Part shown: positions 1 through 21,039 of the stretch, in pieces
Layout: each line of letters opens with the position of its first letter
Position numbering within the stretch: position 1 is the stretch's first letter
IMG/VR virus record: IMGVR_UViG_3300045988_137034
Location: 1 to 21,039 of that record
Strand: one strand, 5' to 3'
Length of the DNA: 21,039 nucleotides
Source of the DNA: a virus
Program-made: the position numbers and the translations under genes
Notes under the pieces: model-generated
Told to the model about the DNA's origin: nothing
The model's database searches: none
What the model saw: only the letters and a program-made list of their open reading frames with translations

Positions 1-1842
1 ATCTCTAATCCTTTTTAATTCAGACTGTAGATCATTCCAAGCTTTATCTGCATCTTCCTTACGCTTAGCTTCTTCATCAGCTCTAGCTTTATCTCTAATC
101 TTTTTAAGCTCTTCCTGATGCCAAGCTTCTACCTCTTCAATTCCCCTATTATACTTAATAGCTAATGCTAATAGTCTAATATATTCATCTTCAAGTTCAT
201 CTACTGGGTCTTTATCCTCTAATCTCTTTTGAAGCCATTCATCAAATTCATTTATTACCTTCTTAGCTTCAGTAGTGTTCTTTGTAATAGTTGGAATATT
301 AAAGAACCCACCATACTTTTTATTAGTATCTGCTACATCCTCAAATAGCTTTTTAATCCTTTTCTCAATGTCTTTATTTAAATCATCCAACTGTTTATAA
401 GTATTCTCTTTATTTTGCTTTGTATACTCATAAATTGTATTTGAATAATCTTTTCAGAACATTGCTGTAGCTTTAAAAGCCTGCCAAGCTGAAGCTTCCC
501 CAAAATTAGTATCTTCAATCTTATTCTCTAATTCGGTGCGTTTATTTAGATATTCTTCATAAAGTTTGATAGCTGCCTGTTCAATAGCTTGTGCTTTAGC
601 TCTTGCTTCTAAGGCTTCTACATAATTGCCTGTATTATTTACAAAGGCATCTTCAGCAGTCTTTACATCAGTAATATTTAATCCAGTCTCTTTAATCTTA
701 TCTGAATATTGCTCAATGAATTTACGTTTATCATCTGCTGAATCTCCAACACTCTCATATGCTATCTGAAGCTCTTTAAATATAGCAATAGACTTAGAAG
801 AAATTTGATTAGTAGCATCAGTGATAGATTTTCTAAATTCTTCTTGCTCTTTAGCAGCTGTTCTTATAGAAGATACATAATCTATTACCTTATTAATAGC
901 TAATCCAATAGCTGTAGCTAAAGCTATCCATACTGTTACATTACCAATAGTTTTAAGAGCTGTAGTTGCTTTTGAAAATGCTGTAGTTGCCTTAGCAGCT
1001 TGTGAAGTCCCATCTGCCAGCCCTTTCGCAGCATCTGCTTGTTTATTCAATGCGGCTGCAATTGCTGGAGAATTCCTTTTTAATCTCTCTAACTCTTCAC
1101 TGGTGACTTTCATACTGTTAGCAGAATTCTTAACAGTATCATTAAATTTGCCAACTATGGGAATGGTATTAGATACACTCTTATTAGTAGCAGATATTCC
1201 AGCAGGAGTGCCCATTACTCCTTGAATCATACCTCCTTTAAAATTAATATTGGTGCCTTCTAAATCCTTGACTACTTTAGAGATATTACCTAATTCAGTT
1301 CCAACATTACCAACAGATGTGCCAATGCTATTAAGCTTAGATGTATCAATCTGATTAAGGTTTTTGGCAGCATTATTCAATCCTGTATTAAATGGGGAAA
1401 TAAAATCAGTTAATTTCTTAAACCAATTACCTAAAGTGGGTAATTCTTCTAATAAATCTTTTATACCTCCCACACCTTGAACTAAAGCAATAGTAGATTG
1501 TAACTTAACCATTACTTTATTTAAATCTTCTGATTCTTTCCCAAATAAAGTAATAGCAGCAGTTGCAGCACCATATCCACTAGCTAAGCCAGTGGATATT
1601 TTAGCTACACTTTCAAATCTCTGTGCAGTAGTTCTTGAAGATCTTGCTATCTGCTCATTAATTTTATTGAACTCTGATTGTCTTTTACCTAGTAATGCAA
1701 GAGTTTCATTATATTCCTTAGTACCAATCTCTAAATCATTCAGAGAACTAGATAATGCGTCAATATCTTTCTTTAAAGAATTTATTGATTTATTACTTGA
1801 TTTAGTATCAATACTAATTACCTTTTTAATTTCTTCAGCCAT
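1..1842 (-). CDS. Tape-measure-like long coiled-coil virion protein; C-terminus runs off the window start; 1 in-frame TGA (454-456) read as Trp
   Basis: Track ORF 454..1842 ends in TGA. The same frame has no tta/cta/tca triplet from 453 down to base 1 (checked triplet by triplet), giving ...FKATAMF-W-KDYSNTIYEYTKQNKE.... Coiled-coil, Ala/Ser/Gly-rich stretches and a hydrophobic segment IGNVTVWIALATAIGLAINKVI are typical of tape-measure or ejection proteins. The ATG at 1842 lies 2 nt after the upstream TAA. Its position after, not before, the big tail genes is atypical for a tape measure, so the name is tentative. Confidence 0.55.
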
Positions 1843-1844
1843 AT

Positions 1845-4800
1845 TTAAATAGTAATATTTTTAATAGTATCTGCATTTAAAGTAAGTTCTTCCTCATATT
1901 TAACAACACTTGATAATTGTACTTCAAAATGGAATGGAACTCCTTTTTGAACATATAAATAGTACTCTCCAGTTGTTGCATCACAATATGTACTATCTAC
2001 AAAGTTGTCATTATCTACATAGATATAAGGTTGTACATCTAATACTTTACCATCTGCATCTGTTACTTTTCCAGAAAGCTTTACTGATTTAGATGGATCA
2101 GGAGTTTGATAAAAATATACTTGTCCTAATCTTTCATAAATATCAGATTGAGCTACTAAACTTAAATAGAAGTTATCTTCAATATATTTAGGATTTTCAT
2201 TATATTCAATAGTCATAGTACTAATTCCAGGTAATCCTTCCATTGGTGAAATATTTGTAATCTTCAAATTATTATACCAACTAACTTTCCAAGGAACATT
2301 AGATTCTATAGTTACAATTTTACTTCCAGCTTCATACCCTACAGTAACTTCTGGGTCACTTACTTCTATGTATTTACCTAAAGTAGATACTCCTCCTATA
2401 TAATTATTGATGTCTTGAACTCTTATAAATTCACATCTAGTAGTTGCATCAGAATTAATATCATAAGCATCTATCTTATTTAATACCCAATAACTATCTT
2501 CAAAATAGTAAAACTGTCTTAACATATCAAAGTTTACTTGTAAATCATTTAATTTTACAAAACAAGTAACTTTCTTAGTATTAACATCAAATTGATCATT
2601 ATAGAACTCTTTCCAGAATTGAGAATAAATAACACTTTGTTCTGGATATGCAATTTTATCTATATAAATTTCTCTTGGTAATCCAAAATCCCAACTAGAT
2701 ATTACATAATTACTTGATATATTATATCTTATGAATTGTGGTAAAGAGGTTCTTTTAATTGCAATCTTAGCACCAGCTTCATTAGTTTCTCTAGTAGTAT
2801 ATAAATAGCAAGGTTCAGAATCATTTAATACAGACATTTCTGTAACATCATCAGTAATCCAATATGTAATAGGATTGCCATCAATATCTTTCATCTCTAC
2901 ATTGCCATTATAAAATAGTAATGTCGATTTAATTTCTTCTAAACTTTGCTCATCATTATCTAATGAATAGAAACAAGTCTTTGCAAATATATCATTACCA
3001 GGAACATCCCACCACTCTGTAGTCTTAGATGAATCAATGAAATTTACTCCATAAAGATCCTGATCGTTTGTTTTTCTTTCAGTAGACGTAGAATGGAATA
3101 ATTGATAAGTAATATTATCATTTAAGAAGCAAGGAACAGGTGAACTTGAACTATTAAAATAGTTTCTATAATACTTATCTACATCTCTTGCAGATATTAC
3201 ATTTTCATATAAGTTATCTGAGTATAAATCTGTATTATCACTATTAAAATTATATCCTGTATCTAATCTCTGTTGCCCATAAGTTATATCATACTGTTTA
3301 TTATATTTCTTTGCATAATACGTCTCAGGAGCTTCTTGTTTCATAGTATATCACTTCTTATCAAATAATAATGGATTAACTGAAAAATCTTTTGAATAAT
3401 CAATTCGTTTAGACCAATCTGTTATCTTATTTTTAAAGAAGTTGTTTCTGGTAAATATTCTAATAGTTTTGGAATCTATATCTTTAATAAAATATAATCC
3501 AAACATTTTAGCATAGCTAAGTAAATAATCCGCAGGTGTAGATTCTGTCTTTAAAAGCTTCTGCTTAGTAATAAGAGCATCAGATGTTACAGCCGATGGC
3601 CAACTTGCAATTAATGTATATTGATCTGAATCATATAAAAATTCAGACCATCCTGCTACTCTTGATGCAGTAACATTATTTGGGTTCATATTATCTGAAA
3701 TCCATAAAGCATCTTGATTATAGAGACTTTCTGTTCTTCTGGCAAATTGAATTGACACCCTTATCTTATTTACTTTTGGCATATCTTTAACCACAAATCT
3801 AAAGGTATTGCTTCCAGTATCACTTTTAAAATAGTACCTCTGCCCACTATCTTTAACAAAATGGCCATAAATAGCCTCAACAGGAGCATCAGTAAGAGGA
3901 TAATAATTAAACCAAGTAGATGGTCCAGCTTGAACTTGAGTATTAATCTTATTTGTAAAGTTATATAATGGAGAATAAGCTATAGGTCTAGATGGAACAG
4001 ATTCATCATCTGCATCATATACAAGTATCTGAACAGTTAAAGATGTTCTATATGGATCATTATGATACTCAATATTTCCCATTTTTCCATTGCGTACATA
4101 GGATAAATAAAGATTATTTGCAGAGGAACTAGCATTAGCATTAAAGAATACCTGAAAGTCCATTGAGATGTTTACTAAAGTATTAGCAGGCGTTGCAGAT
4201 AAATCAATAATATTTCCTTCTCCAGGAACTATCACCTCACTGCCATCAACAGAAGTATACCCTCAATTATATGAGGTTGTTGTTCCTCCAGGTTTTAATC
4301 CTACTCACCAGTTATCTGCTCCATATTTAATAAGCTTTGCATTCTCTTTAATAGAATCTGATTCTTCATCTTCACTACTTCCAAGTAATGGAAGAGCTAC
4401 AAATGATTTACTCCAATAAGGATTTGCATAATTAAAGAAGTAATCATCAAATATTACATCATATCCAGAATTCTCTTTTCTACAAATAGTTTCTATAAGC
4501 TTAGAAAGTTTTAACACTGGTCTTTGCATATAACTGCGTAAGTCTCTTATTTCCCATTCTGTATAAGCTCTATTTAATTGTGCTAAAGCATAACCATTAT
4601 ATGGAGTATATGTTGTTCCTCCATCGCTTGCAGATTTGGGAAATAGAGTGTCTCCTGCTGTATTTATTAAACAAGTTTCATTGTCAAAATTCTCATATAA
4701 ACCATTATATGCAGGAATAAATCCAACAAAGCTATCTAATGTAGTAAAGTCGCTATTCCAATAATTATTAAATGATTTATTTACAAAATCTTTATTAATA

Positions 4801-5294
4801 TAAAAATCCATTTCAGTATCAGCAGGTAAAACATTACCTTCCTCATCTGTAATAAAGTATTGTAAATCAGCAAGAGTTCTTAATGATCCATCTTCTTTAT
4901 ATTTAAGTCCATAGAAGAAATCTCCTAATCCTCCATATAAAGTAATATTATAAGTAATAACAGCTTGTTTTATAGATATACTATTTAATTGCATATATCC
5001 AGATTCAACTAAATAGTCATTATTATAGATTCCAAAATCAACTCGTTTTGAAGGATCAAAATATACTCCAGAGAAATTACCTTCTTTTATATGGAGAAAT
5101 CTATCTAACTTATAAATCTCTCCAAAAATCTTATTATTATTTTTGTCTCCTGGAATGCTTATAGTCTTACTGAATGAATTTTTTACTATTGTTGGATTCT
5201 GAAAATCTTCTACAGTATAAGTCATTGGTAATGATATGCCTTCAGAACAATGTACTTCTTTTCCTGCAATAAATAATTTAATATTCTTTCTCAT
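1845..5294 (-). CDS. Very large tail/baseplate-type structural protein (1149 codons) reconstituted from three standard-code ORFs via TGA=Trp
   Basis: Track ORFs 4305..5294, 3351..4235 and 1845..3344 share one frame. The junctions are single TGAs at 4305-4307, 4263-4265 and 3351-3353, with bridging peptides W-VGLKPGGTTTSYN-W-GYTSVDGSEV... and ...LLFDKK-W-YT-MKQEAP.... The first TAA/TAG in frame is TAA at 1845-1847. Size and position in the virion module suggest a tail fiber or baseplate role; the family is not recognised. Alternative model: if TGA 3351 terminates some of the time, there are two products, 3351..5294 and 1845..3344. Confidence 0.6.
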
Positions 5295-5296
5295 AA

Positions 5297-7477
5297 TTAT
5301 TTACGATAAGTATCTTGAGAAGTTTCTACATTAATTGTATAGTAGAACTTATTCTTACCTTGATTAGTATAAGTTTTATATTCACAATTTGTATCTGTAA
5401 TTAATACTGGAGTAATAGTATTATCTTTAAGATTATGCAAATATACTTTAGTACTCTCAATTAAATTAAACATCTTAGAAGCTTGAATATCATTTAAATA
5501 ACCAGTATAAAGAATCCAGCTTGAAGTTATAGTATTTAAATACTTATTCCTTGCAAATTCTTGAGATGTATTTAATACTTTGCGAGTATATGTTTCAGAT
5601 TTAATTTCATCAGTCTTTCTAACATTACCCTCAACAAGTAATGAATCCCATCCTCCTGCTGAATTAGTATAATATAATACATAATCTTTACCTGTGGTAT
5701 CTATATCATATCTAATCTGTCTATCACTAATATTTCCACCTTCTACAAATCCTACTATTAAATAGCTCCCACAAGGCCATAGTTTATTGCTTAAATCTTC
5801 TGTATATGTATATCCATTAATTCCAGAATTTAAACTAATATCTATAGCAGTTGATGTTCCATCTACATAAAAAAATCTATTAACAACTCCCGTTCCAGTT
5901 GGTAAAATTCAACTTGCTACTAAATATTGTCTTGGATCAACTAAACCAGTAATAGGATCACTTAACATAGTACCTTTAGTCAAATCTCTATCTTTATAAC
6001 TCCAGTCATTGAAGAAAGTAATTGGTTTTTCATTTCCACTAGATGTTATCAAAGTAAATGGTTTCAAATATTCTGGAGATACTATTGTTTTTGAAGTATT
6101 AAATATAATTCCATTAGATAGATAATTCTCAGCAACATTATTTAATAAAAACTCTACTCTATCAGTTTCAGGATATTTATAAGCCTTGCCAGCATAAACC
6201 ATATCTCCTGCATAATCTAGATGATATTCAATAAAATCTGAACTGATTATCTCATTCCAAACATAATCTTTCCAAATAGGAGATATATCAGATTTAACAG
6301 ATTGTGTAATATTAATAGATAAATTAATAATACTTGAACTATTCTTTATAACAGATACTCCAATAGTTGCTTGTCTAGAAGATAAACCTGAATTTTCTGC
6401 AATGTTCAAACTAATAGTTGCTACACCTTGAGGATTCACAGAGAACTTCTGACCACTAATCCAACCTACAGGAATGCTAAATACAACATCATCTAAGTTG
6501 TTTGAGCCTGTACCAGTTATATTTAATGTAGATGCAGTTCAACTTACTTCATAATTAGTATTAGGAATCATTAAAGATGTTGCAGCTTGTTTAATTGGAA
6601 CTGTAGCTTCAAGATTATAACCTCCAGAAGTTGTTGCAGTAACCATTGCACTAAACTCTAAATTATTAGTAGTTTTATTCTCTGGAACAGCTAATACAAA
6701 ATAGTTATCAACAATATCCTTTTTAATATTACTAGCTTGAGGGCAGGTAACATTAAATGAGGTAATTGTTTCTTCTGCTTTAGTTGTACTTAAATGGAAT
6801 TCTTCAGTAACAAAAGCAGATGCTCCATAAGTTCCAGATGAAGGAGTTACTACTAGCTTTAAATCTTCTGGAGTATTACTTTTTTCAATAGTAAAGCCAT
6901 AACTATAAGAAATAAACTTATTAGTTTCATAATAAGCTCCTAATTGGATAGTTCCAGTTAAATCTGTATTCCATTGAGTATTAGCTCTTACTGTGAATTT
7001 AAACTTAATAGAGCAAGAATCCCAATCCAGAACTTCCATATTAACTAAAGCTGTAGCATTAACAACTGCTGCATCTCATTTAATAATATCTGATCTATTT
7101 AATATATACTCTACTGTATATTCTCCACCAGTATTTGGTACTTTAATGGTGCCATTAGCAGGATAATATCCAGGAGCTTTACTATGTAAATTAATTGGTA
7201 AATCTTCCCCTAATAAAGCAGTAGTAATACCTCTAGGATAAAAATGAAATACAGTAGAAGAATCAGTAGTTATTGTTGTAGGAGATAAAAATTGTATTGT
7301 ACATCCTTCTTTACTTGGATCCTGTATAGTTACATTTAAAGGCCCTTCTTCAGTATAATCATCTCCCCAAGTCCAATAATCATATTCTCCAGTAATTCCC
7401 CATCCAGGATTATTCCATTTAACAGGAAAACTCCTTGATGCATTATATATTCCTAATTTACTTGGTATAAATGCCAT
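5297..7477 (-). CDS. Large tail/surface protein (726 codons) with Ig-like/BACON-like beta-sandwich repeats; 3 in-frame TGA
   Basis: Track ORFs 7076..7477, 6539..7039 and 5909..6439, plus an untracked segment 5297..5908, share one frame. They are joined by TGAs at 7076-7078, 6539-6541 and 5909-5911 (...SDIIK-W-DAAVVNATALVNMEVLDW..., ...NYEVS-W-TASTLNITGTG..., ...YLVAS-W-ILPTGTGVVNRFFYVDG...). The gene ends ...YRK-TAA at 5297-5299. Strings such as SIKFKFTVRANTQWNTD and ATISLNIAENSGLSSRQATIGV resemble BACON/Ig-like repeat signatures (recollection only, not searched). Confidence 0.65.
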
Positions 7478-7479
7478 TT

Positions 7480-7968
7480 TTAAAAGTTTTTAAATAAATA
7501 ATAATCTACTTGTCCTTGTAAGTCTTTAGTTATAGCATCATCAAGAAGTTCCATATAGTTGTTCTCTATATATTCTATAGTATTAGCAAGTGGATGTTTT
7601 CCTTGAGTTCCTTGAAGATGTATCTTTCTTCCAATTAAATATGCAAGTTGATCTACAGTAGGTAACTTGCCATTATAAGGTCTTGGAATTACTGGCTTAG
7701 TTTTAATCCAACTCTTTATATCAGATAATGGAGGAAATTTACCAGCAGCTCTGCCTTCTTCAACATATTCTCAATAATCTAATAAGCTAAAATTAACCTC
7801 ATAGTCTCCATCCTGAGTCTCAACTATATAGTTTAAACTATTACCTAATGCTCCAGTGTCATCAGATCTGGTTTTAACTAATTCCTGTCTATAAAGAGAA
7901 ATTATAAGATCTCCTCACTTCCTTAATAGCTCACTTAAATTTGAGAACTTTAATTCTTGAATATTCAT
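7480..7968 (-). CDS. HK97 gp10-like / neck-tail joining family candidate (162 aa); absent from the standard-code ORF track because of 2 in-frame TGA
   Basis: From ATG 7968..7966 to TAA 7482..7480, every triplet was checked. TGAs at 7915-7917 and 7771-7773. Translation: MNIQELKFSNLSELLRK-W-GDLIISLYRQELVKTRSDDTGALGNSLNYIVETQDGDYEVNFSLLDY-W-EYVEEGRAAGKFPPLSDIKSWIKTKPV.... The Y-x-EYVEEG-R pattern resembles the gp10-family YAxYVExG motif. It is the first gene after the terminator at 8009-8035. Confidence 0.5.
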
Positions 7969-8008
7969 TTTTGTTAAAATATATTATTTTATATATTAGT
8001 AGCTAATG

Positions 8009-8035
8009 AAAATAGGGAGGTTTACTCCCTATTTT
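8009..8035. terminator. Bidirectional intrinsic terminator hairpin (11-bp stem, 5-nt loop, A-tract/T-tract flanks)
   Basis: AAAATAGGGAG-gttta-CTCCCTATTTT: perfect inverted arms at 8009-8019 and 8025-8035. It lies about 200 nt downstream of the 8233..8874 gene and just upstream of the structural operon start at 7968. Confidence 0.7.
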
Positions 8036-8232
8036 ATATGTAACTTTTTTATATTATCTTAGTACCAAATATGAGTAAAAAGGTTACAGTTAATGTTTTC
8101 TTTTTCATTCTTCAATCTGTCTATTTTCTTCATTAGCTTTATCTATAACATAGCATATAAGATTCAGGAACTCTTTAATCTGCATATCATATATCTGATG
8201 TCAATTAAATCTGGTAACTTCACTAACTCTGT

Positions 8233-8874
8233 CTATTCAGATAATTCAGCTTCATTTTTGAGTAAAAGGATTAATCGTCTCGTCTGTATTAAGCTCTTCA
8301 GAAGTTTCCTCCTTTCCAGTTTGTCCTTGGTTTTCCTTAGTCTCTTCTTCATCTCCCTTTCCGAAGAGTGTAGGGTACTCAGCGTTGATACTTGCAATAA
8401 GTTTACAAAAAAAAACATTATGTCTGAAAATATATCTATTGTTAGATGAGTATTTAAGAATTCTGCCTCATCAATAGGGTCATAATCTTCTCCATACTTC
8501 TTTCCATTAGGTAGTAAGAAACAAGCTGCTAGATTAGGCATAAAATCATCATACTGCTTATAAAAATTCTGAAAGTCAATATATTGACTGGCCGTCATCT
8601 TATTAACATTAAAAAAGACTTTATATTCTTTATTTCCAATATTATAAGTAGTTTCTGGAGTTTTTGGCTTATAGGGGGTCTCTATAAATTTAAGATTATT
8701 TATAAACTCTTGTAGCTTGTTTACTTCCATATTAGTTATATCTTCTATAGGTATATCACTAAGTACAGATACCATAGCTAAATTCATATCTAATTCATTT
8801 TCCCAGTCTTTTCGTATTATCTCAAACAGTCTTTTATAATGAGATAAATCCATTTCATTCCAATTCTTTATCAT
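8233..8874 (-). CDS. Hypothetical protein (213 aa) translationally coupled to the large terminase
   Basis: Intact standard ORF ending in TAG. Its ATG (8874..8872) overlaps the terL TAA (8876..8874) as TAATG. Basic helical C-terminus (KKRLRKTKDKLERRKLLKSL). No family recognised. Confidence 0.6.
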   Translation of the reverse strand: MIKNWNEMDLSHYKRLFEIIRKDWENELDMNLAMVSVLSDIPIEDITNMEVNKLQEFINNLKFIETPYKPKTPETTYNIGNKEYKVFFNVNKMTASQYIDFQNFYKQYDDFMPNLAACFLLPNGKKYGEDYDPIDEAEFLNTHLTIDIFSDIMFFFVNLLQVSTLSTLHSSEREMKKRLRKTKDKLERRKLLKSLIQTRRLILLLKNEAELSE

Positions 8875-10121
8875 TATTTAATTGCAATATTATAAGTTCC
8901 TTTATTTGTATTTAAAGCATCATAAGCTAACATTAAAGATATACAAGTATCATCATTAAAGCCAGATGGAGCATTATATGATACATTTCCAGTCTTTGGA
9001 TTATAACTGGCTTCATATAGTCTTAATTCATTTAATAGTTTATCATCCTTTAAAATACCAATCTTTTCGTTTTCTAATGCCGCTTGTAGCTTATTTACAA
9101 TAGCTGCCTTAGACTTATTAGTAGTTAAGAATCTTATAATCCTGATTTTTAGATTCTTCCGAACTAACATATCATAAAACACTGAACCTATTGAGTTTTG
9201 TTCGACTTGAACTATCTTTATAAATCCCTGATACTCAGTAAATATATTTGTCAGTAAATCAACTTGTTCTGTTGGAGTTTTGTCGTTAAAATACTTTATA
9301 AAGACCATCTGCCCATTTTCATTTAAAGCTGTAATACAAGTATAGTCTTTACCAGAACCAGTAGCCCAGTCAACTCCAATATAGAGATTATGATATTCAG
9401 GTTTTTTATCAATTATACAGTTAGCTATATTATTAAATAGGCAACCATCATCATCTGCAAACTCTCCAAGATATTCAGTTCTAAATTTATTTTTGGAGGT
9501 TGTAAGGCGATACATTTCAAGTTTATCCTCACTTAACAGCATAGAAGTATCTTCTAATGCTCAATCAAAGGATTGATAATATTTACTAAAATTACCATCA
9601 AAGCCCTTTTTAAAGCATTCATAAAAGAATCCTTCTCTAAACCTTGGAGTACTAATTATAAGTATCGGAGCATTCCATACATCAGTGGTAGGCTTAATAA
9701 TTTCAAATACTTCATCTTTAAGATAAGCTGCCTCATCAAGTACTAATAATCCACTGACTGAGAATCCTCGTAATGAATCCATTTGTTCTCCAGATCTAAA
9801 TAGTATAGAACTGCCATTATTAAACTCTAATTCTAATAAGGTTTCATTCTTTCTCTTTAATATATCAGAGTCTATAACAGCTTGTACAAGTTCTTTAAAT
9901 ACCTTTCTAGATTGTCCAAGAGTTGGTTCAACTATACAATTAACACTCCCAGGATAATTTATAGCGAATCTCAATAATTCATTTTCTGCCAAGAACGATT
10001 TACCTACCTGTCTCTTTGCTTTAATTGTAAAGATTTTACCAGACCTATATGAGTCATTCATAGCAGTATGTACCTTTAATTGATAGATAAATGGGCTATA
10101 TCCTTTATATATTTTTGTCAT
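8874..10121 (-). CDS. terL: Terminase large subunit, reconstituted across one in-frame TGA (9561-9563)
   Basis: Track ORFs 9561..10157 and 8874..9542 are in frame: ...KYYQSFD-W-ALEDTS-MLLSEDKLEMY.... Walker A AKRQVGKS, Walker B LLVLDEAA, and nuclease-domain acidic motifs IGVDWATGSGKDY and FNDDTCISL. The start is taken at MTKIYKGY (10121, 17-nt overlap with terS); ATG 10157 is the alternative. Confidence 0.85.
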
Positions 10122-10557
10122 TGTTAATTGGATCTCCAAATTTAAACTGGACTTCATTATTCTGAATAGCTACAATAGTCTCAGGTTGATTTAATCCAAA
10201 CATACTATTTATAGTCTTAATAATCTCATTTGCAGCTCTAATATCTCCCTTACTAATAGCAGTATCCAGTAATGATTCCAATCTTGATAATTGTATATGT
10301 CTAAGGTTTTTTATAAGGTTATCATTCTTTTCAGCAATTATCTTATAAGCTTCTCCAATATATCTTGCAGCTGTTGATTGGCTTACATTATATTTACTTT
10401 GAAGTTCTTCACTTACTTTATTCCTTGACCATCCTTTGTTAAATAACCTTGCAGCATAAAGATATTTAGTCTTTACTTCGTCTATTTGTTCCTTTTCTAC
10501 CTCTGCCTTTTTCGGTCTCCCTGTTTTCTTCGGCAGTTCCTGATTCTTTACTTTCAT
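10105..10557 (-). CDS. terS: Terminase small subunit candidate (HTH DNA-binding protein directly upstream of terL)
   Basis: 150 aa. Basic N-terminus (KKTGRPKK), HTH-like WSRNKVSEELQSKYNVSQSTAARYIGEAY, helical oligomerisation-like C-terminal part. Overlaps the terL start. Confidence 0.6.
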   Translation of the reverse strand: MKVKNQELPKKTGRPKKAEVEKEQIDEVKTKYLYAARLFNKGWSRNKVSEELQSKYNVSQSTAARYIGEAYKIIAEKNDNLIKNLRHIQLSRLESLLDTAISKGDIRAANEIIKTINSMFGLNQPETIVAIQNNEVQFKFGDPINNDKNI

Positions 10558-10801
10558 TTTCCTTTAGTTTTTCTTGATATTCAAAATAGATTGGGGCAAT
10601 CCTCTTTATAAGATTAAGTATACAAGTAGCACAAGCTACGCTCATTCTATATTCTTGTTCAATTAAACATTCATAAATCTCTTTAAGCTTAATTACATCC
10701 TGCTTTTGTACATTTCTGCAATAATTAGACTTAGTTGCAGTTACAAATCTATCTTCAAATCCTCTTAAATATTTAAACTGCTCTTCTGTTAATTGTTTCA
10801 T
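10466..10801 (-). CDS. Hypothetical Cys-containing small protein (111 aa); its 3' 92 nt overlap terS in another frame
   Basis: Intact ORF ending in TAA at 10466-10468. The C-terminal tail ENESKESGTAEENRETEKGRGRKGTNRRSKD is the alternate frame of the purine-rich terS 5' end, so the functional 3' end is uncertain. Confidence 0.45.
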   Translation of the reverse strand: MKQLTEEQFKYLRGFEDRFVTATKSNYCRNVQKQDVIKLKEIYECLIEQEYRMSVACATCILNLIKRIAPIYFEYQEKLKENESKESGTAEENRETEKGRGRKGTNRRSKD

Positions 10802-10890
10802 AATTAGCGCTTTTTAGTATAAGTAAATATAGAAATTAACTTTCCATTCTTGTAATGATAAATAACTTCTGTTTCCATAAAATATAATTT

Positions 10891-11220
10891 TTAATTAATA
10901 AGTTTGTATATAACATCTATCAACTTAGTAGATGCATCTTTTAATAATATCATAATATCTTTAATAATTGGAGTCATAAATGCTAATAATGCAATATATC
11001 CAACCATTAAAATTGAAAATTGACTTGTAATAAGAATATATAGTAATCCAATTCACCAAGTCATACACAAACTGCAATCTAAAGGTTTGAGTCTTCAATC
11101 TTCTTTATATGGTATACCTTTAAATAGCATTTTTCAAATACTATGTTTAAAACTATCTAAAGCTCCAGATAAATCAATTATAAAAACTATTATTGCAGTT
11201 ATTATAAATAATTCTAACAT
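10891..11220 (-). CDS. Small multi-pass membrane protein (109 aa) with a C-x-x-C...WW motif; 3 in-frame TGA
   Basis: From ATG 11220..11218 to TAA 10893..10891, every triplet was checked. TGAs at 11134-11136, 11095-11097 and 11053-11055. Translation: MLELFIITAIIVFIIDLSGALDSFKHSI-W-KMLFKGIPYKED-W-RLKPLDCSLCMTW-W-IGLLYILITSQFSILMVGYIALLAFMTPI.... It resembles the KP-x-x-C-x-x-C-x-x-W membrane family (DUF1360-like, recollection only). Confidence 0.55.
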
Positions 11221-11699
11221 AATCTTCATACATAATTATAACCTGTTTTATATTTGCCATATAAACAAGCTCGAATTGAATAATCACACTTACCTAAAGC
11301 TTCCGCAGCTTCTTTAATAGAATTATACTTTTTAACTAGAGTTCCGTTAAGATCATATTGAGCTACAGGTTTTGAAAGGTAAGAAGAAATCTTTTTATTT
11401 CTAGTTCCATAATTTGTATTATATTTCCTAGTACATCATTCTAGATTTTCAACTCTATTGTTTAACTTATTTTCGTCAATATGGTTTACTTCTGGTAAAT
11501 TATATATATTTGGTATAAATGTTTCAGCTACTAATCTATGTATAGACTTCATTTTAACTTTTCCATTTTTTCATAGTCCTACTGCTAAGTAGTTATTTCT
11601 AATAGTAGGTTTAATAAATTTATTTGTCCTTATACTATAAACTTCTCCGATATTATTTACTTTATAAAGACCTTCATAATTAGCTATATCCTTCCACAT
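11214..11699 (-). CDS. HNH homing endonuclease (161 aa); 3 in-frame TGA
   Basis: MWKDIANYEGLYKVNNIGEVYS (NUMOD4-like N-terminus), IHRLVAETF, EVNHIDENKLNNRVENLE-W-CTRKYN (HNH_3-type motif, with W encoded by TGA at 11436-11438), and a C-terminal HTH-like region. Other TGAs at 11571-11573 and 11226-11228. Ends in TAG at 11214-11216. The start overlaps the upstream gene by 16 nt. Confidence 0.85.
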
Positions 11700-11938
11700 A
11701 TTTTATTTCTAATATTACTTATACACCTTGCTATGGTAGTATGACTAATTCCTAATATTCTTCCAACTTCTCTATAACTGTGATATTCAGCATATAATAT
11801 GATTACTGTCTTATCTGCCTTATTAAGCTCAAGCCATTTTGGATATATACTTAATAATCTGTCATCTGTATTCGTAAACATATCATAGTCTATTTCATAC
11901 TCATTAAGTAAATCATCAATATTAATCTTCCTTTTCAT
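11684..11938 (-). CDS. Sigma-70 region-4-like / LuxR-type HTH transcription regulator (84 aa)
   Basis: ...DKTVIILYAEYHSYREVGRILGISHTTIARCISNIRNKI matches the region-4 HTH pattern. Intact standard ORF ending in TAG. Both ends are overlapped by HNH genes. Confidence 0.55.
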   Translation of the reverse strand: MKRKINIDDLLNEYEIDYDMFTNTDDRLLSIYPKWLELNKADKTVIILYAEYHSYREVGRILGISHTTIARCISNIRNKICGRI

Positions 11939-12437
11939 AATACTTTCATTTAAATCCTTTGGAAGTTAATTGTCTTCCTTTTAAACAAGCAATAATGTTT
12001 GATATAACAAATCCATTTCTCTTTAATTCATTTATTGAAGGTCATACTTTAATAATATTGTTATCTGTATCTAACTGCACAATTCGCTTGGAGCTTTTAT
12101 TATTCTGGCAGTTTTTAACAAAATTATTAATTCTATTGCCGTAAGTAAGATTATAAGACCTTGTACATCATTCTAAGTTTTCTATAACATTATTGCATTT
12201 ATTTTCATCAATATGATTTATTTCACAATAACTGTTAGGATTTGAAAGAAACGCTTCTGCTACTAGTCGATGTATATAAAAATTTTTTCTACCTTGTTTA
12301 TTATATAAACAAACAAAAGAATATCCACTATTGGATTGCATAGGTTTAATAACTCCTCTAACACTTTTAACTCTGCCTAAAGTGCTAATCTGGTAGTTCG
12401 GGTAATTCGTTATATTCTTCCAGATCTCCATCATCAT
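11922..12437 (-). CDS. HNH homing endonuclease (171 aa); 3 in-frame TGA
   Basis: Track ORF 12168..12437 stops at NVIENLE-TGA. The frame continues -W-CTRSYNLTYGNRINNF...IIKV-W-PSINELKRNGF...KGFK-W-KYYEKED-TAA. TGAs at 12168-12170, 12042-12044 and 11946-11948. IHRLVAEAF and EINHIDENKCNN are paralogous to the 11214..11699 copy. Confidence 0.85.
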
Positions 12438-12699
12438 TAATTTTATCTGTTATAAAAATATCATAATATCGTTTATATGCATAATAGTATCTGCTATTCT
12501 TACTGAACCAGTTGTTTTTAAATACTCTTACAATTCAGTATTTTAATTCATTTTTGGCCAATAAACTATTTAATTTGGCATTATCTGTCTCTAGTAAAGC
12601 CAGTAGACAAATTTGAAAACAATCATCATCCATCCCAAATTTAACCTTTAGTTCTAAGCAGAATTCATAATATTTGGTAATAATTTCATTATTCGTCAT
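12385..12699 (-). CDS. Hypothetical protein (104 aa); 1 in-frame TGA
   Basis: From ATG 12699..12697 to TAG 12387..12385, every triplet was checked. TGA at 12535-12537 (…NELKY-W-IVRVFKNNWF…). It fills an otherwise uncoded 250-nt gap. Its 3' end overlaps the HNH start by about 50 nt. Confidence 0.45.
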
Positions 12700-13123
12700 T
12701 TGCTATATAATTACTAAATTCTGTATTTATATCTATCTTAATAGCTTTCTTTAAAGATAACTCTGTTTTTAATGAATATCCATAAGTTCCTCCAAAATCT
12801 GTTGTAGAACACCCATATTTCATAGAGTCTTTTATAAAGGCTGATTTTATATCTTTAAATATATATATACCATCATCGAATATTATTACTAATATAGAAT
12901 TATTTCTGGATAGTAGATCAAATTTTTCTCTATTAATAATAGTTGTTGGATATTTATTAGAATTAAATCTCCTTCTTTTAACTTCTATTATATAATCAAT
13001 TCCATTCCAATTAAATGTTCCATCATATCTGGAATAATTATCTTTATATCATTCTATTTCTATATTATATTTATCTTTAAATAGATTCTTTATAAAGACT
13101 AAGCTTCTTATATCTGTTTTCAT
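12689..13123 (-). CDS. PD-(D/E)xK nuclease-like protein (144 aa); 1 in-frame TGA
   Basis: From ATG 13123..13121 (TAATG overlap with the upstream gene) to TAA 12691..12689, every triplet was checked. TGA at 13049-13051. SRYDG...IDYIIEVKRR fits a D...(D/E)-x-K restriction-endonuclease-fold motif. This is a motif-level call only. Confidence 0.4.
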
Positions 13124-13362
13124 TATTTTATATTATTAATTTTAAGGGTTAAATCACAATATTCTTCATATAAATTAGATACTTCTTCACTTGCAGGATT
13201 AAACCACATTACTGAATCTAATTTATGCTTTAACTCTGCTCTTTCTAATCTTAATTCAAATGTTTTAGTTTGGTACTCTCCATAAGCATTATATACTCTA
13301 ATACCAGCTATTCCCATTAAAATAATCGTTGCAATAATTGCATATTTAAATATAGTTTTCAT
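13123..13362 (-). CDS. Small N-terminally membrane-anchored protein (79 aa)
   Basis: Intact ORF; TM helix YAIIATIILMGIAGI followed by a helical region. It is the first gene after the 13363-13460 intergenic region. Confidence 0.5.
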   Translation of the reverse strand: MKTIFKYAIIATIILMGIAGIRVYNAYGEYQTKTFELRLERAELKHKLDSVMWFNPASEEVSNLYEEYCDLTLKINNIK

Positions 13363-13396
13363 AATTTATAAATTTTAATTGTTAATATTATATCTT

Positions 13397-13413
13397 TTAT
13401 TGTAATACAATAA
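13397..13413. promoter_or_regulatory. Perfect 17-bp palindrome, operator-like site in the intergenic region
   Basis: TTATTGTA-A-TACAATAA: 8-bp arms around a single central base. A 1-nt loop is not a plausible RNA hairpin, so a dimeric-protein binding site is more likely. It lies 35 nt upstream of ATG 13362. Confidence 0.35.
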
Positions 13414-13460
13414 ATAATGAAAAGTTTTTAATTCTCAAAATATTTAAGCAATTATTTTTA

Positions 13461-14207
13461 TTAAAATTCAAAAATATCTTTATTGTCGTATTCAATATCT
13501 TGTTTTCTGTCTAATCCAAATAAACCAGCAAGTATGTCATTATAGATATTATTAGCTTTTGGACTTAAATAAAGCTTATTCTTTACAAAATAAACGGTTT
13601 GCTTATATAATTTATTATCAGAGGGAGTAGAAAGCACATTCTTAATAGTTCTAATATTCTGCTCATTTAAATGCACTACTTCATTCTTAATAAACTCTTC
13701 ATATCTTATCTGATAACCATCTTCTACTTTATCTAAGTAAAATCCATACTCTTTTAGCTTATTAAGCTTATTATTTAATAGATTATATGTAATATCTAAT
13801 TCTTTAGCTATATCCTTCTTATTTAACTTAATTTTTAAAGTATCATCAAATGCCAAACTTCTAATTCTTAAGGCAAATCCCAATAAATTTAGATCCTTAT
13901 CAATATTATTAATTACAAAATCTAATTTAACCATAAAAAATGTATTTAGTATTGATTTATAGGTATTAGTCTTTATAACATTACCATTATCTTTAATTAT
14001 AACCTTAGTAGAGCAGTCTAATAACTCTGCTTTATAAAGATGACTATTCATCTTTTTAATATAATCTACAGAGCATTTTAAATACTTTGCAAAGTAATCT
14101 CTTGTATATACTTTATTTTGAAGCTGTGTATAAGATTGTAAAGCCATATAATATGCTTCTTTGTCATTCAAATCCTTTACTCGTTTATCAATTTTTAAAT
14201 AAATCAT
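13461..14207 (-). CDS. Winged-HTH DNA-binding protein, replication-initiator-like candidate (248 aa); no TGA and no Trp at all
   Basis: Intact ORF ending in TAA. HTH-like KKDIAKELDITYNLLNNKLNKLKEYGF. It sits directly beside the iteron-like repeat cluster at 14254-14326. The function is inferred from context only. Confidence 0.4.
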   Translation of the reverse strand: MIYLKIDKRVKDLNDKEAYYMALQSYTQLQNKVYTRDYFAKYLKCSVDYIKKMNSHLYKAELLDCSTKVIIKDNGNVIKTNTYKSILNTFFMVKLDFVINNIDKDLNLLGFALRIRSLAFDDTLKIKLNKKDIAKELDITYNLLNNKLNKLKEYGFYLDKVEDGYQIRYEEFIKNEVVHLNEQNIRTIKNVLSTPSDNKLYKQTVYFVKNKLYLSPKANNIYNDILAGLFGLDRKQDIEYDNKDIFEF

Positions 14208-14253
14208 AGTGCTAAATTTTTTACTGGAACGAAAGCTCGAAGAGCTGAGTCCT

Positions 14254-14287
14254 ATAGTATTACTTTTATTATAGTATTACTTTTATT
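14254..14287. repeat. Perfect tandem direct repeat, 2 x 17 nt (ATAGTATTACTTTTATT)
   Basis: Copies at 14254-14270 and 14271-14287 are identical, in the divergent intergenic region. Confidence 0.9.
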
Positions 14288-14290
14288 AAT

Positions 14291-14326
14291 GGGTACTGAA
14301 TCGACAGGTCGGTCGGGTACTGAATC
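14291..14326. repeat. Two identical 12-nt direct repeats (GGGTACTGAATC) separated by a 12-nt GC-rich spacer
   Basis: Copies at 14291-14302 and 14315-14326. The spacer gacaggtcggtc, together with its flanking bases, can form a small CGAC/GTCG hairpin. This is locally the most GC-rich stretch of an otherwise AT-rich region. Confidence 0.9.
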
Positions 14327-14344
14327 AATATATGTCTAAAAATA

Positions 14345-14369
14345 GGGTTTGGGTAGCTAATCCAAACCC
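14345..14369. terminator. Hairpin GGGTTTGG-(9 nt)-CCAAACCC with A-tract/T-tract flanks; terminator-like element in a divergent intergenic region
   Basis: Arms at 14345-14352 and 14362-14369, preceded by AAAAATA and followed by CTTTT. No gene on either strand obviously runs into it, so its role is unclear (terminator of a short RNA, or part of an origin). Confidence 0.4.
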
Positions 14370-14543
14370 CTTTTAGCACTAATAAAAGTAGTAATTATTT
14401 CTAATTACAAGGCAAAGATAACATTATTTTTTTTAAAATCAAAATTTTTACAATAAAAAAATAACTTTTTATTAAAAATATTTTATTAAAAATAATATTA
14501 CAATTCTTGAATATATTATATATTAATAAAAAAGAATAAAATT

Positions 14544-15329
14544 ATGAATTGGAAATCAACAAACATTAAAGGATATTCAGTTAGTGATGAAGGTCAAATA
14601 AAGAACGAACTAACAGGAAAAGTATTATCTCAGTTTAAGAATAATATGGGGTATTATTTAGTAAGCATACAAGATAAAAAGTATCTTGTACATAGATTAG
14701 TAGCAGAGGCGTTTTTAAATAAACCTAATAAATGTAATATAGTAGAACATAAAGATGATGATCCCACAAATAATTGTGTAGATAATCTTATGTGAAGTAC
14801 TCAGAAATTGAATTTAAATAGGCAAGGAAGGCTTGAAAAGTTAAAAAGGCATTATCAGTCCAATGAATGAAAAGAAGCTAGAAAAAAGGCTTTAGAAACA
14901 ATGAAAGCAAATGGATTTAAAAAGACTAAATCAGATAAGCAAAAGGCTAAAGAAGCGGCCAGATTAGATAGAATATCTAAAGAAAGAGAGAATATAAGAC
15001 CTACTCTCGACCAACAATATGATGCGTTTATTAATCCTTTAATTGATTTACTTAAATCTGGATATAGTTTAAAGAGAGCTGCACAATATTTTGGAATAAA
15101 TGATACTACTGGCATTACTTATTTTTCTAAAAGATATTATGAAGAAACAGGAATTAAACTTATTACATATAAGATTAAAAAATCGTCGTTTTCAAATGCA
15201 GAAAAATTAATGAATAAAATTAAAGAATTATATAATCAAGGTTTAACTGTAGAGGAAATAAGTGAAGAAGTAAATAGATCAATTAATATTGTTAATAAGT
15301 ATATAAAACTATGGAAGATTCATATTTAA
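14544..15329 (+). CDS. HNH homing endonuclease with extended C-terminal HTH region (261 aa); 2 in-frame TGA
   Basis: Track ORFs 14544..14795 and 14901..15329 are in frame (offset 357 nt). The junction reads ...NNCVDNLM-W-STQKLNLNRQGRLEKLKRHYQSNE-W-KEARKKALETMKANG..., with TGAs at 14793-14795 and 14868-14870. LVHRLVAEAF and VEHKDDDPTNNCVDNLMW form the HNH_3-type core. HTH-like SLKRAAQYFGIN and LTVEEISEEVNRSINIV. Ends in TAA at 15327-15329. Confidence 0.8.
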
Positions 15330-15493
15330 ATAGAATTGCGGATATTAAAGAAACAATTAAACAAACTGAAGAGTATATTAAAGAATTGGATAAATGAATA
15401 CTCAAATGTAAAGAAACTACTAAAAGATTTGGTGATATTATAGATAAAGTATTAAAAGATAAAGATTATATGTCTATTTCTAAATTTGATTAA
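15311..15493 (+). CDS. Small hypothetical protein (60 aa); 1 in-frame TGA
   Basis: ATG 15311 to TAA 15491-15493; TGA at 15395-15397 (…KELDK-W-ILKCKE…). Helical and charged. Overlaps the HNH 3' end by 19 nt. Confidence 0.35.
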
Positions 15494-15495
15494 TT

Positions 15496-15636
15496 ATGAA
15501 TGATTATTTATTTAAAAAACTTGAAGAACTAGAATATAGAATAGTTCAATTAGAAAACCAGAATAAAGGTTTAGTCTGGGAAGAAGTAGAAGAAATGCCA
15601 AAACCAGAAATTTCTAATGCAACTTATATTGACTAA
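15496..15636 (+). CDS. Small hypothetical protein (46 aa)
   Basis: ATG 15496 lies 2 nt after the previous stop; TAA at 15634-15636. MNDYLFKKLEELEYRIVQLENQNKGLVWEEVEEMPKPE..., coiled-coil-like. Confidence 0.3.
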   Translation: MNDYLFKKLEELEYRIVQLENQNKGLVWEEVEEMPKPEISNATYID

Positions 15637-15637
15637 T

Positions 15638-15781
15638 ATGAAGTATCAAACATATAAATTATGCTTAAATGGAATAAATTACGTTTATGTAATTCCTGAA
15701 AATAGTAAATTCTTAGTAGACTTACAAACAGGAGATCTAATACCTAAAGAAGATGATAAGTTATTTGAAATAATGGAATAA
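15638..15781 (+). CDS. Small hypothetical protein (47 aa)
   Basis: ATG 15638 lies 1 nt after the previous stop; TAA at 15779-15781, followed immediately by the terminator hairpin. Confidence 0.3.
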   Translation: MKYQTYKLCLNGINYVYVIPENSKFLVDLQTGDLIPKEDDKLFEIME

Positions 15782-15785
15782 ATGA

Positions 15786-15813
15786 AAATAGGAGGGTATA
15801 TGCCCTCCTATTT
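15786..15813. terminator. Bidirectional intrinsic terminator between convergent transcription units
   Basis: AAATAGGAGGG-tatatg-CCCTCCTATTT: perfect 11-bp arms at 15786-15796 and 15803-15813. It lies 4 nt after the plus-strand TAA (15781) and 4 nt after the minus-strand TAA (15818). Confidence 0.75.
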
Positions 15814-15817
15814 CTGT

Positions 15818-16408
15818 TTAAGCGTATTTTCATTTAAATCCTTTTACTTTATAGCCTTCTCTAATTGCTTTAGAAATAGAATTTTTATGAACTCCAACAT
15901 CTAAAGAAGCACTAACAGCACAGTCATATTCTTTAATAAGAATATCGTCTTTATACGCACCTACTTTTTTAGCTCTAGGATTATTGCCAAAAGAATTATT
16001 TAAATAACTCAAATCTTTACCTTTATGACTATTACTCATCTTTTTTCGAGTTTCTTCTGATGGATGTCTTCCAATACATTTGGCTCTAATCTTATCTTTT
16101 CTTTCCTGAGTGAATGCAATACCTAAGGTGCCGTCACCTCCATCTGTAGCATTATATCCATATTTGGGATCTCTAGTATTATATTTATGAATAAGAATTT
16201 TTTCTAAAGTCTTGGCACAAGGTTCTGGCAAATTATCTTTAATTATAATATGTTCAAAATTATCCCATCCATATTTTGTTATAGCGTTTCAAAACGGCTG
16301 TTTTCTATAACCAAGACCATTTGCTCATCGTATTTCTGGCTTCTTACAAGTAATGCCAATATATTTCTTACCATTAATCTTGTTTAAATGAATATATATA
16401 CTATACAT
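15818..16408 (-). CDS. GIY-YIG homing endonuclease (196 aa); 3 in-frame TGA
   Basis: MYSIYIHLNKINGKKYIGITCKKPEIR-W-ANGLGYRKQPF-W-NAITKYGWDNFEHIIIKDNLPEPCAK...KVKGFK-W-KYA-TAA. TGAs at 16325-16327, 16289-16291 and 15830-15832. GIY (IYIH) and YIG motifs, the R-W and KYGWDNF motifs, and NUMOD-like HxSEETRKKMS are present. The track ORF 15830..16231 is only the middle piece. The ATG at 16408 overlaps the endolysin stop. Confidence 0.85.
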
Positions 16409-16850
16409 ACAAATTACCTTTTTTTCTTCGTTGTAGTCCTTTAATACTATATAAAGCAATATGCACTCACTGAGATGTACGACTTTTTTCTATAAAGCAT
16501 TCGTCAAAATTATAATTCTCTATTTCATCTGTTATTCATACTTGGAATATCTTCATTTGACCGTTACTTGGAATTATATCTGCTGCATATCCTGTTAGAT
16601 GGGCAGATGTCAAAGATCCTCCTACAGCTTTATTAAGCTCATTACATCTATAACCTGAATTCACACTTATTGCTGGATTCCCCAACCGATTAACATCACA
16701 ATACTCTGCCCAATCACTTCTTAATGGATCTAAAAGTTTCTCGACTAACTCTATAAGGTGTTCAGTAATCTCTTTATTTGGAGTATTATCTATCTTCTTA
16801 ATAGAAGCTGTATCAGATCTTGTTAATTCACTAATAGTAAAATATTTCAT
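16401..16850 (-). CDS. Endolysin, zinc peptidase M15 family (149 aa); 2 in-frame TGA
   Basis: SGYRCNELNKAVGGSLTSAHLTGYAADI carries the H-x6-D zinc motif. The track ORF stops at ...MKIFQV-TGA (16536-16538). The frame continues -W-ITDEIENYNFDECFIEKSRTSQ-W-VHIALYSIKG...-TAG (16401-16403), with the second TGA at 16467-16469. W-V-H supplies the expected C-terminal His ligand region of this family. Confidence 0.8.
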
Positions 16851-17011
16851 TATTTAATAATATCTTTAAGCATAACATAACGGTAAAATAAATGACATCC
16901 TGCACCAAGTGCTATGAGTACTAATGTAATCCAAAATGGAATTACTTTTACCATTAAACATACTAAGATTATAATTACTATTGCTATTAAATATTTCATC
17001 CAATATTTCAT
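16850..17011 (-). CDS. Holin candidate (53 aa, two TM helices)
   Basis: MKYWMKYLIAIVIIILVCLMVKVIPFWITLVLIALGAGCHLFYRYVMLKDIIK. Its TAA overlaps the endolysin ATG as TAATG. No TGA. It is below the ORF-track size cutoff. Confidence 0.6.
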   Translation of the reverse strand: MKYWMKYLIAIVIIILVCLMVKVIPFWITLVLIALGAGCHLFYRYVMLKDIIK

Positions 17012-17014
17012 AAC

Positions 17015-17668
17015 TTATTTATTTAAAATTATACTTACTTTAATTCCTGCATCTCTTAGTTTTACTCAAGTATCAACTGGCATCTCATTATCACAATAAG
17101 ATAATCCTAAAACTCCAATATCCCTATCTTCTGACTTTAAATAGAATATTGCAATCTTATTAACATCATTAGATTTAAATGTATAATACATTCTCCTATC
17201 TAATTCCTTTATATCTTCAACATCTCCCAATCATCCTCCTTTTTTAGATGTTTCCAATATAAATAAATAATCAGATAATAGGAAATCTTTATAGTGTTTA
17301 GAAACTGAAGCAACTCCAGGTTCTGTTTCTTCACTATTCATAATCCCATAAGTAAATGGAAGTCCTCCTAATCCTGAAGTGCCATTATGATACTCAATAA
17401 CTCAAGCTCTATCTGCATTCGTATCATTTAAAAGATCTTTAAGGATATATCTAACCTTAAGATCTGCTTCTTGTCTTATTAATTGATTAGTATTATGGAC
17501 CGTTTTTATATAGTTTGTAACTTTATCATATATTATTCCTGGATTAGTACTTATAATTATTACATAAGAAATAAATATAAATCCAAATCCACCTTTAATT
17601 ATTTTTCACAGTCCATATTTATCTACTCATTCTAATACCTTTCCAAACCAGTTTAATTTATTTTCCAT
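17015..17668 (-). CDS. N-terminally membrane-anchored protein (217 aa) heading the lysis cassette; 5 in-frame TGA, invisible in the standard-code track
   Basis: From ATG 17668..17666 (TAATG overlap with the upstream GIY-YIG stop) to TAA 17017..17015, every triplet was checked. TGAs at 17627-17629, 17606-17608, 17402-17404, 17231-17233 and 17066-17068. MENKLNWFGKVLE-W-VDKYGL-W-KIIKGGFGFIFISYVIIISTNPG.... Function unknown. Confidence 0.5.
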
Positions 17669-18252
17669 TACATATCATACTTAAAGGTATATCCTTTAGT
17701 TTGTTTTTGTCTGCCACTTAAAACTGAAGATATTAAAGAAGAAGTTATGTTTAACTCTCTTGCTGCTGATCTTATACTTTTATAAGATTTTATAAATCTT
17801 CCATCTAAAGTGTATTGACTAATAGCTTTAGTTCCATAGTTTTGATTTTTCTTGCGTATTAATTCCTTAGTTTCTTCTGAATGATGCTTCCCATAAAATG
17901 GATTTTTATTTCCTATTCTAGTTTTAGCAAATTCAGAAATAATAACTTTAGTTTCATTAGAAACTATCGGATGATTACTTGTGTCAGTTCTATTATAACC
18001 AAATCTTAAATCTGTAGTATTATAATAGCTAAAGAAGTATTTTTCAAGATATTTCATTTCCGATTCACTATTTACATAATAAATAGTGTGTTTAATATTG
18101 TTTCAACCGTACTTTTTAATTGGTCTGTAAACAAATTGATCTTTATATCCTTCTCCACCTCTTCATCTACTATTTACTGACTGAGTGGTTAATCCAACAT
18201 ATCTTTTACCATTTGGAAAAGTATGAATATAAACTACATACTGTCTTGACAT
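17668..18252 (-). CDS. GIY-YIG homing endonuclease (194 aa); 2 in-frame TGA
   Basis: MSRQYVVYIHTFPNGKRYVGLTTQSVNSR-W-RGGEGYKDQFVYRPIKKYG-W-NNIKHTIYYVNSESEMKYLEKYFF.... TGAs at 18163-18165 and 18103-18105. NUMOD-like GKHHSEETKELIRKK and a C-terminal HTH. The ATG at 18252 overlaps the upstream gene by 19 nt. Confidence 0.85.
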
Positions 18253-18659
18253 AAGCCTAATGTGTTGTCAACTTGGAAATCAACTCTAACAAATACTCCG
18301 CAGGTAATATCTTTGAACTTTTGATAGAATGGAGTATAAATTAAAGGATAAGCTATTTCAACTTCTGGATATAGGTTATTAAATCGATTAATTATATTAG
18401 TTAATGCTAATATTCCAGCTGATTGCTCTTCTAGCTGATTATTATCAGTCTCATCCCATCTTGCTATAAAATAGAGATTTAATGAGTAAGTAATAGTATC
18501 TTCATCCATATTAAATGTATTTGGCGTTATATAAAATACATTATATTCAATAGTTGGAATACTATTAAGTTCATATATATCTTTACTTCCTACAAAATTA
18601 ATATTAGGTTCTTCAAGAGCACAGGCTTTTAAATTGTTTATTAATTCAAAATACGTCAT
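18234..18659 (-). CDS. Hypothetical virion-module protein (141 aa), possibly head-closure or tail-completion
   Basis: Intact ORF ending in TAG. The position between connector-like gene and lysis cassette is the only functional hint. Confidence 0.5.
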   Translation of the reverse strand: MTYFELINNLKACALEEPNINFVGSKDIYELNSIPTIEYNVFYITPNTFNMDEDTITYSLNLYFIARWDETDNNQLEEQSAGILALTNIINRFNNLYPEVEIAYPLIYTPFYQKFKDITCGVFVRVDFQVDNTLGLCQDSM

Positions 18660-18660
18660 A

Positions 18661-19152
18661 TTAAATGTATTTAAAAGTTAATTTATTCTTATATTTTCTA
18701 CCTGTTTTTAAACAGTAACGTATACTTTTAGAGTCTATATTTAACCTACGAGCACATTCATTAATAGATGGATATTCTATATCATTACATAATATTTTAT
18801 GAGATTGCTTATAAATTGAATACCTAGTATTATATGAAATAGTACACCATTCTAGATTACATACTCGATCGTCATTCTTTACTTCATTTTTATGATTAAC
18901 AACTGGATAGTTAAATGGATTCTCTATAAAAGCATATGCTACTAATCTACATACTCTATAATAGTAGGGTTTACTATCTTTCATTAAAGTAACCCACTTA
19001 TATCCATCTTTATCAATGTTAGGTTTTAAAATACGCTCATTTACTGGGCAAATACACCCATTCTTACTAAGTCTAGCTCTTGCAACTGATTTAACTTCTC
19101 CAGAATCACTCACTTGGTAATAACCTTCAAAGTCTTTAATATCTTTCCACAT
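18661..19152 (-). CDS. HNH homing endonuclease (163 aa), the only endonuclease here with no TGA
   Basis: MWKDIKDFEGYYQVSDSGEVKS (NUMOD4-like), VCRLVAYAF, VVNHKNEVKNDDRVCNLEWCTISYN (all three Trp encoded by TGG), and a C-terminal HTH INECARRLNIDSKSIRYCL. Confidence 0.85.
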   Translation of the reverse strand: MWKDIKDFEGYYQVSDSGEVKSVARARLSKNGCICPVNERILKPNIDKDGYKWVTLMKDSKPYYYRVCRLVAYAFIENPFNYPVVNHKNEVKNDDRVCNLEWCTISYNTRYSIYKQSHKILCNDIEYPSINECARRLNIDSKSIRYCLKTGRKYKNKLTFKYI

Positions 19153-19154
19153 AA

Positions 19155-19817
19155 TTACTTTTTCTTATTCTTATTTGAACTTGGAAAATCATATCTAGAT
19201 CTTAGAGAATTATTATATAGTCCCTTCGAGCGTATACCTCCAAGCCAGATACCACAACTACTTGAACTGTATAAATTAGGATACATATCTTTAAGAGGTT
19301 TATATGAATATAATTCAGGAAAATCATTATAATATGTAATAACCCAATCTTGTAGTCTTGCTTTAAAGAAATCTGCTTTATCTCTATAATATTTCTTAAT
19401 AAGATTAACTTGACTTGCATCTGCAGCTATATCTTTCTCATCATCAGTCCTCATAACTCCAAAATTACTAAGTTTAAAAGAGATAGGAATAGTAATTTCA
19501 CTTAATACTTGATAAAGTAAATAAGGCTGAATATAGTAATCTAATAATTCTTTATATCTATGATTTTCTGGATCATCTATAGATGTTGGATCATAAATAG
19601 GAGGTTCTATTGGATGAACTGGTTTATTTGGATCTTTCCAATCAATTACTAATTTCTGAATCTTCTCTAAGAGCTTAGTTCCAATTAATGACTGAAGCTC
19701 AATATCTTGTGCAAGTTTGATTGCAGACTGAAGATATTTACCAGAAACATTATTATCTAAATTAGATTCTGATTTTATATAATCTTCAGATATTAATAGT
19801 ACATTTCTATATTCCAT
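19155..19817 (-). CDS. Head-tail connector/adaptor-like protein (220 aa)
   Basis: The N-terminal pattern LISEDYIKSESNLDNNVSGKYLQSAIKLAQDIELQSLIG resembles gp6-like connector N-termini, and the gene lies downstream of the portal. Motif-level call only. Confidence 0.4.
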   Translation of the reverse strand: MEYRNVLLISEDYIKSESNLDNNVSGKYLQSAIKLAQDIELQSLIGTKLLEKIQKLVIDWKDPNKPVHPIEPPIYDPTSIDDPENHRYKELLDYYIQPYLLYQVLSEITIPISFKLSNFGVMRTDDEKDIAADASQVNLIKKYYRDKADFFKARLQDWVITYYNDFPELYSYKPLKDMYPNLYSSSSCGIWLGGIRSKGLYNNSLRSRYDFPSSNKNKKK

Positions 19818-20460
19818 AATAATATTTATAATTTTTGCAGGGTTTATTTTTTCTACAAGATCTAGATATACTAGAAGAATCTACATTATTCTTCTCTCCA
19901 GCTTCCTTAGCTGATTTATACTCACAAATAAAATTACCATCTAAATCATACTTATATACTTTTTTGCACTGACGTTCTGAAATTAGTTGTTTTTCTTTAT
20001 CTGAGAGTTTCATACCTTTATTTCAAGGAGTTTTGCCTAATCTTGCCTCCCTCATTTTACGCTTGCTTTCATCTGAATGCTGTTTACCATAAAATGAGTT
20101 ATTTTCTCCTGATCTTATAATTCTAAGACTATCTTTATAATCTTGTGAAAAAGAATATCCACAAGTACCGTCTCCTCCATCAGTTAAATTATACCCATAT
20201 TTTGGATTTCTAGTATTATACTTATAAATCAGAATCTTTTCTAAAGTCTTAGCACAAGCTTCTGGAAGATTATCTCTAATTATAATATGCTCAAAATTAT
20301 CTCAACCATATTTTTTAATTGCTCTGCTAAAATAAAGATTATTCTTGTAACCTTGACCTTTAGTTCCCCATCTATTATTTAAAGTAAGTGATGTTATTCC
20401 AAAATATAATTTATTATCAGCTATATTCTTATGGCAGTACACTGTATAATTATTCAACAT
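19807..20460 (-). CDS. GIY-YIG homing endonuclease (217 aa); 2 in-frame TGA
   Basis: MLNNYTVYCHKNIADNKLYFGITSLTLNNRWGTKGQGYKNNLYFSRAIKKYG-W-DNFEHIIIRDNLPEACAKTLEKILIYKYNTRNPKYGYNLTDGGDGT...GKTP-W-NKGMKLSDKEK.... TGAs at 20302-20304 and 20023-20025. The track shows only the last 68 aa. The ATG at 20460 overlaps the portal stop by 11 nt. Confidence 0.85.
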
Positions 20461-21039
20461 TTTCTGCATTTTCTGACATTCCTTTTGGAGTTAAACTAAA
20501 TGGTTCAATAGTAATACTATTCTTAATGCCGAAGATTTTATCAAATGAGTCACAAATTTCTGATTGTATTGGGCGTACAAAAGTACGATTATATAGCTTA
20601 AATGCTTCATTAAACTCATTTTCATTAAATCCTGAGCTATAGTTTAAACCGAACAACGAAGGATTAGCTCGGAAGGCACAGAATATTTGATCTCTTGTTC
20701 TTTCAGATAATGATTGATATTTTTCATCAAAATCATCAGAATCTAACCTTTCAATTGTGGTCTTATTTGCCTCATCTGCATTATATGAAATCAATATTCT
20801 GCCAGCATTCTGATAACCAGAGAACTTCTCATTAATATTCCTCTCAATCTCCTCTCTAATTTCATCTGTAGGCTCTCCATTATTAAAGTTAATAATAAGA
20901 TTGCCCATAAATCCATTATTGATATTGTTTAAATGGAACTCATTAATATTTTTCTCAGTTTCACAAGATAGAATAGCAGCTCCGTAAACAGGAATAGGAT
21001 ATACTCCTCTTGTTATATAACCTTTATTATAAAATATAC
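20450..21039 (-). CDS. Portal protein, C-terminal part (N-terminus beyond the window end)
   Basis: The frame is open from 21039. ...GVYPIPVYGAAILSCETEKNINEFHLNNINNGFMGNLIINFNNGEPTDEIREEIERNINEKFSGYQNAGRILISY... and ...FNENEFNEAFKLYNRTFVRPIQ... match the usual portal core/clip-region pattern as I remember it. Ends in TAA at 20450-20452. Confidence 0.65.
   Translation of the reverse strand, partial: IFYNKGYITRGVYPIPVYGAAILSCETEKNINEFHLNNINNGFMGNLIINFNNGEPTDEIREEIERNINEKFSGYQNAGRILISYNADEANKTTIERLDSDDFDEKYQSLSERTRDQIFCAFRANPSLFGLNYSSGFNENEFNEAFKLYNRTFVRPIQSEICDSFDKIFGIKNSITIEPFSLTPKGMSENAENVE

Follow-up and report, generated by a model that had tools for sequence, protein, structure and literature searches.

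A low-GC lineage of human-gut tailed phages in which TGA very probably encodes tryptophan

The window analysed here, the whole 21,039-nucleotide stretch of IMG/VR virus record IMGVR_UViG_3300045988_137034, has a GC content of 28% and represents roughly two-thirds of a ~31-33 kb genome, that of an uncultivated tailed phage of the human gut. Two of its relatives, L008 and L002, overlap each other at either end, which closes the relatives' genome. IMG/VR dataset 3300045988 is a human faecal co-assembly and the source of 30-odd relatives, and the lineage is a prevalent human-faecal phage. Tiling with open reading frames (ORFs) under translation table 4 gave 27 genes, to which a 53-aa ORF at 16850-17011 was added, making 28. 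They are listed below with the positions of in-frame TGA codons, predicted to encode tryptophan.

1-1842, minus strand: tape-measure-like protein, N-terminal 614 aa, off the left edge; TGA at 454-456 (TGA in 4/4 aligned relatives); 6 TGG
1845-5294, minus strand: 1149-aa structural (tail or baseplate) protein; TGA at 4305, 4263, 3351; 17 TGG
5297-7477, minus strand: 726-aa structural protein; TGA at 7076, 6539, 5909; 13 TGG
7480-7968, minus strand: 162-aa protein, weak tail-completion/neck match (phrog_5, E = 2.5e-5); TGA at 7915, 7771
8233-8874, minus strand: 213-aa protein, conserved beside TerL; no TGA, 2 TGG
8874-10157, minus strand: large terminase (TerL), Terminase_6N 49-243 and Terminase_6C 260-393; TGA at 9561-9563 (residue 199)
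10105-10557, minus strand: 150-aa protein in the small-terminase position; no TGA (clade-wide 1 TGA, 18 TGG)
10466-10801, minus strand: 111-aa conserved protein; no Trp codons
10891-11229, minus strand: 112-aa membrane protein, family-conserved; TGA at 11134, 11095, 11053
11214-11699, minus strand: HNH homing endonuclease (NUMOD4-HNH_3-NUMOD1); TGA at 11571, 11436 (N-L-E-W), 11226
11684-11938, minus strand: 84-aa HTH protein, sigma-70 region-4-like in relatives; no TGA; TGG 11834 is TGA in 19/21 relatives
11922-12437, minus strand: HNH homing endonuclease; TGA at 12168 (N-L-E-W), 12042, 11946
12385-12699, minus strand: 104-aa protein; TGA at 12535 (TGG in 17/21 relatives)
12689-13123, minus strand: 144-aa protein; TGA at 13049
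13123-13362, minus strand: 79-aa membrane protein; no TGA
13461-14207, minus strand: 248-aa protein with weak HTH matches, in a module where relatives have a 572-aa opposite-strand protein; no Trp codons
14544-15329, plus strand: HNH-HTH endonuclease; TGA at 14793 (N-L-M-W), 14868
15311-15493, plus strand: 60-aa ORF; TGA at 15395 (TGA in 31/31 aligned relatives)
15818-16408, minus strand: GIY-YIG homing endonuclease; TGA at 16325 (R-W), 16289, 15830; TGG at 16265 (K-Y-G-W)
16401-16850, minus strand: Peptidase_M15_3 (Pfam 3-131, E = 2.8e-14), peptidoglycan peptidase, putative endolysin; TGA at 16536 (TGG in 31 relatives), 16467; truncated to 104 aa by table 11
16850-17011, minus strand: 53-aa ORF with two transmembrane segments, holin candidate, its stop overlapping the peptidase start codon; no TGA
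17015-17668, minus strand: 217-aa protein; five TGAs, at 17627, 17606, 17402, 17231, 17066, four of which are TGG in 13-22 relatives
17668-18252, minus strand: GIY-YIG-type endonuclease (NUMOD3/NUMOD1); TGA at 18163 (R-W), 18103 (K-Y-G-W)
18234-18659, minus strand: 141-aa conserved protein; no TGA (clade-wide 0 TGA, 39 TGG)
18661-19152, minus strand: HNH (NUMOD4) endonuclease; TGG only (3 codons), including N-L-E-W at 18847
19155-19817, minus strand: DUF6712 protein; no TGA; TGG 19638 is TGA in 15 relatives
19807-20469, minus strand: GIY-YIG homing endonuclease; TGA at 20302 (K-Y-G-W), 20023; TGG at 20368 (R-W)
20450-21037, minus strand: portal protein, C-terminal 195 aa, rightmost gene, off the right edge; no Trp codons here; PF04860 in relatives

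The gene at 1845-5294 has syntenic homologues in standard-code relatives, and TGA and TGG exchange at many of its tryptophan sites among relatives. The database start of TerL lies at 10121 and gives 415 aa, and a public protein collection already holds a 415-aa TerL (P0008), from a 21,039-base contig, called across its TGA. A plus-strand ORF at 1103-1852 was rejected as an antisense artefact of the region occupied by the minus-strand tape-measure-like ORF.

This gene set contains 38 in-frame TGA codons, spread over 17 of the 28 genes, and no in-frame TAA or TAG; the complete genes stop at TAA (19) or TAG (7) and never at TGA. Off-frame, the same genes hold 898 TAA, 418 TGA and 375 TAG triplets, and the lack of in-frame TAA and TAG is thus not an effect of composition. 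A first-pass annotation of this DNA had given the same count of TGAs and genes, with no in-frame TAA or TAG and all reconstructed genes ending at TAA or TAG, and our recount agrees with it exactly. It had also proposed a comparison of gene calls under the two codes, and fewer, longer ORFs were obtained only with TGA as a sense codon: there are then 27 stop-to-stop ORFs of mean length 245 aa instead of 38 of mean length 161 aa, and reading TAG as sense leaves their number at 38 (mean 163 aa). Every coordinate that it reported is correct: 9561-9563 in TerL; 16536-16538 and 16467-16469 in the M15 peptidase; 11436, 12168 and 14793, against TGG at 18847, in the N-L-E/M-W motif of the HNH genes; and, in the GIY-YIG genes, 18103 and 20302 against TGG at 16265 (K-Y-G-W) and 16325 and 18163 against TGG at 20368 (R-W).

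Three independent lines of evidence, namely codon substitutions among relatives, standard-code homologues and Pfam domains, show at the level of predicted proteins that TGA stands for tryptophan, and we consider it very probable that this is a code-4 phage (translation table 4) whose only terminators are TAA and TAG. In 46 independently assembled related loci, the codons at the window's TGA sites are TGA 459 times and TGG 214 times, and the next in frequency are TAT, TTT, CTA, GAT and TAC, so that aromatic codons head the remainder; sites that are TGG in the window are TGA in relatives 137 times. I-HmuI (PDB 1U3E) aligns over residues 2-157 with a window HNH protein, its N-L-R-W opposite N-L-E-TGA (11436), and the alignment crosses TGA-43, with F opposite, and TGA-88, with W opposite. 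The M15 peptidase of a standard-code relative on a Bacteroides-bin contig (L055) has a TGG-encoded W in S-W-I-H where the window has Q-TGA-V-H (16467), and close homologues of TerL have W at its TGA column (residue 199), where distant homologues have F. Pfam matches that span TGAs include Terminase_6N (49-243), Peptidase_M15_3 (3-131), HNH_3 and GIY-YIG. The tryptophan reading of the first-pass annotation is therefore supported by TGA/TGG interchange, by W in standard-code homologues and by the domains of TerL, M15, HNH and GIY-YIG, whose profile alignments, as it had anticipated, cross the TGAs. Its expectation that the TGA columns would be conserved as Trp holds for TGA-88 of the I-HmuI alignment, the L055 peptidase and close TerL homologues, but not for TGA-43 or distant TerL homologues, which have F. 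It had rightly described TGA-to-Trp recoding as already known from uncultivated phages (10.1101/2021.08.26.457843; PMC11210395).

TGA is also an in-frame sense codon in the code-25 phages of Absconditabacteria/Gracilibacteria, which like the window are human-associated and low in GC, but which read it as glycine (PMC10746230). Such phages occur in human microbiomes, and one distant TerL relative (L099, 28% identity) lies in a Gracilibacteria genome. Nevertheless, the 12 codons that most often align with the window's TGA sites in the 46 related loci include no GGN, TGG and aromatic codons leading the alternatives, and TGAs occupy the invariant Trp positions of N-L-E-W, K-Y-G-W, R-W and W-x-H. 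The aligned codons and these motifs refute a glycine reading (table 25), whose probability we put close to nil. Equally negligible, and refuted at the sequence level, is the view that the TGAs are real stops, produced by pseudogenes, assembly errors or separately initiated fragments, or passed by occasional programmed readthrough or selenocysteine insertion. Table 11 does yield ORFs flanking each TGA, but these fragments are without start contexts of their own, domains continue past the TGAs, and dozens of independent assemblies keep either TGA or TGG at the same sites. Moreover, the frames are broken by TGA alone (38 against no TAA or TAG), despite abundant off-frame TAA and TAG, with up to five TGAs per gene in unremarkable surroundings; a search for readthrough-type sequence context around the TGAs found none.

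The lineage that reads TGA as tryptophan is distant from deposited phages: megablast of the whole window against the phage collection gave no match, TerL is <30% identical to that of any deposited phage, and the capsid protein has no tblastn match in the collection. A scan of genome contigs with a single TerL query found no relatives, but an alignment-based TerL scan did. In the syntenic relatives L041-L056, L075 and L126, the 900-2,200 homologous codons compared hold 0-1 in-frame TGA; such counts within homologous segments were used because ORF-length comparison across codes is uninformative in high-GC relatives, whose genes fuse when their main stop codon is dropped. The recoded members are the window clade and L040, and TGA is never a stop in L002, L008 or L040 either. 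Comparison of predicted genes across the syntenic family shows that one low-GC sub-clade has the recoding as a derived trait, the remaining members being standard-code. Of the stops in most relatives with 38-61% GC, 22-69% are TGA, mostly 30-50%, and low-GC standard-code relatives have TGA at 0-1 of 16-17; TGA stop use falls with GC across the family. One syntenic family thus presents three stages, in which TGA is a frequent stop, is hardly used where GC is low, and is a codon for Trp. Low GC with lost TGA stops was proposed as the precursor state by Borges et al. (10.1101/2021.08.26.457843), and the window's family shows the same.

TGA accounts for a 0.38 share of the window's Trp codons, compared with A-ending shares of 0.66-0.91 in the other two-fold codon families, and it is distributed unevenly among genes. 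In homing endonucleases, lysis genes and small genes, most Trp codons are TGA. Clade-wide, the Trp codons of the capsid gene (100) and of the 572-aa opposite-strand gene of relatives (123) are all TGG, both genes being TGA-free in 25-27 orthologues. Genes needed first or in bulk, such as those for the major capsid protein and the relatives' 572-aa protein, may be kept free of TGA. A clean early/late partition of the code is not seen, because genes of every module contain TGA, including the regulator-like HTH gene of relatives; the small genes beside the TGA-free 572-aa gene also carry it.

Neither ARAGORN nor Rfam found a tRNA in the window or in the 46 related loci, which span the closed genome; at E <= 10 Rfam produced chance matches alone, with nothing tRNA-like. 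Domain searches, including Pfam and PHROGs, found no release-factor or TrpRS domain in the proteins of the window or its relatives, and Pfam and PHROGs gave no hint of code-change functions in the unannotated proteins. Relaxed ARAGORN (-ps80) was uninformative, giving about 10 matches per 20 kb, within genes. A recurrent ARAGORN match at 19603-19700, antisense in the DUF6712 gene, was rejected for its degenerate structure and arms full of mismatches; its anticodon alternates between CCA and TCA with the polymorphic TGG/TGA codon on which it lies. Structured intergenic regions (fold z-scores -3.4 to -4.4) yielded no RNA gene and are largely terminator-like hairpins, one being the 53-aa ORF. No recognisable phage tRNA acts as the decoder; either the host supplies it, or a phage function that escaped recognition produces it. 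Among the code-4 genomes of Borges et al., just 35% have a TGA suppressor tRNA that can be detected (10.1101/2021.08.26.457843).

As to the host, relatives sit as prophages in large contigs (189 and 587 kb) of Bacteroides sp., and the portal, compared with 50,697 phage records, has no matches beyond Nonlabens phages, a single Bacteroides phage and a faecal record that is unannotated. We infer that the rest of the family is associated with Bacteroidota. The lysis cassette consists of the holin candidate and Peptidase_M15_3, and Shine-Dalgarno-like cores precede 4% of window genes and 0-12% of those of other low-GC family members, which is background level, against 36-73% in three Mycoplasma phages. 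On this evidence the phage probably, with some reserve, infects a peptidoglycan-walled, standard-code Bacteroidota host and alters the reading of UGA during infection. Counting against that assignment, we found no CRISPR-spacer match and no prophage of the window clade. The Bacteroidota promoter motif TTTG/TAnnTTTG is not enriched in the window (1 match against 1.3 expected), nor were sigma-70-like promoters in our scan, and the closest genome-binned relatives (49% TerL identity) lie on short contigs whose bins carry the labels Bacteroidia, Acutalibacteraceae and Clostridia. Genes with 3-5 TGAs, beyond background readthrough, also speak against a standard-code host and leave decoding unexplained.

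The chief alternative, a natively code-4 host (Mycoplasmatales or an undescribed gut lineage), would need no phage machinery, since its tRNA-Trp(UCA) would read the TGAs. A whole genome without tRNA, release factor or TrpRS, the absence of TGA stops, the Mollicutes-like GC of 28% and the occurrence of TGA in genes of most modules would all fit such a host, as would the fact that 22 of the 27 INPHARED (GenBank) phages predicted to use table 4 infect Mycoplasma or Spiroplasma (PMC11210395). The Mycoplasma phages MAV1, phiMFV1 and P1 likewise have TGA as Trp, no suppressor tRNA, TAA and TAG as their only stops, and GC of 25-29%. At this same GC, however, TGA makes up 77-95% of their Trp codons and occurs in 82-93% of their genes, against 0.38 and 61% (17/28) in the window, and Shine-Dalgarno sites are common in them. 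None of the three records has an annotated peptidoglycan hydrolase, and a holin and peptidoglycan-peptidase cassette would be without a target in wall-less Mollicutes. Known code-4 bacterial lineages include no walled gut taxon (PMC13092985), and the phage collection revealed no similarity of the window to Mollicutes phages. The wholly TGA-free capsid and 572-aa genes, the standard-code relatives within Bacteroides contigs and the portal matches to Bacteroidota phages (bar the one faecal record) also argue against a shared code, which we regard as rather doubtful.

If the host is instead a standard-code Bacteroidota cell, a small tRNA-less phage may itself bring about the reading of UGA as Trp there, in a way undescribed for phages; we think this unlikely. 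The phage might exploit a variant host tRNA-Trp(CCA) whose anticodon stem has 4 bp; such a variant increases UGA readthrough and is present in Bacteroides oleiciplenus (PMC13092985). Alternatively, C34 of the host tRNA-Trp might be edited to U, or RF2 disabled, either of which would be performed by one of the many unannotated phage proteins. The TGA-free capsid and replication genes would then mark what needs translation under the host's code.

The recoding phenomenon itself is already known; what is added here is the context of a recoded lineage, that is, its family, host signals, uneven TGA use and lack of a visible decoder. Table 11 truncates or splits 17 of the 28 genes, and standard-code annotation, clustering and host prediction are therefore wrong for this lineage, whereas code-aware gene callers already cope with such genomes. 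No suppressor can be detected in 65-85% of code-4 phages, and a closed ~31-kb genome without a tRNA is a compact case of this missing-suppressor problem, small enough for the decoding of UGA to be tractable in it.

Recoded crAss-like phages (TGA or TAG) infect Bacteroidota, as the window's phage probably does, and resemble the window in being low in GC, of gut origin and without Shine-Dalgarno sites, and in reassigning the stop in part of the gene set; they differ in their ~100-kb podovirus-type genomes, usual possession of suppressor tRNAs and block-wise code use (PMC7886860; 10.1101/2022.06.29.495998). Searches of the phage collection showed no sequence relationship between them and the window. 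The Garnet and Amethyst clades (10.1101/2021.08.26.457843), compared by their described traits, are close to it in genome size (~34 kb) and come from the human or animal gut; their members use codes 11, 15 or 4, close relatives differing in code as they do here, and Garnet includes a Prevotella prophage, with a Bacteroidetes host. Unlike these clades, the window clade has no integrase that we could see, and its capsid gene avoids TGA entirely, whereas Borges et al. stress recoded structural and lysis genes (10.1101/2021.08.26.457843). Recoded stops are found in-frame in 71% of Garnet genes (10.1101/2021.08.26.457843), compared with the 61% of genes in the window.

Tiling the window with TAA and TAG as the sole stops gave 27 genes, and a 53-aa ORF at 16850–17011 brought the number to 28. 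The GC content is 28%, and the minus strand holds almost all of the genes. The first-pass annotation had counted 38 in-frame TGA codons in 17 genes; the code-4 tiling of the window (TGA as Trp) returned exactly this count, with no in-frame TAA or TAG and with 19 TAA and seven TAG as gene terminators, and every coordinate quoted there was correct. When TGA was read as a sense codon, the number of stop-to-stop ORFs fell from 38 to 27 and their mean length rose from 161 to 245 aa, and the same treatment of TAG left the tally unaffected. Out of frame, these genes contain 898 TAA, 418 TGA and 375 TAG triplets, so the in-frame restriction to TGA is not a composition effect. The annotation of some genes was nevertheless corrected: the gene at the left edge, 1–1842 (minus strand), is tape-measure-like and has a TGA at 454–456; the plus-strand ORF 1103–1852 is an antisense artefact; and the right-hand gene encodes the C-terminal part of the portal protein.

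TGA encodes tryptophan in the window, as alignments to protein families and to related loci demonstrate. Pfam matches extend through the TGA codons: Terminase_6N (49–243) crosses residue 199 of the large terminase (TerL), Peptidase_M15_3 (3–131) crosses TGA residues 105 and 128, and the HNH_3 and GIY-YIG matches extend over the motif Trp residues. The predicted TerL peptide spanning the TGA site is YYQSFDWALEDTSMLLSEDK; close homologues have W in this column and distant homologues have F. Residues 2–157 of the HNH protein 11214–11699 align with I-HmuI from Bacillus phage SPO1 (PDB 1U3E), where W faces the TGA of N-L-E-TGA and F faces the other internal TGA. The M15 peptidase of L055, a related standard-code locus on a Bacteroides-bin contig, has a TGG-encoded W (S-W-I-H) opposite Q-TGA-V-H. 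All window proteins were then aligned to 46 independently assembled related loci, and the codon opposite each Trp site was read. At the window TGA sites these loci carry TGA 459 times and TGG 214 times, followed by TAT, TTT, CTA, GAT and TAC, and the 12 commonest codons include none for Gly; at the window TGG sites they carry TGA 137 times. These aligned codons show that TGA and TGG interchange as synonyms among the relatives. Such swapping excludes code 25 (TGA as Gly), and it equally excludes pseudogenes, errors of assembly and fragments with starts of their own. The tryptophan reading of the first-pass annotation is thus supported.

A search with TerL recovered near-identical proteins in the hundreds, encoded on 29–34-kb contigs from ENA, Logan and IMG/VR. 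One match (P0008), a 415-aa TerL in a public collection, is encoded on a contig of 21,039 bases, exactly as long as the window, so the public gene caller had already read across the TGA. TerL-centred and portal-centred loci overlap at both ends and yield a closed genome of around 31 kb, which encodes the portal, DUF6712 and lysis proteins, a small divergent module, the small and large terminases, large tail proteins and a tape-measure-like protein, an S78 protease, the capsid and fibres. The family keeps the gene order membrane protein, small ORF, TerS-like protein, TerL, three conserved proteins, large tail protein, capsid and portal. No close deposited phage was found, since megablast gave no match and TerL identities were below 30%. 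The main source of the IMG/VR relatives is dataset 3300045988, which according to one paper was co-assembled from human faecal samples. The small divergent module is swapped between the window (13461–15493) and its relatives (3884–5899 in the related locus L002): the relatives have a 572-aa opposite-strand protein without family match and without TGA, and in its place the window encodes a 248-aa HTH-like protein and an HNH-HTH endonuclease.

Seven free-standing homing-endonuclease genes (four HNH and three GIY-YIG/NUMOD) make up about 21% of the window codons:

11214–11699, homing endonuclease (HNH)
11922–12437, homing endonuclease
14544–15329, plus strand, homing endonuclease
15818–16408, homing endonuclease
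17668–18252, homing endonuclease
18661–19152, homing endonuclease (HNH), all Trp codons TGG
19807–20469, homing endonuclease

Their sites vary, and close relatives have such genes elsewhere or have none; in the related locus L004, for example, none follows the portal gene, but an HNH gene lies between the two large tail genes. The all-TGG copy may be a recent arrival.

The share of Trp codons written as TGA varies by gene class in the window: structural and packaging genes have 0.18, compared with 0.62 for homing endonucleases and 0.65 for the remaining genes (chi-square p = 1.7e-5). Across the clade, TGA is absent from the capsid gene (0 TGA versus 100 TGG in 25 orthologues) and from the 572-aa opposite-strand protein (0 versus 123 in 27 orthologues), and is nearly so from a 174-aa head or tail protein (1 versus 77). 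This avoidance looks selective, because neighbouring genes swap TGA and TGG freely at equal divergence. In the major capsid gene of a relative (L008, 1438–2343, outside the window), AAA makes up 0.33 of the Lys codons, compared with about 0.6–0.7 elsewhere; together with the absence of TGA, this suggests strong translational selection on the capsid gene. The distribution does not divide cleanly into early and late genes: 19 of 21 relatives have TGA in a regulator-like HTH gene, and all aligned relatives have it in the 60-aa ORF 15311–15493. No special sequence context was found around the TGA codons.

The main residual uncertainty is the host. We lean towards a standard-code Bacteroidota host, in which the reading of UGA would change during infection; the TGA-free genes would then be those required before the change, or in bulk. 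That the host is natively code-4 and the phage shares its code seems rather unlikely, even though the closed genome has no tRNA (ARAGORN, Rfam) and no release-factor or TrpRS domains, and never uses TGA as a stop. Five independent features argue against such a host. The family is otherwise standard-code: recoded members are the window clade and L040 only, and the others have 0–1 in-frame TGA per 900–2,200 homologous codons, including the low-GC relatives L048 (31%) and L126 (32%). Two of these relatives are embedded in Bacteroides sp. contigs (189 and 587 kb). Portal matches among 50,697 phage records were limited to Nonlabens phages, Bacteroides phage BS-TP3 and one unannotated faecal record. 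Shine-Dalgarno-like cores are no commoner in the window (4%) than expected from background, the family as a whole stays at or close to that level, and the sequence before start codons is A/T-rich; A/T-rich starts without Shine-Dalgarno sequences are typical of Bacteroidota. The predicted holin-endolysin cassette targets peptidoglycan, which Mollicutes lack; its probable holin is the two-transmembrane 53-aa ORF (minus strand), whose TAA overlaps the ATG of the Peptidase_M15_3 gene. Codon usage also differs from that of three natively code-4 Mycoplasma phages.

Window compared with Mycoplasma phages MAV1, phiMFV1 and P1
GC: window 28%; Mycoplasma phages 25–29%
TGA share of Trp codons: window 0.38; Mycoplasma phages 0.77–0.95
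Genes with in-frame TGA: window 61% (17/28); Mycoplasma phages 82–93%
Genes with Shine-Dalgarno-like core: window 4%; Mycoplasma phages 36–73%

A general bias against A does not account for the low TGA share, since the other two-fold codon families of the window are 66–91% A-ending. In-frame TGA occurs in about 90% of the genes of phages that share the code of a code-25 host, and in 26–71% of those of recoded phages of standard-code hosts (Borges et al., 10.1101/2021.08.26.457843); the window falls in the latter range.

ARAGORN, Rfam and domain searches found no recognisable suppressor tRNA or code-change gene in the closed genome. This is a known gap, as published surveys detected no suppressor tRNA in 65% (10.1101/2021.08.26.457843) to 85% (PMC11210395) of code-4 phages. 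A tRNA-Trp(CCA) variant whose anticodon stem is 4 bp long increases UGA readthrough in E. coli, and Bacteroides oleiciplenus has this variant alongside the normal form (PMC13092985). A 98-nt 'tRNA-Trp(CCA)' called by relaxed ARAGORN at 19603–19700 (plus strand) is a false positive of degenerate structure; it is on the antisense strand of the DUF6712 gene, where it covers the polymorphic TGG/TGA codon at 19638, and turns into 'tRNA-SeC(TCA)' in relatives.

Use of TGA as a stop tracks GC across the family (low-GC and other relatives compared: L048, L126, L051, L052, L043 and L050). TGA makes up 22–69% of stops (mostly 30–50%) in most members at 38–61% GC, and 0–1 of 16–17 stops in the low-GC (31–32%) standard-code members, so standard-code relatives of the recoded clade hardly use it at low GC. 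As a sense codon it accounts for 38% of Trp codons in the window clade and 62% in L040. A single syntenic lineage therefore shows all three stages of the path proposed by Borges et al. (10.1101/2021.08.26.457843), from low GC through loss of TGA stops to recoding. The phenomenon itself is established (Borges et al., Yutin et al., Cook et al.), as the first-pass annotation had stated for TGA-to-Trp recoding in uncultivated phages, and code-aware callers already handle the window contig. The lineage adds a compact, closed, tRNA-free case with a built-in evolutionary series and gene-specific TGA avoidance. By description only, it is like the ~34-kb Garnet clade: size, habitat and probable host phylum are similar, and codes are mixed in both.

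Non-coding elements were also recognized in the window:

14208–14543, divergent intergenic region
14253–14286, tandem 17-nt repeat
14291–14326, 12-nt repeat, copies 24 nt apart
14413–14443, minus strand, the only TTTG-N19-TAnnTTTG match of the window, no more than expected by chance
15785–15814, minus strand, G+C-rich hairpin followed by a T run
about 8000–8040, minus strand, G+C-rich hairpin followed by a T run

The divergent region could be an operator or an origin. The hairpins, both strong (AAATAGGAGGG...CCCTCCTATTTT and AATAGGGAGT...CCTCCCTATTTT), lie in non-coding spacers (15494–15817, after the convergent end of the plus-strand ORFs, and between 8233–8874 and 7480–7968), and both are probably intrinsic terminators.

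Follow-up and report, generated by a model that had tools for sequence, protein, structure and literature searches.

Introduction

The seg (GIY-YIG) and mob (HNH) genes of phage T4 are homing endonuclease genes located between conserved genes. Their products join nucleases of these two families to modular DNA-binding domains. The genes vary in presence and absence, and different endonuclease genes substitute for one another at a single locus. Cleavage occurs some distance away from the insertion and leads to co-conversion of flanking markers, and expression of mobE relies on transcription of the upstream host gene (PMC2988022). Each of these features has a counterpart in the phage DNA described here, a window of 21,039 nucleotides (the whole stretch analysed; IMG/VR record IMGVR_UViG_3300045988_137034). 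Here the last two are deduced from sequence. T4 has 15 such genes in 169 kb, mainly among genes of nucleotide metabolism (PMC2988022), whereas here the genome is of ~30 kb, the genes are much denser (19.5% of the window), they lie in structural, lysis and packaging operons, and their reading frames require TGA to code for tryptophan.

The HNH nicking endonuclease I-HmuI of Bacillus phage SPO1 is encoded within a group I intron, unlike its free-standing relatives in the window. In the islands of ICP1 and other phages, homing endonuclease genes cluster beside essential genes, bound blocks of high identity and have their nuclease heads and DNA-binding tails shuffled (PMC10448857). The same is seen here, where one HNH protein has a tail in common with a T5orf172 nuclease. 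The window contains GIY-YIG and I-HmuI-like families, with T5orf172 found only in relatives, and its linked tracts are of 30 to ~260 nt, compared with islands of more than 10 kb (PMC10448857). Pectobacterium phage CB7 is cited among the phages with the highest loads: its 23 homing endonucleases occupy ~7% of 142.8 kb and are mostly free-standing HNH genes, as in the window; CB7 differs in having intron- and intein-borne copies as well and in using the standard genetic code (PMC7344957). By sequence fraction, the load of the window is two to three times higher.

Gut phages that read TGA as tryptophan (code 4) have low GC as in the window, and many are without a detectable suppressor tRNA, only 35% having one. 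Their lysis genes are biased towards the recoded codon (10.1101/2021.08.26.457843); in the window, the membrane protein gene g217 has five TGA to one TGG. Homing endonucleases were outside the scope of that study, whereas here they are the most TGA-rich class of genes (65 TGA vs 34 TGG).

Results

Seven nuclease genes and their domains

The preliminary description of this DNA had listed seven free-standing homing endonuclease genes in 11214-20460, wedged among portal, connector, lysis and regulatory genes, with neighbouring genes ending in TAA or TAG of their own. All seven ORFs lie at the coordinates listed there and were found as a set only in code 4, each starting with ATG and ending with TAA or TAG (Table 1). 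The separate stops thus stood; the dependence of the ORFs on code 4 had been implied and not stated. Together the genes measure 4,110 nt, 44% of the 11214-20460 interval, and the estimate of a fifth of the window was right because this length is 19.5% of it.

Table 1. Nuclease genes and associated features of the window
Feature	Coordinates	Strand	Description
GIY3	19807..20460	-	GIY-YIG/NUMOD3/NUMOD1; between portal gene and DUF6712 gene; alternative ATG at 20469; 2 in-frame TGA
HNH4	18661..19152	-	I-HmuI-like HNH (NUMOD4/HNH_3); between DUF6712 gene and g141; 0 TGA
GIY2	17668..18252	-	GIY-YIG-type (NUMOD3, NUMOD1, I-HmuI NUMOD-like tail); between g141 and membrane protein gene g217
GIY1	15818..16408	-	GIY-YIG/NUMOD3; last gene of portal-to-lysis operon, directly after M15 peptidase gene
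HNH3p	14544..15329	+	HNH_3/NUMOD4 with long C-terminal helix-turn-helix tail; upstream of conserved small gene 15311-15493
HNH2	11922..12437	-	I-HmuI-like HNH; between g104 and 84-aa sigma-r4-like HTH gene; 3 in-frame TGA
HNH1	11214..11699	-	I-HmuI-like HNH (NUMOD4, HNH_3, NUMOD1); between 84-aa HTH gene and membrane protein gene g112
g248	13461..14207	-	weakly HTH-like; alternative cassette co-occurring only with HNH3p
GIY3-linked portal 3' end	20450..20660	-	last ~200 nt; travels with GIY3; presumed stretch from cleavage site to insertion
HNH4-linked DUF6712 3' end	19155..19290	-	last ~135 nt; flank identity
HNH2-linked part of g104	12438..12699	-	3' two-thirds; flank identity
GIY1-linked M15 peptidase gene 3' end	16401..16500	-	flank identity
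Terminator-like hairpin	15785..15814	-	12-bp stem; 4 nt past GIY1 stop; also inverted repeat I10

Four of the products are I-HmuI-like HNH proteins (NUMOD4 and HNH_3) and three are Seg/I-TevI-like GIY-YIG proteins (NUMOD3/NUMOD1), each consisting of a nuclease head and NUMOD/HTH DNA-binding modules. In Pfam searches, both NUMOD4 and HNH_3 exceed the cutoffs in HNH1 and HNH2, HNH3p has HNH_3 above and NUMOD4 just under cutoff (22.1 vs 23.4 bits), and GIY1 shows GIY-YIG (27.5 bits, cutoff 22.6) and NUMOD3. Nuclease-domain matches are below cutoff or absent in three cases: HNH_3 in HNH4 (20.2 vs 24.8 bits, beside NUMOD4 at E 5.5e-15), GIY-YIG in GIY3 (19.3 vs 22.6 bits, beside a strong NUMOD3) and GIY-YIG in GIY2, where the Pfam search gave no match. 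GIY2 is 42% identical to the catalytic domain of GIY1 (E 6e-23) and matches PHROG 314, 'homing endonuclease', at 1.4e-25. For the upstream neighbour of HNH4 at 19155-19817, called a connector in the preliminary description, the sole Pfam basis is DUF6712, and it is a putative connector.

A profile built from the four HNH proteins matches I-HmuI over the full length (PDB 1U3E, E 1e-32), from the NUMOD4 sheet at the N-terminus through the HNH core and its His/Asn residues to the helix-turn-helix tail at the C-terminus. The catalytic residues, on which the preliminary description had made its assignments depend, are conserved: all four HNH proteins share the His and two Asn, and all three GIY proteins share Tyr, Tyr-x-Gly, Arg-Trp, Glu and Asn. 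The linker of the GIY proteins matches the DNA-binding domain of I-TevI (1I3J). Opposite Asp74 of I-HmuI, the HNH proteins carry Asn, Asn, Glu and Asn, and HNH3p further differs from that enzyme in an extra HTH extension of ~100 aa. Residues 157-220 of HNH3p are homologous to the tail of a T5orf172 nuclease that relatives carry at this position. HNH3p is the only nuclease gene on the plus strand, where it sits in a divergent unit; the other six each occupy one junction of the long minus-strand operons.

TGA is read as tryptophan

Code 4 is used across the entire window, and the ORFs then tile the minus strand. With table 11, TGA interrupts six of the seven nuclease ORFs, and only 18661-19152 is intact in both codes. 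If these TGA codons were real stops, the window would hold decayed fragments of former endonuclease genes. A suppressor tRNA gene was found neither in the window nor in 31 related loci, as would fit such pseudogenes. However, TGA readthrough is likewise required by essential genes (those of the terminase, the 726-aa and 1149-aa tail proteins and the M15 peptidase), and the TGA codons occupy conserved tryptophan positions, such as NLE-W-CT (HNH genes) and KYG-W (GIY genes). Compared with orthologous core genes of relatives, TGA codons of the window align with TGA 441 times, with TGG 174 times and rarely with other codons. No frameshift or internal TAA/TAG occurs within any of the seven, and an independent ENA assembly called the same full-length products. 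These results make the pseudogene explanation extremely improbable.

The genes are free-standing within phage operons

The seven nuclease genes lie in neither introns nor inteins, as had been claimed. No Rfam intron match was found even at E<=1, and relatives without the nuclease gene have its two neighbours as separate genes. Five of the six minus-strand copies start inside the upstream gene (overlaps of 11, 19, 8, 53 and 16 nt), and the overlap coordinates given earlier are correct. The remaining one, HNH4, starts 2 nt past the DUF6712 stop.

From the overlaps, the preliminary description had gone on to coupled translation with the upstream genes. Such coupling is plausible yet unproven, because start/stop overlaps and missing Shine-Dalgarno motifs occur genome-wide: overlap is also present at 6 of 13 junctions without a nuclease gene, and the motif is absent from every gene in the window. 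Nuclease-gene junctions show only a modest excess of overlaps of at least 8 nt (8/11 vs 3/13, p=0.04). The terminator-like hairpin, the single terminator there, ends the operon carrying four of the nuclease genes. Promoter-like sites are not in excess.

Every junction varies among related genomes

The locus was compared with 44 related IMG/VR contigs, all metagenomic, the majority from a single sample (3300045988). The same arrangement recurs in contigs of six other metagenomes and in one independent ENA assembly. As the preliminary description had anticipated for a comparison with relatives, each gene is present or absent at its junction, with occupancy from 3/40 to 22/40. The 137 nuclease ORFs detected fall into 28 families, and each multi-member family is confined to a single junction. 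GIY3 belongs to family 4 (11 members, all at portal|DUF6712; site empty in 18 of 40 relatives), GIY2 to family 8 (7 members, all at g141|g217; empty in 32/39) and HNH2 to family 14 (3 members at g104|g84HTH; empty in 33/36). HNH4 is one of two members of family 19 in the IMG/VR set, the other being in contig 133025; 37 of 40 relatives have an empty site, and the gene also occurs in an ENA contig with the same gene order. GIY1 (family 6, 9 members, all at M15|g60p) has alternatives at its junction, namely a second GIY family in 13 genomes and a 112-aa classic HNH in 14. HNH1 (family 9, 6 members at g84HTH|g112mem) likewise shares its junction with two further HNH families. HNH3p (family 15, 3 members) and g248 stand in place of a 572-aa gene found in 29 relatives; g248 is confined to the window and contigs 133025 and 101844. 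The regular alternation of phage and nuclease genes suggested earlier results from separate insertions that add up within a tightly packed operon, the sites being filled independently in relatives.

Near-complete relatives have 0-6 full-length nuclease genes, making up to 11% of their sequence, and the window is near the top of the range. This variation bears on whether the genes have been domesticated and owe their maintenance to phage-level selection (for example as weapons against related phages in the same infection, as DNA packaging helpers or as regulators) and not to their own drive. All seven copies in the window are full length with intact catalytic residues, they sit within essential operons without disrupting them, and their GC matches that of the rest of the genome (27.6% vs 28.5%); phage homing endonucleases can moreover mediate competition and marker exclusion (PMC2988022, PMC10448857). 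Against this, every nuclease gene of the window is missing from most relatives, one near-complete genome of 29.3 kb has no GIY or I-HmuI-like gene at all, and truncated copies and deletion scars are common, also at nominally empty sites. A packaging role is opposed by the type of the HNH genes near packaging genes, which is HNH_3/I-HmuI; relatives do have the small terminase-associated PF01844 type, which the window lacks. Competitive benefit is compatible with homing and hence no alternative to it. Domestication is thus an unlikely explanation, and homing the preferred one.

Upstream flanks travel with the nuclease genes

Six of the seven genes have at least one copy with 95-100% nucleotide identity in genomes whose core genes are only 73-93% identical to the window. 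GIY3 is 100% identical in seven genomes with backbones 81-93% identical to the window, and GIY2 is 99.5% identical in contig 065523, where the backbone is at 73%. Copies of GIY1 are 83-97% identical.

Conversion tracts had been proposed as a further check, and flanks linked to the nuclease genes were found. The proximal upstream flank is 95-100% identical where the same nuclease gene is present (mean 81% for GIY1), compared with 66-69% in empty-site genomes; the distal flank is similar in both. The linked part measures ~30 to ~260 nt, depending on the junction. The portal stretch next to GIY3, in 15-nt bins, is 99-100% identical in all carriers vs 40-80% in empty-site genomes of the same backbone, with a sharp switch point. 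For HNH4, the last 75 nt of the DUF6712 gene are 100% identical in contig 133025 vs 60-80% in 38 empty-site genomes (proximal 120 nt: 0.95 vs mean 0.69, maximum 0.77). The proximal 120 nt of g104 are at 0.99-1.00 in two HNH2 carriers, whereas the 33 empty-site genomes average 0.68 and reach 0.75 at most; in contig 101844 this patch is present amid an otherwise divergent backbone. The last ~90 nt of the M15 gene are 70-100% identical in five of six GIY1 carriers vs 40-60% in most genomes where the site is empty or differently occupied; in the exception, contig 111924, the M15 allele is divergent throughout. With GIY2 and HNH1, the linked flank is at most 30 nt and explained just as well by accommodation of the overlapping start codon. 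In contig 022758_000400, a window-like patch begins no less than 420 nt before the end of the portal gene, runs through GIY3 and stops ~135 nt into the DUF6712 gene; because the portal fragment is window-like throughout, this downstream end is the only one that is defined.

These patterns could also arise if the nuclease genes were passive cargo in ordinary modular recombination of co-circulating phages, or in chimeric metagenome assemblies. Mosaic identity blocks do occur away from the nuclease genes, for example within TerL, and most contigs come from a single metagenome. Yet the families are strictly site-specific, identity is highest over the nuclease gene and the flank just upstream of it, dropping within 30-210 nt, and the arrangement was recovered in the ENA assembly and in the six other metagenomes. 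As a full account, passive carriage is very unlikely. Flank linkage could in part stem from ordinary recombination and shared ancestry and not from nuclease-started repair, and chimeric assembly of co-occurring strains could mimic some of the mosaicism, the relatives being mostly of one sample.

Discussion

Since each gene has its own fixed site, at which it is present or absent in ~40 relatives, the seven appear to be very dense but otherwise ordinary phage homing endonucleases. The mechanism proposed is the one described for the T4 seg/mob genes (PMC2988022). During mixed infection, the enzyme would cut the allele of a co-infecting relative that is without the gene. Population patterns, on which both points are based, would place the cut within or close to the upstream gene's 3' end, and suggest that the variant flank of the donor allele shields it against self-cleavage. 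Repair of the break from the donor genome would copy the nuclease gene together with the stretch from cut site to insertion point. This obligatory co-converted stretch would comprise ~200 nt of the portal gene for GIY3, ~135 nt of the DUF6712 gene for HNH4, at least 200 nt of g104 for HNH2, ~90 nt of the M15 gene for GIY1 and at most 30 nt for GIY2 and HNH1. The genes are probably expressed by read-through transcription of the host operons and by ribosomes terminating at the overlapping upstream stop. Later decay of the copies by deletion would complete the homing cycle.

The seven ORFs are thus very probably free-standing homing endonuclease genes, carried by a tailed phage of ~30 kb in which TGA codes for tryptophan and copied by what appears to be intronless homing as in phage T4, at an unusually high density.

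Genetic code and open reading frames

Six of the seven nuclease ORFs are interrupted by TGA when read with the standard bacterial code; HNH4 alone is intact. All the interrupting TGAs are at positions where tryptophan is expected, for example in the motifs R-W and KYG-W of the GIY-YIG genes and NLE-W-CT of the HNH genes; the NLE-W-CT position is W in I-HmuI and TGG in the fourth HNH paralogue. When only TAA and TAG are taken as stops, the entire minus strand is a tight series of long ORFs, including proteins of 1149 and 726 aa and the large terminase. Opposite the TGA codons of the window, orthologous core genes of the relatives carry TGA (441) or TGG (174), with Tyr codons a distant third. 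The TGA codons at Trp positions, the tiling of long ORFs and the alternation of TGA and TGG in orthologues together indicate that the window uses genetic code 4 (TGA = Trp). The preliminary description had placed seven ORFs at the positions listed in the table, and each is recovered exactly when TGA is read as Trp. A reading in which the TGAs are true stops and the interrupted genes are pseudogenes is rejected, as essential genes also contain TGA codons. TGA codons are seen, for example, in the large terminase gene, in g217 and in 5297-7477. tRNA scans detected no tRNA genes in the window and 31 related loci, and thus no phage-borne TGA suppressor.

In the nuclease genes 66% of Trp codons are TGA, compared with 24-41% for core genes (p about 1e-6 to 0.003), and the TGA:TGG ratio is 65:34 in the nuclease family representatives versus 22:55 for the core genes of the window (p about 1e-6). 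Another TGA-rich gene is g217, a membrane gene of the lysis module (TGA:TGG 5:1), and HNH4 has no TGA codons. GC content is alike in the nuclease genes (27.6%) and the rest of the window (28.5%), which suggests that the nuclease genes are long-term residents of the code-4 phage gene pool.

Nuclease genes and neighbouring genes, with the upstream tract linked to each nuclease gene.
Feature	Position	Strand	Product or Pfam matches	Upstream gene	Linked tract
HNH1	11214-11699	-	NUMOD4 + HNH_3 + NUMOD1	g84HTH	<=30 nt
HNH2	11922-12437	-	NUMOD4 + HNH_3	g104	>=200 nt
HNH3p	14544-15329	+	HNH_3 above cutoff; NUMOD4 just under (22.1 vs 23.4 bits); helix-turn-helix tail		
HNH4	18661-19152	-	NUMOD4 strong; HNH_3 under cutoff	DUF6712	~135 nt
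GIY1	15818-16408	-	GIY-YIG above cutoff + NUMOD3	M15	~90 nt
GIY2	17668-18252	-	no GIY-YIG match; NUMOD3	g141	<=30 nt
GIY3	19807-20460	-	GIY-YIG under cutoff + strong NUMOD3	portal	~200 nt
portal	20450 to window end		portal protein, C-terminal part		
DUF6712	19155-19817		DUF6712 protein		
g141			141-aa protein, neighbour of nuclease genes		
g217	17015-17668		membrane protein, lysis module		
M15	16401-16850		M15 peptidoglycan peptidase		
g84HTH			84-aa sigma-region-4-like HTH protein, neighbour of nuclease genes		
TerL	8874-10157		large terminase		

Domains and catalytic residues

A profile of the four HNH proteins aligned end to end with I-HmuI (PDB 1U3E; E 1e-32, profile positions 1-166). All four keep the catalytic His and both Asn (H73, N85 and N94 in HNH1 numbering), whereas the residue adjoining the catalytic His is Asp in I-HmuI and Asn or Glu in the window proteins. 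The full-length architecture (NUMOD4, HNH_3 and HTH tail) and the His...Asn...Asn motif of the four are those of I-HmuI-like enzymes. In the three GIY-YIG proteins Y5, Y16, G18, R27, E69 and N86 (Tyr, Tyr-x-Gly, Arg-Trp, Glu, Asn) are invariant and NUMOD3 is present in each. The linker matches the I-TevI DNA-binding domain (E 0.0014); the catalytic domain of GIY1, when searched by itself against solved structures, gave no match. A GIY-(10-11 residues)-YIG core with Arg, Glu and Asn, a NUMOD3 linker and a DNA-binding tail point to I-TevI/Seg-like enzymes. The preliminary description had allowed that catalytic residues might be absent on alignment; in both the HNH and the GIY-YIG proteins they are invariant.

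For three of the seven (HNH4, GIY3 and GIY2) the nuclease-domain Pfam match is under cutoff or absent, and these are supported by paralogue identity, by PHROG 314 or by the I-HmuI profile alignment. The N-terminal domain of GIY2 is 42% identical to that of GIY1 (E 6e-23), and GIY2 matches PHROG 314 'homing endonuclease' (1.4e-25). The seven genes total 4,110 nt, i.e. 19.5% of the window, in agreement with the rough fifth estimated earlier, and 44% of 11214-20460. No nuclease or intein domain was found in the rest of the window proteins.

A catalytic core of 210 nt is common to GIY1 and GIY3 (16085-16294 and 20122-20331; 78% nucleotide identity), and over this core the GIY1 copy of contig 111924 resembles GIY3 still more closely. 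This likeness hints at recombination between the paralogues.

Position between genes and expression context

The genes flanking the nuclease genes are complete and distinct, and directly abut in relatives where the site is empty. No group I or II intron was detected in the window by Rfam at gathering threshold or at E<=1; no RNA family reached the gathering threshold and a single chance lncRNA match was seen at E<=1. An intron-encoded homing endonuclease is thus rejected, the intron being undetected and the neighbours complete, distinct genes, and the earlier statement that none of the genes lies inside an intron or intein holds. Solved-structure searches with DUF6712 and g141 gave nothing usable, including for the 'connector' label that DUF6712 had been given.

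Five of the six minus-strand nuclease genes start within the gene before them, with overlaps of 8-53 nt, as had been noticed, and most overlap the next gene as well. On this basis the preliminary description had judged that their translation appears coupled to essential phage genes. The overlaps are real, but gene overlaps are common across the whole window, and their enrichment at nuclease-gene junctions is modest (overlaps of at least 8 nt at 8/11 versus 3/13 other junctions, p 0.04). A Shine-Dalgarno motif was found before no gene of the window, the regions upstream of starts being merely A/T-rich (e.g. 11699, 16408, 18252). Coupled translation is plausible but inferred. A single strong terminator-like hairpin is present at 15785-15814, directly after GIY1. 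A sigma-70 promoter scan of the window returned fewer sites than shuffled sequence and was uninformative on promoters of the nuclease genes' own. With one terminator after GIY1 and promoter-like sites not enriched, the nuclease genes appear to be passengers of phage operons.

Two further features of the window were noted. For the large terminase the probable start is the second Met (MTKIYKGY, about 10121; region 10105-10157), because contig 133025 has a stop 11 codons past the upstream ATG; its apparent overlap of 53 nt with the gene before it would then shrink. Between the 213-aa and 162-aa genes, a gap of ~267 nt (7969-8232) holds no called gene and no Rfam match. Its length is kept in 31 of 33 relatives, and it is possibly a packaging or regulatory site.

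Occupancy of junctions in related genomes

The related set consisted of 44 IMG/VR contigs, mostly of 28-33.6 kb, the majority from one metagenome with six others contributing. The relatives were rebuilt, ORFs were called under code 4, and core and nuclease genes were mapped. A near-identity DNA search of 50,697 GenBank phages with the whole window gave no match, and the best matches in a TerL protein search of GenBank phages were at most 29% identical. No prophage relative was detected in 185,579 species genomes by scans with the TerL single sequence and the TerL alignment. The encoded M15 peptidoglycan peptidase implies a walled host. Contig 175865 (148 kb, IMG/VR), the only very long relative, was rejected as a host-flanked prophage since its upstream flank encodes code-4-dependent, collagen-repeat fibre-like proteins (L063 1-5000). 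The stretch portal-GIY3-DUF6712-HNH4-g141-GIY2-g217 is present in identical form in an ENA assembly. The source community is represented by IMG 3300045988 and ENA ERZ19692882.

The comparison with related genomes proposed in the preliminary description showed that the relatives are collinear, with gene order kept, and that presence or absence of the nuclease gene varies at every junction, occupancy ranging from 3/40 to 22/40.

Junctions occupied by a GIY or I-HmuI-like gene.
Junction	Occupancy
portal/DUF6712	22/40 genomes
DUF6712/g141	3/40 genomes
g141/g217	7/39 genomes
M15/g60p	20/31 genomes
g104/g84HTH	3/36 genomes
g84HTH/g112mem	13/36 genomes
g144/g104	empty in window; 18/34 relatives
g726/g1149	empty in window; 5/26 relatives
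upstream of portal gene	empty in window; some relatives

Clustering of 137 nuclease ORFs at >=70% identity gave 28 families. Each multi-member family is restricted to one junction, and several junctions hold two to four different families. At least 28 site-specific families are spread over at least 12 junctions of 30-kb genomes. Near-complete relatives carry 0-6 full-length nuclease genes (0-11% of the sequence), the window being near the top of the range; one relative of 29.3 kb has no GIY or I-HmuI-like gene. Across 12 near-complete contigs, nuclease-gene count showed no significant correlation with genome length (Spearman 0.21, p 0.51).

At the M15/g60p junction, 14 relatives carry a classic HNH gene of 112 aa (PF01844; e.g. 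contig 090152, 25857-26195), which in two of them adjoins a truncated GIY1; no trace of it was found in the window. Assignment of the window genes to the small terminase-associated HNH proteins (HK97 gp74 type, PF01844) was rejected, the window genes being polymorphic and of the HNH_3 type.

Apparent spread with linked flanks, decay and loss

Six of the seven nuclease genes have one or more copies of 95-100% nucleotide identity elsewhere, in backbones whose core genes share only 73-93% identity with the window. Seven genomes carry GIY3 without a single difference over 663 nt, and GIY2 has a 99.5% identical copy in a backbone of 73% identity; GIY1 departs from this pattern, its copies ranging over 83-97% identity. 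Where a genome carries the same nuclease gene, the 120 nt upstream of GIY3, HNH4 and HNH2 match the window at 95-100% identity, and those upstream of GIY1 are 81% identical on average, versus averages of 66-69% in empty-site genomes. The next 240 nt are alike in both groups. Linkage comparable to this was not seen in the downstream flanks. The flanks had been proposed as the place to look for conversion tracts, and the upstream ones are linked to the nuclease genes, with tract ends that are sharp as judged from populations rather than from a cross.

Patches are seen in single contigs. Contig 022758_000400 is window-like through the portal 3′ end and GIY3, ends ~135 nt into DUF6712 and continues in a different backbone; since its portal fragment is window-like throughout, the patch is defined at the downstream end only. 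Contig 101844 has a patch made up of HNH2 and its g104 flank, while the rest of its backbone is divergent. Neither passive modular recombination nor chimeric assembly accounts for the strict site specificity, for the identity peaks centred on the nuclease genes or for the same arrangement being recovered in independent assemblies, and both are weaker readings than homing.

Remnants are present at several nominally empty junctions. At portal/DUF6712 of contig 111924 the first and last few GIY codons remain as a deletion scar, at g144/g104 of contig 133025 the C-terminal 92 residues of an HNH gene remain, and at g84HTH/g112mem two contigs have remnants of 33-39 residues. Contig 3300045988_111924 (L013/L053) has a window-type g104 allele without HNH2, and thus appears to have lost a nuclease gene at each of two sites. 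A domesticated function serving the phage is not favoured, as each gene is absent from most relatives and decayed copies are frequent. The stages that a homing cycle should pass through (invasion, spread with co-conversion, decay and loss) appear to be represented together in this lineage.

The HNH3p cassette

At 13461-15493 the 572-aa opposite-strand gene of 29 relatives (no Pfam match; GxGGTS and DEYH motifs) is missing, and HNH3p and a 248-aa weakly HTH-like gene are found instead. This cassette is common only to the window and contigs 133025 and 101844. Residues 157-220 of HNH3p form a 64-residue tail in common with a 161-aa T5orf172-domain protein (36% identity, E 9e-7) encoded at the corresponding place in ten relatives. 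One DNA-binding tail is thus joined to different nuclease heads, which on these alignments is a case of domain shuffling.

Discussion

The core reading of the preliminary description, seven free-standing homing endonuclease genes, is borne out, and the genome comparison that it proposed was favourable. Nuclease domains, positions between genes, presence/absence variation and apparent spread with co-conversion of flanks are all seen, as in the free-standing seg and mob genes of T4, for which intronless homing has been worked out (PMC2988022). Judging from sequence, intronless homing is the best explanation for the window genes; domestication, pseudogenes, and passive recombination or chimeras are weaker. 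In a co-infecting relative without the gene, the enzyme would cut the empty allele some way off the place of insertion, and donor-templated repair would copy the nuclease gene with all sequence from cut to insertion. The linked tracts being consistently upstream, cleavage is suggested to take place in the 3′ end of each upstream gene, and the variant 3′ ends of donor alleles are suggested to confer self-resistance.

The array is not a new kind of system. The genes behave as T4 seg/mob do (PMC2988022), and nuclease genes at boundaries of exchange, including domain shuffling, have a likeness in ICP1 and other phages (PMC10448857). Density sets the window apart: phage CB7, cited among the richest, has 23 such genes making up about 7% of 143 kb (PMC7344957), versus 19.5% here. 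On a reading that we consider improbable, no natural arena of competing homing endonucleases described to date would be denser than this lineage, and the nuclease genes would be tied to an alternative code. On this reading recoding could confine the nuclease genes to a pool of code-4 genes or, with a host that keeps the standard code, could instead delay nuclease translation to late infection, together with the equally TGA-rich lysis genes. As a practical warning, annotation with the standard code would render the nuclease genes and the surrounding essential genes as fragments.

Most of what is known of free-standing homing endonucleases comes from T4 and other large phages in culture. A small code-4 phage is an unusual setting for them; here about one fifth of the sequenced region of a small, uncultured, alternative-code phage consists of such genes. 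About 40 natural relatives provide ready pairs of alleles with and without the gene at every site. The lineage is thus a compact natural data set on the position of the cut relative to the insertion point, the length of co-conversion tracts and the way in which rival endonucleases replace each other at one junction.

Follow-up and report, generated by a model that had tools for sequence, protein, structure and literature searches.

In the Agate phages, the gene families that prefer TGA to TGG as tryptophan codon are a homing endonuclease and a transmembrane protein of the lysis cassette, a preference that has been read as regulatory (Borges et al., bioRxiv 10.1101/2021.08.26.457843; published as 'Widespread stop-codon recoding in bacteriophages may regulate translation of lytic genes'). 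According to the same study, only 35% of code-4 phages show a suppressor tRNA, and TGA is present in 26-71% of the genes of phages with standard-code hosts, compared with ~90% where the code of a recoded host is shared.

The stretch of DNA analysed here (21,039 nucleotides, referred to as the window) covers roughly two thirds of the ~31-kb genome of a code-4 tailed phage from an animal-gut clade; at least 40 relatives of this phage have been sequenced, pig gut being among their sources. It resembles the Agate phages in being a code-4 phage of animal or human gut, in having a homing endonuclease and a transmembrane protein beside the lysis genes among the families with the most TGA over TGG, in the avoidance of TGA by replication genes, in the existence of standard-code relatives and in a suppressor tRNA that often escapes detection. 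TGA-preferring endonuclease and lysis-membrane genes are a pattern already published, for the Agate phages. Those phages, however, have genomes of ~127 kb and another terminase lineage, and the endonuclease they carry is encoded in a group I intron that interrupts an early gene, whereas the window holds seven free-standing HNH and GIY-YIG genes in 21 kb. Structural genes are described as recoded in Agate, whereas capsid, scaffold and portal genes are among the most TGA-poor here. The TGA share of the endonuclease genes here equals the neutral A/G expectation, which argues that selection on them is relaxed and not that a preference for TGA has evolved.

The domain sets found here (GIY-YIG with NUMOD3/NUMOD1; NUMOD4 with HNH_3 and NUMOD1) are the same as in the free-standing homing endonucleases that T-even and SPO1-like phages carry (the I-TevI/Seg GIY-YIG and I-HmuI/Mob HNH families), and the genes likewise form gene-sized intergenic insertions between conserved genes, are polymorphic for presence and absence, and compete as rivals for one site. 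Unlike those, they are known from sequence alone, stand at higher density (1 per 3 kb in the window) and contain in-frame TGA. To judge from their published descriptions, with which the clade was compared, the Garnet, Amethyst and Topaz phage clades (genomes of 22-34 kb, with Prevotella as host of some; Borges et al.) share with it a size of ~30 kb, the animal gut, structural and lysis genes in one block, and mixed codes in the wider lineage. The representatives described are TAG-recoded, unlike this clade. In synthetic biology, recoded organisms are discussed as being shielded from gene transfer and viruses by their genetic code, and here too a gene that contains reassigned stops in frame cannot function under the other code. 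In contrast to such designs, the barrier in this clade is asymmetric, as TGG-only genes are portable, and it is confounded with clade-restricted homing. Phages that avoid TGA so as to work in hosts of either code have been described (Liu et al., mBio 2023, PMC10746230).

The genetic code and the endonuclease genes

TGA stands for tryptophan and not for glycine in this phage. Conserved tryptophan columns mix both codons between endonucleases, the NLE[W] column being TGA in HNH1-3 and TGG in HNH4, and the KYG[W] column TGG in GIY1 and TGA in GIY2 and GIY3. Code 4 is used by all 70+ clade loci (L001-L034 were found with the large terminase as anchor), and more distant relatives (TerL 47%, portal 62% identity) are also recoded, so code 4 is old in this phage lineage. 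No tRNA was detected by ARAGORN in 76 loci that together tile the genome, or by Rfam on one whole clade genome.

All seven genes are endonucleases by Pfam, with either HNH_3 and NUMOD4, in part with NUMOD1, or GIY-YIG/NUMOD3, in part with NUMOD1; four HNH and three GIY-YIG genes, they are free-standing homing endonuclease genes (HEGs). HNH1 (11214..11699, minus strand, 161 aa; NUMOD4, HNH_3 and NUMOD1) has TGA at three of four tryptophan codons (11571-11573, 11436-11438 and 11226-11228), and its o84/m112 site is filled, empty or filled by another gene among relatives. HNH2 (11922..12437, minus strand, 171 aa; NUMOD4 and HNH_3; TGA 3/4) occupies the o104/o84 site in only 4 of 53 loci. The opposite, plus strand carries HNH3 (14544..15329, 261 aa; TGA 2/4), an HNH endonuclease with a C-terminal HTH that was found solely in the window, L024 and L168. 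Together with o248 (13461..14207, minus strand), a 248-aa HTH-like protein with no tryptophan codon, it stands where most clade genomes have a TGA-free ATPase gene of 572 aa.

GIY1 (15818..16408, minus strand; GIY-YIG and NUMOD3; TGA 3/4) encodes 196 aa from its ATG, or 213 aa from an alternative TTG start at 16459, and has a 210-nt block in common with GIY3 at 78% identity. In GIY2 (17668..18252, minus strand, 194 aa; NUMOD3, NUMOD1 and an I-HmuI NUMOD-like domain; TGA 2/2), the GIY-YIG core is recognisable solely through alignment with GIY1 and GIY3; the gene is present at the s141/m217 site in 8 of 58 loci. GIY3 (19807..20469, minus strand, 220 aa; GIY-YIG, two NUMOD3 and NUMOD1; TGA 2/3) lies at the portal/s220 site, which in relatives contains GIY3, another GIY gene or nothing. 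HNH4 (18661..19152, minus strand, 163 aa; HNH/NUMOD4) has TGG at all three tryptophan codons and so would be translatable under either code, whereas other clade genomes carry, at this site, copies of 80% and 72% identity with two TGA and one TGG. As the earlier note had stated, the other six genes need TGA as tryptophan; under the standard code their products stop after 27-89 residues.

TGA share across gene classes

The earlier note had counted tryptophan codons by hand, and exact counts agree with it in every gene: TGA makes up 15 of 24 in the seven endonuclease genes, 5/6 in the membrane protein gene m217, and, for the big virion genes, 7/43 over the three of them (1/7, 3/20 and 3/16). The class difference it reported between endonucleases and big genes is real (Fisher p=2.7e-4). 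GC3 does not account for the skew, since NNA/NNG usage is alike in the two classes (0.815 vs 0.832). When only the window is considered, there is no difference between the endonucleases and its remaining small genes (15/24 vs 16/33, p=0.42).

Clade-wide, with one tryptophan column per allele group as the test unit, the endonuclease share is the highest of all classes (105/152=0.69). It exceeds that of every class at p<0.003 save the lysis/membrane genes (0.55, p=0.065), although p-values here overstate independence because the clade sequences are related and recombining. The early ATPase (0/14) and head genes (0.14) are lowest, followed by other virion (0.34), big virion (0.39), TerL/small (0.43) and fibre genes (0.50). 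The A-share of the HEGs at Lys/Glu/Gln codons, taken as the neutral A/G expectation, is 0.75, near their TGA share. Portal, s220, protease and p174 genes are low in TGA throughout, and the early ATPase has 0-1 TGA over three allele groups. The capsid gene lacks TGA (0/101) and favours G-ending codons in general, its A share for Lys/Glu/Gln being 0.32-0.33 compared with about 0.7 elsewhere, but a distant recoded relative has TGA at 1/3 in its capsid gene, so the avoidance is not absolute. Over families, TGA share and general A/G codon bias correlate weakly (rho 0.36, p=0.09).

Turnover between TGA and TGG proceeds at the ordinary synonymous rate, as 24.9% of tryptophan columns are polymorphic compared with 21.3% of Lys/Glu/Gln columns for A/G. 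Derived states are balanced in HEG, lysis and fibre genes (6 TGA : 5 TGG), whereas in core genes rare derived TGA exceeds TGG (28:11, p=0.009), an excess also expected from ongoing accumulation. The TGA share may be very different between allele groups of a single gene, as in the virion gene B1149 (3/20 vs 11/16 TGA, p=0.0017), s220 (0.00 vs 0.19) and m217 (0.38/0.70/1.00). Such differences, which gene-level selection does not predict and which count against it, point to lineage history or recombination with low-TGA donors.

Mobility of the endonucleases and origin of the skew

The clade is densely populated by HEGs, which are present, absent or replaced at 10 intergenic sites, the flanking genes abutting at empty sites, and the phage population is strongly mosaic. 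Endonuclease copies at >=60% identity (62-100%) were found in no genomes but those of this recoded clade, where their insertion sites are polymorphic, and none near-identical was found in the standard-code contigs searched. The relatives that come next (39-54% identity) lie in standard-code phages and without exception are TGG-only. Several of these carriers are remotely related to this phage family and have the same gene order, and the same HEG family reaches 1.1 per 10 kb in standard-code kin vs 1.5 per 10 kb in the clade. Since the nearest outsiders are TGG-only, even in kin of similar HEG density, recoding of the endonuclease lineages probably took place in situ, along with that of the genome.

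We favour, as somewhat on the probable side, a mutation-selection balance in which core genes are under selection against TGA and HEGs lie at the neutral expectation. The combination of synonymous-rate flips, an old code 4, HEGs at expectation and core genes below it is better fitted by such selection than by different recoding histories or a code quarantine. HEGs would pass between co-infecting clade members at fixed intergenic sites, and AT-biased mutation would turn TGG into TGA as fast as is normal for synonymous changes. Being dispensable and needed in small amounts only, HEGs could drift to about 0.7 TGA, matching their Lys/Glu/Gln A/G bias, a value that lysis/membrane and fibre genes would approach. 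TGG would be kept by early or bulk genes (replication ATPase, capsid, scaffold and portal), and less so by the big virion genes. Reading TGA may be costly or conditional here, a suppressor tRNA not being encoded and the host code probably being standard. HEGs and the lysis membrane protein might then be made only when or where TGA is read through, which the phage possibly exploits, in line with the read-through proposal of Borges et al. (10.1101/2021.08.26.457843).

That the HEGs form a pool confined to TGA-recoded phages with the code as firewall, as the earlier note had proposed, and have been in code 4 longer than the core genes, is unlikely. The truncation of six of the seven products in the standard code agrees with it, as does the confinement of every copy at least 62% identical to recoded genomes. 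The pool, however, is a single phage clade, in which homologous flanks and co-infection give equal confinement without any effect of the code, which leaves containment unproven, and the TGG-only outsiders argue for recoding in place. A barrier could in any case be only one-way, as genes like HNH4 pass in either code (compare PMC10746230). History has left some trace in single alleles such as those of B1149, but different recoding histories for HEGs and core genes are not needed for the class skew, because turnover at the synonymous rate wipes out history fast. Moreover, core genes define the recoded lineage and have spent equal time in it unless repeatedly re-imported. Such import, in which low-TGA core alleles (B1149 and B726 of the window, and the capsid module) were recently recombined from standard-code or weakly recoded relatives and lacked time to gain TGA, HEGs and other genes having been longer in code 4, seems similarly improbable. 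The B1149 allele types (15% vs 67% TGA, both fully AT-rich), the mosaic population, the standard-code relatives of the family and the surplus of rare derived TGA among core genes would suit it, and pairs of standard-code and TGA-recoded phages at >90% ANI are known (Borges et al., 10.1101/2021.08.26.457843). Yet no standard-code member at TerL >=82% identity was found, the closest being 35-40% identical. The GC3 of B1149 in the window (0.15) equals the low level of its own genome, so the gene did not arrive recently from the higher-GC relatives seen, and the low TGA of early ATPase, portal, s220, protease and p174 looks like a matter of function, not of chance.

A host that itself uses code 4, its tRNA-Trp set reading TGG better, would reduce the skew to the codon-usage bias that is ordinary in highly expressed genes, leaving it without meaning for regulation or as a barrier; we hold this to be quite unlikely. 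It is consistent with the failure to recognise suppressor tRNA, release factor or TrpRS genes in the ~31-kb genome, with TGA in 17 of 27 window genes, terminase and virion genes included, and with the general codon bias of the capsid gene. The known code-4 bacteria of guts are the wall-less Mollicutes. The M15 cell-wall peptidase speaks against these and implies a host with peptidoglycan, relatives of the same architecture are standard-code and have BACON domains typical of Bacteroidota phages, and the early ATPase is TGA-free. The peptidase and these relatives suggest a walled host, probably standard-code and probably of the Bacteroidota. No prophage or relative of this phage was found among 185,579 species genomes, and 63% of genes with TGA is within the range for standard-code hosts and not the ~90% of recoded-host phages (Borges et al.).

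Other genes and elements of the window

The 217-aa product of m217 (17015..17668, minus strand; TGA 0.57 clade-wide) has a single N-terminal hydrophobic helix at ~23-41 by hydropathy, matches only phrog_30125, of unknown function, and is likely a lysis-cassette membrane protein. The adjoining endolysin-type gene (16401..16850, minus strand, 149 aa; Peptidase_M15_3 by Pfam; TGA 2/3) weakly matches the muramoyl-pentapeptide carboxypeptidase PDB 1lbu. A tape-measure-like coiled-coil gene (1..1842, minus strand; TGA 1/7) continues beyond the window, in which 614 aa are seen (770-922 aa in relatives); a confident Pfam family was not found for it.

B1149 (1845..5294, minus strand), a 1149-aa tail/baseplate-like virion gene, has TGA at 3/20 in the window and 10-11/16 in other alleles, and over its N-terminal third shares 39.5% identity with a giant protein with BACON domains from the standard-code relative L158. 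B726 (5297..7477, minus strand), a virion gene of 726 aa, has 3/16 in the window and 3 to 7 TGA among alleles >=90% identical in amino acids. The large terminase (8874..10157, minus strand, 427 aa; Terminase_6N/6C by Pfam) has 1/3. A terminator-like hairpin with a 12-bp stem (15785..15814, minus strand) lies between the converging o60 (plus strand) and GIY1 (minus strand).

Genetic code and tryptophan codons of the window

Read with the bacterial standard code, the window (G+C content about 28%) contains many short open reading frames. With TGA as a sense codon it contains long, densely packed genes, nearly all on the minus strand; on that strand code 4 fuses the large virion genes B1149 (1149 aa, 1845-5294) and B726 (726 aa, 5297-7477) as well as the 427-aa large terminase (8874-10157). 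Standard-code gene calling in contig L171 cuts m217, a 217-aa lysis-cassette-like membrane protein, into three pieces, and annotation pipelines that call genes by the standard code will shred such genes. The window is probably a complete metagenome contig whose ends interrupt the tape-measure-like and portal genes. Among the window paralogs, the conserved Trp of the NLE[W] motif is encoded by TGA in the HNH endonuclease genes HNH1, HNH2, and HNH3 and by TGG in HNH4, the Trp of KYG[W] by TGG in the GIY-YIG gene GIY1 and by TGA in GIY2 and GIY3, and TGA is also aligned with conserved Trp at the paralogous RW columns. Across the clade, the recoded relatives of the window phage, the NLEW column holds TGA 36 times and TGG 29 times, and standard-code relatives have TGG. 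The paralog Trp columns rule out code 25 (TGA as Gly), and the alignments show that TGA is read as Trp, not Gly, in the window phage.

Exact per-gene counting reproduced every number of the hand counts in the earlier note. TGA supplies 3/4, 3/4, 2/4, 3/4, 2/2, 2/3, and 0/3 of the Trp codons in the seven endonuclease genes (15/24 in total) and five of the six in m217, compared with 1/7, 3/20, and 3/16 (7/43) in the three large virion genes. The difference between the endonucleases and the three large genes is significant (Fisher p = 2.7e-4), and a general A-ending or GC3 bias is ruled out as its cause, the ratio NNA/(NNA+NNG) being 0.815 for the endonucleases and 0.832 for the large genes. Within the window alone, the endonucleases did not differ from the other small genes (15/24 versus 16/33, p = 0.42). 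The claim that six of the seven endonucleases depend on code 4 also held, as their standard-code products would end after 27-89 residues; HNH4 is the only one not truncated. A ceiling on the number of TGA codons per gene, as the idea of a limited suppression yield would have it, was ruled out by the 9-11 TGA codons in other B1149 alleles and in fibre genes.

The first Trp codon, at codon 2-7, is TGG in HNH1 (11694-11696), HNH2 (12420-12422), HNH3 (14550-14552), HNH4 (19147-19149), and m217 (17648-17650), and later Trp codons are mostly TGA. In the endonuclease family of the clade, Trp within codons 1-10 is encoded by 2 TGA and 21 TGG codons, compared with 220 and 101 at later positions (Fisher p = 1e-8). 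This may reflect an overlap with the end of the upstream gene, which is found for HNH1 and HNH2 but not for HNH4, or else avoidance of start-stop contexts of the form ATG-TGA.

Endonuclease mobility and nearest relatives

Pfam searches identified four HNH_3/NUMOD4(/NUMOD1) genes and three GIY-YIG/NUMOD3(/NUMOD1) genes in the window. HNH1, HNH2, and HNH3 exceed the HNH_3 cut-off, and HNH4 falls below it (20.2 versus 24.8 bits) yet has a strong NUMOD4 match. GIY1 exceeds the GIY-YIG cut-off, GIY3 is slightly below it (19.2 versus 22.6), and GIY2 was assigned solely via its alignment with GIY1 and GIY3. The modular DNA-binding domains matched were NUMOD4, NUMOD1, NUMOD3, and an I-HmuI NUMOD-like domain. 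Ten intergenic sites in the clade are either filled, empty, or occupied by another endonuclease at 36-57% identity, the flanking genes of empty sites lie -10 to +46 nt apart, and few clade genomes carry either HNH3 or HNH4. In their domains and patchy site occupancy the window endonucleases behave as free-standing homing endonuclease genes (HEGs), I-HmuI-like for the HNH type and I-TevI/Seg-like for the GIY-YIG type, with site-specific cleavage of the HEG-less allele and gene conversion as the predicted activity. GIY1 and GIY3 share a block of 210 nt with 78% DNA identity (16085-16294 and 20122-20331), encoding a 55-aa stretch that begins KYGWDNFEH; the proteins are 48% identical overall, and the block suggests recombination between endonuclease paralogs. 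Further nuclease-type genes absent from the window, namely T5orf172/MUG113 genes and a 112-aa PF01844 HNH protein, occur elsewhere in the clade (L016 5955-6548; L170 3720-4205; L062 14565-14903). Their TGA shares, given here and below as TGA/(TGA+TGG), are also high, at 0.60 for T5orf172/MUG113 and 0.79 for the PF01844 HNH family.

Profile searches over 5.8 billion proteins yielded huge families for both the HNH and the GIY-YIG types. Each window endonuclease has a run of copies at 62-100% identity followed by a gap down to 54% or less. All looked-up copies above the gap (P0029, P0134, P0242, P0244) are located in recoded clade genomes and cannot be translated with the standard code, whereas copies below it can: P0108 and P0028 (52-54% identical to HNH1) and P0151, P0217, and P0212 (39-46% identical to the GIY genes). 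A cluster member from ENA, P0315, has exactly the length of HNH3. P0247, 48% identical to HNH4, is a further variant at the same site in pig-gut clade genomes. A recent arrival of HNH4 from a genome with the standard code was not supported, since its clade relatives at 72-80% identity carry TGA and the 48% "outsider" is this clade variant.

The phages that carry P0108 and P0028 are distantly related to the family of the window phage; they have terminases 36-40% identical to that of the window phage, the same gene order, and giant structural proteins with BACON domains, and contain no in-frame TGA at all. A further scan identified seven more standard-code relatives, and in the matched genes of all nine, none of the 241 Trp codons is TGA. 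The density of genes of the same HNH family is 1.1 per 10 kb in these nine, compared with 1.5 in the recoded clade, and L034 and L074, which are further recoded relatives, carry none. Thus, endonuclease load is not visibly raised by recoding, and the phage family very likely harboured these endonucleases before its code changed, so that they were recoded in place. Code calls were based on direct in-frame TGA counts in tblastn (code 4) matches; a crude ORF-coverage code caller was dropped as insensitive, because it labelled 33 of the 76 clade loci as "standard". In an IMG/VR sample, 92 HNH copies at 36-52% identity contained 280 TGG and 13 TGA, 10 of the latter in two clade contigs. This HNH-alignment scan is biased against TGA-bearing copies, as one search pattern contains Trp and confirmation was by standard-code tblastn, and it was used solely for the TGG-only state of the 36-52% relatives in standard-code phages.

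The earlier note had proposed that the endonucleases circulate within a pool of TGA-recoded phages, so that the genetic code would contain them. The dependence on code 4 and the circulation only among recoded members stand, but the pool amounts to a single clade, as close copies occur in the clade only and outsiders at 54% identity or less all use the standard code. The proposal is partly supported by the nearest homologs: copies at 62-100% identity all come from recoded clade genomes, whereas the next relatives outside the clade are standard-code. Clade-restricted homing by itself explains the confinement. Containment by a genetic code is an attractive hypothesis, akin to engineered genetic firewalls. 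A barrier is possible in one direction only: phages that avoid TGA are functional in both standard-code and recoded hosts (PMC10746230), so any code barrier would be asymmetric. A one-way barrier predicts that the clade acts as an "HEG sink", which was not supported by the densities of 1.5 versus 1.1 per 10 kb and the two recoded relatives without any copy. An extended version seems unlikely: TGA-Trp would throttle or time the production of the endonucleases and of the lysis membrane protein, with a factor other than a phage tRNA allowing a standard-code host to read TGA, and the code would be a one-way valve through which HEGs enter the clade from standard-code relatives and cannot leave after a few TGG-to-TGA drifts.

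The TGA gradient across the clade and its causes

TGA shares were calculated by gene or class after duplicates had been removed and the clade genomes pooled. The lowest values were those of the capsid-like protein (0/101), the scaffold (0/12), p174 (1/69), and a 572-aa opposite-strand ATPase-like gene that is not in the window (1/110). Shares of 0.13-0.18 were found for protease, portal (0.14), s220, s141, and o213, followed by B726 (0.32), B1149 (0.41), the tape-measure-like gene (0.43), terminase (0.47), fibres (0.52), m217 and m112 (0.57), and the endonucleases (0.64). In a stricter test, with one Trp column per allele group (at least 85% identity) as the unit, the endonucleases remained at the top with 105/152 (0.69), compared with 0.00-0.55 in the other classes, and exceeded each class (p<0.003) except the lysis/membrane genes (0.55, p = 0.065). 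The share of A-ending Lys, Glu, and Gln codons in the endonucleases is 0.75, so their 0.69 is close to what mutation bias alone would give, and all other gene classes fall below the neutral mutational expectation. At Lys/Glu/Gln codons the capsid gene generally prefers the G-ending forms (A-share 0.32-0.33), in line with what a very highly expressed gene would show.

The gradient leads to the question whether it reflects selection or, as the earlier note suggested, different recoding histories of accessory and core genes. TGA and TGG replace each other quickly: 24.9% of the Trp columns within allele groups carry both codons, compared with 21.3% of Lys/Glu/Gln columns that vary between A and G, and nearly identical B726 alleles contain 3 to 7 TGA among 16 Trp codons. 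Code 4 is also old in the lineage, as shown by the recoding of all clade loci (share 0.25-0.66) and of relatives with only 47% terminase or 62% portal identity. Neutral sites would thus long since be at equilibrium, and the lasting low TGA content of core genes needs selection or repeated re-import. Derived (minority) states in endonuclease, lysis, and fibre genes are 6 TGA to 5 TGG, but in core genes are skewed to rare TGA (28:11, p = 0.009); this excess fits new TGA codons being kept rare, although ongoing accumulation would look similar. Graded selection against TGA, in which the endonucleases form the neutral end, is therefore more likely than recoding histories that differ by gene class.

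A purely selective account is in turn opposed by differences between alleles of the same gene. B1149 contains 3 TGA among 20 Trp codons in the window (1845-5294) and 11 among 16 in the divergent alleles of L005, L006, L012, and L022 (p = 0.0017), a fourfold difference between equally AT-rich alleles of a gene of about 1100 aa. Allele history, or donor lineages that differ in their tolerance of TGA, are candidate causes. Allele groups differ likewise for s220 (0.00 versus 0.19) and m217 (0.38, 0.70, and 1.00), and the capsid gene of L074 has TGA at one of three Trp codons. A lineage component therefore exists, and it separates alleles rather than gene classes.

TGA decoding, comparison with Agate phages, and clade genomes

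ARAGORN searches of the window and of 76 loci that tile the genome (L001-L076) gave no tRNA, and an Rfam search at E<=1 detected no tRNA, tmRNA, or other family in one whole genome (L031, L041, and L151 combined). No prophage was found by a terminase-alignment scan of 185,579 GTDB species genomes. The M15 peptidase implies a walled host, and the BACON-bearing standard-code relatives point to the phylum Bacteroidota. In a study of stop-codon recoding that included the Agate phages, Borges et al. (bioRxiv 10.1101/2021.08.26.457843) reported recoded stops in 26-71% of genes in recoded phages of standard-code hosts and in about 90% where the code of a recoded host is shared. TGA is present in 17 of the 27 window genes (63%), which lies inside the former range and below the latter value; with the M15 endolysin and the BACON-bearing relatives, this would hint indirectly at a standard-code host. 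The same authors detected a TGA suppressor tRNA in only 35% of code-4 phages. Genomes of about 31 kb with no recognisable suppressor tRNA, although 63% of the window genes contain TGA, sharpen the decoding problem.

Borges et al. named only three TGA-preferring families in Agate phages, a group I intron homing endonuclease, a tail protein, and a lysis-cassette transmembrane protein, and proposed that in-frame stops hold these proteins back until the code switch; they also showed that recoded stops are avoided by replication and integrase genes and that there are close standard-code relatives. The observation in the earlier note is thus a new instance of a published pattern; what is new is the different, much smaller phage lineage. 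As in Agate, the endonuclease family uses more TGA than other families, and m217 is TGA-rich (5/6 in the window, 0.57 in the clade). Unlike in Agate, the endonucleases are free-standing and very dense rather than intron-borne, and their share equals the neutral expectation. For structural versus replication genes the comparison is mixed: the putative replication ATPase is TGA-poor (1/110), as the Agate pattern would have it, but head genes are TGA-poor too (capsid 0/101, scaffold 0/12, p174 1/69, portal 0.14). The clade adds an independent second case of a phage lineage whose most TGA-rich genes encode homing endonucleases and a membrane protein associated with lysis. The published TGA "preference" is reframed: the endonucleases sit where neutral mutation would place them, and TGA is avoided by the core genes, which implies a real cost of reading TGA. 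At least 40 mosaic clade genomes make the question measurable, and this well-sampled mosaic population and the missing suppressor tRNA are the chief assets of the system.

Cultured phages gave no DNA match and at most about 29% terminase identity. IMG/VR contains 33 contigs, mostly of 29-32 kb, with terminases 82-99% identical, and extra members were recovered by a portal-anchored scan and from Logan and ENA assemblies, including the pig-gut metagenomes of PRJEB11755. The conserved gene order is protease, scaffold, capsid-like 301-aa protein, p174, fibres, portal, s220 (DUF6712), s141, m217, and M15 endolysin, then a short opposite-strand module, small genes, terminase, o213, s162, B726, B1149, and the tape-measure-like gene. 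A clade-like genome (L021 and L069) also lies within a 148,631-bp IMG/VR contig, 3300045988_175865, in which large, very TGA-rich collagen-repeat fibre proteins (10/15, 9/14) are encoded upstream of portal; the contig represents either a larger relative or a chimeric assembly. It gave no clue to the host, as the extra DNA fetched still held TGA-rich phage-like fibre genes and no host DNA.

At 13461-15493 the window has a 248-aa HTH-like gene without Trp and HNH3, where most clade genomes have the 572-aa opposite-strand gene (L169 8262-9983; L072 15109-16827). The latter encodes a Walker-A-like motif (GKVGCGGTS) and a DEYH motif, matches no Pfam or PHROG family, and its exchange with the window genes looks like a swap of a replication or early module. 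A promoter scan gave fewer matches than shuffled sequence and was uninformative. At 15785-15814, where the opposite-strand genes HNH3 and o60 converge on GIY1, there is a hairpin (12-bp stem) ahead of a run of T; it is likely a bidirectional terminator.

Follow-up and report, generated by a model that had tools for sequence, protein, structure and literature searches.

A small TGA-recoded gut phage with a UGA-dependent endolysin and no recognizable decoder genes

Results

The lysis cassette

The locus studied here lies on the minus strand of a 21,039-nucleotide stretch of viral DNA (IMG/VR record IMGVR_UViG_3300045988_137034; "the window"), and in itself it is an ordinary holin–endolysin cassette in a known class of phage. 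Its upstream member is a putative holin of 53 residues (MKYWMKYLIAIVIIILVCLMVKVIPFWITLVLIALGAGCHLFYRYVMLKDIIK; 16850..17011), in which hydropathy analysis marks two hydrophobic segments (residues ~6–21 and ~24–38) and a basic C terminus. The gene is kept as a 52–53-residue ORF in 26 relatives and matches no Pfam or PHROG family; we infer its function from its position next to the endolysin, its size, and its two-TMD topology. Both of its Trp codons in the window are TGG, and across the family 50 TGG codons stand against a single TGA. At the junction with the following gene, TAATG, the stop codon of one ORF and the start codon of the next overlap by 1 nucleotide, an arrangement by which the two proteins would be translationally coupled.

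The downstream gene (16401..16850, minus strand) encodes a 149-residue zinc peptidase of the Peptidase_M15_3 family. It is recognized by Pfam (PF08291, E = 2.8e-14, 53.6 bits against a cutoff of 23.2), by PHROG (phrog_894, annotated "endolysin," E = 6e-27), and by alignment, in which the zinc ligands H84, D91, and H130 are invariant, as is W128 (11 homologues for W128). The original prediction had placed a holin and an M15 zinc peptidase here; the family matches and the zinc site establish the latter, and the former stays putative. The holin-like neighbor and the homology to annotated endolysins support the view that the M15 protein is a lytic endolysin.

Two in-frame TGA codons lie within the endolysin gene. 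At codon 105 (16536..16538, minus strand), the standard-code ORF (16536–16850) ends after 104 residues; relatives have TGG here in 15 cases and TGA in 2. Codon 128 (16467..16469, minus strand) supplies the Trp of a W-V/I-H motif, two residues ahead of the third zinc ligand, H130. It is TGA in 7/7 aligned relatives, and the Trp is also invariant in the standard-code Bacteroides phages B124-14 and BF10P2. Because a stop at codon 105 removes H130, translation by the standard code cannot yield the endolysin. It needs both UGA codons to be read, and lysis therefore depends on UGA decoding.

The genes on either side are recoded as well. Just upstream of the putative holin, a 217-residue protein with an N-terminal hydrophobic segment (17015..17668, minus strand) has five TGA codons versus one TGG in the window, and 93 TGA versus 60 TGG family-wide. 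Its sole family match is phrog_30125, a PHROG of unknown function, and it is possibly lysis-associated. On the other side, the start of a GIY-YIG homing endonuclease gene (15818..16408, minus strand; Pfam GIY-YIG and NUMOD3, three in-frame TGA codons) overlaps the 3′ end of the endolysin gene. This gene is present in only some relatives, and the best matches of its product are in crAss-like phages.

TGA is read as Trp

When the window is translated with code 4, its ORFs tile the minus strand tightly. ORFs of at least 80 residues total 7613 residues and the longest has 1149, compared with 5227 and 499 when code 11 is used; in relatives, coding coverage rises from 0.58–0.60 to 0.87–0.89. In-frame TGA codons (n = 38) occur in 17 of the 28 window genes, among them those for the tape measure, two large tail proteins, terminase, endolysin, homing endonucleases, and small early proteins. 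Genes end in TAA (n = 19) or TAG (n = 7) and never in TGA. Opposite the TGA codons of the window, relatives show TGG 70 times, and opposite its TGG codons they show TGA 125 times; GGN, for which we looked as the mark of a Gly reading (code 25), never appears opposite a window TGA. These substitution counts rest on the genes other than the last one (20450–21038). TGA thus reads as Trp throughout the window, as had been claimed from the letters alone, and not as Gly; the gain in coding capacity, the TGA/TGG exchanges, and the invariant W128 all bear on the point. A recount of the window genes gives 64 TGG and 38 TGA codons, in agreement with the earlier hand count of about 65 and 38.

TGA makes up 36–40% of Trp codons, as against 67–94% A-ending usage in the other A/G-ending codon pairs, and about 54% of genes carry it. 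Its distribution is uneven. The 1149-residue tail protein gene averages ~7.5 TGA codons across relatives, and in these relatives 27 of the 28 Trp codons of the p60/p53 gene are TGA; p144 has one TGA. The MCP, scaffold, and p174 genes are free of TGA, as is the putative holin gene in the window, and so too among early genes are p79, p44, p47, and, in relatives, a 573-residue helicase-like gene.

The whole genome and its missing decoder genes

The window, contig L002, and contigs L014/L019 overlap end to end and cover the whole phage genome of ~31.6 kb (31–32 kb; GC ~29%), with the full coverage drawn from >50 related contigs. A scaffold of a sister lineage holds every module in 31,085 contiguous bases, and the >100 contigs with the tape-measure gene reach a maximum of 28–33 kb. 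The phage is virulent-looking and very prevalent in the human gut, where it occurs in hundreds of assemblies.

ARAGORN, which recovered tRNAs in bacterial loci as a positive control, finds no tRNA in the window, in accord with the original prediction, or in 51 family loci (L001–L041, L129–L138). Rfam likewise finds none in the genome, whether at its gathering score or relaxed to E ≤ 10. In Pfam searches of the complete genome and its relatives, neither a release-factor nor a Trp-tRNA synthetase domain appears, and no phage protein has a recognizable link to translation. A suppressor tRNA-Trp(UCA) had been predicted to lie elsewhere in the genome, possibly together with release-factor or synthetase genes; the complete genome contains none of these. 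It had also been proposed that the code is autonomous to the phage and not inherited from a wall-less host. The second half of that proposal stands, in that the code is not of Mollicute origin; the first half does not, because a genome without a tRNA, release-factor, or synthetase gene does not demonstrate autonomy, and UGA decoding must therefore come from elsewhere.

Relaxed ARAGORN searches, including the intron and mitochondrial modes, return only noise apart from one recurrent 98-nucleotide tRNA-like fold (window 19603–19700, plus strand). We rejected this candidate, which falls within the DUF6712 coding sequence in antisense orientation. What serves as its "anticodon," CCA or TCA depending on the relative, is a Trp codon read in reverse complement; the stems contain mismatches; and a score threshold lowered to 80% is needed to see the fold, amid dozens of noise hits. 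Non-coding DNA amounts to ~1.3 kb in total and is occupied by terminator hairpins, promoters, and iteron-like repeats.

Host signals

We searched for the Bacteroidota sigma-A-type promoter pattern TTTG-N19–21-TAnnTTTG (consensus and A-rich start signature, PMC7366714). The window contains one full match, TTTG-N19-TATCTTTG (14413..14443, minus strand; −33 TTTG, −7 TAnnTTTG). The match falls within the divergent early intergenic region, is directed at the p248 early operon, and is kept in three relatives (L009, L011, L022). Other relatives have three to four full promoters in the same ~2.5-kb early region, where chance would give ~1 per 20 kb. Taken alone, the −7 motif TAnnTTTG, also considered as a signal, is not enriched window-wide (36 observed versus 32 expected), so only the full −33/−7 pattern and its clustering are informative. 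The p60/p53 and p144 genes, both with TGA, lie directly downstream of such host-type early promoters.

Translation starts point the same way. The claim that nine named starts lack a Shine–Dalgarno sequence held up: all nine are real gene starts, and across the window merely 2 of 26 starts can form an anti-SD duplex of −4.4 kcal/mol or stronger, compared with 10.8% of random positions. Instead, A occupies positions −3, −11, −13, and −14 in 61–76% of starts, versus a background of 38%.

Homology is concordant with these signals. The nearest endolysins are found in Bacteroides phages and in genomes of Alistipes, Prevotellaceae, and Muribaculaceae; matches among phage records number 58 for Bacteroides and 15 for Prevotella, and 71 of the best 80 cellular relatives are from Bacteroidales, with Alistipes first. 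Among cultured phages, the portal protein has relatives only in Nonlabens and Bacteroides phages, all of which infect Bacteroidota. Portal relatives at 42–45% identity use code 11, or have TAG recoded with TGA as a stop; because the code varies in this manner within the phage family, it fits a trait of the phage lineage better than one inherited from the host. TerL, searched by tblastn, gives only distant matches (24–29% identity; Thermus, haloarchaeal, and Pseudomonas phages), which are uninformative on the host.

Broader searches gave no closer link. A portal-profile scan of 185,579 species genomes recovered no relative, and thus no prophage or binned copy that would name the host; neither megablast with the complete window (50,697 phage records) nor tblastn of the MCP against INPHARED gave a match. 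Several leads were set aside. A 412-kb contig with an endolysin homologue proved to be a megaphage, and a 193-kb scaffold that resembled an integration of the phage turned out to be the phage itself, concatenated in tandem or by assembly. Bacteroidales endolysin matches over residues 1–92, which might have been recoded prophages, are shorter standard-code enzymes of the B124-14 type.

Together, the promoters, the A-rich starts without SD sequences, and the relatives of the endolysin and portal strongly support a walled, Gram-negative, Bacteroidales-type bacterium as the probable host, in line with the original hint of a walled Bacteroidota-type host; this assignment is built on signals and homology, rather than on a direct host link or a CRISPR-spacer match. 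The host presumably uses the standard code.

Discussion

Relation to known phages

Gut phages in which TGA is reassigned to Trp, with predicted hosts among standard-code Bacteroidetes or Firmicutes, have been described by Borges et al. (bioRxiv 10.1101/2021.08.26.457843), including small clades such as Garnet and Amethyst (~34 kb) and Topaz (~22 kb). We think it likely that the phage described here joins this class. As in those phages, TGA aligns with Trp and is not used as a stop, GC content is low, structural and lysis genes are recoded although the host is apparently standard-code, and close relatives use codes 11 and 15. The lack of a suppressor tRNA is also common in the class. Such tRNAs are detectable in 35% (bioRxiv 10.1101/2021.08.26.457843) or 15% (PMC11210395) of code-4 phage genomes, which leaves 65–85% without one, and our phage resembles the 65% of the Borges genomes in this regard. 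It differs in that the absence is established on a fully covered small genome and >50 relatives, and so is not a matter of incompleteness. Two further differences concern where TGA is placed. In the Borges model, lysis genes are the most recoded, whereas here the holin and the most abundant head proteins avoid TGA; and, unlike the Borges phages, this one also has TGA in early genes beside host-type promoters.

The crAss-like phages (Crassvirales), in which TAG or TGA is reassigned (e.g. Suoliviridae cr114_1), share with our phage low GC, the lack of SD sequences, and, probably, Bacteroidales hosts. The M15 endolysin of cr114_1 is homologous, 45% identical to that of our phage, and itself recoded; the GIY-YIG endonucleases are related, and there is a BACON-type hint in the tail protein. 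The present genome is, however, three times smaller, and its head genes are unrelated, with no MCP match in INPHARED and portal matches to Nonlabens and Bacteroides phages. Moreover, recoded crAss-like genomes have been reported with suppressor tRNAs (bioRxiv 10.1101/2021.08.26.457843, PMC11210395), in contrast to ours. Closer parallels to the lysis enzyme are found in the Bacteroides fragilis siphophages B124-14, B40-8, and BF10P2, whose endolysins (Peptidase_M15_3, PHROG 894) are 44–50% identical to it, have the H-x6-D...W-V-H zinc site in common with it, and are likewise small, single-domain proteins encoded in a late or lysis gene block. Relative to these, our enzyme has an insert of ~10 residues (EYCDVNRLGN), common to the Alistipes prophage versions, and it needs two UGA read-throughs, whereas the B. 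fragilis phages use the standard code.

How UGA might be decoded

In the reading that we favor, and whose probability we put at about 70%, the phage is recoded, encodes no tRNA, has a canonical lysis cassette, and infects a Bacteroidales host that uses the standard code. How UGA would be decoded in such a host is a more tentative matter. A possible route, which we hold with a good deal of doubt, is that the host tRNA-Trp(CCA) would read UGA by near-cognate C:A pairing, and that an early phage protein, itself encoded without TGA, would make this efficient by disabling RF2 or outcompeting it. Alternatively, a host tRNA-Trp variant, such as a form with a 4-bp anticodon stem, would raise UGA reading. 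A tRNA-Trp(CCA) of this form decodes UGA in Escherichia coli, and Bacteroides oleiciplenus has both such a gene and the normal one (PMC13092985). Because large genes contain many TGA codons, decoding must be efficient, and simple leaky readthrough would fall short.

Several observations run against the favored reading, among them the empty searches for a direct host link, the number of TGA codons in large genes, and the lack of phage proteins with a recognizable link to translation. In the published model of the code switch, early genes keep the standard code and late and lysis genes are recoded, yet TGA occurs here in early genes at host-type promoters, and there is no clean standard-code early module. 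In addition, if a tRNA competes with RF2, TGA codons should be biased toward weak-termination contexts, but the base following TGA differs from that following TGG without significance (P = 0.13).

Alternative explanations

The simplest account of a complete genome without tRNA, release factor, or synthetase would be a host that natively reads UGA as Trp, so that the phage shares the host code and needs no tRNA. Such a host might be an undescribed code-4 lineage with Bacteroidota-like signals or some other walled code-4 bacterium, for example from the Eggerthellaceae (Equivita or Gorillivita). The original prediction had assumed that cellular users of TGA as Trp are wall-less, a premise now outdated: walled ones are known in two Eggerthellaceae genera from the mammalian gut and one Patescibacteriota family (PMC13462651, PMC13092985), the gut bacteria having a GC content of 31–40% (PMC13462651). 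A cell wall alone therefore no longer excludes a native code-4 host. This account would also explain TGA in 54% of genes, early ones included, and it is how Cook et al. interpret most table-4 phages without a suppressor tRNA (PMC11210395). Nevertheless, we consider it unlikely. Bacteroidota are absent from the lists of code-4 lineages in a survey of several hundred thousand genomes from GTDB and GlobDB, although the host of so prevalent a phage should be well sampled; and the promoters, the A-rich starts without SD sequences, and the kinship of the endolysin are those of Bacteroidales, not of Actinomycetota or Mollicutes. TGA is a minority Trp codon despite the preference for A-ending codons, unlike in long-adapted code-4 genomes, and the ~54% of genes that carry it compares with an average of ~90% in phages of native code-25 hosts (TGA = Gly). 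Finally, among sister lineages of the phage, either TAG is recoded or the standard code is kept. The extreme version of a native code, a wall-less Mollicute host for which M15 would serve as a non-lytic or structural domain, is effectively refuted. It is true that a low GC (here ~29%), TGA read as Trp, and the lack of a phage suppressor tRNA typify Mycoplasma and Spiroplasma phages (PMC11210395). But none of these phages is among the listed portal, MCP, endolysin, or endonuclease matches, and our phage differs from them in its holin–endolysin cassette, its Bacteroidota-type promoters and initiation signals, and its use of TGG as the majority Trp codon; its M15 protein is free-standing, has intact zinc ligands, is coupled to a holin-like gene, and is a homologue of Bacteroides phage endolysins.

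In the remaining accounts, an RNA that standard searches miss or that another element provides would decode UGA. Borges et al., noting that 35% of code-4 genomes show a suppressor tRNA, proposed that non-canonical ones go undetected, and ARAGORN and Rfam could have missed an aberrant tRNA-Trp(UCA), for instance one that is split, permuted, or interrupted by an intron, or some other kind of RNA. The 98-nucleotide fold is the one structure that might be cited for this, but its antisense position, mismatched stems, and noise-level score speak against it. Since, moreover, nothing tRNA-like appears in Rfam even at E ≤ 10 and the little non-coding DNA is already filled, we judge a hidden RNA highly improbable. 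We give equally little credence to a suppressor tRNA-Trp(UCA) borrowed from another element in the same cell, such as a resident prophage or a TGA-recoded crAss-like phage that infects alongside, in which case this small phage would need a helper for its code. The homing endonucleases are closest to those of crAss-like Bacteroides phages, TGA-rich, and patchy among relatives, which suggests frequent co-infection and exchange within a pool of recoded phage genes; crAss-like phages of the same hosts are recoded, and the cr114_1 endolysin has an in-frame TAG. Yet obligate co-infection is at odds with the very high prevalence of the phage and its consistent recovery as a separate ~31-kb contig, and the Bacteroidales prophage regions that we scanned (60 of the 80 loci that carry endolysin relatives) contain no suppressor tRNA.

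Implications

How the majority of recoded gut phages, which have no suppressor tRNA, decode their reassigned stops is an already documented gap. The recoded phage of a standard-code Bacteroidales host that we favor would be a clean case of it: a small, fully covered genome, prevalent, with no decoder genes, Bacteroidales signals, and an endolysin that depends on UGA. With ~15 conserved TGA-free ORFs, the genome is small enough to find a switch factor, and, if the host can be cultured, merely a few dozen genes would have to be screened. Reprogramming of UGA in a standard-code cell by a phage protein that acts on RF2 or tRNA-Trp, or through a host tRNA-Trp variant, is a speculative outcome that we would not bet on; if true, it would constitute a tRNA-independent route to a viral code switch. 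If, on the other hand, the host reads UGA natively, it would be the first such lineage in Bacteroidota.

A minor observation concerns the 726-residue tail protein, for which BACON-like repeats had been suggested. A BACON domain is weakly indicated, by one sub-threshold match to Pfam PF13004 (residues 339–392; E = 0.017; 15.5 bits, with the cutoff at 25). A 430-residue fragment (P0291) of the 728-residue homologue in the sister lineage carries a precomputed PF13004 hit.

The lysis cassette and the meaning of TGA

With TGA read as Trp (code 4), the minus strand of the interval 16401-17011 holds two genes. The product of the second (16401-16850), 149 residues long, is, judged by its sequence, well supported as an endolysin: it matches Pfam Peptidase_M15_3 above the gathering score (E=2.8e-14) and the PHROG family 'endolysin' (E=6e-27), and the predicted zinc ligands H84, D91 and H130 are invariant in an 11-sequence alignment. 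Its reading frame contains TGA at codon 105 (16536-16538), where the ORF stops under the standard code (code 11), and at codon 128 (16467-16469), where Trp is invariant in all homologues aligned, including those of the standard-code Bacteroides phages B124-14 and BF10P2. Because the standard-code translation lacks H130, the enzyme can be made only if UGA is decoded. The first gene (16850-17011), whose TAA shares one base with the endolysin ATG, encodes 53 residues with two hydrophobic segments, K-V between them and a basic C terminus. This protein matches no Pfam or PHROG family, but a 52-53-aa ORF is kept there in 26 related contigs, and from its position and topology we infer that it is a holin. 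Lysis would presumably proceed in the usual way, with membrane lesions made by the holin and peptidoglycan cross-links then cut by the peptidase. In the Suoliviridae crAss-like phage cr114_1 (NC_055897.1; locus L048, 1501-1896), the frame of the homologous endolysin is interrupted at Gln-like positions by three TAG codons, so another Bacteroidales phage has recoded this lysis enzyme through a stop codon other than TGA.

Across the window, ORFs of at least 80 aa total 5227 aa under code 11 and 7613 aa under code 4, which joins fragments into tail proteins of 1149 and 726 aa, a 427-aa terminase, and others. The window's genes end in TAA (n = 19) or TAG (n = 7), never in TGA. In closely related genomes (disregarding the rows of the last window gene, which are out of frame), TGG stands opposite a window TGA 70 times and TGA opposite a window TGG 125 times, and GGN occurs at none of the window's TGA sites; therefore, TGA means Trp and not Gly. 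The Trp codons comprise 38 TGA and 64 TGG, in agreement with an earlier hand count, and TGA, at 37%, is used less than mutational bias would give, as other A/G-ending codon pairs in the window are 67-94% A-ending. The original observation, a peptidoglycan hydrolase and a putative holin in a TGA=Trp phage, is confirmed.

Family-wide, 40% of Trp codons are TGA. The genes for the major capsid protein (0/52), p174 (0/42), the holin (1/51), the scaffold, p141 and p79 have none or almost none, and those for homing endonucleases, like several small genes, are enriched in it. The head genes (major capsid, scaffold and p174) have a higher GC content (38-40%), prefer G-ending codons and contain TGA in no relative; in the major capsid gene (contig L019, 1570-2475), 38% of A/G-ending pairs end in A versus about 80% elsewhere. 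This pattern is consistent with selection acting on highly expressed genes, or with costly decoding of TGA.

Extent of the genome and the search for a decoder

The genome is about 31.6 kb, two-thirds of which lies in the window. Exact-protein look-ups and a scan of IMG/VR gave dozens of contigs, each 29-33 kb long, whose start points are permuted; end-to-end overlaps join the window to the related contigs L002 and L014/L019, and more than 100 contigs with the tape-measure gene reach 33 kb at most. In a sister lineage, whose record names include 'human gut metagenome', two loci on one scaffold give 31,085 contiguous bases with every module present. Outside the window lie genes for the prohead protease, scaffold, capsid, fibre, two LRR-like proteins, one further HNH endonuclease, and the portal. 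A metagenome scaffold of this lineage (loci L129 and L135; ENA ERZ28596505 scaffold_39, 193,455 bp) contains tandem genome units, more than one in number, and the fibre gene differs in the next unit; it seems to be an assembly artefact, made of a concatemer or of strain variants, and not a prophage.

The original prediction was of a phage-encoded suppressor tRNA-Trp(UCA), possibly with interference with release factor 2. ARAGORN, which detected ordinary tRNAs in bacterial loci as a positive control, found none in the window and none in 51 family loci (L001-L041 and L129-L138), and Rfam gave no match in the phage sequences at the gathering score or at E<=10. Nor do the proteins of the window and of the genome remainder contain a release-factor or aminoacyl-tRNA-synthetase domain in Pfam. 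The predicted suppressor is thus absent from the whole genome and its relatives. A recurrent 98-nt tRNA-like fold at 19603-19700 on the plus strand, reported only when ARAGORN was relaxed to 80%, is judged a false positive: it lies antisense in a DUF6712 gene and has poor stems, and its 'anticodon' (CCA in some relatives and TCA in others) simply complements a Trp codon.

The host

Signals of four independent kinds indicate a host in the Bacteroidota, specifically the Bacteroidales, so that the host expectation, in contrast to the phage tRNA, is now well founded. First, the Bacteroides sigma-A consensus (TTTG at about -33 and TAnnTTTG at -7; PMC7366714) has a single match in the window, at 14413-14443 on the minus strand in the divergent early intergenic region; in relatives, the same ~2.5-kb early region has three or four perfect copies, spread over both strands and directly upstream of genes, and the pattern arises about once per 20 kb in shuffled sequence. 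Second, the Shine-Dalgarno signal is missing, as had been noticed (an SD-like duplex at 2/26 gene starts, not above background), and A is enriched at -3 (74%), -13 (76%), -14 (66%) and -11 (61%) against 38% overall, the pattern described for Bacteroidetes mRNAs (PMC7366714). Third, the endolysin is closest among cultured phages to those of Bacteroides fragilis (44-50% identity), crAss-like and Prevotella phages; across 185,579 species genomes, 71 of its best 80 relatives are in Bacteroidales, and the top-ranked cellular ones are Alistipes prophage versions that share an insertion with the window protein. Finally, portal matches among 50,697 phage records are confined to Nonlabens phages and one Bacteroides phage, and the GIY-YIG endonucleases are closest to versions in crAss-like Bacteroides phages.

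The sole Pfam hint for the 726-aa tail protein is a sub-threshold BACON match; P0291, a fragment of its sister-lineage homologue, has a precomputed BACON (PF13004) hit. No direct link to a host emerged: a portal scan of the 185,579 species genomes returned no relative, and two long contigs were rejected as host evidence. One is the concatenated scaffold, and the other (L043; ENA ERZ28654966 scaffold_7, 412,459 bp), with a 53%-identical M15 homologue near genes for IF3, a sigma factor, thymidylate synthase and IS605-type TnpB, is probably a megaphage.

How UGA is decoded

This phage belongs to a known class. Phages that read TGA as Trp in standard-code Bacteroidetes or Firmicutes, including small clades of ~34 kb and ~22 kb, have been described, with codes 11, 15 (TAG recoded) and 4 side by side in several clades (bioRxiv 10.1101/2021.08.26.457843). 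A TGA suppressor tRNA occurs in only 35% of code-4 genomes in that study and in 15% of table-4 phages in another (PMC11210395), and TGA recoding was rare in a Dutch cohort (21/58,776 contigs; PMC9610469). The wider family here also mixes codes: among the relatives whose portals are 42-45% identical, some are standard-code and others recode TAG and keep TGA as stop. One TAG-recoded contig (L036, IMGVR_UViG_3300021254_000412; portal 42% and M15 endolysin 38% identical) has a 967-aa ORF with 12 in-frame TAG codons and TGA as a genuine stop; the relatives L034, L035, L037 and L038 are standard-code, with GC of 36-58%. Our phage is of interest as a case of tRNA-less recoding that is compact, prevalent and covered in full.

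Mechanistically, the simplest account would be a host that natively uses code 4. Neither the host signals nor genome surveys support it: up to 2026, cells that read TGA as Trp are known from Mycoplasmatales and several reduced endosymbionts, and also from two mammalian-gut genera of Eggerthellaceae and one family of Patescibacteriota (PMC13462651, PMC13092985), with no lineage of Bacteroidota among them. A Mollicute host is effectively excluded. The premise that code-4 cells are wall-less, from which a code probably not inherited from the host had been argued, is no longer strictly true, but the walled exceptions do not fit the phage's expression signals.

By inference, we favor decoding of UGA by the host's tRNA-Trp, because the host looks standard-code, because the phage family changes code by itself, and because a tRNA-Trp(CCA) with a 4-bp anticodon stem reads UGA in bacteria and is present in a Bacteroides species (PMC13092985). 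A TGA-free early phage protein, or else a variant of the host tRNA, could make such reading efficient. Three observations speak against it: TGA is present in genes directly behind early promoters, large genes have up to seven or more TGA codons, and no significant context bias follows TGA. Competing possibilities are that the decoder is a hidden, non-canonical phage RNA, or a suppressor tRNA borrowed from a co-resident phage.

Mobile genes and regulatory sites

About a fifth of the window is taken up by seven homing endonuclease genes, all free-standing, of which three are GIY-YIG and four HNH/NUMOD (11214-11699, 11922-12437, 14544-15329 on the plus strand, 15818-16408, 17668-18252, 18661-19152 and 19807-20469); relatives that are collinear in other respects differ in whether they have them. 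Because these genes are rich in TGA, which accounts for as much as 100% of their Trp codons, they are expressible only where TGA is Trp. One HNH gene (11922-12437) lies between p104 (12385-12699) and an 84-aa sigma-70 region-4/HTH_50 protein (11684-11938), and a sigma-factor-like gene at 11684-12699 appears to have been split by its insertion; in L002 the two parts adjoin and overlap.

The early module has been exchanged (window 13461-15329 versus L002 3372-5821): the window has p248 and an HNH endonuclease, and most relatives have a TGA-free gene for a 573-aa DExH helicase-like protein and, on the opposite strand, a T5orf172/MUG113 gene. Besides its promoter, the divergent intergenic region (14208-14543) contains a GC-rich hairpin (GGGGTTTGG...CCAAACCC) and two direct-repeat pairs (GATTCAGTACCC and AATAAAAGTAATACTATA, twice each). 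These repeats, which adjoin the gene for the HTH protein p248 (13461-14207), look like iterons or operators, so the region could be a replication origin. In L019, the two intergenic regions that precede the head module and p130/portal share the identical 20-nt motif TGAGTAAAAAACTTGACATT (252-271 and 8869-8888). The window lacks this motif, which is a possible promoter (phage-specific, middle or late) or regulatory site.

Follow-up and report, generated by a model that had tools for sequence, protein, structure and literature searches.

Results

Gene arrangement of the lysis cassette

The window, i.e. the whole stretch of DNA that was analysed (21,039 nt of the IMG/VR record IMGVR_UViG_3300045988_137034), carries a lysis cassette which forms the far end of a long one-directional gene array. 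The following features were located in the cassette and at its borders.

15785..15814, minus strand: terminator-like hairpin (12-bp stem, followed up as terminator-like by its T-run)
15818..16408, minus strand: GIY-YIG homing endonuclease gene with 3 TGAs, immediately downstream of the endolysin gene and overlapping its end
16401..16850, minus strand: endolysin of 149 aa, a single-domain zinc peptidase (Peptidase_M15_3; PF08291, phrog_894) with predicted LAS fold
16850..17011, minus strand: 53-aa protein, hydrophobic over approximately residues 1–43 with two putative transmembrane segments, no TGA
17015..17668, minus strand: 217-aa lysis-cassette membrane protein (family F17), a holin-class candidate by synteny and fold
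17668..18252, minus strand: GIY-YIG/NUMOD homing endonuclease gene with 2 TGAs, inserted just ahead of the 217-aa gene and overlapping it (TAATG)

The 53-aa gene starts 3 nt past the stop of the 217-aa gene and its own stop overlaps the start of the endolysin gene (TAATG). The hairpin closes both the long minus-strand unit, in which the lysis cassette is the last element, and a convergent plus-strand unit. The homing endonuclease gene at 17668..18252 is missing from that site in most relatives. The 53-aa protein, which had no match in Pfam or PHROG, is specific to the phage's own lineage and may be a small holin, an antiholin or an accessory protein. The initial annotation had noted that the gene between the endolysin and the 217-aa ORF is free of TGA, and this was correct: in 13 of 13 alleles its two Trp positions are written as TGG, except for one Cys.

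TGA is read as tryptophan throughout the genome

In-frame TGA was found in 17 of the 30 called ORFs of the window, including those of the terminase, tail proteins, the tape measure protein and homing endonucleases. Translation with code 4 joined the fragments into long ORFs across the window, and with code 11 the lysis ORFs were broken. Within the window TGA can be assigned to Trp because paralogs place TGA opposite TGG, as in KKYG[TGA]DNFEH (19807..20469) and TKYG[TGG]DNFEH (15818..16408). Alignments with homologs also put TGA at Trp, and the Trp positions concerned are conserved in both paralogs and homologs.

The comparison set consisted of 12 complete relatives of ~30 kb, and of 28 distinct alleles for the endolysin and for the 217-aa gene. 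In the complete relatives 40–60% of the genes per genome carry TGA, and the TGA/(TGA+TGG) ratio per genome is 0.33–0.46. The in-frame TGAs thus appear, from codon comparisons, to be ordinary Trp codons of a genome-wide recoded, tailed gut phage of ~30 kb. The 149- and 217-codon lysis ORFs stay free of TAA and TAG in DNA of 28% GC and are conserved in the 28 distinct alleles; their TGA pattern is not a product of chance.

When the whole window was compared with GenBank phages by megablast, no match was obtained, and no cultured phage has a terminase with as much as 30% identity to that of the window. In the wider clade some members use the standard code, and others have recoded TGA or TAG.

The endolysin depends on two TGA codons

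The codons of the endolysin gene that are relevant to decoding and catalysis are the following.

16599..16601, minus strand: His84, aligned with H154 of 1LBU
16578..16580, minus strand: Asp91, aligned with D161 of 1LBU
16536..16538, minus strand: TGA 1, codon 105, in a variable column (W or F)
16467..16469, minus strand: TGA 2, codon 128, the invariant Trp of a W-x-H motif
16461..16463, minus strand: His130, putative third zinc ligand by invariance and spacing
16401..16403, minus strand: stop codon TAG

The protein matched PF08291 (Peptidase_M15_3) with an E-value of 2.8e-14 and 53.6 bits (cut-off 23.2), and this match, over profile positions 2–107 of 108, was obtained only with both TGAs read through as Trp. 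The E-value with phrog_894 (endolysin) was 6.1e-27. In 26 full-length endolysin homologs H84, D91, E121, W128 and H130 are invariant. The zinc site of 1LBU, with which H84 and D91 align, is formed by H154, D161 and H197 (PMC5025407), and the spacing and invariance of H130 point to this residue as the third ligand.

The structure models used here were those of close database homologs, 96% and 83% identical to the window proteins, the latter value being that of the endolysin. The endolysin-homolog model had a pLDDT of 96.5 and its best PDB match was 1LBU (E 1.9e-5, probability 1.0), with VanY/LdcB and hedgehog N-domains next in rank, so that the endolysin is predicted to have the LAS fold.

Under standard decoding translation stops at 16536, as the initial annotation had stated and as was confirmed on the codons, giving a 104-aa product that ends with ...MKIFQV and lacks His130 together with three predicted beta-strands. 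The same source had placed the third zinc ligand behind the second TGA; His130 indeed lies beyond TGA 2 and not upstream of 16536. Judged from the residues lost, the endolysin would be null with the standard code. Codon 105 is TGA in 2 of the 28 alleles, TGG in 17 and Phe in 6. Codon 128 is TGA in 23 alleles and TGG in 4. Four of the 28 alleles have no TGA at all.

The 217-aa membrane protein is a holin-class candidate

The TGA codons of the 217-aa gene are given below, with the second membrane-protein gene to which its TGA content was compared.

17627..17629, minus strand: first TGA, codon 14, before the membrane segment
17606..17608, minus strand: TGA, codon 21
17402..17404, minus strand: TGA, codon 89
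17231..17233, minus strand: TGA, codon 146
17066..17068, minus strand: last TGA, codon 201
10891..11229, minus strand: membrane-protein gene with 3 TGAs in 112 codons (2.7%)

The five in-frame TGAs reported earlier, with the first at codon 14, were confirmed on the codons. The gene had also been called the densest in TGA in the window, which stands for the count (5) and fails for the density, as the gene at 10891..11229 has 2.7% against its 2.3%. Codon 14 is TGA in 24 of the 28 alleles and TGG in 4, and it is the first TGA in 21 of them. All 28 alleles have TGA at codon 201, 19 have it at codon 89, 19 at codon 146 and 7 at codon 21, with 1 to 6 TGAs in any one allele. No other gene of the window has as many TGAs, and none of the 28 alleles lacks TGA, which is compatible with a selected lock.

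The protein begins with a short N-terminal stretch, which is followed by one hydrophobic segment (approximately residues 20–47, by hydropathy), a long helix and a C-terminal domain resembling GAF. With standard decoding synthesis halts at residue 13, ahead of the membrane segment, and the protein would be null. The initial annotation's view that the lysis genes need recoding is thus supported for both the endolysin and the 217-aa protein.

The AlphaFold model of the 217-aa protein (pLDDT 76.8) shows N-terminal helices and a globular domain, with the invariant GLGGLPF loop below 50. Against the PDB it had 203 GAF-fold matches at E <= 0.001 with TM-scores up to 0.77 (target-normalised), and a GAF-like fold is predicted on this basis for the C-terminal domain. 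The BFVD matches of the model were 'GAF domain-containing' phage proteins and proteins annotated as Holin, Class III holin and T holin; the E-values with the T and class III holin-annotated proteins were 4e-5 to 5e-4. At the sequence level, no Pfam family was matched at E <= 0.01 (neither GAF nor Phage_holin_T), and a search of PDB sequences with the F17 profile at E <= 10 returned nothing relevant and did not reach the solved T4 holin T.

A homolog of the 217-aa protein is located directly upstream of the endolysin (M15, phrog_894) in Nonlabens phage P12024S and directly upstream of a GH108 endolysin in two Bacteroidales MAGs. The F17 family, which comprises more than 1,000 clusters, therefore precedes endolysins in 3 of the 3 informative contexts examined, all of them linked to Bacteroidota. 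When viral contigs were scanned with the family alignment, nothing outside the phage's own lineage came up. The loci of P0142, P0145, P0150, P0165 and P0200, five distant members of the family, lay mostly on short contigs with unannotated neighbours and were uninformative. From synteny and fold resemblance the 217-aa protein is a candidate holin, and it is better supported as a holin-class candidate than the 53-aa ORF, which the initial annotation had named as the holin.

TGA is avoided in capsid genes and not enriched in lysis genes

The distribution of TGA was analysed at 123 conserved Trp columns of the complete relatives with the Mann-Whitney test. The mean TGA fraction at these columns was 0.36, compared with about 72% A-ending codons (~0.7–0.75) at Lys, Glu and Gln columns. 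In the lysis genes (217-aa gene and endolysin) the fraction was 0.56 versus 0.34 elsewhere (p = 0.11), and with the 53-aa gene included it was 0.46 versus 0.35 (p = 0.44), both comparisons having low power with 9–11 columns. The lysis genes are not significantly enriched in TGA.

The capsid (head) module had TGA at 0 of 10 Trp columns (p = 0.0003). As this module is expected to be late and abundant, TGA is no simple marker of late genes. The capsid gene has a general bias to G-ending codons (A-ending 0.31–0.40), so usual codon optimisation may explain part of its lack of TGA. Most functional modules contain TGA, and so do genes on either strand. The terminase carries it at codon 199, and the portal gene and promoter-proximal genes of the long unit carry it as well. 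The HTH/sigma-like regulator has 10 TGA and 3 TGG. In the large tail genes most Trp columns are polymorphic for TGA and TGG, and the tail protein of one relative holds 10 TGAs, which requires fairly efficient decoding. A leaky 3' context was sought for TGA and none was found; TGA-C was depleted, not favoured.

On whether early genes are poorer in TGA than the lysis genes, a point raised by the initial annotation, the outcome was mixed. F32, a 572-aa gene on the opposite strand in a putative early operon, has 0 TGA versus 50 TGG (0 of 5 columns, p = 0.013), but F29, a 53-aa ORF of the same putative operon, has TGA in 11 of 11 copies (11 : 0) and the T5orf172 gene, also of the putative early operon, has 18 TGA and 12 TGG.

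Search for code-change machinery and for the host

No tRNA or tmRNA was detected in 15 assemblies, 7 of which have circular-type end overlaps, and no Rfam match was found at E <= 1. Release-factor and Trp-tRNA-synthetase Pfam domains were absent from ~40 proteins, comprising most, not all, ORFs of one complete relative. With relaxed settings ARAGORN gave a recurrent 98-nt 'tRNA(tca/cca)' which was rejected as spurious: it lies antisense in the DUF6712 gene, its stems are broken and a TGA/TGG codon on the other strand accounts for its 'anticodon'. With no suppressor tRNA, release factor or TrpRS domain found, there is no visible switch by which suppression would be established late.

Shine-Dalgarno-like motifs were at background level, and A was present at position -3 in 61–75% of the genes. 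This combination has been described for Bacteroidetes (PMC6847099). The 217-aa family occurs in the two Bacteroidales MAGs and the Flavobacteriia phage, all of which use the standard code. From the conserved zinc peptidoglycan peptidase a walled host can be deduced, which excludes the wall-less Mollicutes, the main known free-living code-4 group. Together with the mixed-code clade, the start-site pattern, the 217-aa family and the walled host suggest indirectly that the host is probably a standard-code member of Bacteroidales, which would make the dependence on UGA decoding real.

A prophage copy, a CRISPR link and a host flank were sought and none was found, and the large terminase, used as query against 185,579 species genomes, gave no match. 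A 148-kb IMG/VR contig considered as a prophage with host flank proved to be the phage genome read 1.07 times together with other recoded tail-fibre-like ORFs. Long contigs with distant endolysin homologs were likewise rejected as host chromosomes, one being a jumbo phage and the other phage- or prophage-like. The Bacteroidota promoter motif TAnnTTTG was not enriched (36 found vs 32 ± 6 expected) and neither were sigma-70-like sites (69 found vs 85 ± 8 expected), so the promoters are uninformative on the host.

Discussion

Interpretation of the TGA codons

We consider it moderately probable that the cassette is composed of a T4-T-like protein, the 53-aa protein and an M15 peptidase, in which TGA serves as an ordinary, costly Trp codon, and that the dependence on recoding is genome-wide with no lock on lysis. 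Without UGA-to-Trp decoding the 217-aa protein, the endolysin, the terminase, the tail proteins and the tape measure protein would all be null; since the last three would be lost equally, the dependence belongs to the whole genome and is not specific to lysis. Judged from the codon patterns, TGA would be costly or inefficient to decode. It could then drift freely to and from TGG in proteins of presumably low copy number (the holin-like protein, the endolysin, homing endonucleases, tail fibres and the terminase) and would be purged from those of presumably high copy number, i.e. the capsid module.

The initial annotation had instead proposed, in line with Borges et al., that TGA locks the lysis genes and thereby acts as a timer: in a standard-code host UGA suppression would be set up late, the holin-like protein and the endolysin would be made only then, and the moment of lysis would be fixed in this way. 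The probably standard-code host fits this scheme, as do the 217-aa gene with at least one TGA in every allele and with codon 14 as its first in 21 of 28, the TGA at W128 just ahead of the catalytic His in 23 of 28 endolysin alleles and the TGA-free Trp codons of F32 (0 versus 50 TGG). The proportion of recoded genes, 40–60%, falls within the range of Borges et al. for phages of standard-code hosts, and recoded lysis-cassette membrane proteins and homing endonucleases were likewise found by those authors. However, a clock component is not visible, either as a suppressor tRNA in the 12 complete genomes or as an RF or TrpRS domain in the scanned proteins. The late capsid module is free of TGA, and promoter-proximal genes, the HTH/sigma-like regulator, the terminase and the portal gene carry it; of the putative early genes, F29 always has TGA and T5orf172 has it at 18 of 30 Trp codons. 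With TGA spread over the genome, no significant enrichment in the lysis genes and no TGA in 4 of 28 endolysin alleles and in all alleles of the 53-aa membrane protein, a lysis-specific lock or timer was not borne out, and we regard it as unlikely.

The lack of a suppressor tRNA or visible code-change gene in any complete genome would also be expected if the host itself used code 4 and the TGAs were plain sense codons, with nothing locked or timed. The occurrence of TGA in most functional modules on both strands and the many polymorphic TGA/TGG sites, as for synonymous codons, agree with such a host. On the other side, the zinc peptidoglycan peptidase calls for a walled host and not Mollicutes, the missing Shine-Dalgarno use and the A at -3 point to Bacteroidota, the 217-aa family resides in standard-code Bacteroidales MAGs, and the sister lineages are TAG-recoded or standard-code. 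TGA is also used at half the level predicted from the A/T bias and not at all in capsid genes, and 40–60% of the genes are recoded compared with about 90% in code-matched phages (Borges et al.). A code-4 host is accordingly rated as quite improbable. A reading of the lysis genes as pseudogenes, with TGAs that arose by inactivating mutation or faulty assembly, is suggested by the broken ORFs under code 11 and is contradicted by the recurrence of the same sites in 28 distinct alleles from independent assemblies, at conserved Trp and with invariant catalytic residues beyond them, as well as by the lack of TAA/TAG interruptions and the genome-wide pattern; we give it practically no weight.

A further, speculative extension, which we hold to be rather doubtful, is that these tRNA-less ~30-kb phages of standard-code Bacteroidales decode UGA by a protein-based mechanism and that the TGA count works as a dose setter. 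A small phage protein might act against RF2 and let the host tRNA-Trp(CCA) read UGA; alternatively, the anticodon of the host tRNA-Trp might be edited or modified. With such decoding being incomplete, the dose of each gene product would depend on how many TGAs the gene contains: the T-holin-like protein with its 1–6 TGAs would be slow to accumulate and would determine the time of lysis, and the TGA-free capsid genes would be expressed at full rate.

Comparison with known systems

The Burkholderia phage ST79 M15A endolysin and the Streptomyces albus Zn DD-carboxypeptidase (1LBU) are likewise single-domain PF08291 proteins of about 130–150 aa and have the H-x6-D ... H zinc triad and the LAS fold in common with the phage endolysin, which is about 20% identical to 1LBU over the aligned fold. 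The ST79 enzyme was experimentally muralytic on Gram-negative peptidoglycan (PMC5025407). Unlike these enzymes, the window endolysin, a predicted peptidase, writes two of its Trp residues as TGA.

The T4 holin T is built of an N-terminal part, one transmembrane segment and a large C-terminal domain (PMC11413866). The 217-aa protein shares with this class III holin the short N-terminus, the single transmembrane segment, the large globular C-terminal domain and a nearly equal length, and its gene sits beside that of the endolysin; its membership of the class is predicted from fold and position. T4 holin T has a length of 218 aa. In contrast to T, the 217-aa protein has a GAF-like C-terminal domain with an invariant GLPF loop, and the two show no sequence-level relationship (no Pfam Phage_holin_T, no PDB sequence match). 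Instead of an RI-type antiholin as in the T4 lysis-inhibition system, which was not found, the cassette has the 53-aa protein with two putative membrane segments. In Nonlabens phage P12024S and in the two Bacteroidales prophage-like loci (L224 and L225) a homolog of 26–35% identity to the window protein is also placed directly before the endolysin; these loci, unlike the window, use the standard code, and in L224 and L225 the homolog is paired with a GH108 muramidase and a lipoprotein-like gene. The lysis systems of Bacteroidota phages are, to our knowledge, poorly characterised, and the T4-T-like GAF-fold membrane proteins of family F17 are proposed here as a new candidate class of holins for these phages.

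The idea of recoding as a lysis timer has already been published by Borges et al. (bioRxiv 10.1101/2021.08.26.457843; Nat Microbiol 2022), who described strongly recoded lysis-cassette membrane proteins and recoded homing endonucleases, about 90% recoded genes in phages matching the host code, and about 65% of code-4 phages without an identifiable suppressor. If the lysis-lock reading were true, the window would be one more example of that idea. Like the window phage, their TGA-recoded (code 4) gut phages have low GC, probably infect standard-code hosts, place in-frame TGA at Trp positions of structural as well as lysis genes, encode a heavily recoded lysis membrane protein and recoded homing endonucleases, and have close relatives with different codes. 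The window phage is much smaller, ~30 kb versus ~127 kb for the Agate phages, most other code-4 clades being larger still, and unlike the Borges phages its lineage has no suppressor tRNA in the 12 complete genomes and no detectable release-factor or TrpRS domain among the proteins scanned. Being small, common and devoid of tRNA genes, and with 12 complete genomes available, this recoded lineage is a tractable case for the question, raised by Borges et al., of how UGA is decoded without a phage tRNA. In the window lineage, differing again from the Borges phages, the lysis genes are not statistically singled out and the capsid module is strictly TGA-free though it is expected to be late, which argues for effects of dose or efficiency over a simple early/late switch.

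TGA decoding and layout of the lysis cassette

The GC content of the window was 28%, and the minus strand held nearly all genes. The standard code resulted in fragmented ORFs which merged into long ones when TGA was read as sense, e.g. 1845..5294 with 1149 aa; the gain in a TAG-recoding control was far smaller. The same motif was found in two GIY-YIG paralogs of the window as KKYG[TGA]DNFEH and TKYG[TGG]DNFEH, and the TGA at endolysin codon 128 occupied the position of a Trp invariant among 26 full-length homologs. Judged by these sequence comparisons, TGA means Trp. No leaky-termination context was detected at the in-frame TGAs, C being depleted as the next base.

The initial annotation had described a lysis cassette locked behind TGA codons, and its coordinates were exact for all three genes:

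17015..17668, minus strand, 217-aa gene, in-frame TGA at codons 14, 21, 89, 146 and 201
16850..17011, minus strand, 53-aa gene, no in-frame TGA
16401..16850, minus strand, endolysin of 149 codons, in-frame TGA at codons 105 (16536..16538) and 128 (16467..16469)
15785..15814, terminator-like hairpin with a 12-bp stem and T-run, separating the converging units of the minus strand (lysis) and the plus strand

The five TGAs of the 217-aa gene, with the first at codon 14, and their absence from the gene between were also confirmed. The genes were tightly packed, with a 3-nt gap between the 217-aa and 53-aa genes and a TAATG overlap between the latter and the endolysin. The hairpin, probably a bidirectional terminator, closed the lysis unit past a GIY-YIG homing endonuclease.

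Related genomes

The terminase, portal and tape-measure proteins each retrieved dozens of related IMG/VR contigs. Twelve complete contigs of 26-32 kb, tiled from these matches, formed the comparison set; in seven of them the two ends were identical over 55-99 nt, as is characteristic of circular assembly. In the related contig c094921 (L073/L017), a long one-directional array started with small and regulatory genes, the small and large terminase, neck and tail genes and the tape measure, continued with a head module (XkdF-type protease, scaffold-like, capsid-like and F26-family genes) and fibre-like genes, and ended with the portal, DUF6712, a 141-aa gene and, at its far end, the lysis cassette. 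A short opposite-strand operon comprised a T5orf172 gene, a 572-aa DExH-like protein (family F32) and three small ORFs. The F32-type gene (c094921 9954..11672; 0 TGA, 50 TGG) was present in 10 relatives and absent from the window, where a 248-aa ORF with weak HTH matches and no Trp codons was found instead (13461..14207, minus strand). This suggests that a replication or regulation module was swapped.

Seven homing-endonuclease genes, four HNH and three GIY-YIG, were found in the 21-kb window, and their presence varied among close relatives:

11214..11699
11922..12437
14544..15329, plus strand
15818..16408
17668..18252, inserted exactly between the 141-aa and 217-aa genes, only in this genome and the related locus L001
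18661..19152
19807..20469, GIY-YIG, beside the portal

The last was intact in the window (220 aa) and split in c094921 (5795..6271 and 6241..6447), which suggests a decaying selfish element.

Distant relatives, with 40-50% portal or terminase identity, differed in their codes. L060 (IMGVR_UViG_3300021254_000412) was TAG-recoded, with 12 in-frame TAGs in a 972-aa ORF; L035 was TGA-recoded; L058, L059, L061 (52-58% GC) and L171 used the standard code.

Distribution of TGA codons

TGA was not special to the lysis genes, as it occurred in 17 of the 30 called window ORFs, among them those for the tape measure, the two large tail proteins and the large terminase (codon 199), together with six of the seven homing-endonuclease genes. 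TGA was present in 40-60% of the genes across the 12 genomes and accounted for 33-46% of their Trp codons. So that related genomes would not be treated as independent observations, scoring was done on 123 conserved Trp columns. Their mean TGA fraction was 0.36, and Lys/Glu/Gln columns were about 0.7-0.75 A-ending.

TGA fraction in conserved Trp columns
217-aa gene and endolysin: 0.56; rest 0.34; p = 0.11
All three lysis genes: 0.46; rest 0.35; p = 0.44
Head module, 10 columns: 0.00; rest 0.39; p = 0.0003
F32, 5 columns: 0.00; rest 0.38; p = 0.013

The significant signals were depletions, and none was an enrichment of the lysis genes. Families that equalled the 217-aa gene in TGA richness were the homing endonucleases, one resembling tail fibres, and that of a multi-pass membrane protein of 112 aa. 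Encoded upstream of the small terminase (10891..11229, minus strand), the membrane protein ranked first in the window for TGA density with 3 per 112 codons, a rank previously assigned to the 217-aa gene; the family of the membrane protein had 37 TGA to 13 TGG.

Over all 12 complete genomes, none of the 114 Trp codons of the head module (c094921 27141..30431, outside the window) was TGA. Its capsid-like gene also favoured G-ending codons, with an A-ending fraction of 0.31-0.40 compared to about 0.75 elsewhere. In the opposite-strand operon, a small ORF of family F29 (53-60 aa; window 15311..15493, plus strand) had TGA at codon 22 in 11 of 11 copies; either a recoded codon is conserved here in a gene that is putatively early, or the true product is a 21-aa peptide.

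Allele counts covered 28 distinct cassette sequences.

Alleles at endolysin Trp sites
W47: TGA 0, TGG 26, other 2 (Phe)
W105: TGA 2, TGG 17, other 6 (Phe)
W128: TGA 23, TGG 4, other 1

The TGAs were mostly not conserved locks: the TGA at endolysin codon 105 was a rare variant (2/28), and four endolysin alleles contained no TGA at all. The 217-aa gene had six Trp sites, which were TGA in 3/28 to 28/28 alleles, and at least one TGA in every allele (1-6 each); the 53-aa gene had TGA in no allele. The majority of Trp columns in the big tail genes were polymorphic. Such a pattern resembles synonymous codon drift combined with apparent selection against TGA in some genes.

Products of the lysis cassette

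With both TGAs read as Trp, the endolysin matched Pfam Peptidase_M15_3 (profile positions 2-107 of 108, E 2.8e-14) and PHROG endolysin family 894. H84, D91, E121, W128 and H130 were invariant. In the alignment with 1LBU, a zinc DD-carboxypeptidase from Streptomyces, the counterparts of H84 and D91 were H154 and D161, which together with H197 make up the zinc site of that enzyme (PMC5025407). The model of an 83%-identical homolog was very confident (pLDDT 96.5), and its best structural match was 1LBU, followed by VanY/LdcB and hedgehog N-domains, i.e. the LAS fold. The earlier argument that truncation removes the C-terminal His region is structurally sound, because termination after residue 104 or 127 would remove His130 and two or three predicted beta-strands. 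The endolysin of phage ST79, a single-domain PF08291 protein of similar size, was experimentally active on Gram-negative peptidoglycan (PMC5025407).

The 217-aa protein had no Pfam match and only a weak PHROG match of unknown function. A word-indexed search gave 21 close homologs, and 1,154 cluster representatives were retrieved by a profile search (E <= 0.001), most of them 220-250 aa long and matching end to end. One membrane segment was found by hydropathy at about residues 20-47; under standard decoding the window copy stops after 13 residues, ahead of it. When a homolog 96% identical to it was modelled (pLDDT 76.8), the structure comprised helices at the N-terminus, one long helix and an alpha/beta domain matching GAF domains in PDB. 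In the viral structure library it matched "GAF domain-containing" phage proteins and also proteins annotated as Holin, Class III holin and T holin lysis mediator; by sequence, the protein did not belong to the T-type holin family. In Nonlabens phage P12024S a homolog lay immediately before an M15 endolysin that shares the PHROG family of the window's endolysin, and in Bacteroidales loci homologs preceded a GH108 + PG_binding_3 endolysin and a lipoprotein-like gene. Association with two unrelated endolysin types is expected of a holin-class protein, and by architecture and context the 217-aa protein is a candidate for a T-type holin function. In L224 and L225, loci from Bacteroidales MAGs, an RVT_1 reverse transcriptase (1102..2196) lay two called ORFs upstream of the holin-like/GH108 cassette, with a tRNA-Asp just beyond it in L225, and may belong to a diversity-generating retroelement within a prophage integrated at a tRNA.

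Decoding machinery and host

ARAGORN detected no tRNA or tmRNA in the window, about 60 loci and 15 assemblies. With Rfam there were no matches, either for the window (gathering thresholds) or for a complete relative (E <= 1), and no release factor, tRNA synthetase or deaminase was found by Pfam among about 40 proteins scanned. Relaxed ARAGORN gave noise, including one recurrent 98-nt candidate of broken structure, antisense in the DUF6712 gene (19603..19700, plus strand). The supposed anticodon, which reads CCA here and TCA in seven relatives, simply complements a Trp codon that varies between TGG and TGA, and this pseudo-tRNA could mislead automated suppressor searches.

No prophage copy was found in reference genomes. 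Long contigs with endolysin homologs were rejected as a route to the host, as they are, or appear to be, phage sequence. The contig IMGVR_UViG_3300045988_175865 (L022/L082/L146; 148,631 bp) was a phage concatenation: positions 116,530-118,785 were identical to its last 2,256 bp, corresponding to a 29.8-kb phage genome read 1.07 times, and the DNA upstream coded for further tail-fibre proteins, which were collagen-like and TGA-recoded.

The endolysin implies a walled host. Shine-Dalgarno-like motifs were at background frequency (11-14%) and A was at -3 in 61-75% of genes, a start-site pattern matching that described for Bacteroidetes (PMC6847099). The 217-aa family occurred in a Flavobacteriia phage and two Bacteroidales MAGs, whose loci were intact under code 11. 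Together with the endolysin, the codes of the relatives and the recoded-gene fraction, this points indirectly to a host in Bacteroidota. That the host itself reads TGA as Trp (code 4) is quite improbable. The mixture of standard-code, TGA-recoded and TAG-recoded distant relatives makes phage-driven recoding the easier explanation, and the 40-60% of recoded genes falls within the 26-71% reported by Borges et al. for phages of standard-code hosts, not near the ~90% where the host shares the code.

Role of recoding in lysis

The dependence on recoding is real but whole-genome: without UGA-to-Trp decoding there is no DNA packaging, tails or cell lysis. The best-supported reading is that TGA would be a less efficient Trp codon, tolerated where few protein copies are presumably needed and purged from the capsid-module genes. 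The capsid gene is also biased towards G-ending codons, and ordinary optimisation of codon use may explain part of the capsid avoidance. The cassette had been put forward as a possible lysis timer of the kind described by Borges et al. (bioRxiv 10.1101/2021.08.26.457843; Nat Microbiol 2022). This is unlikely: its two supports would be lysis genes recoded in preference to others and a module that changes the code, and both are missing here. In addition, late capsid genes are TGA-free, and regulatory and putatively early genes bear TGA.

Among the more interesting leftovers are a recoded lineage that is compact, tRNA-less and represented by many complete genomes, and the 217-aa family, a large, uncharacterised, T-holin-like group of GAF fold from Bacteroidota phage lysis cassettes. 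Recoded lysis cassettes in TGA-recoded phages have already been published, and the catalytic-site argument is a clear illustration.
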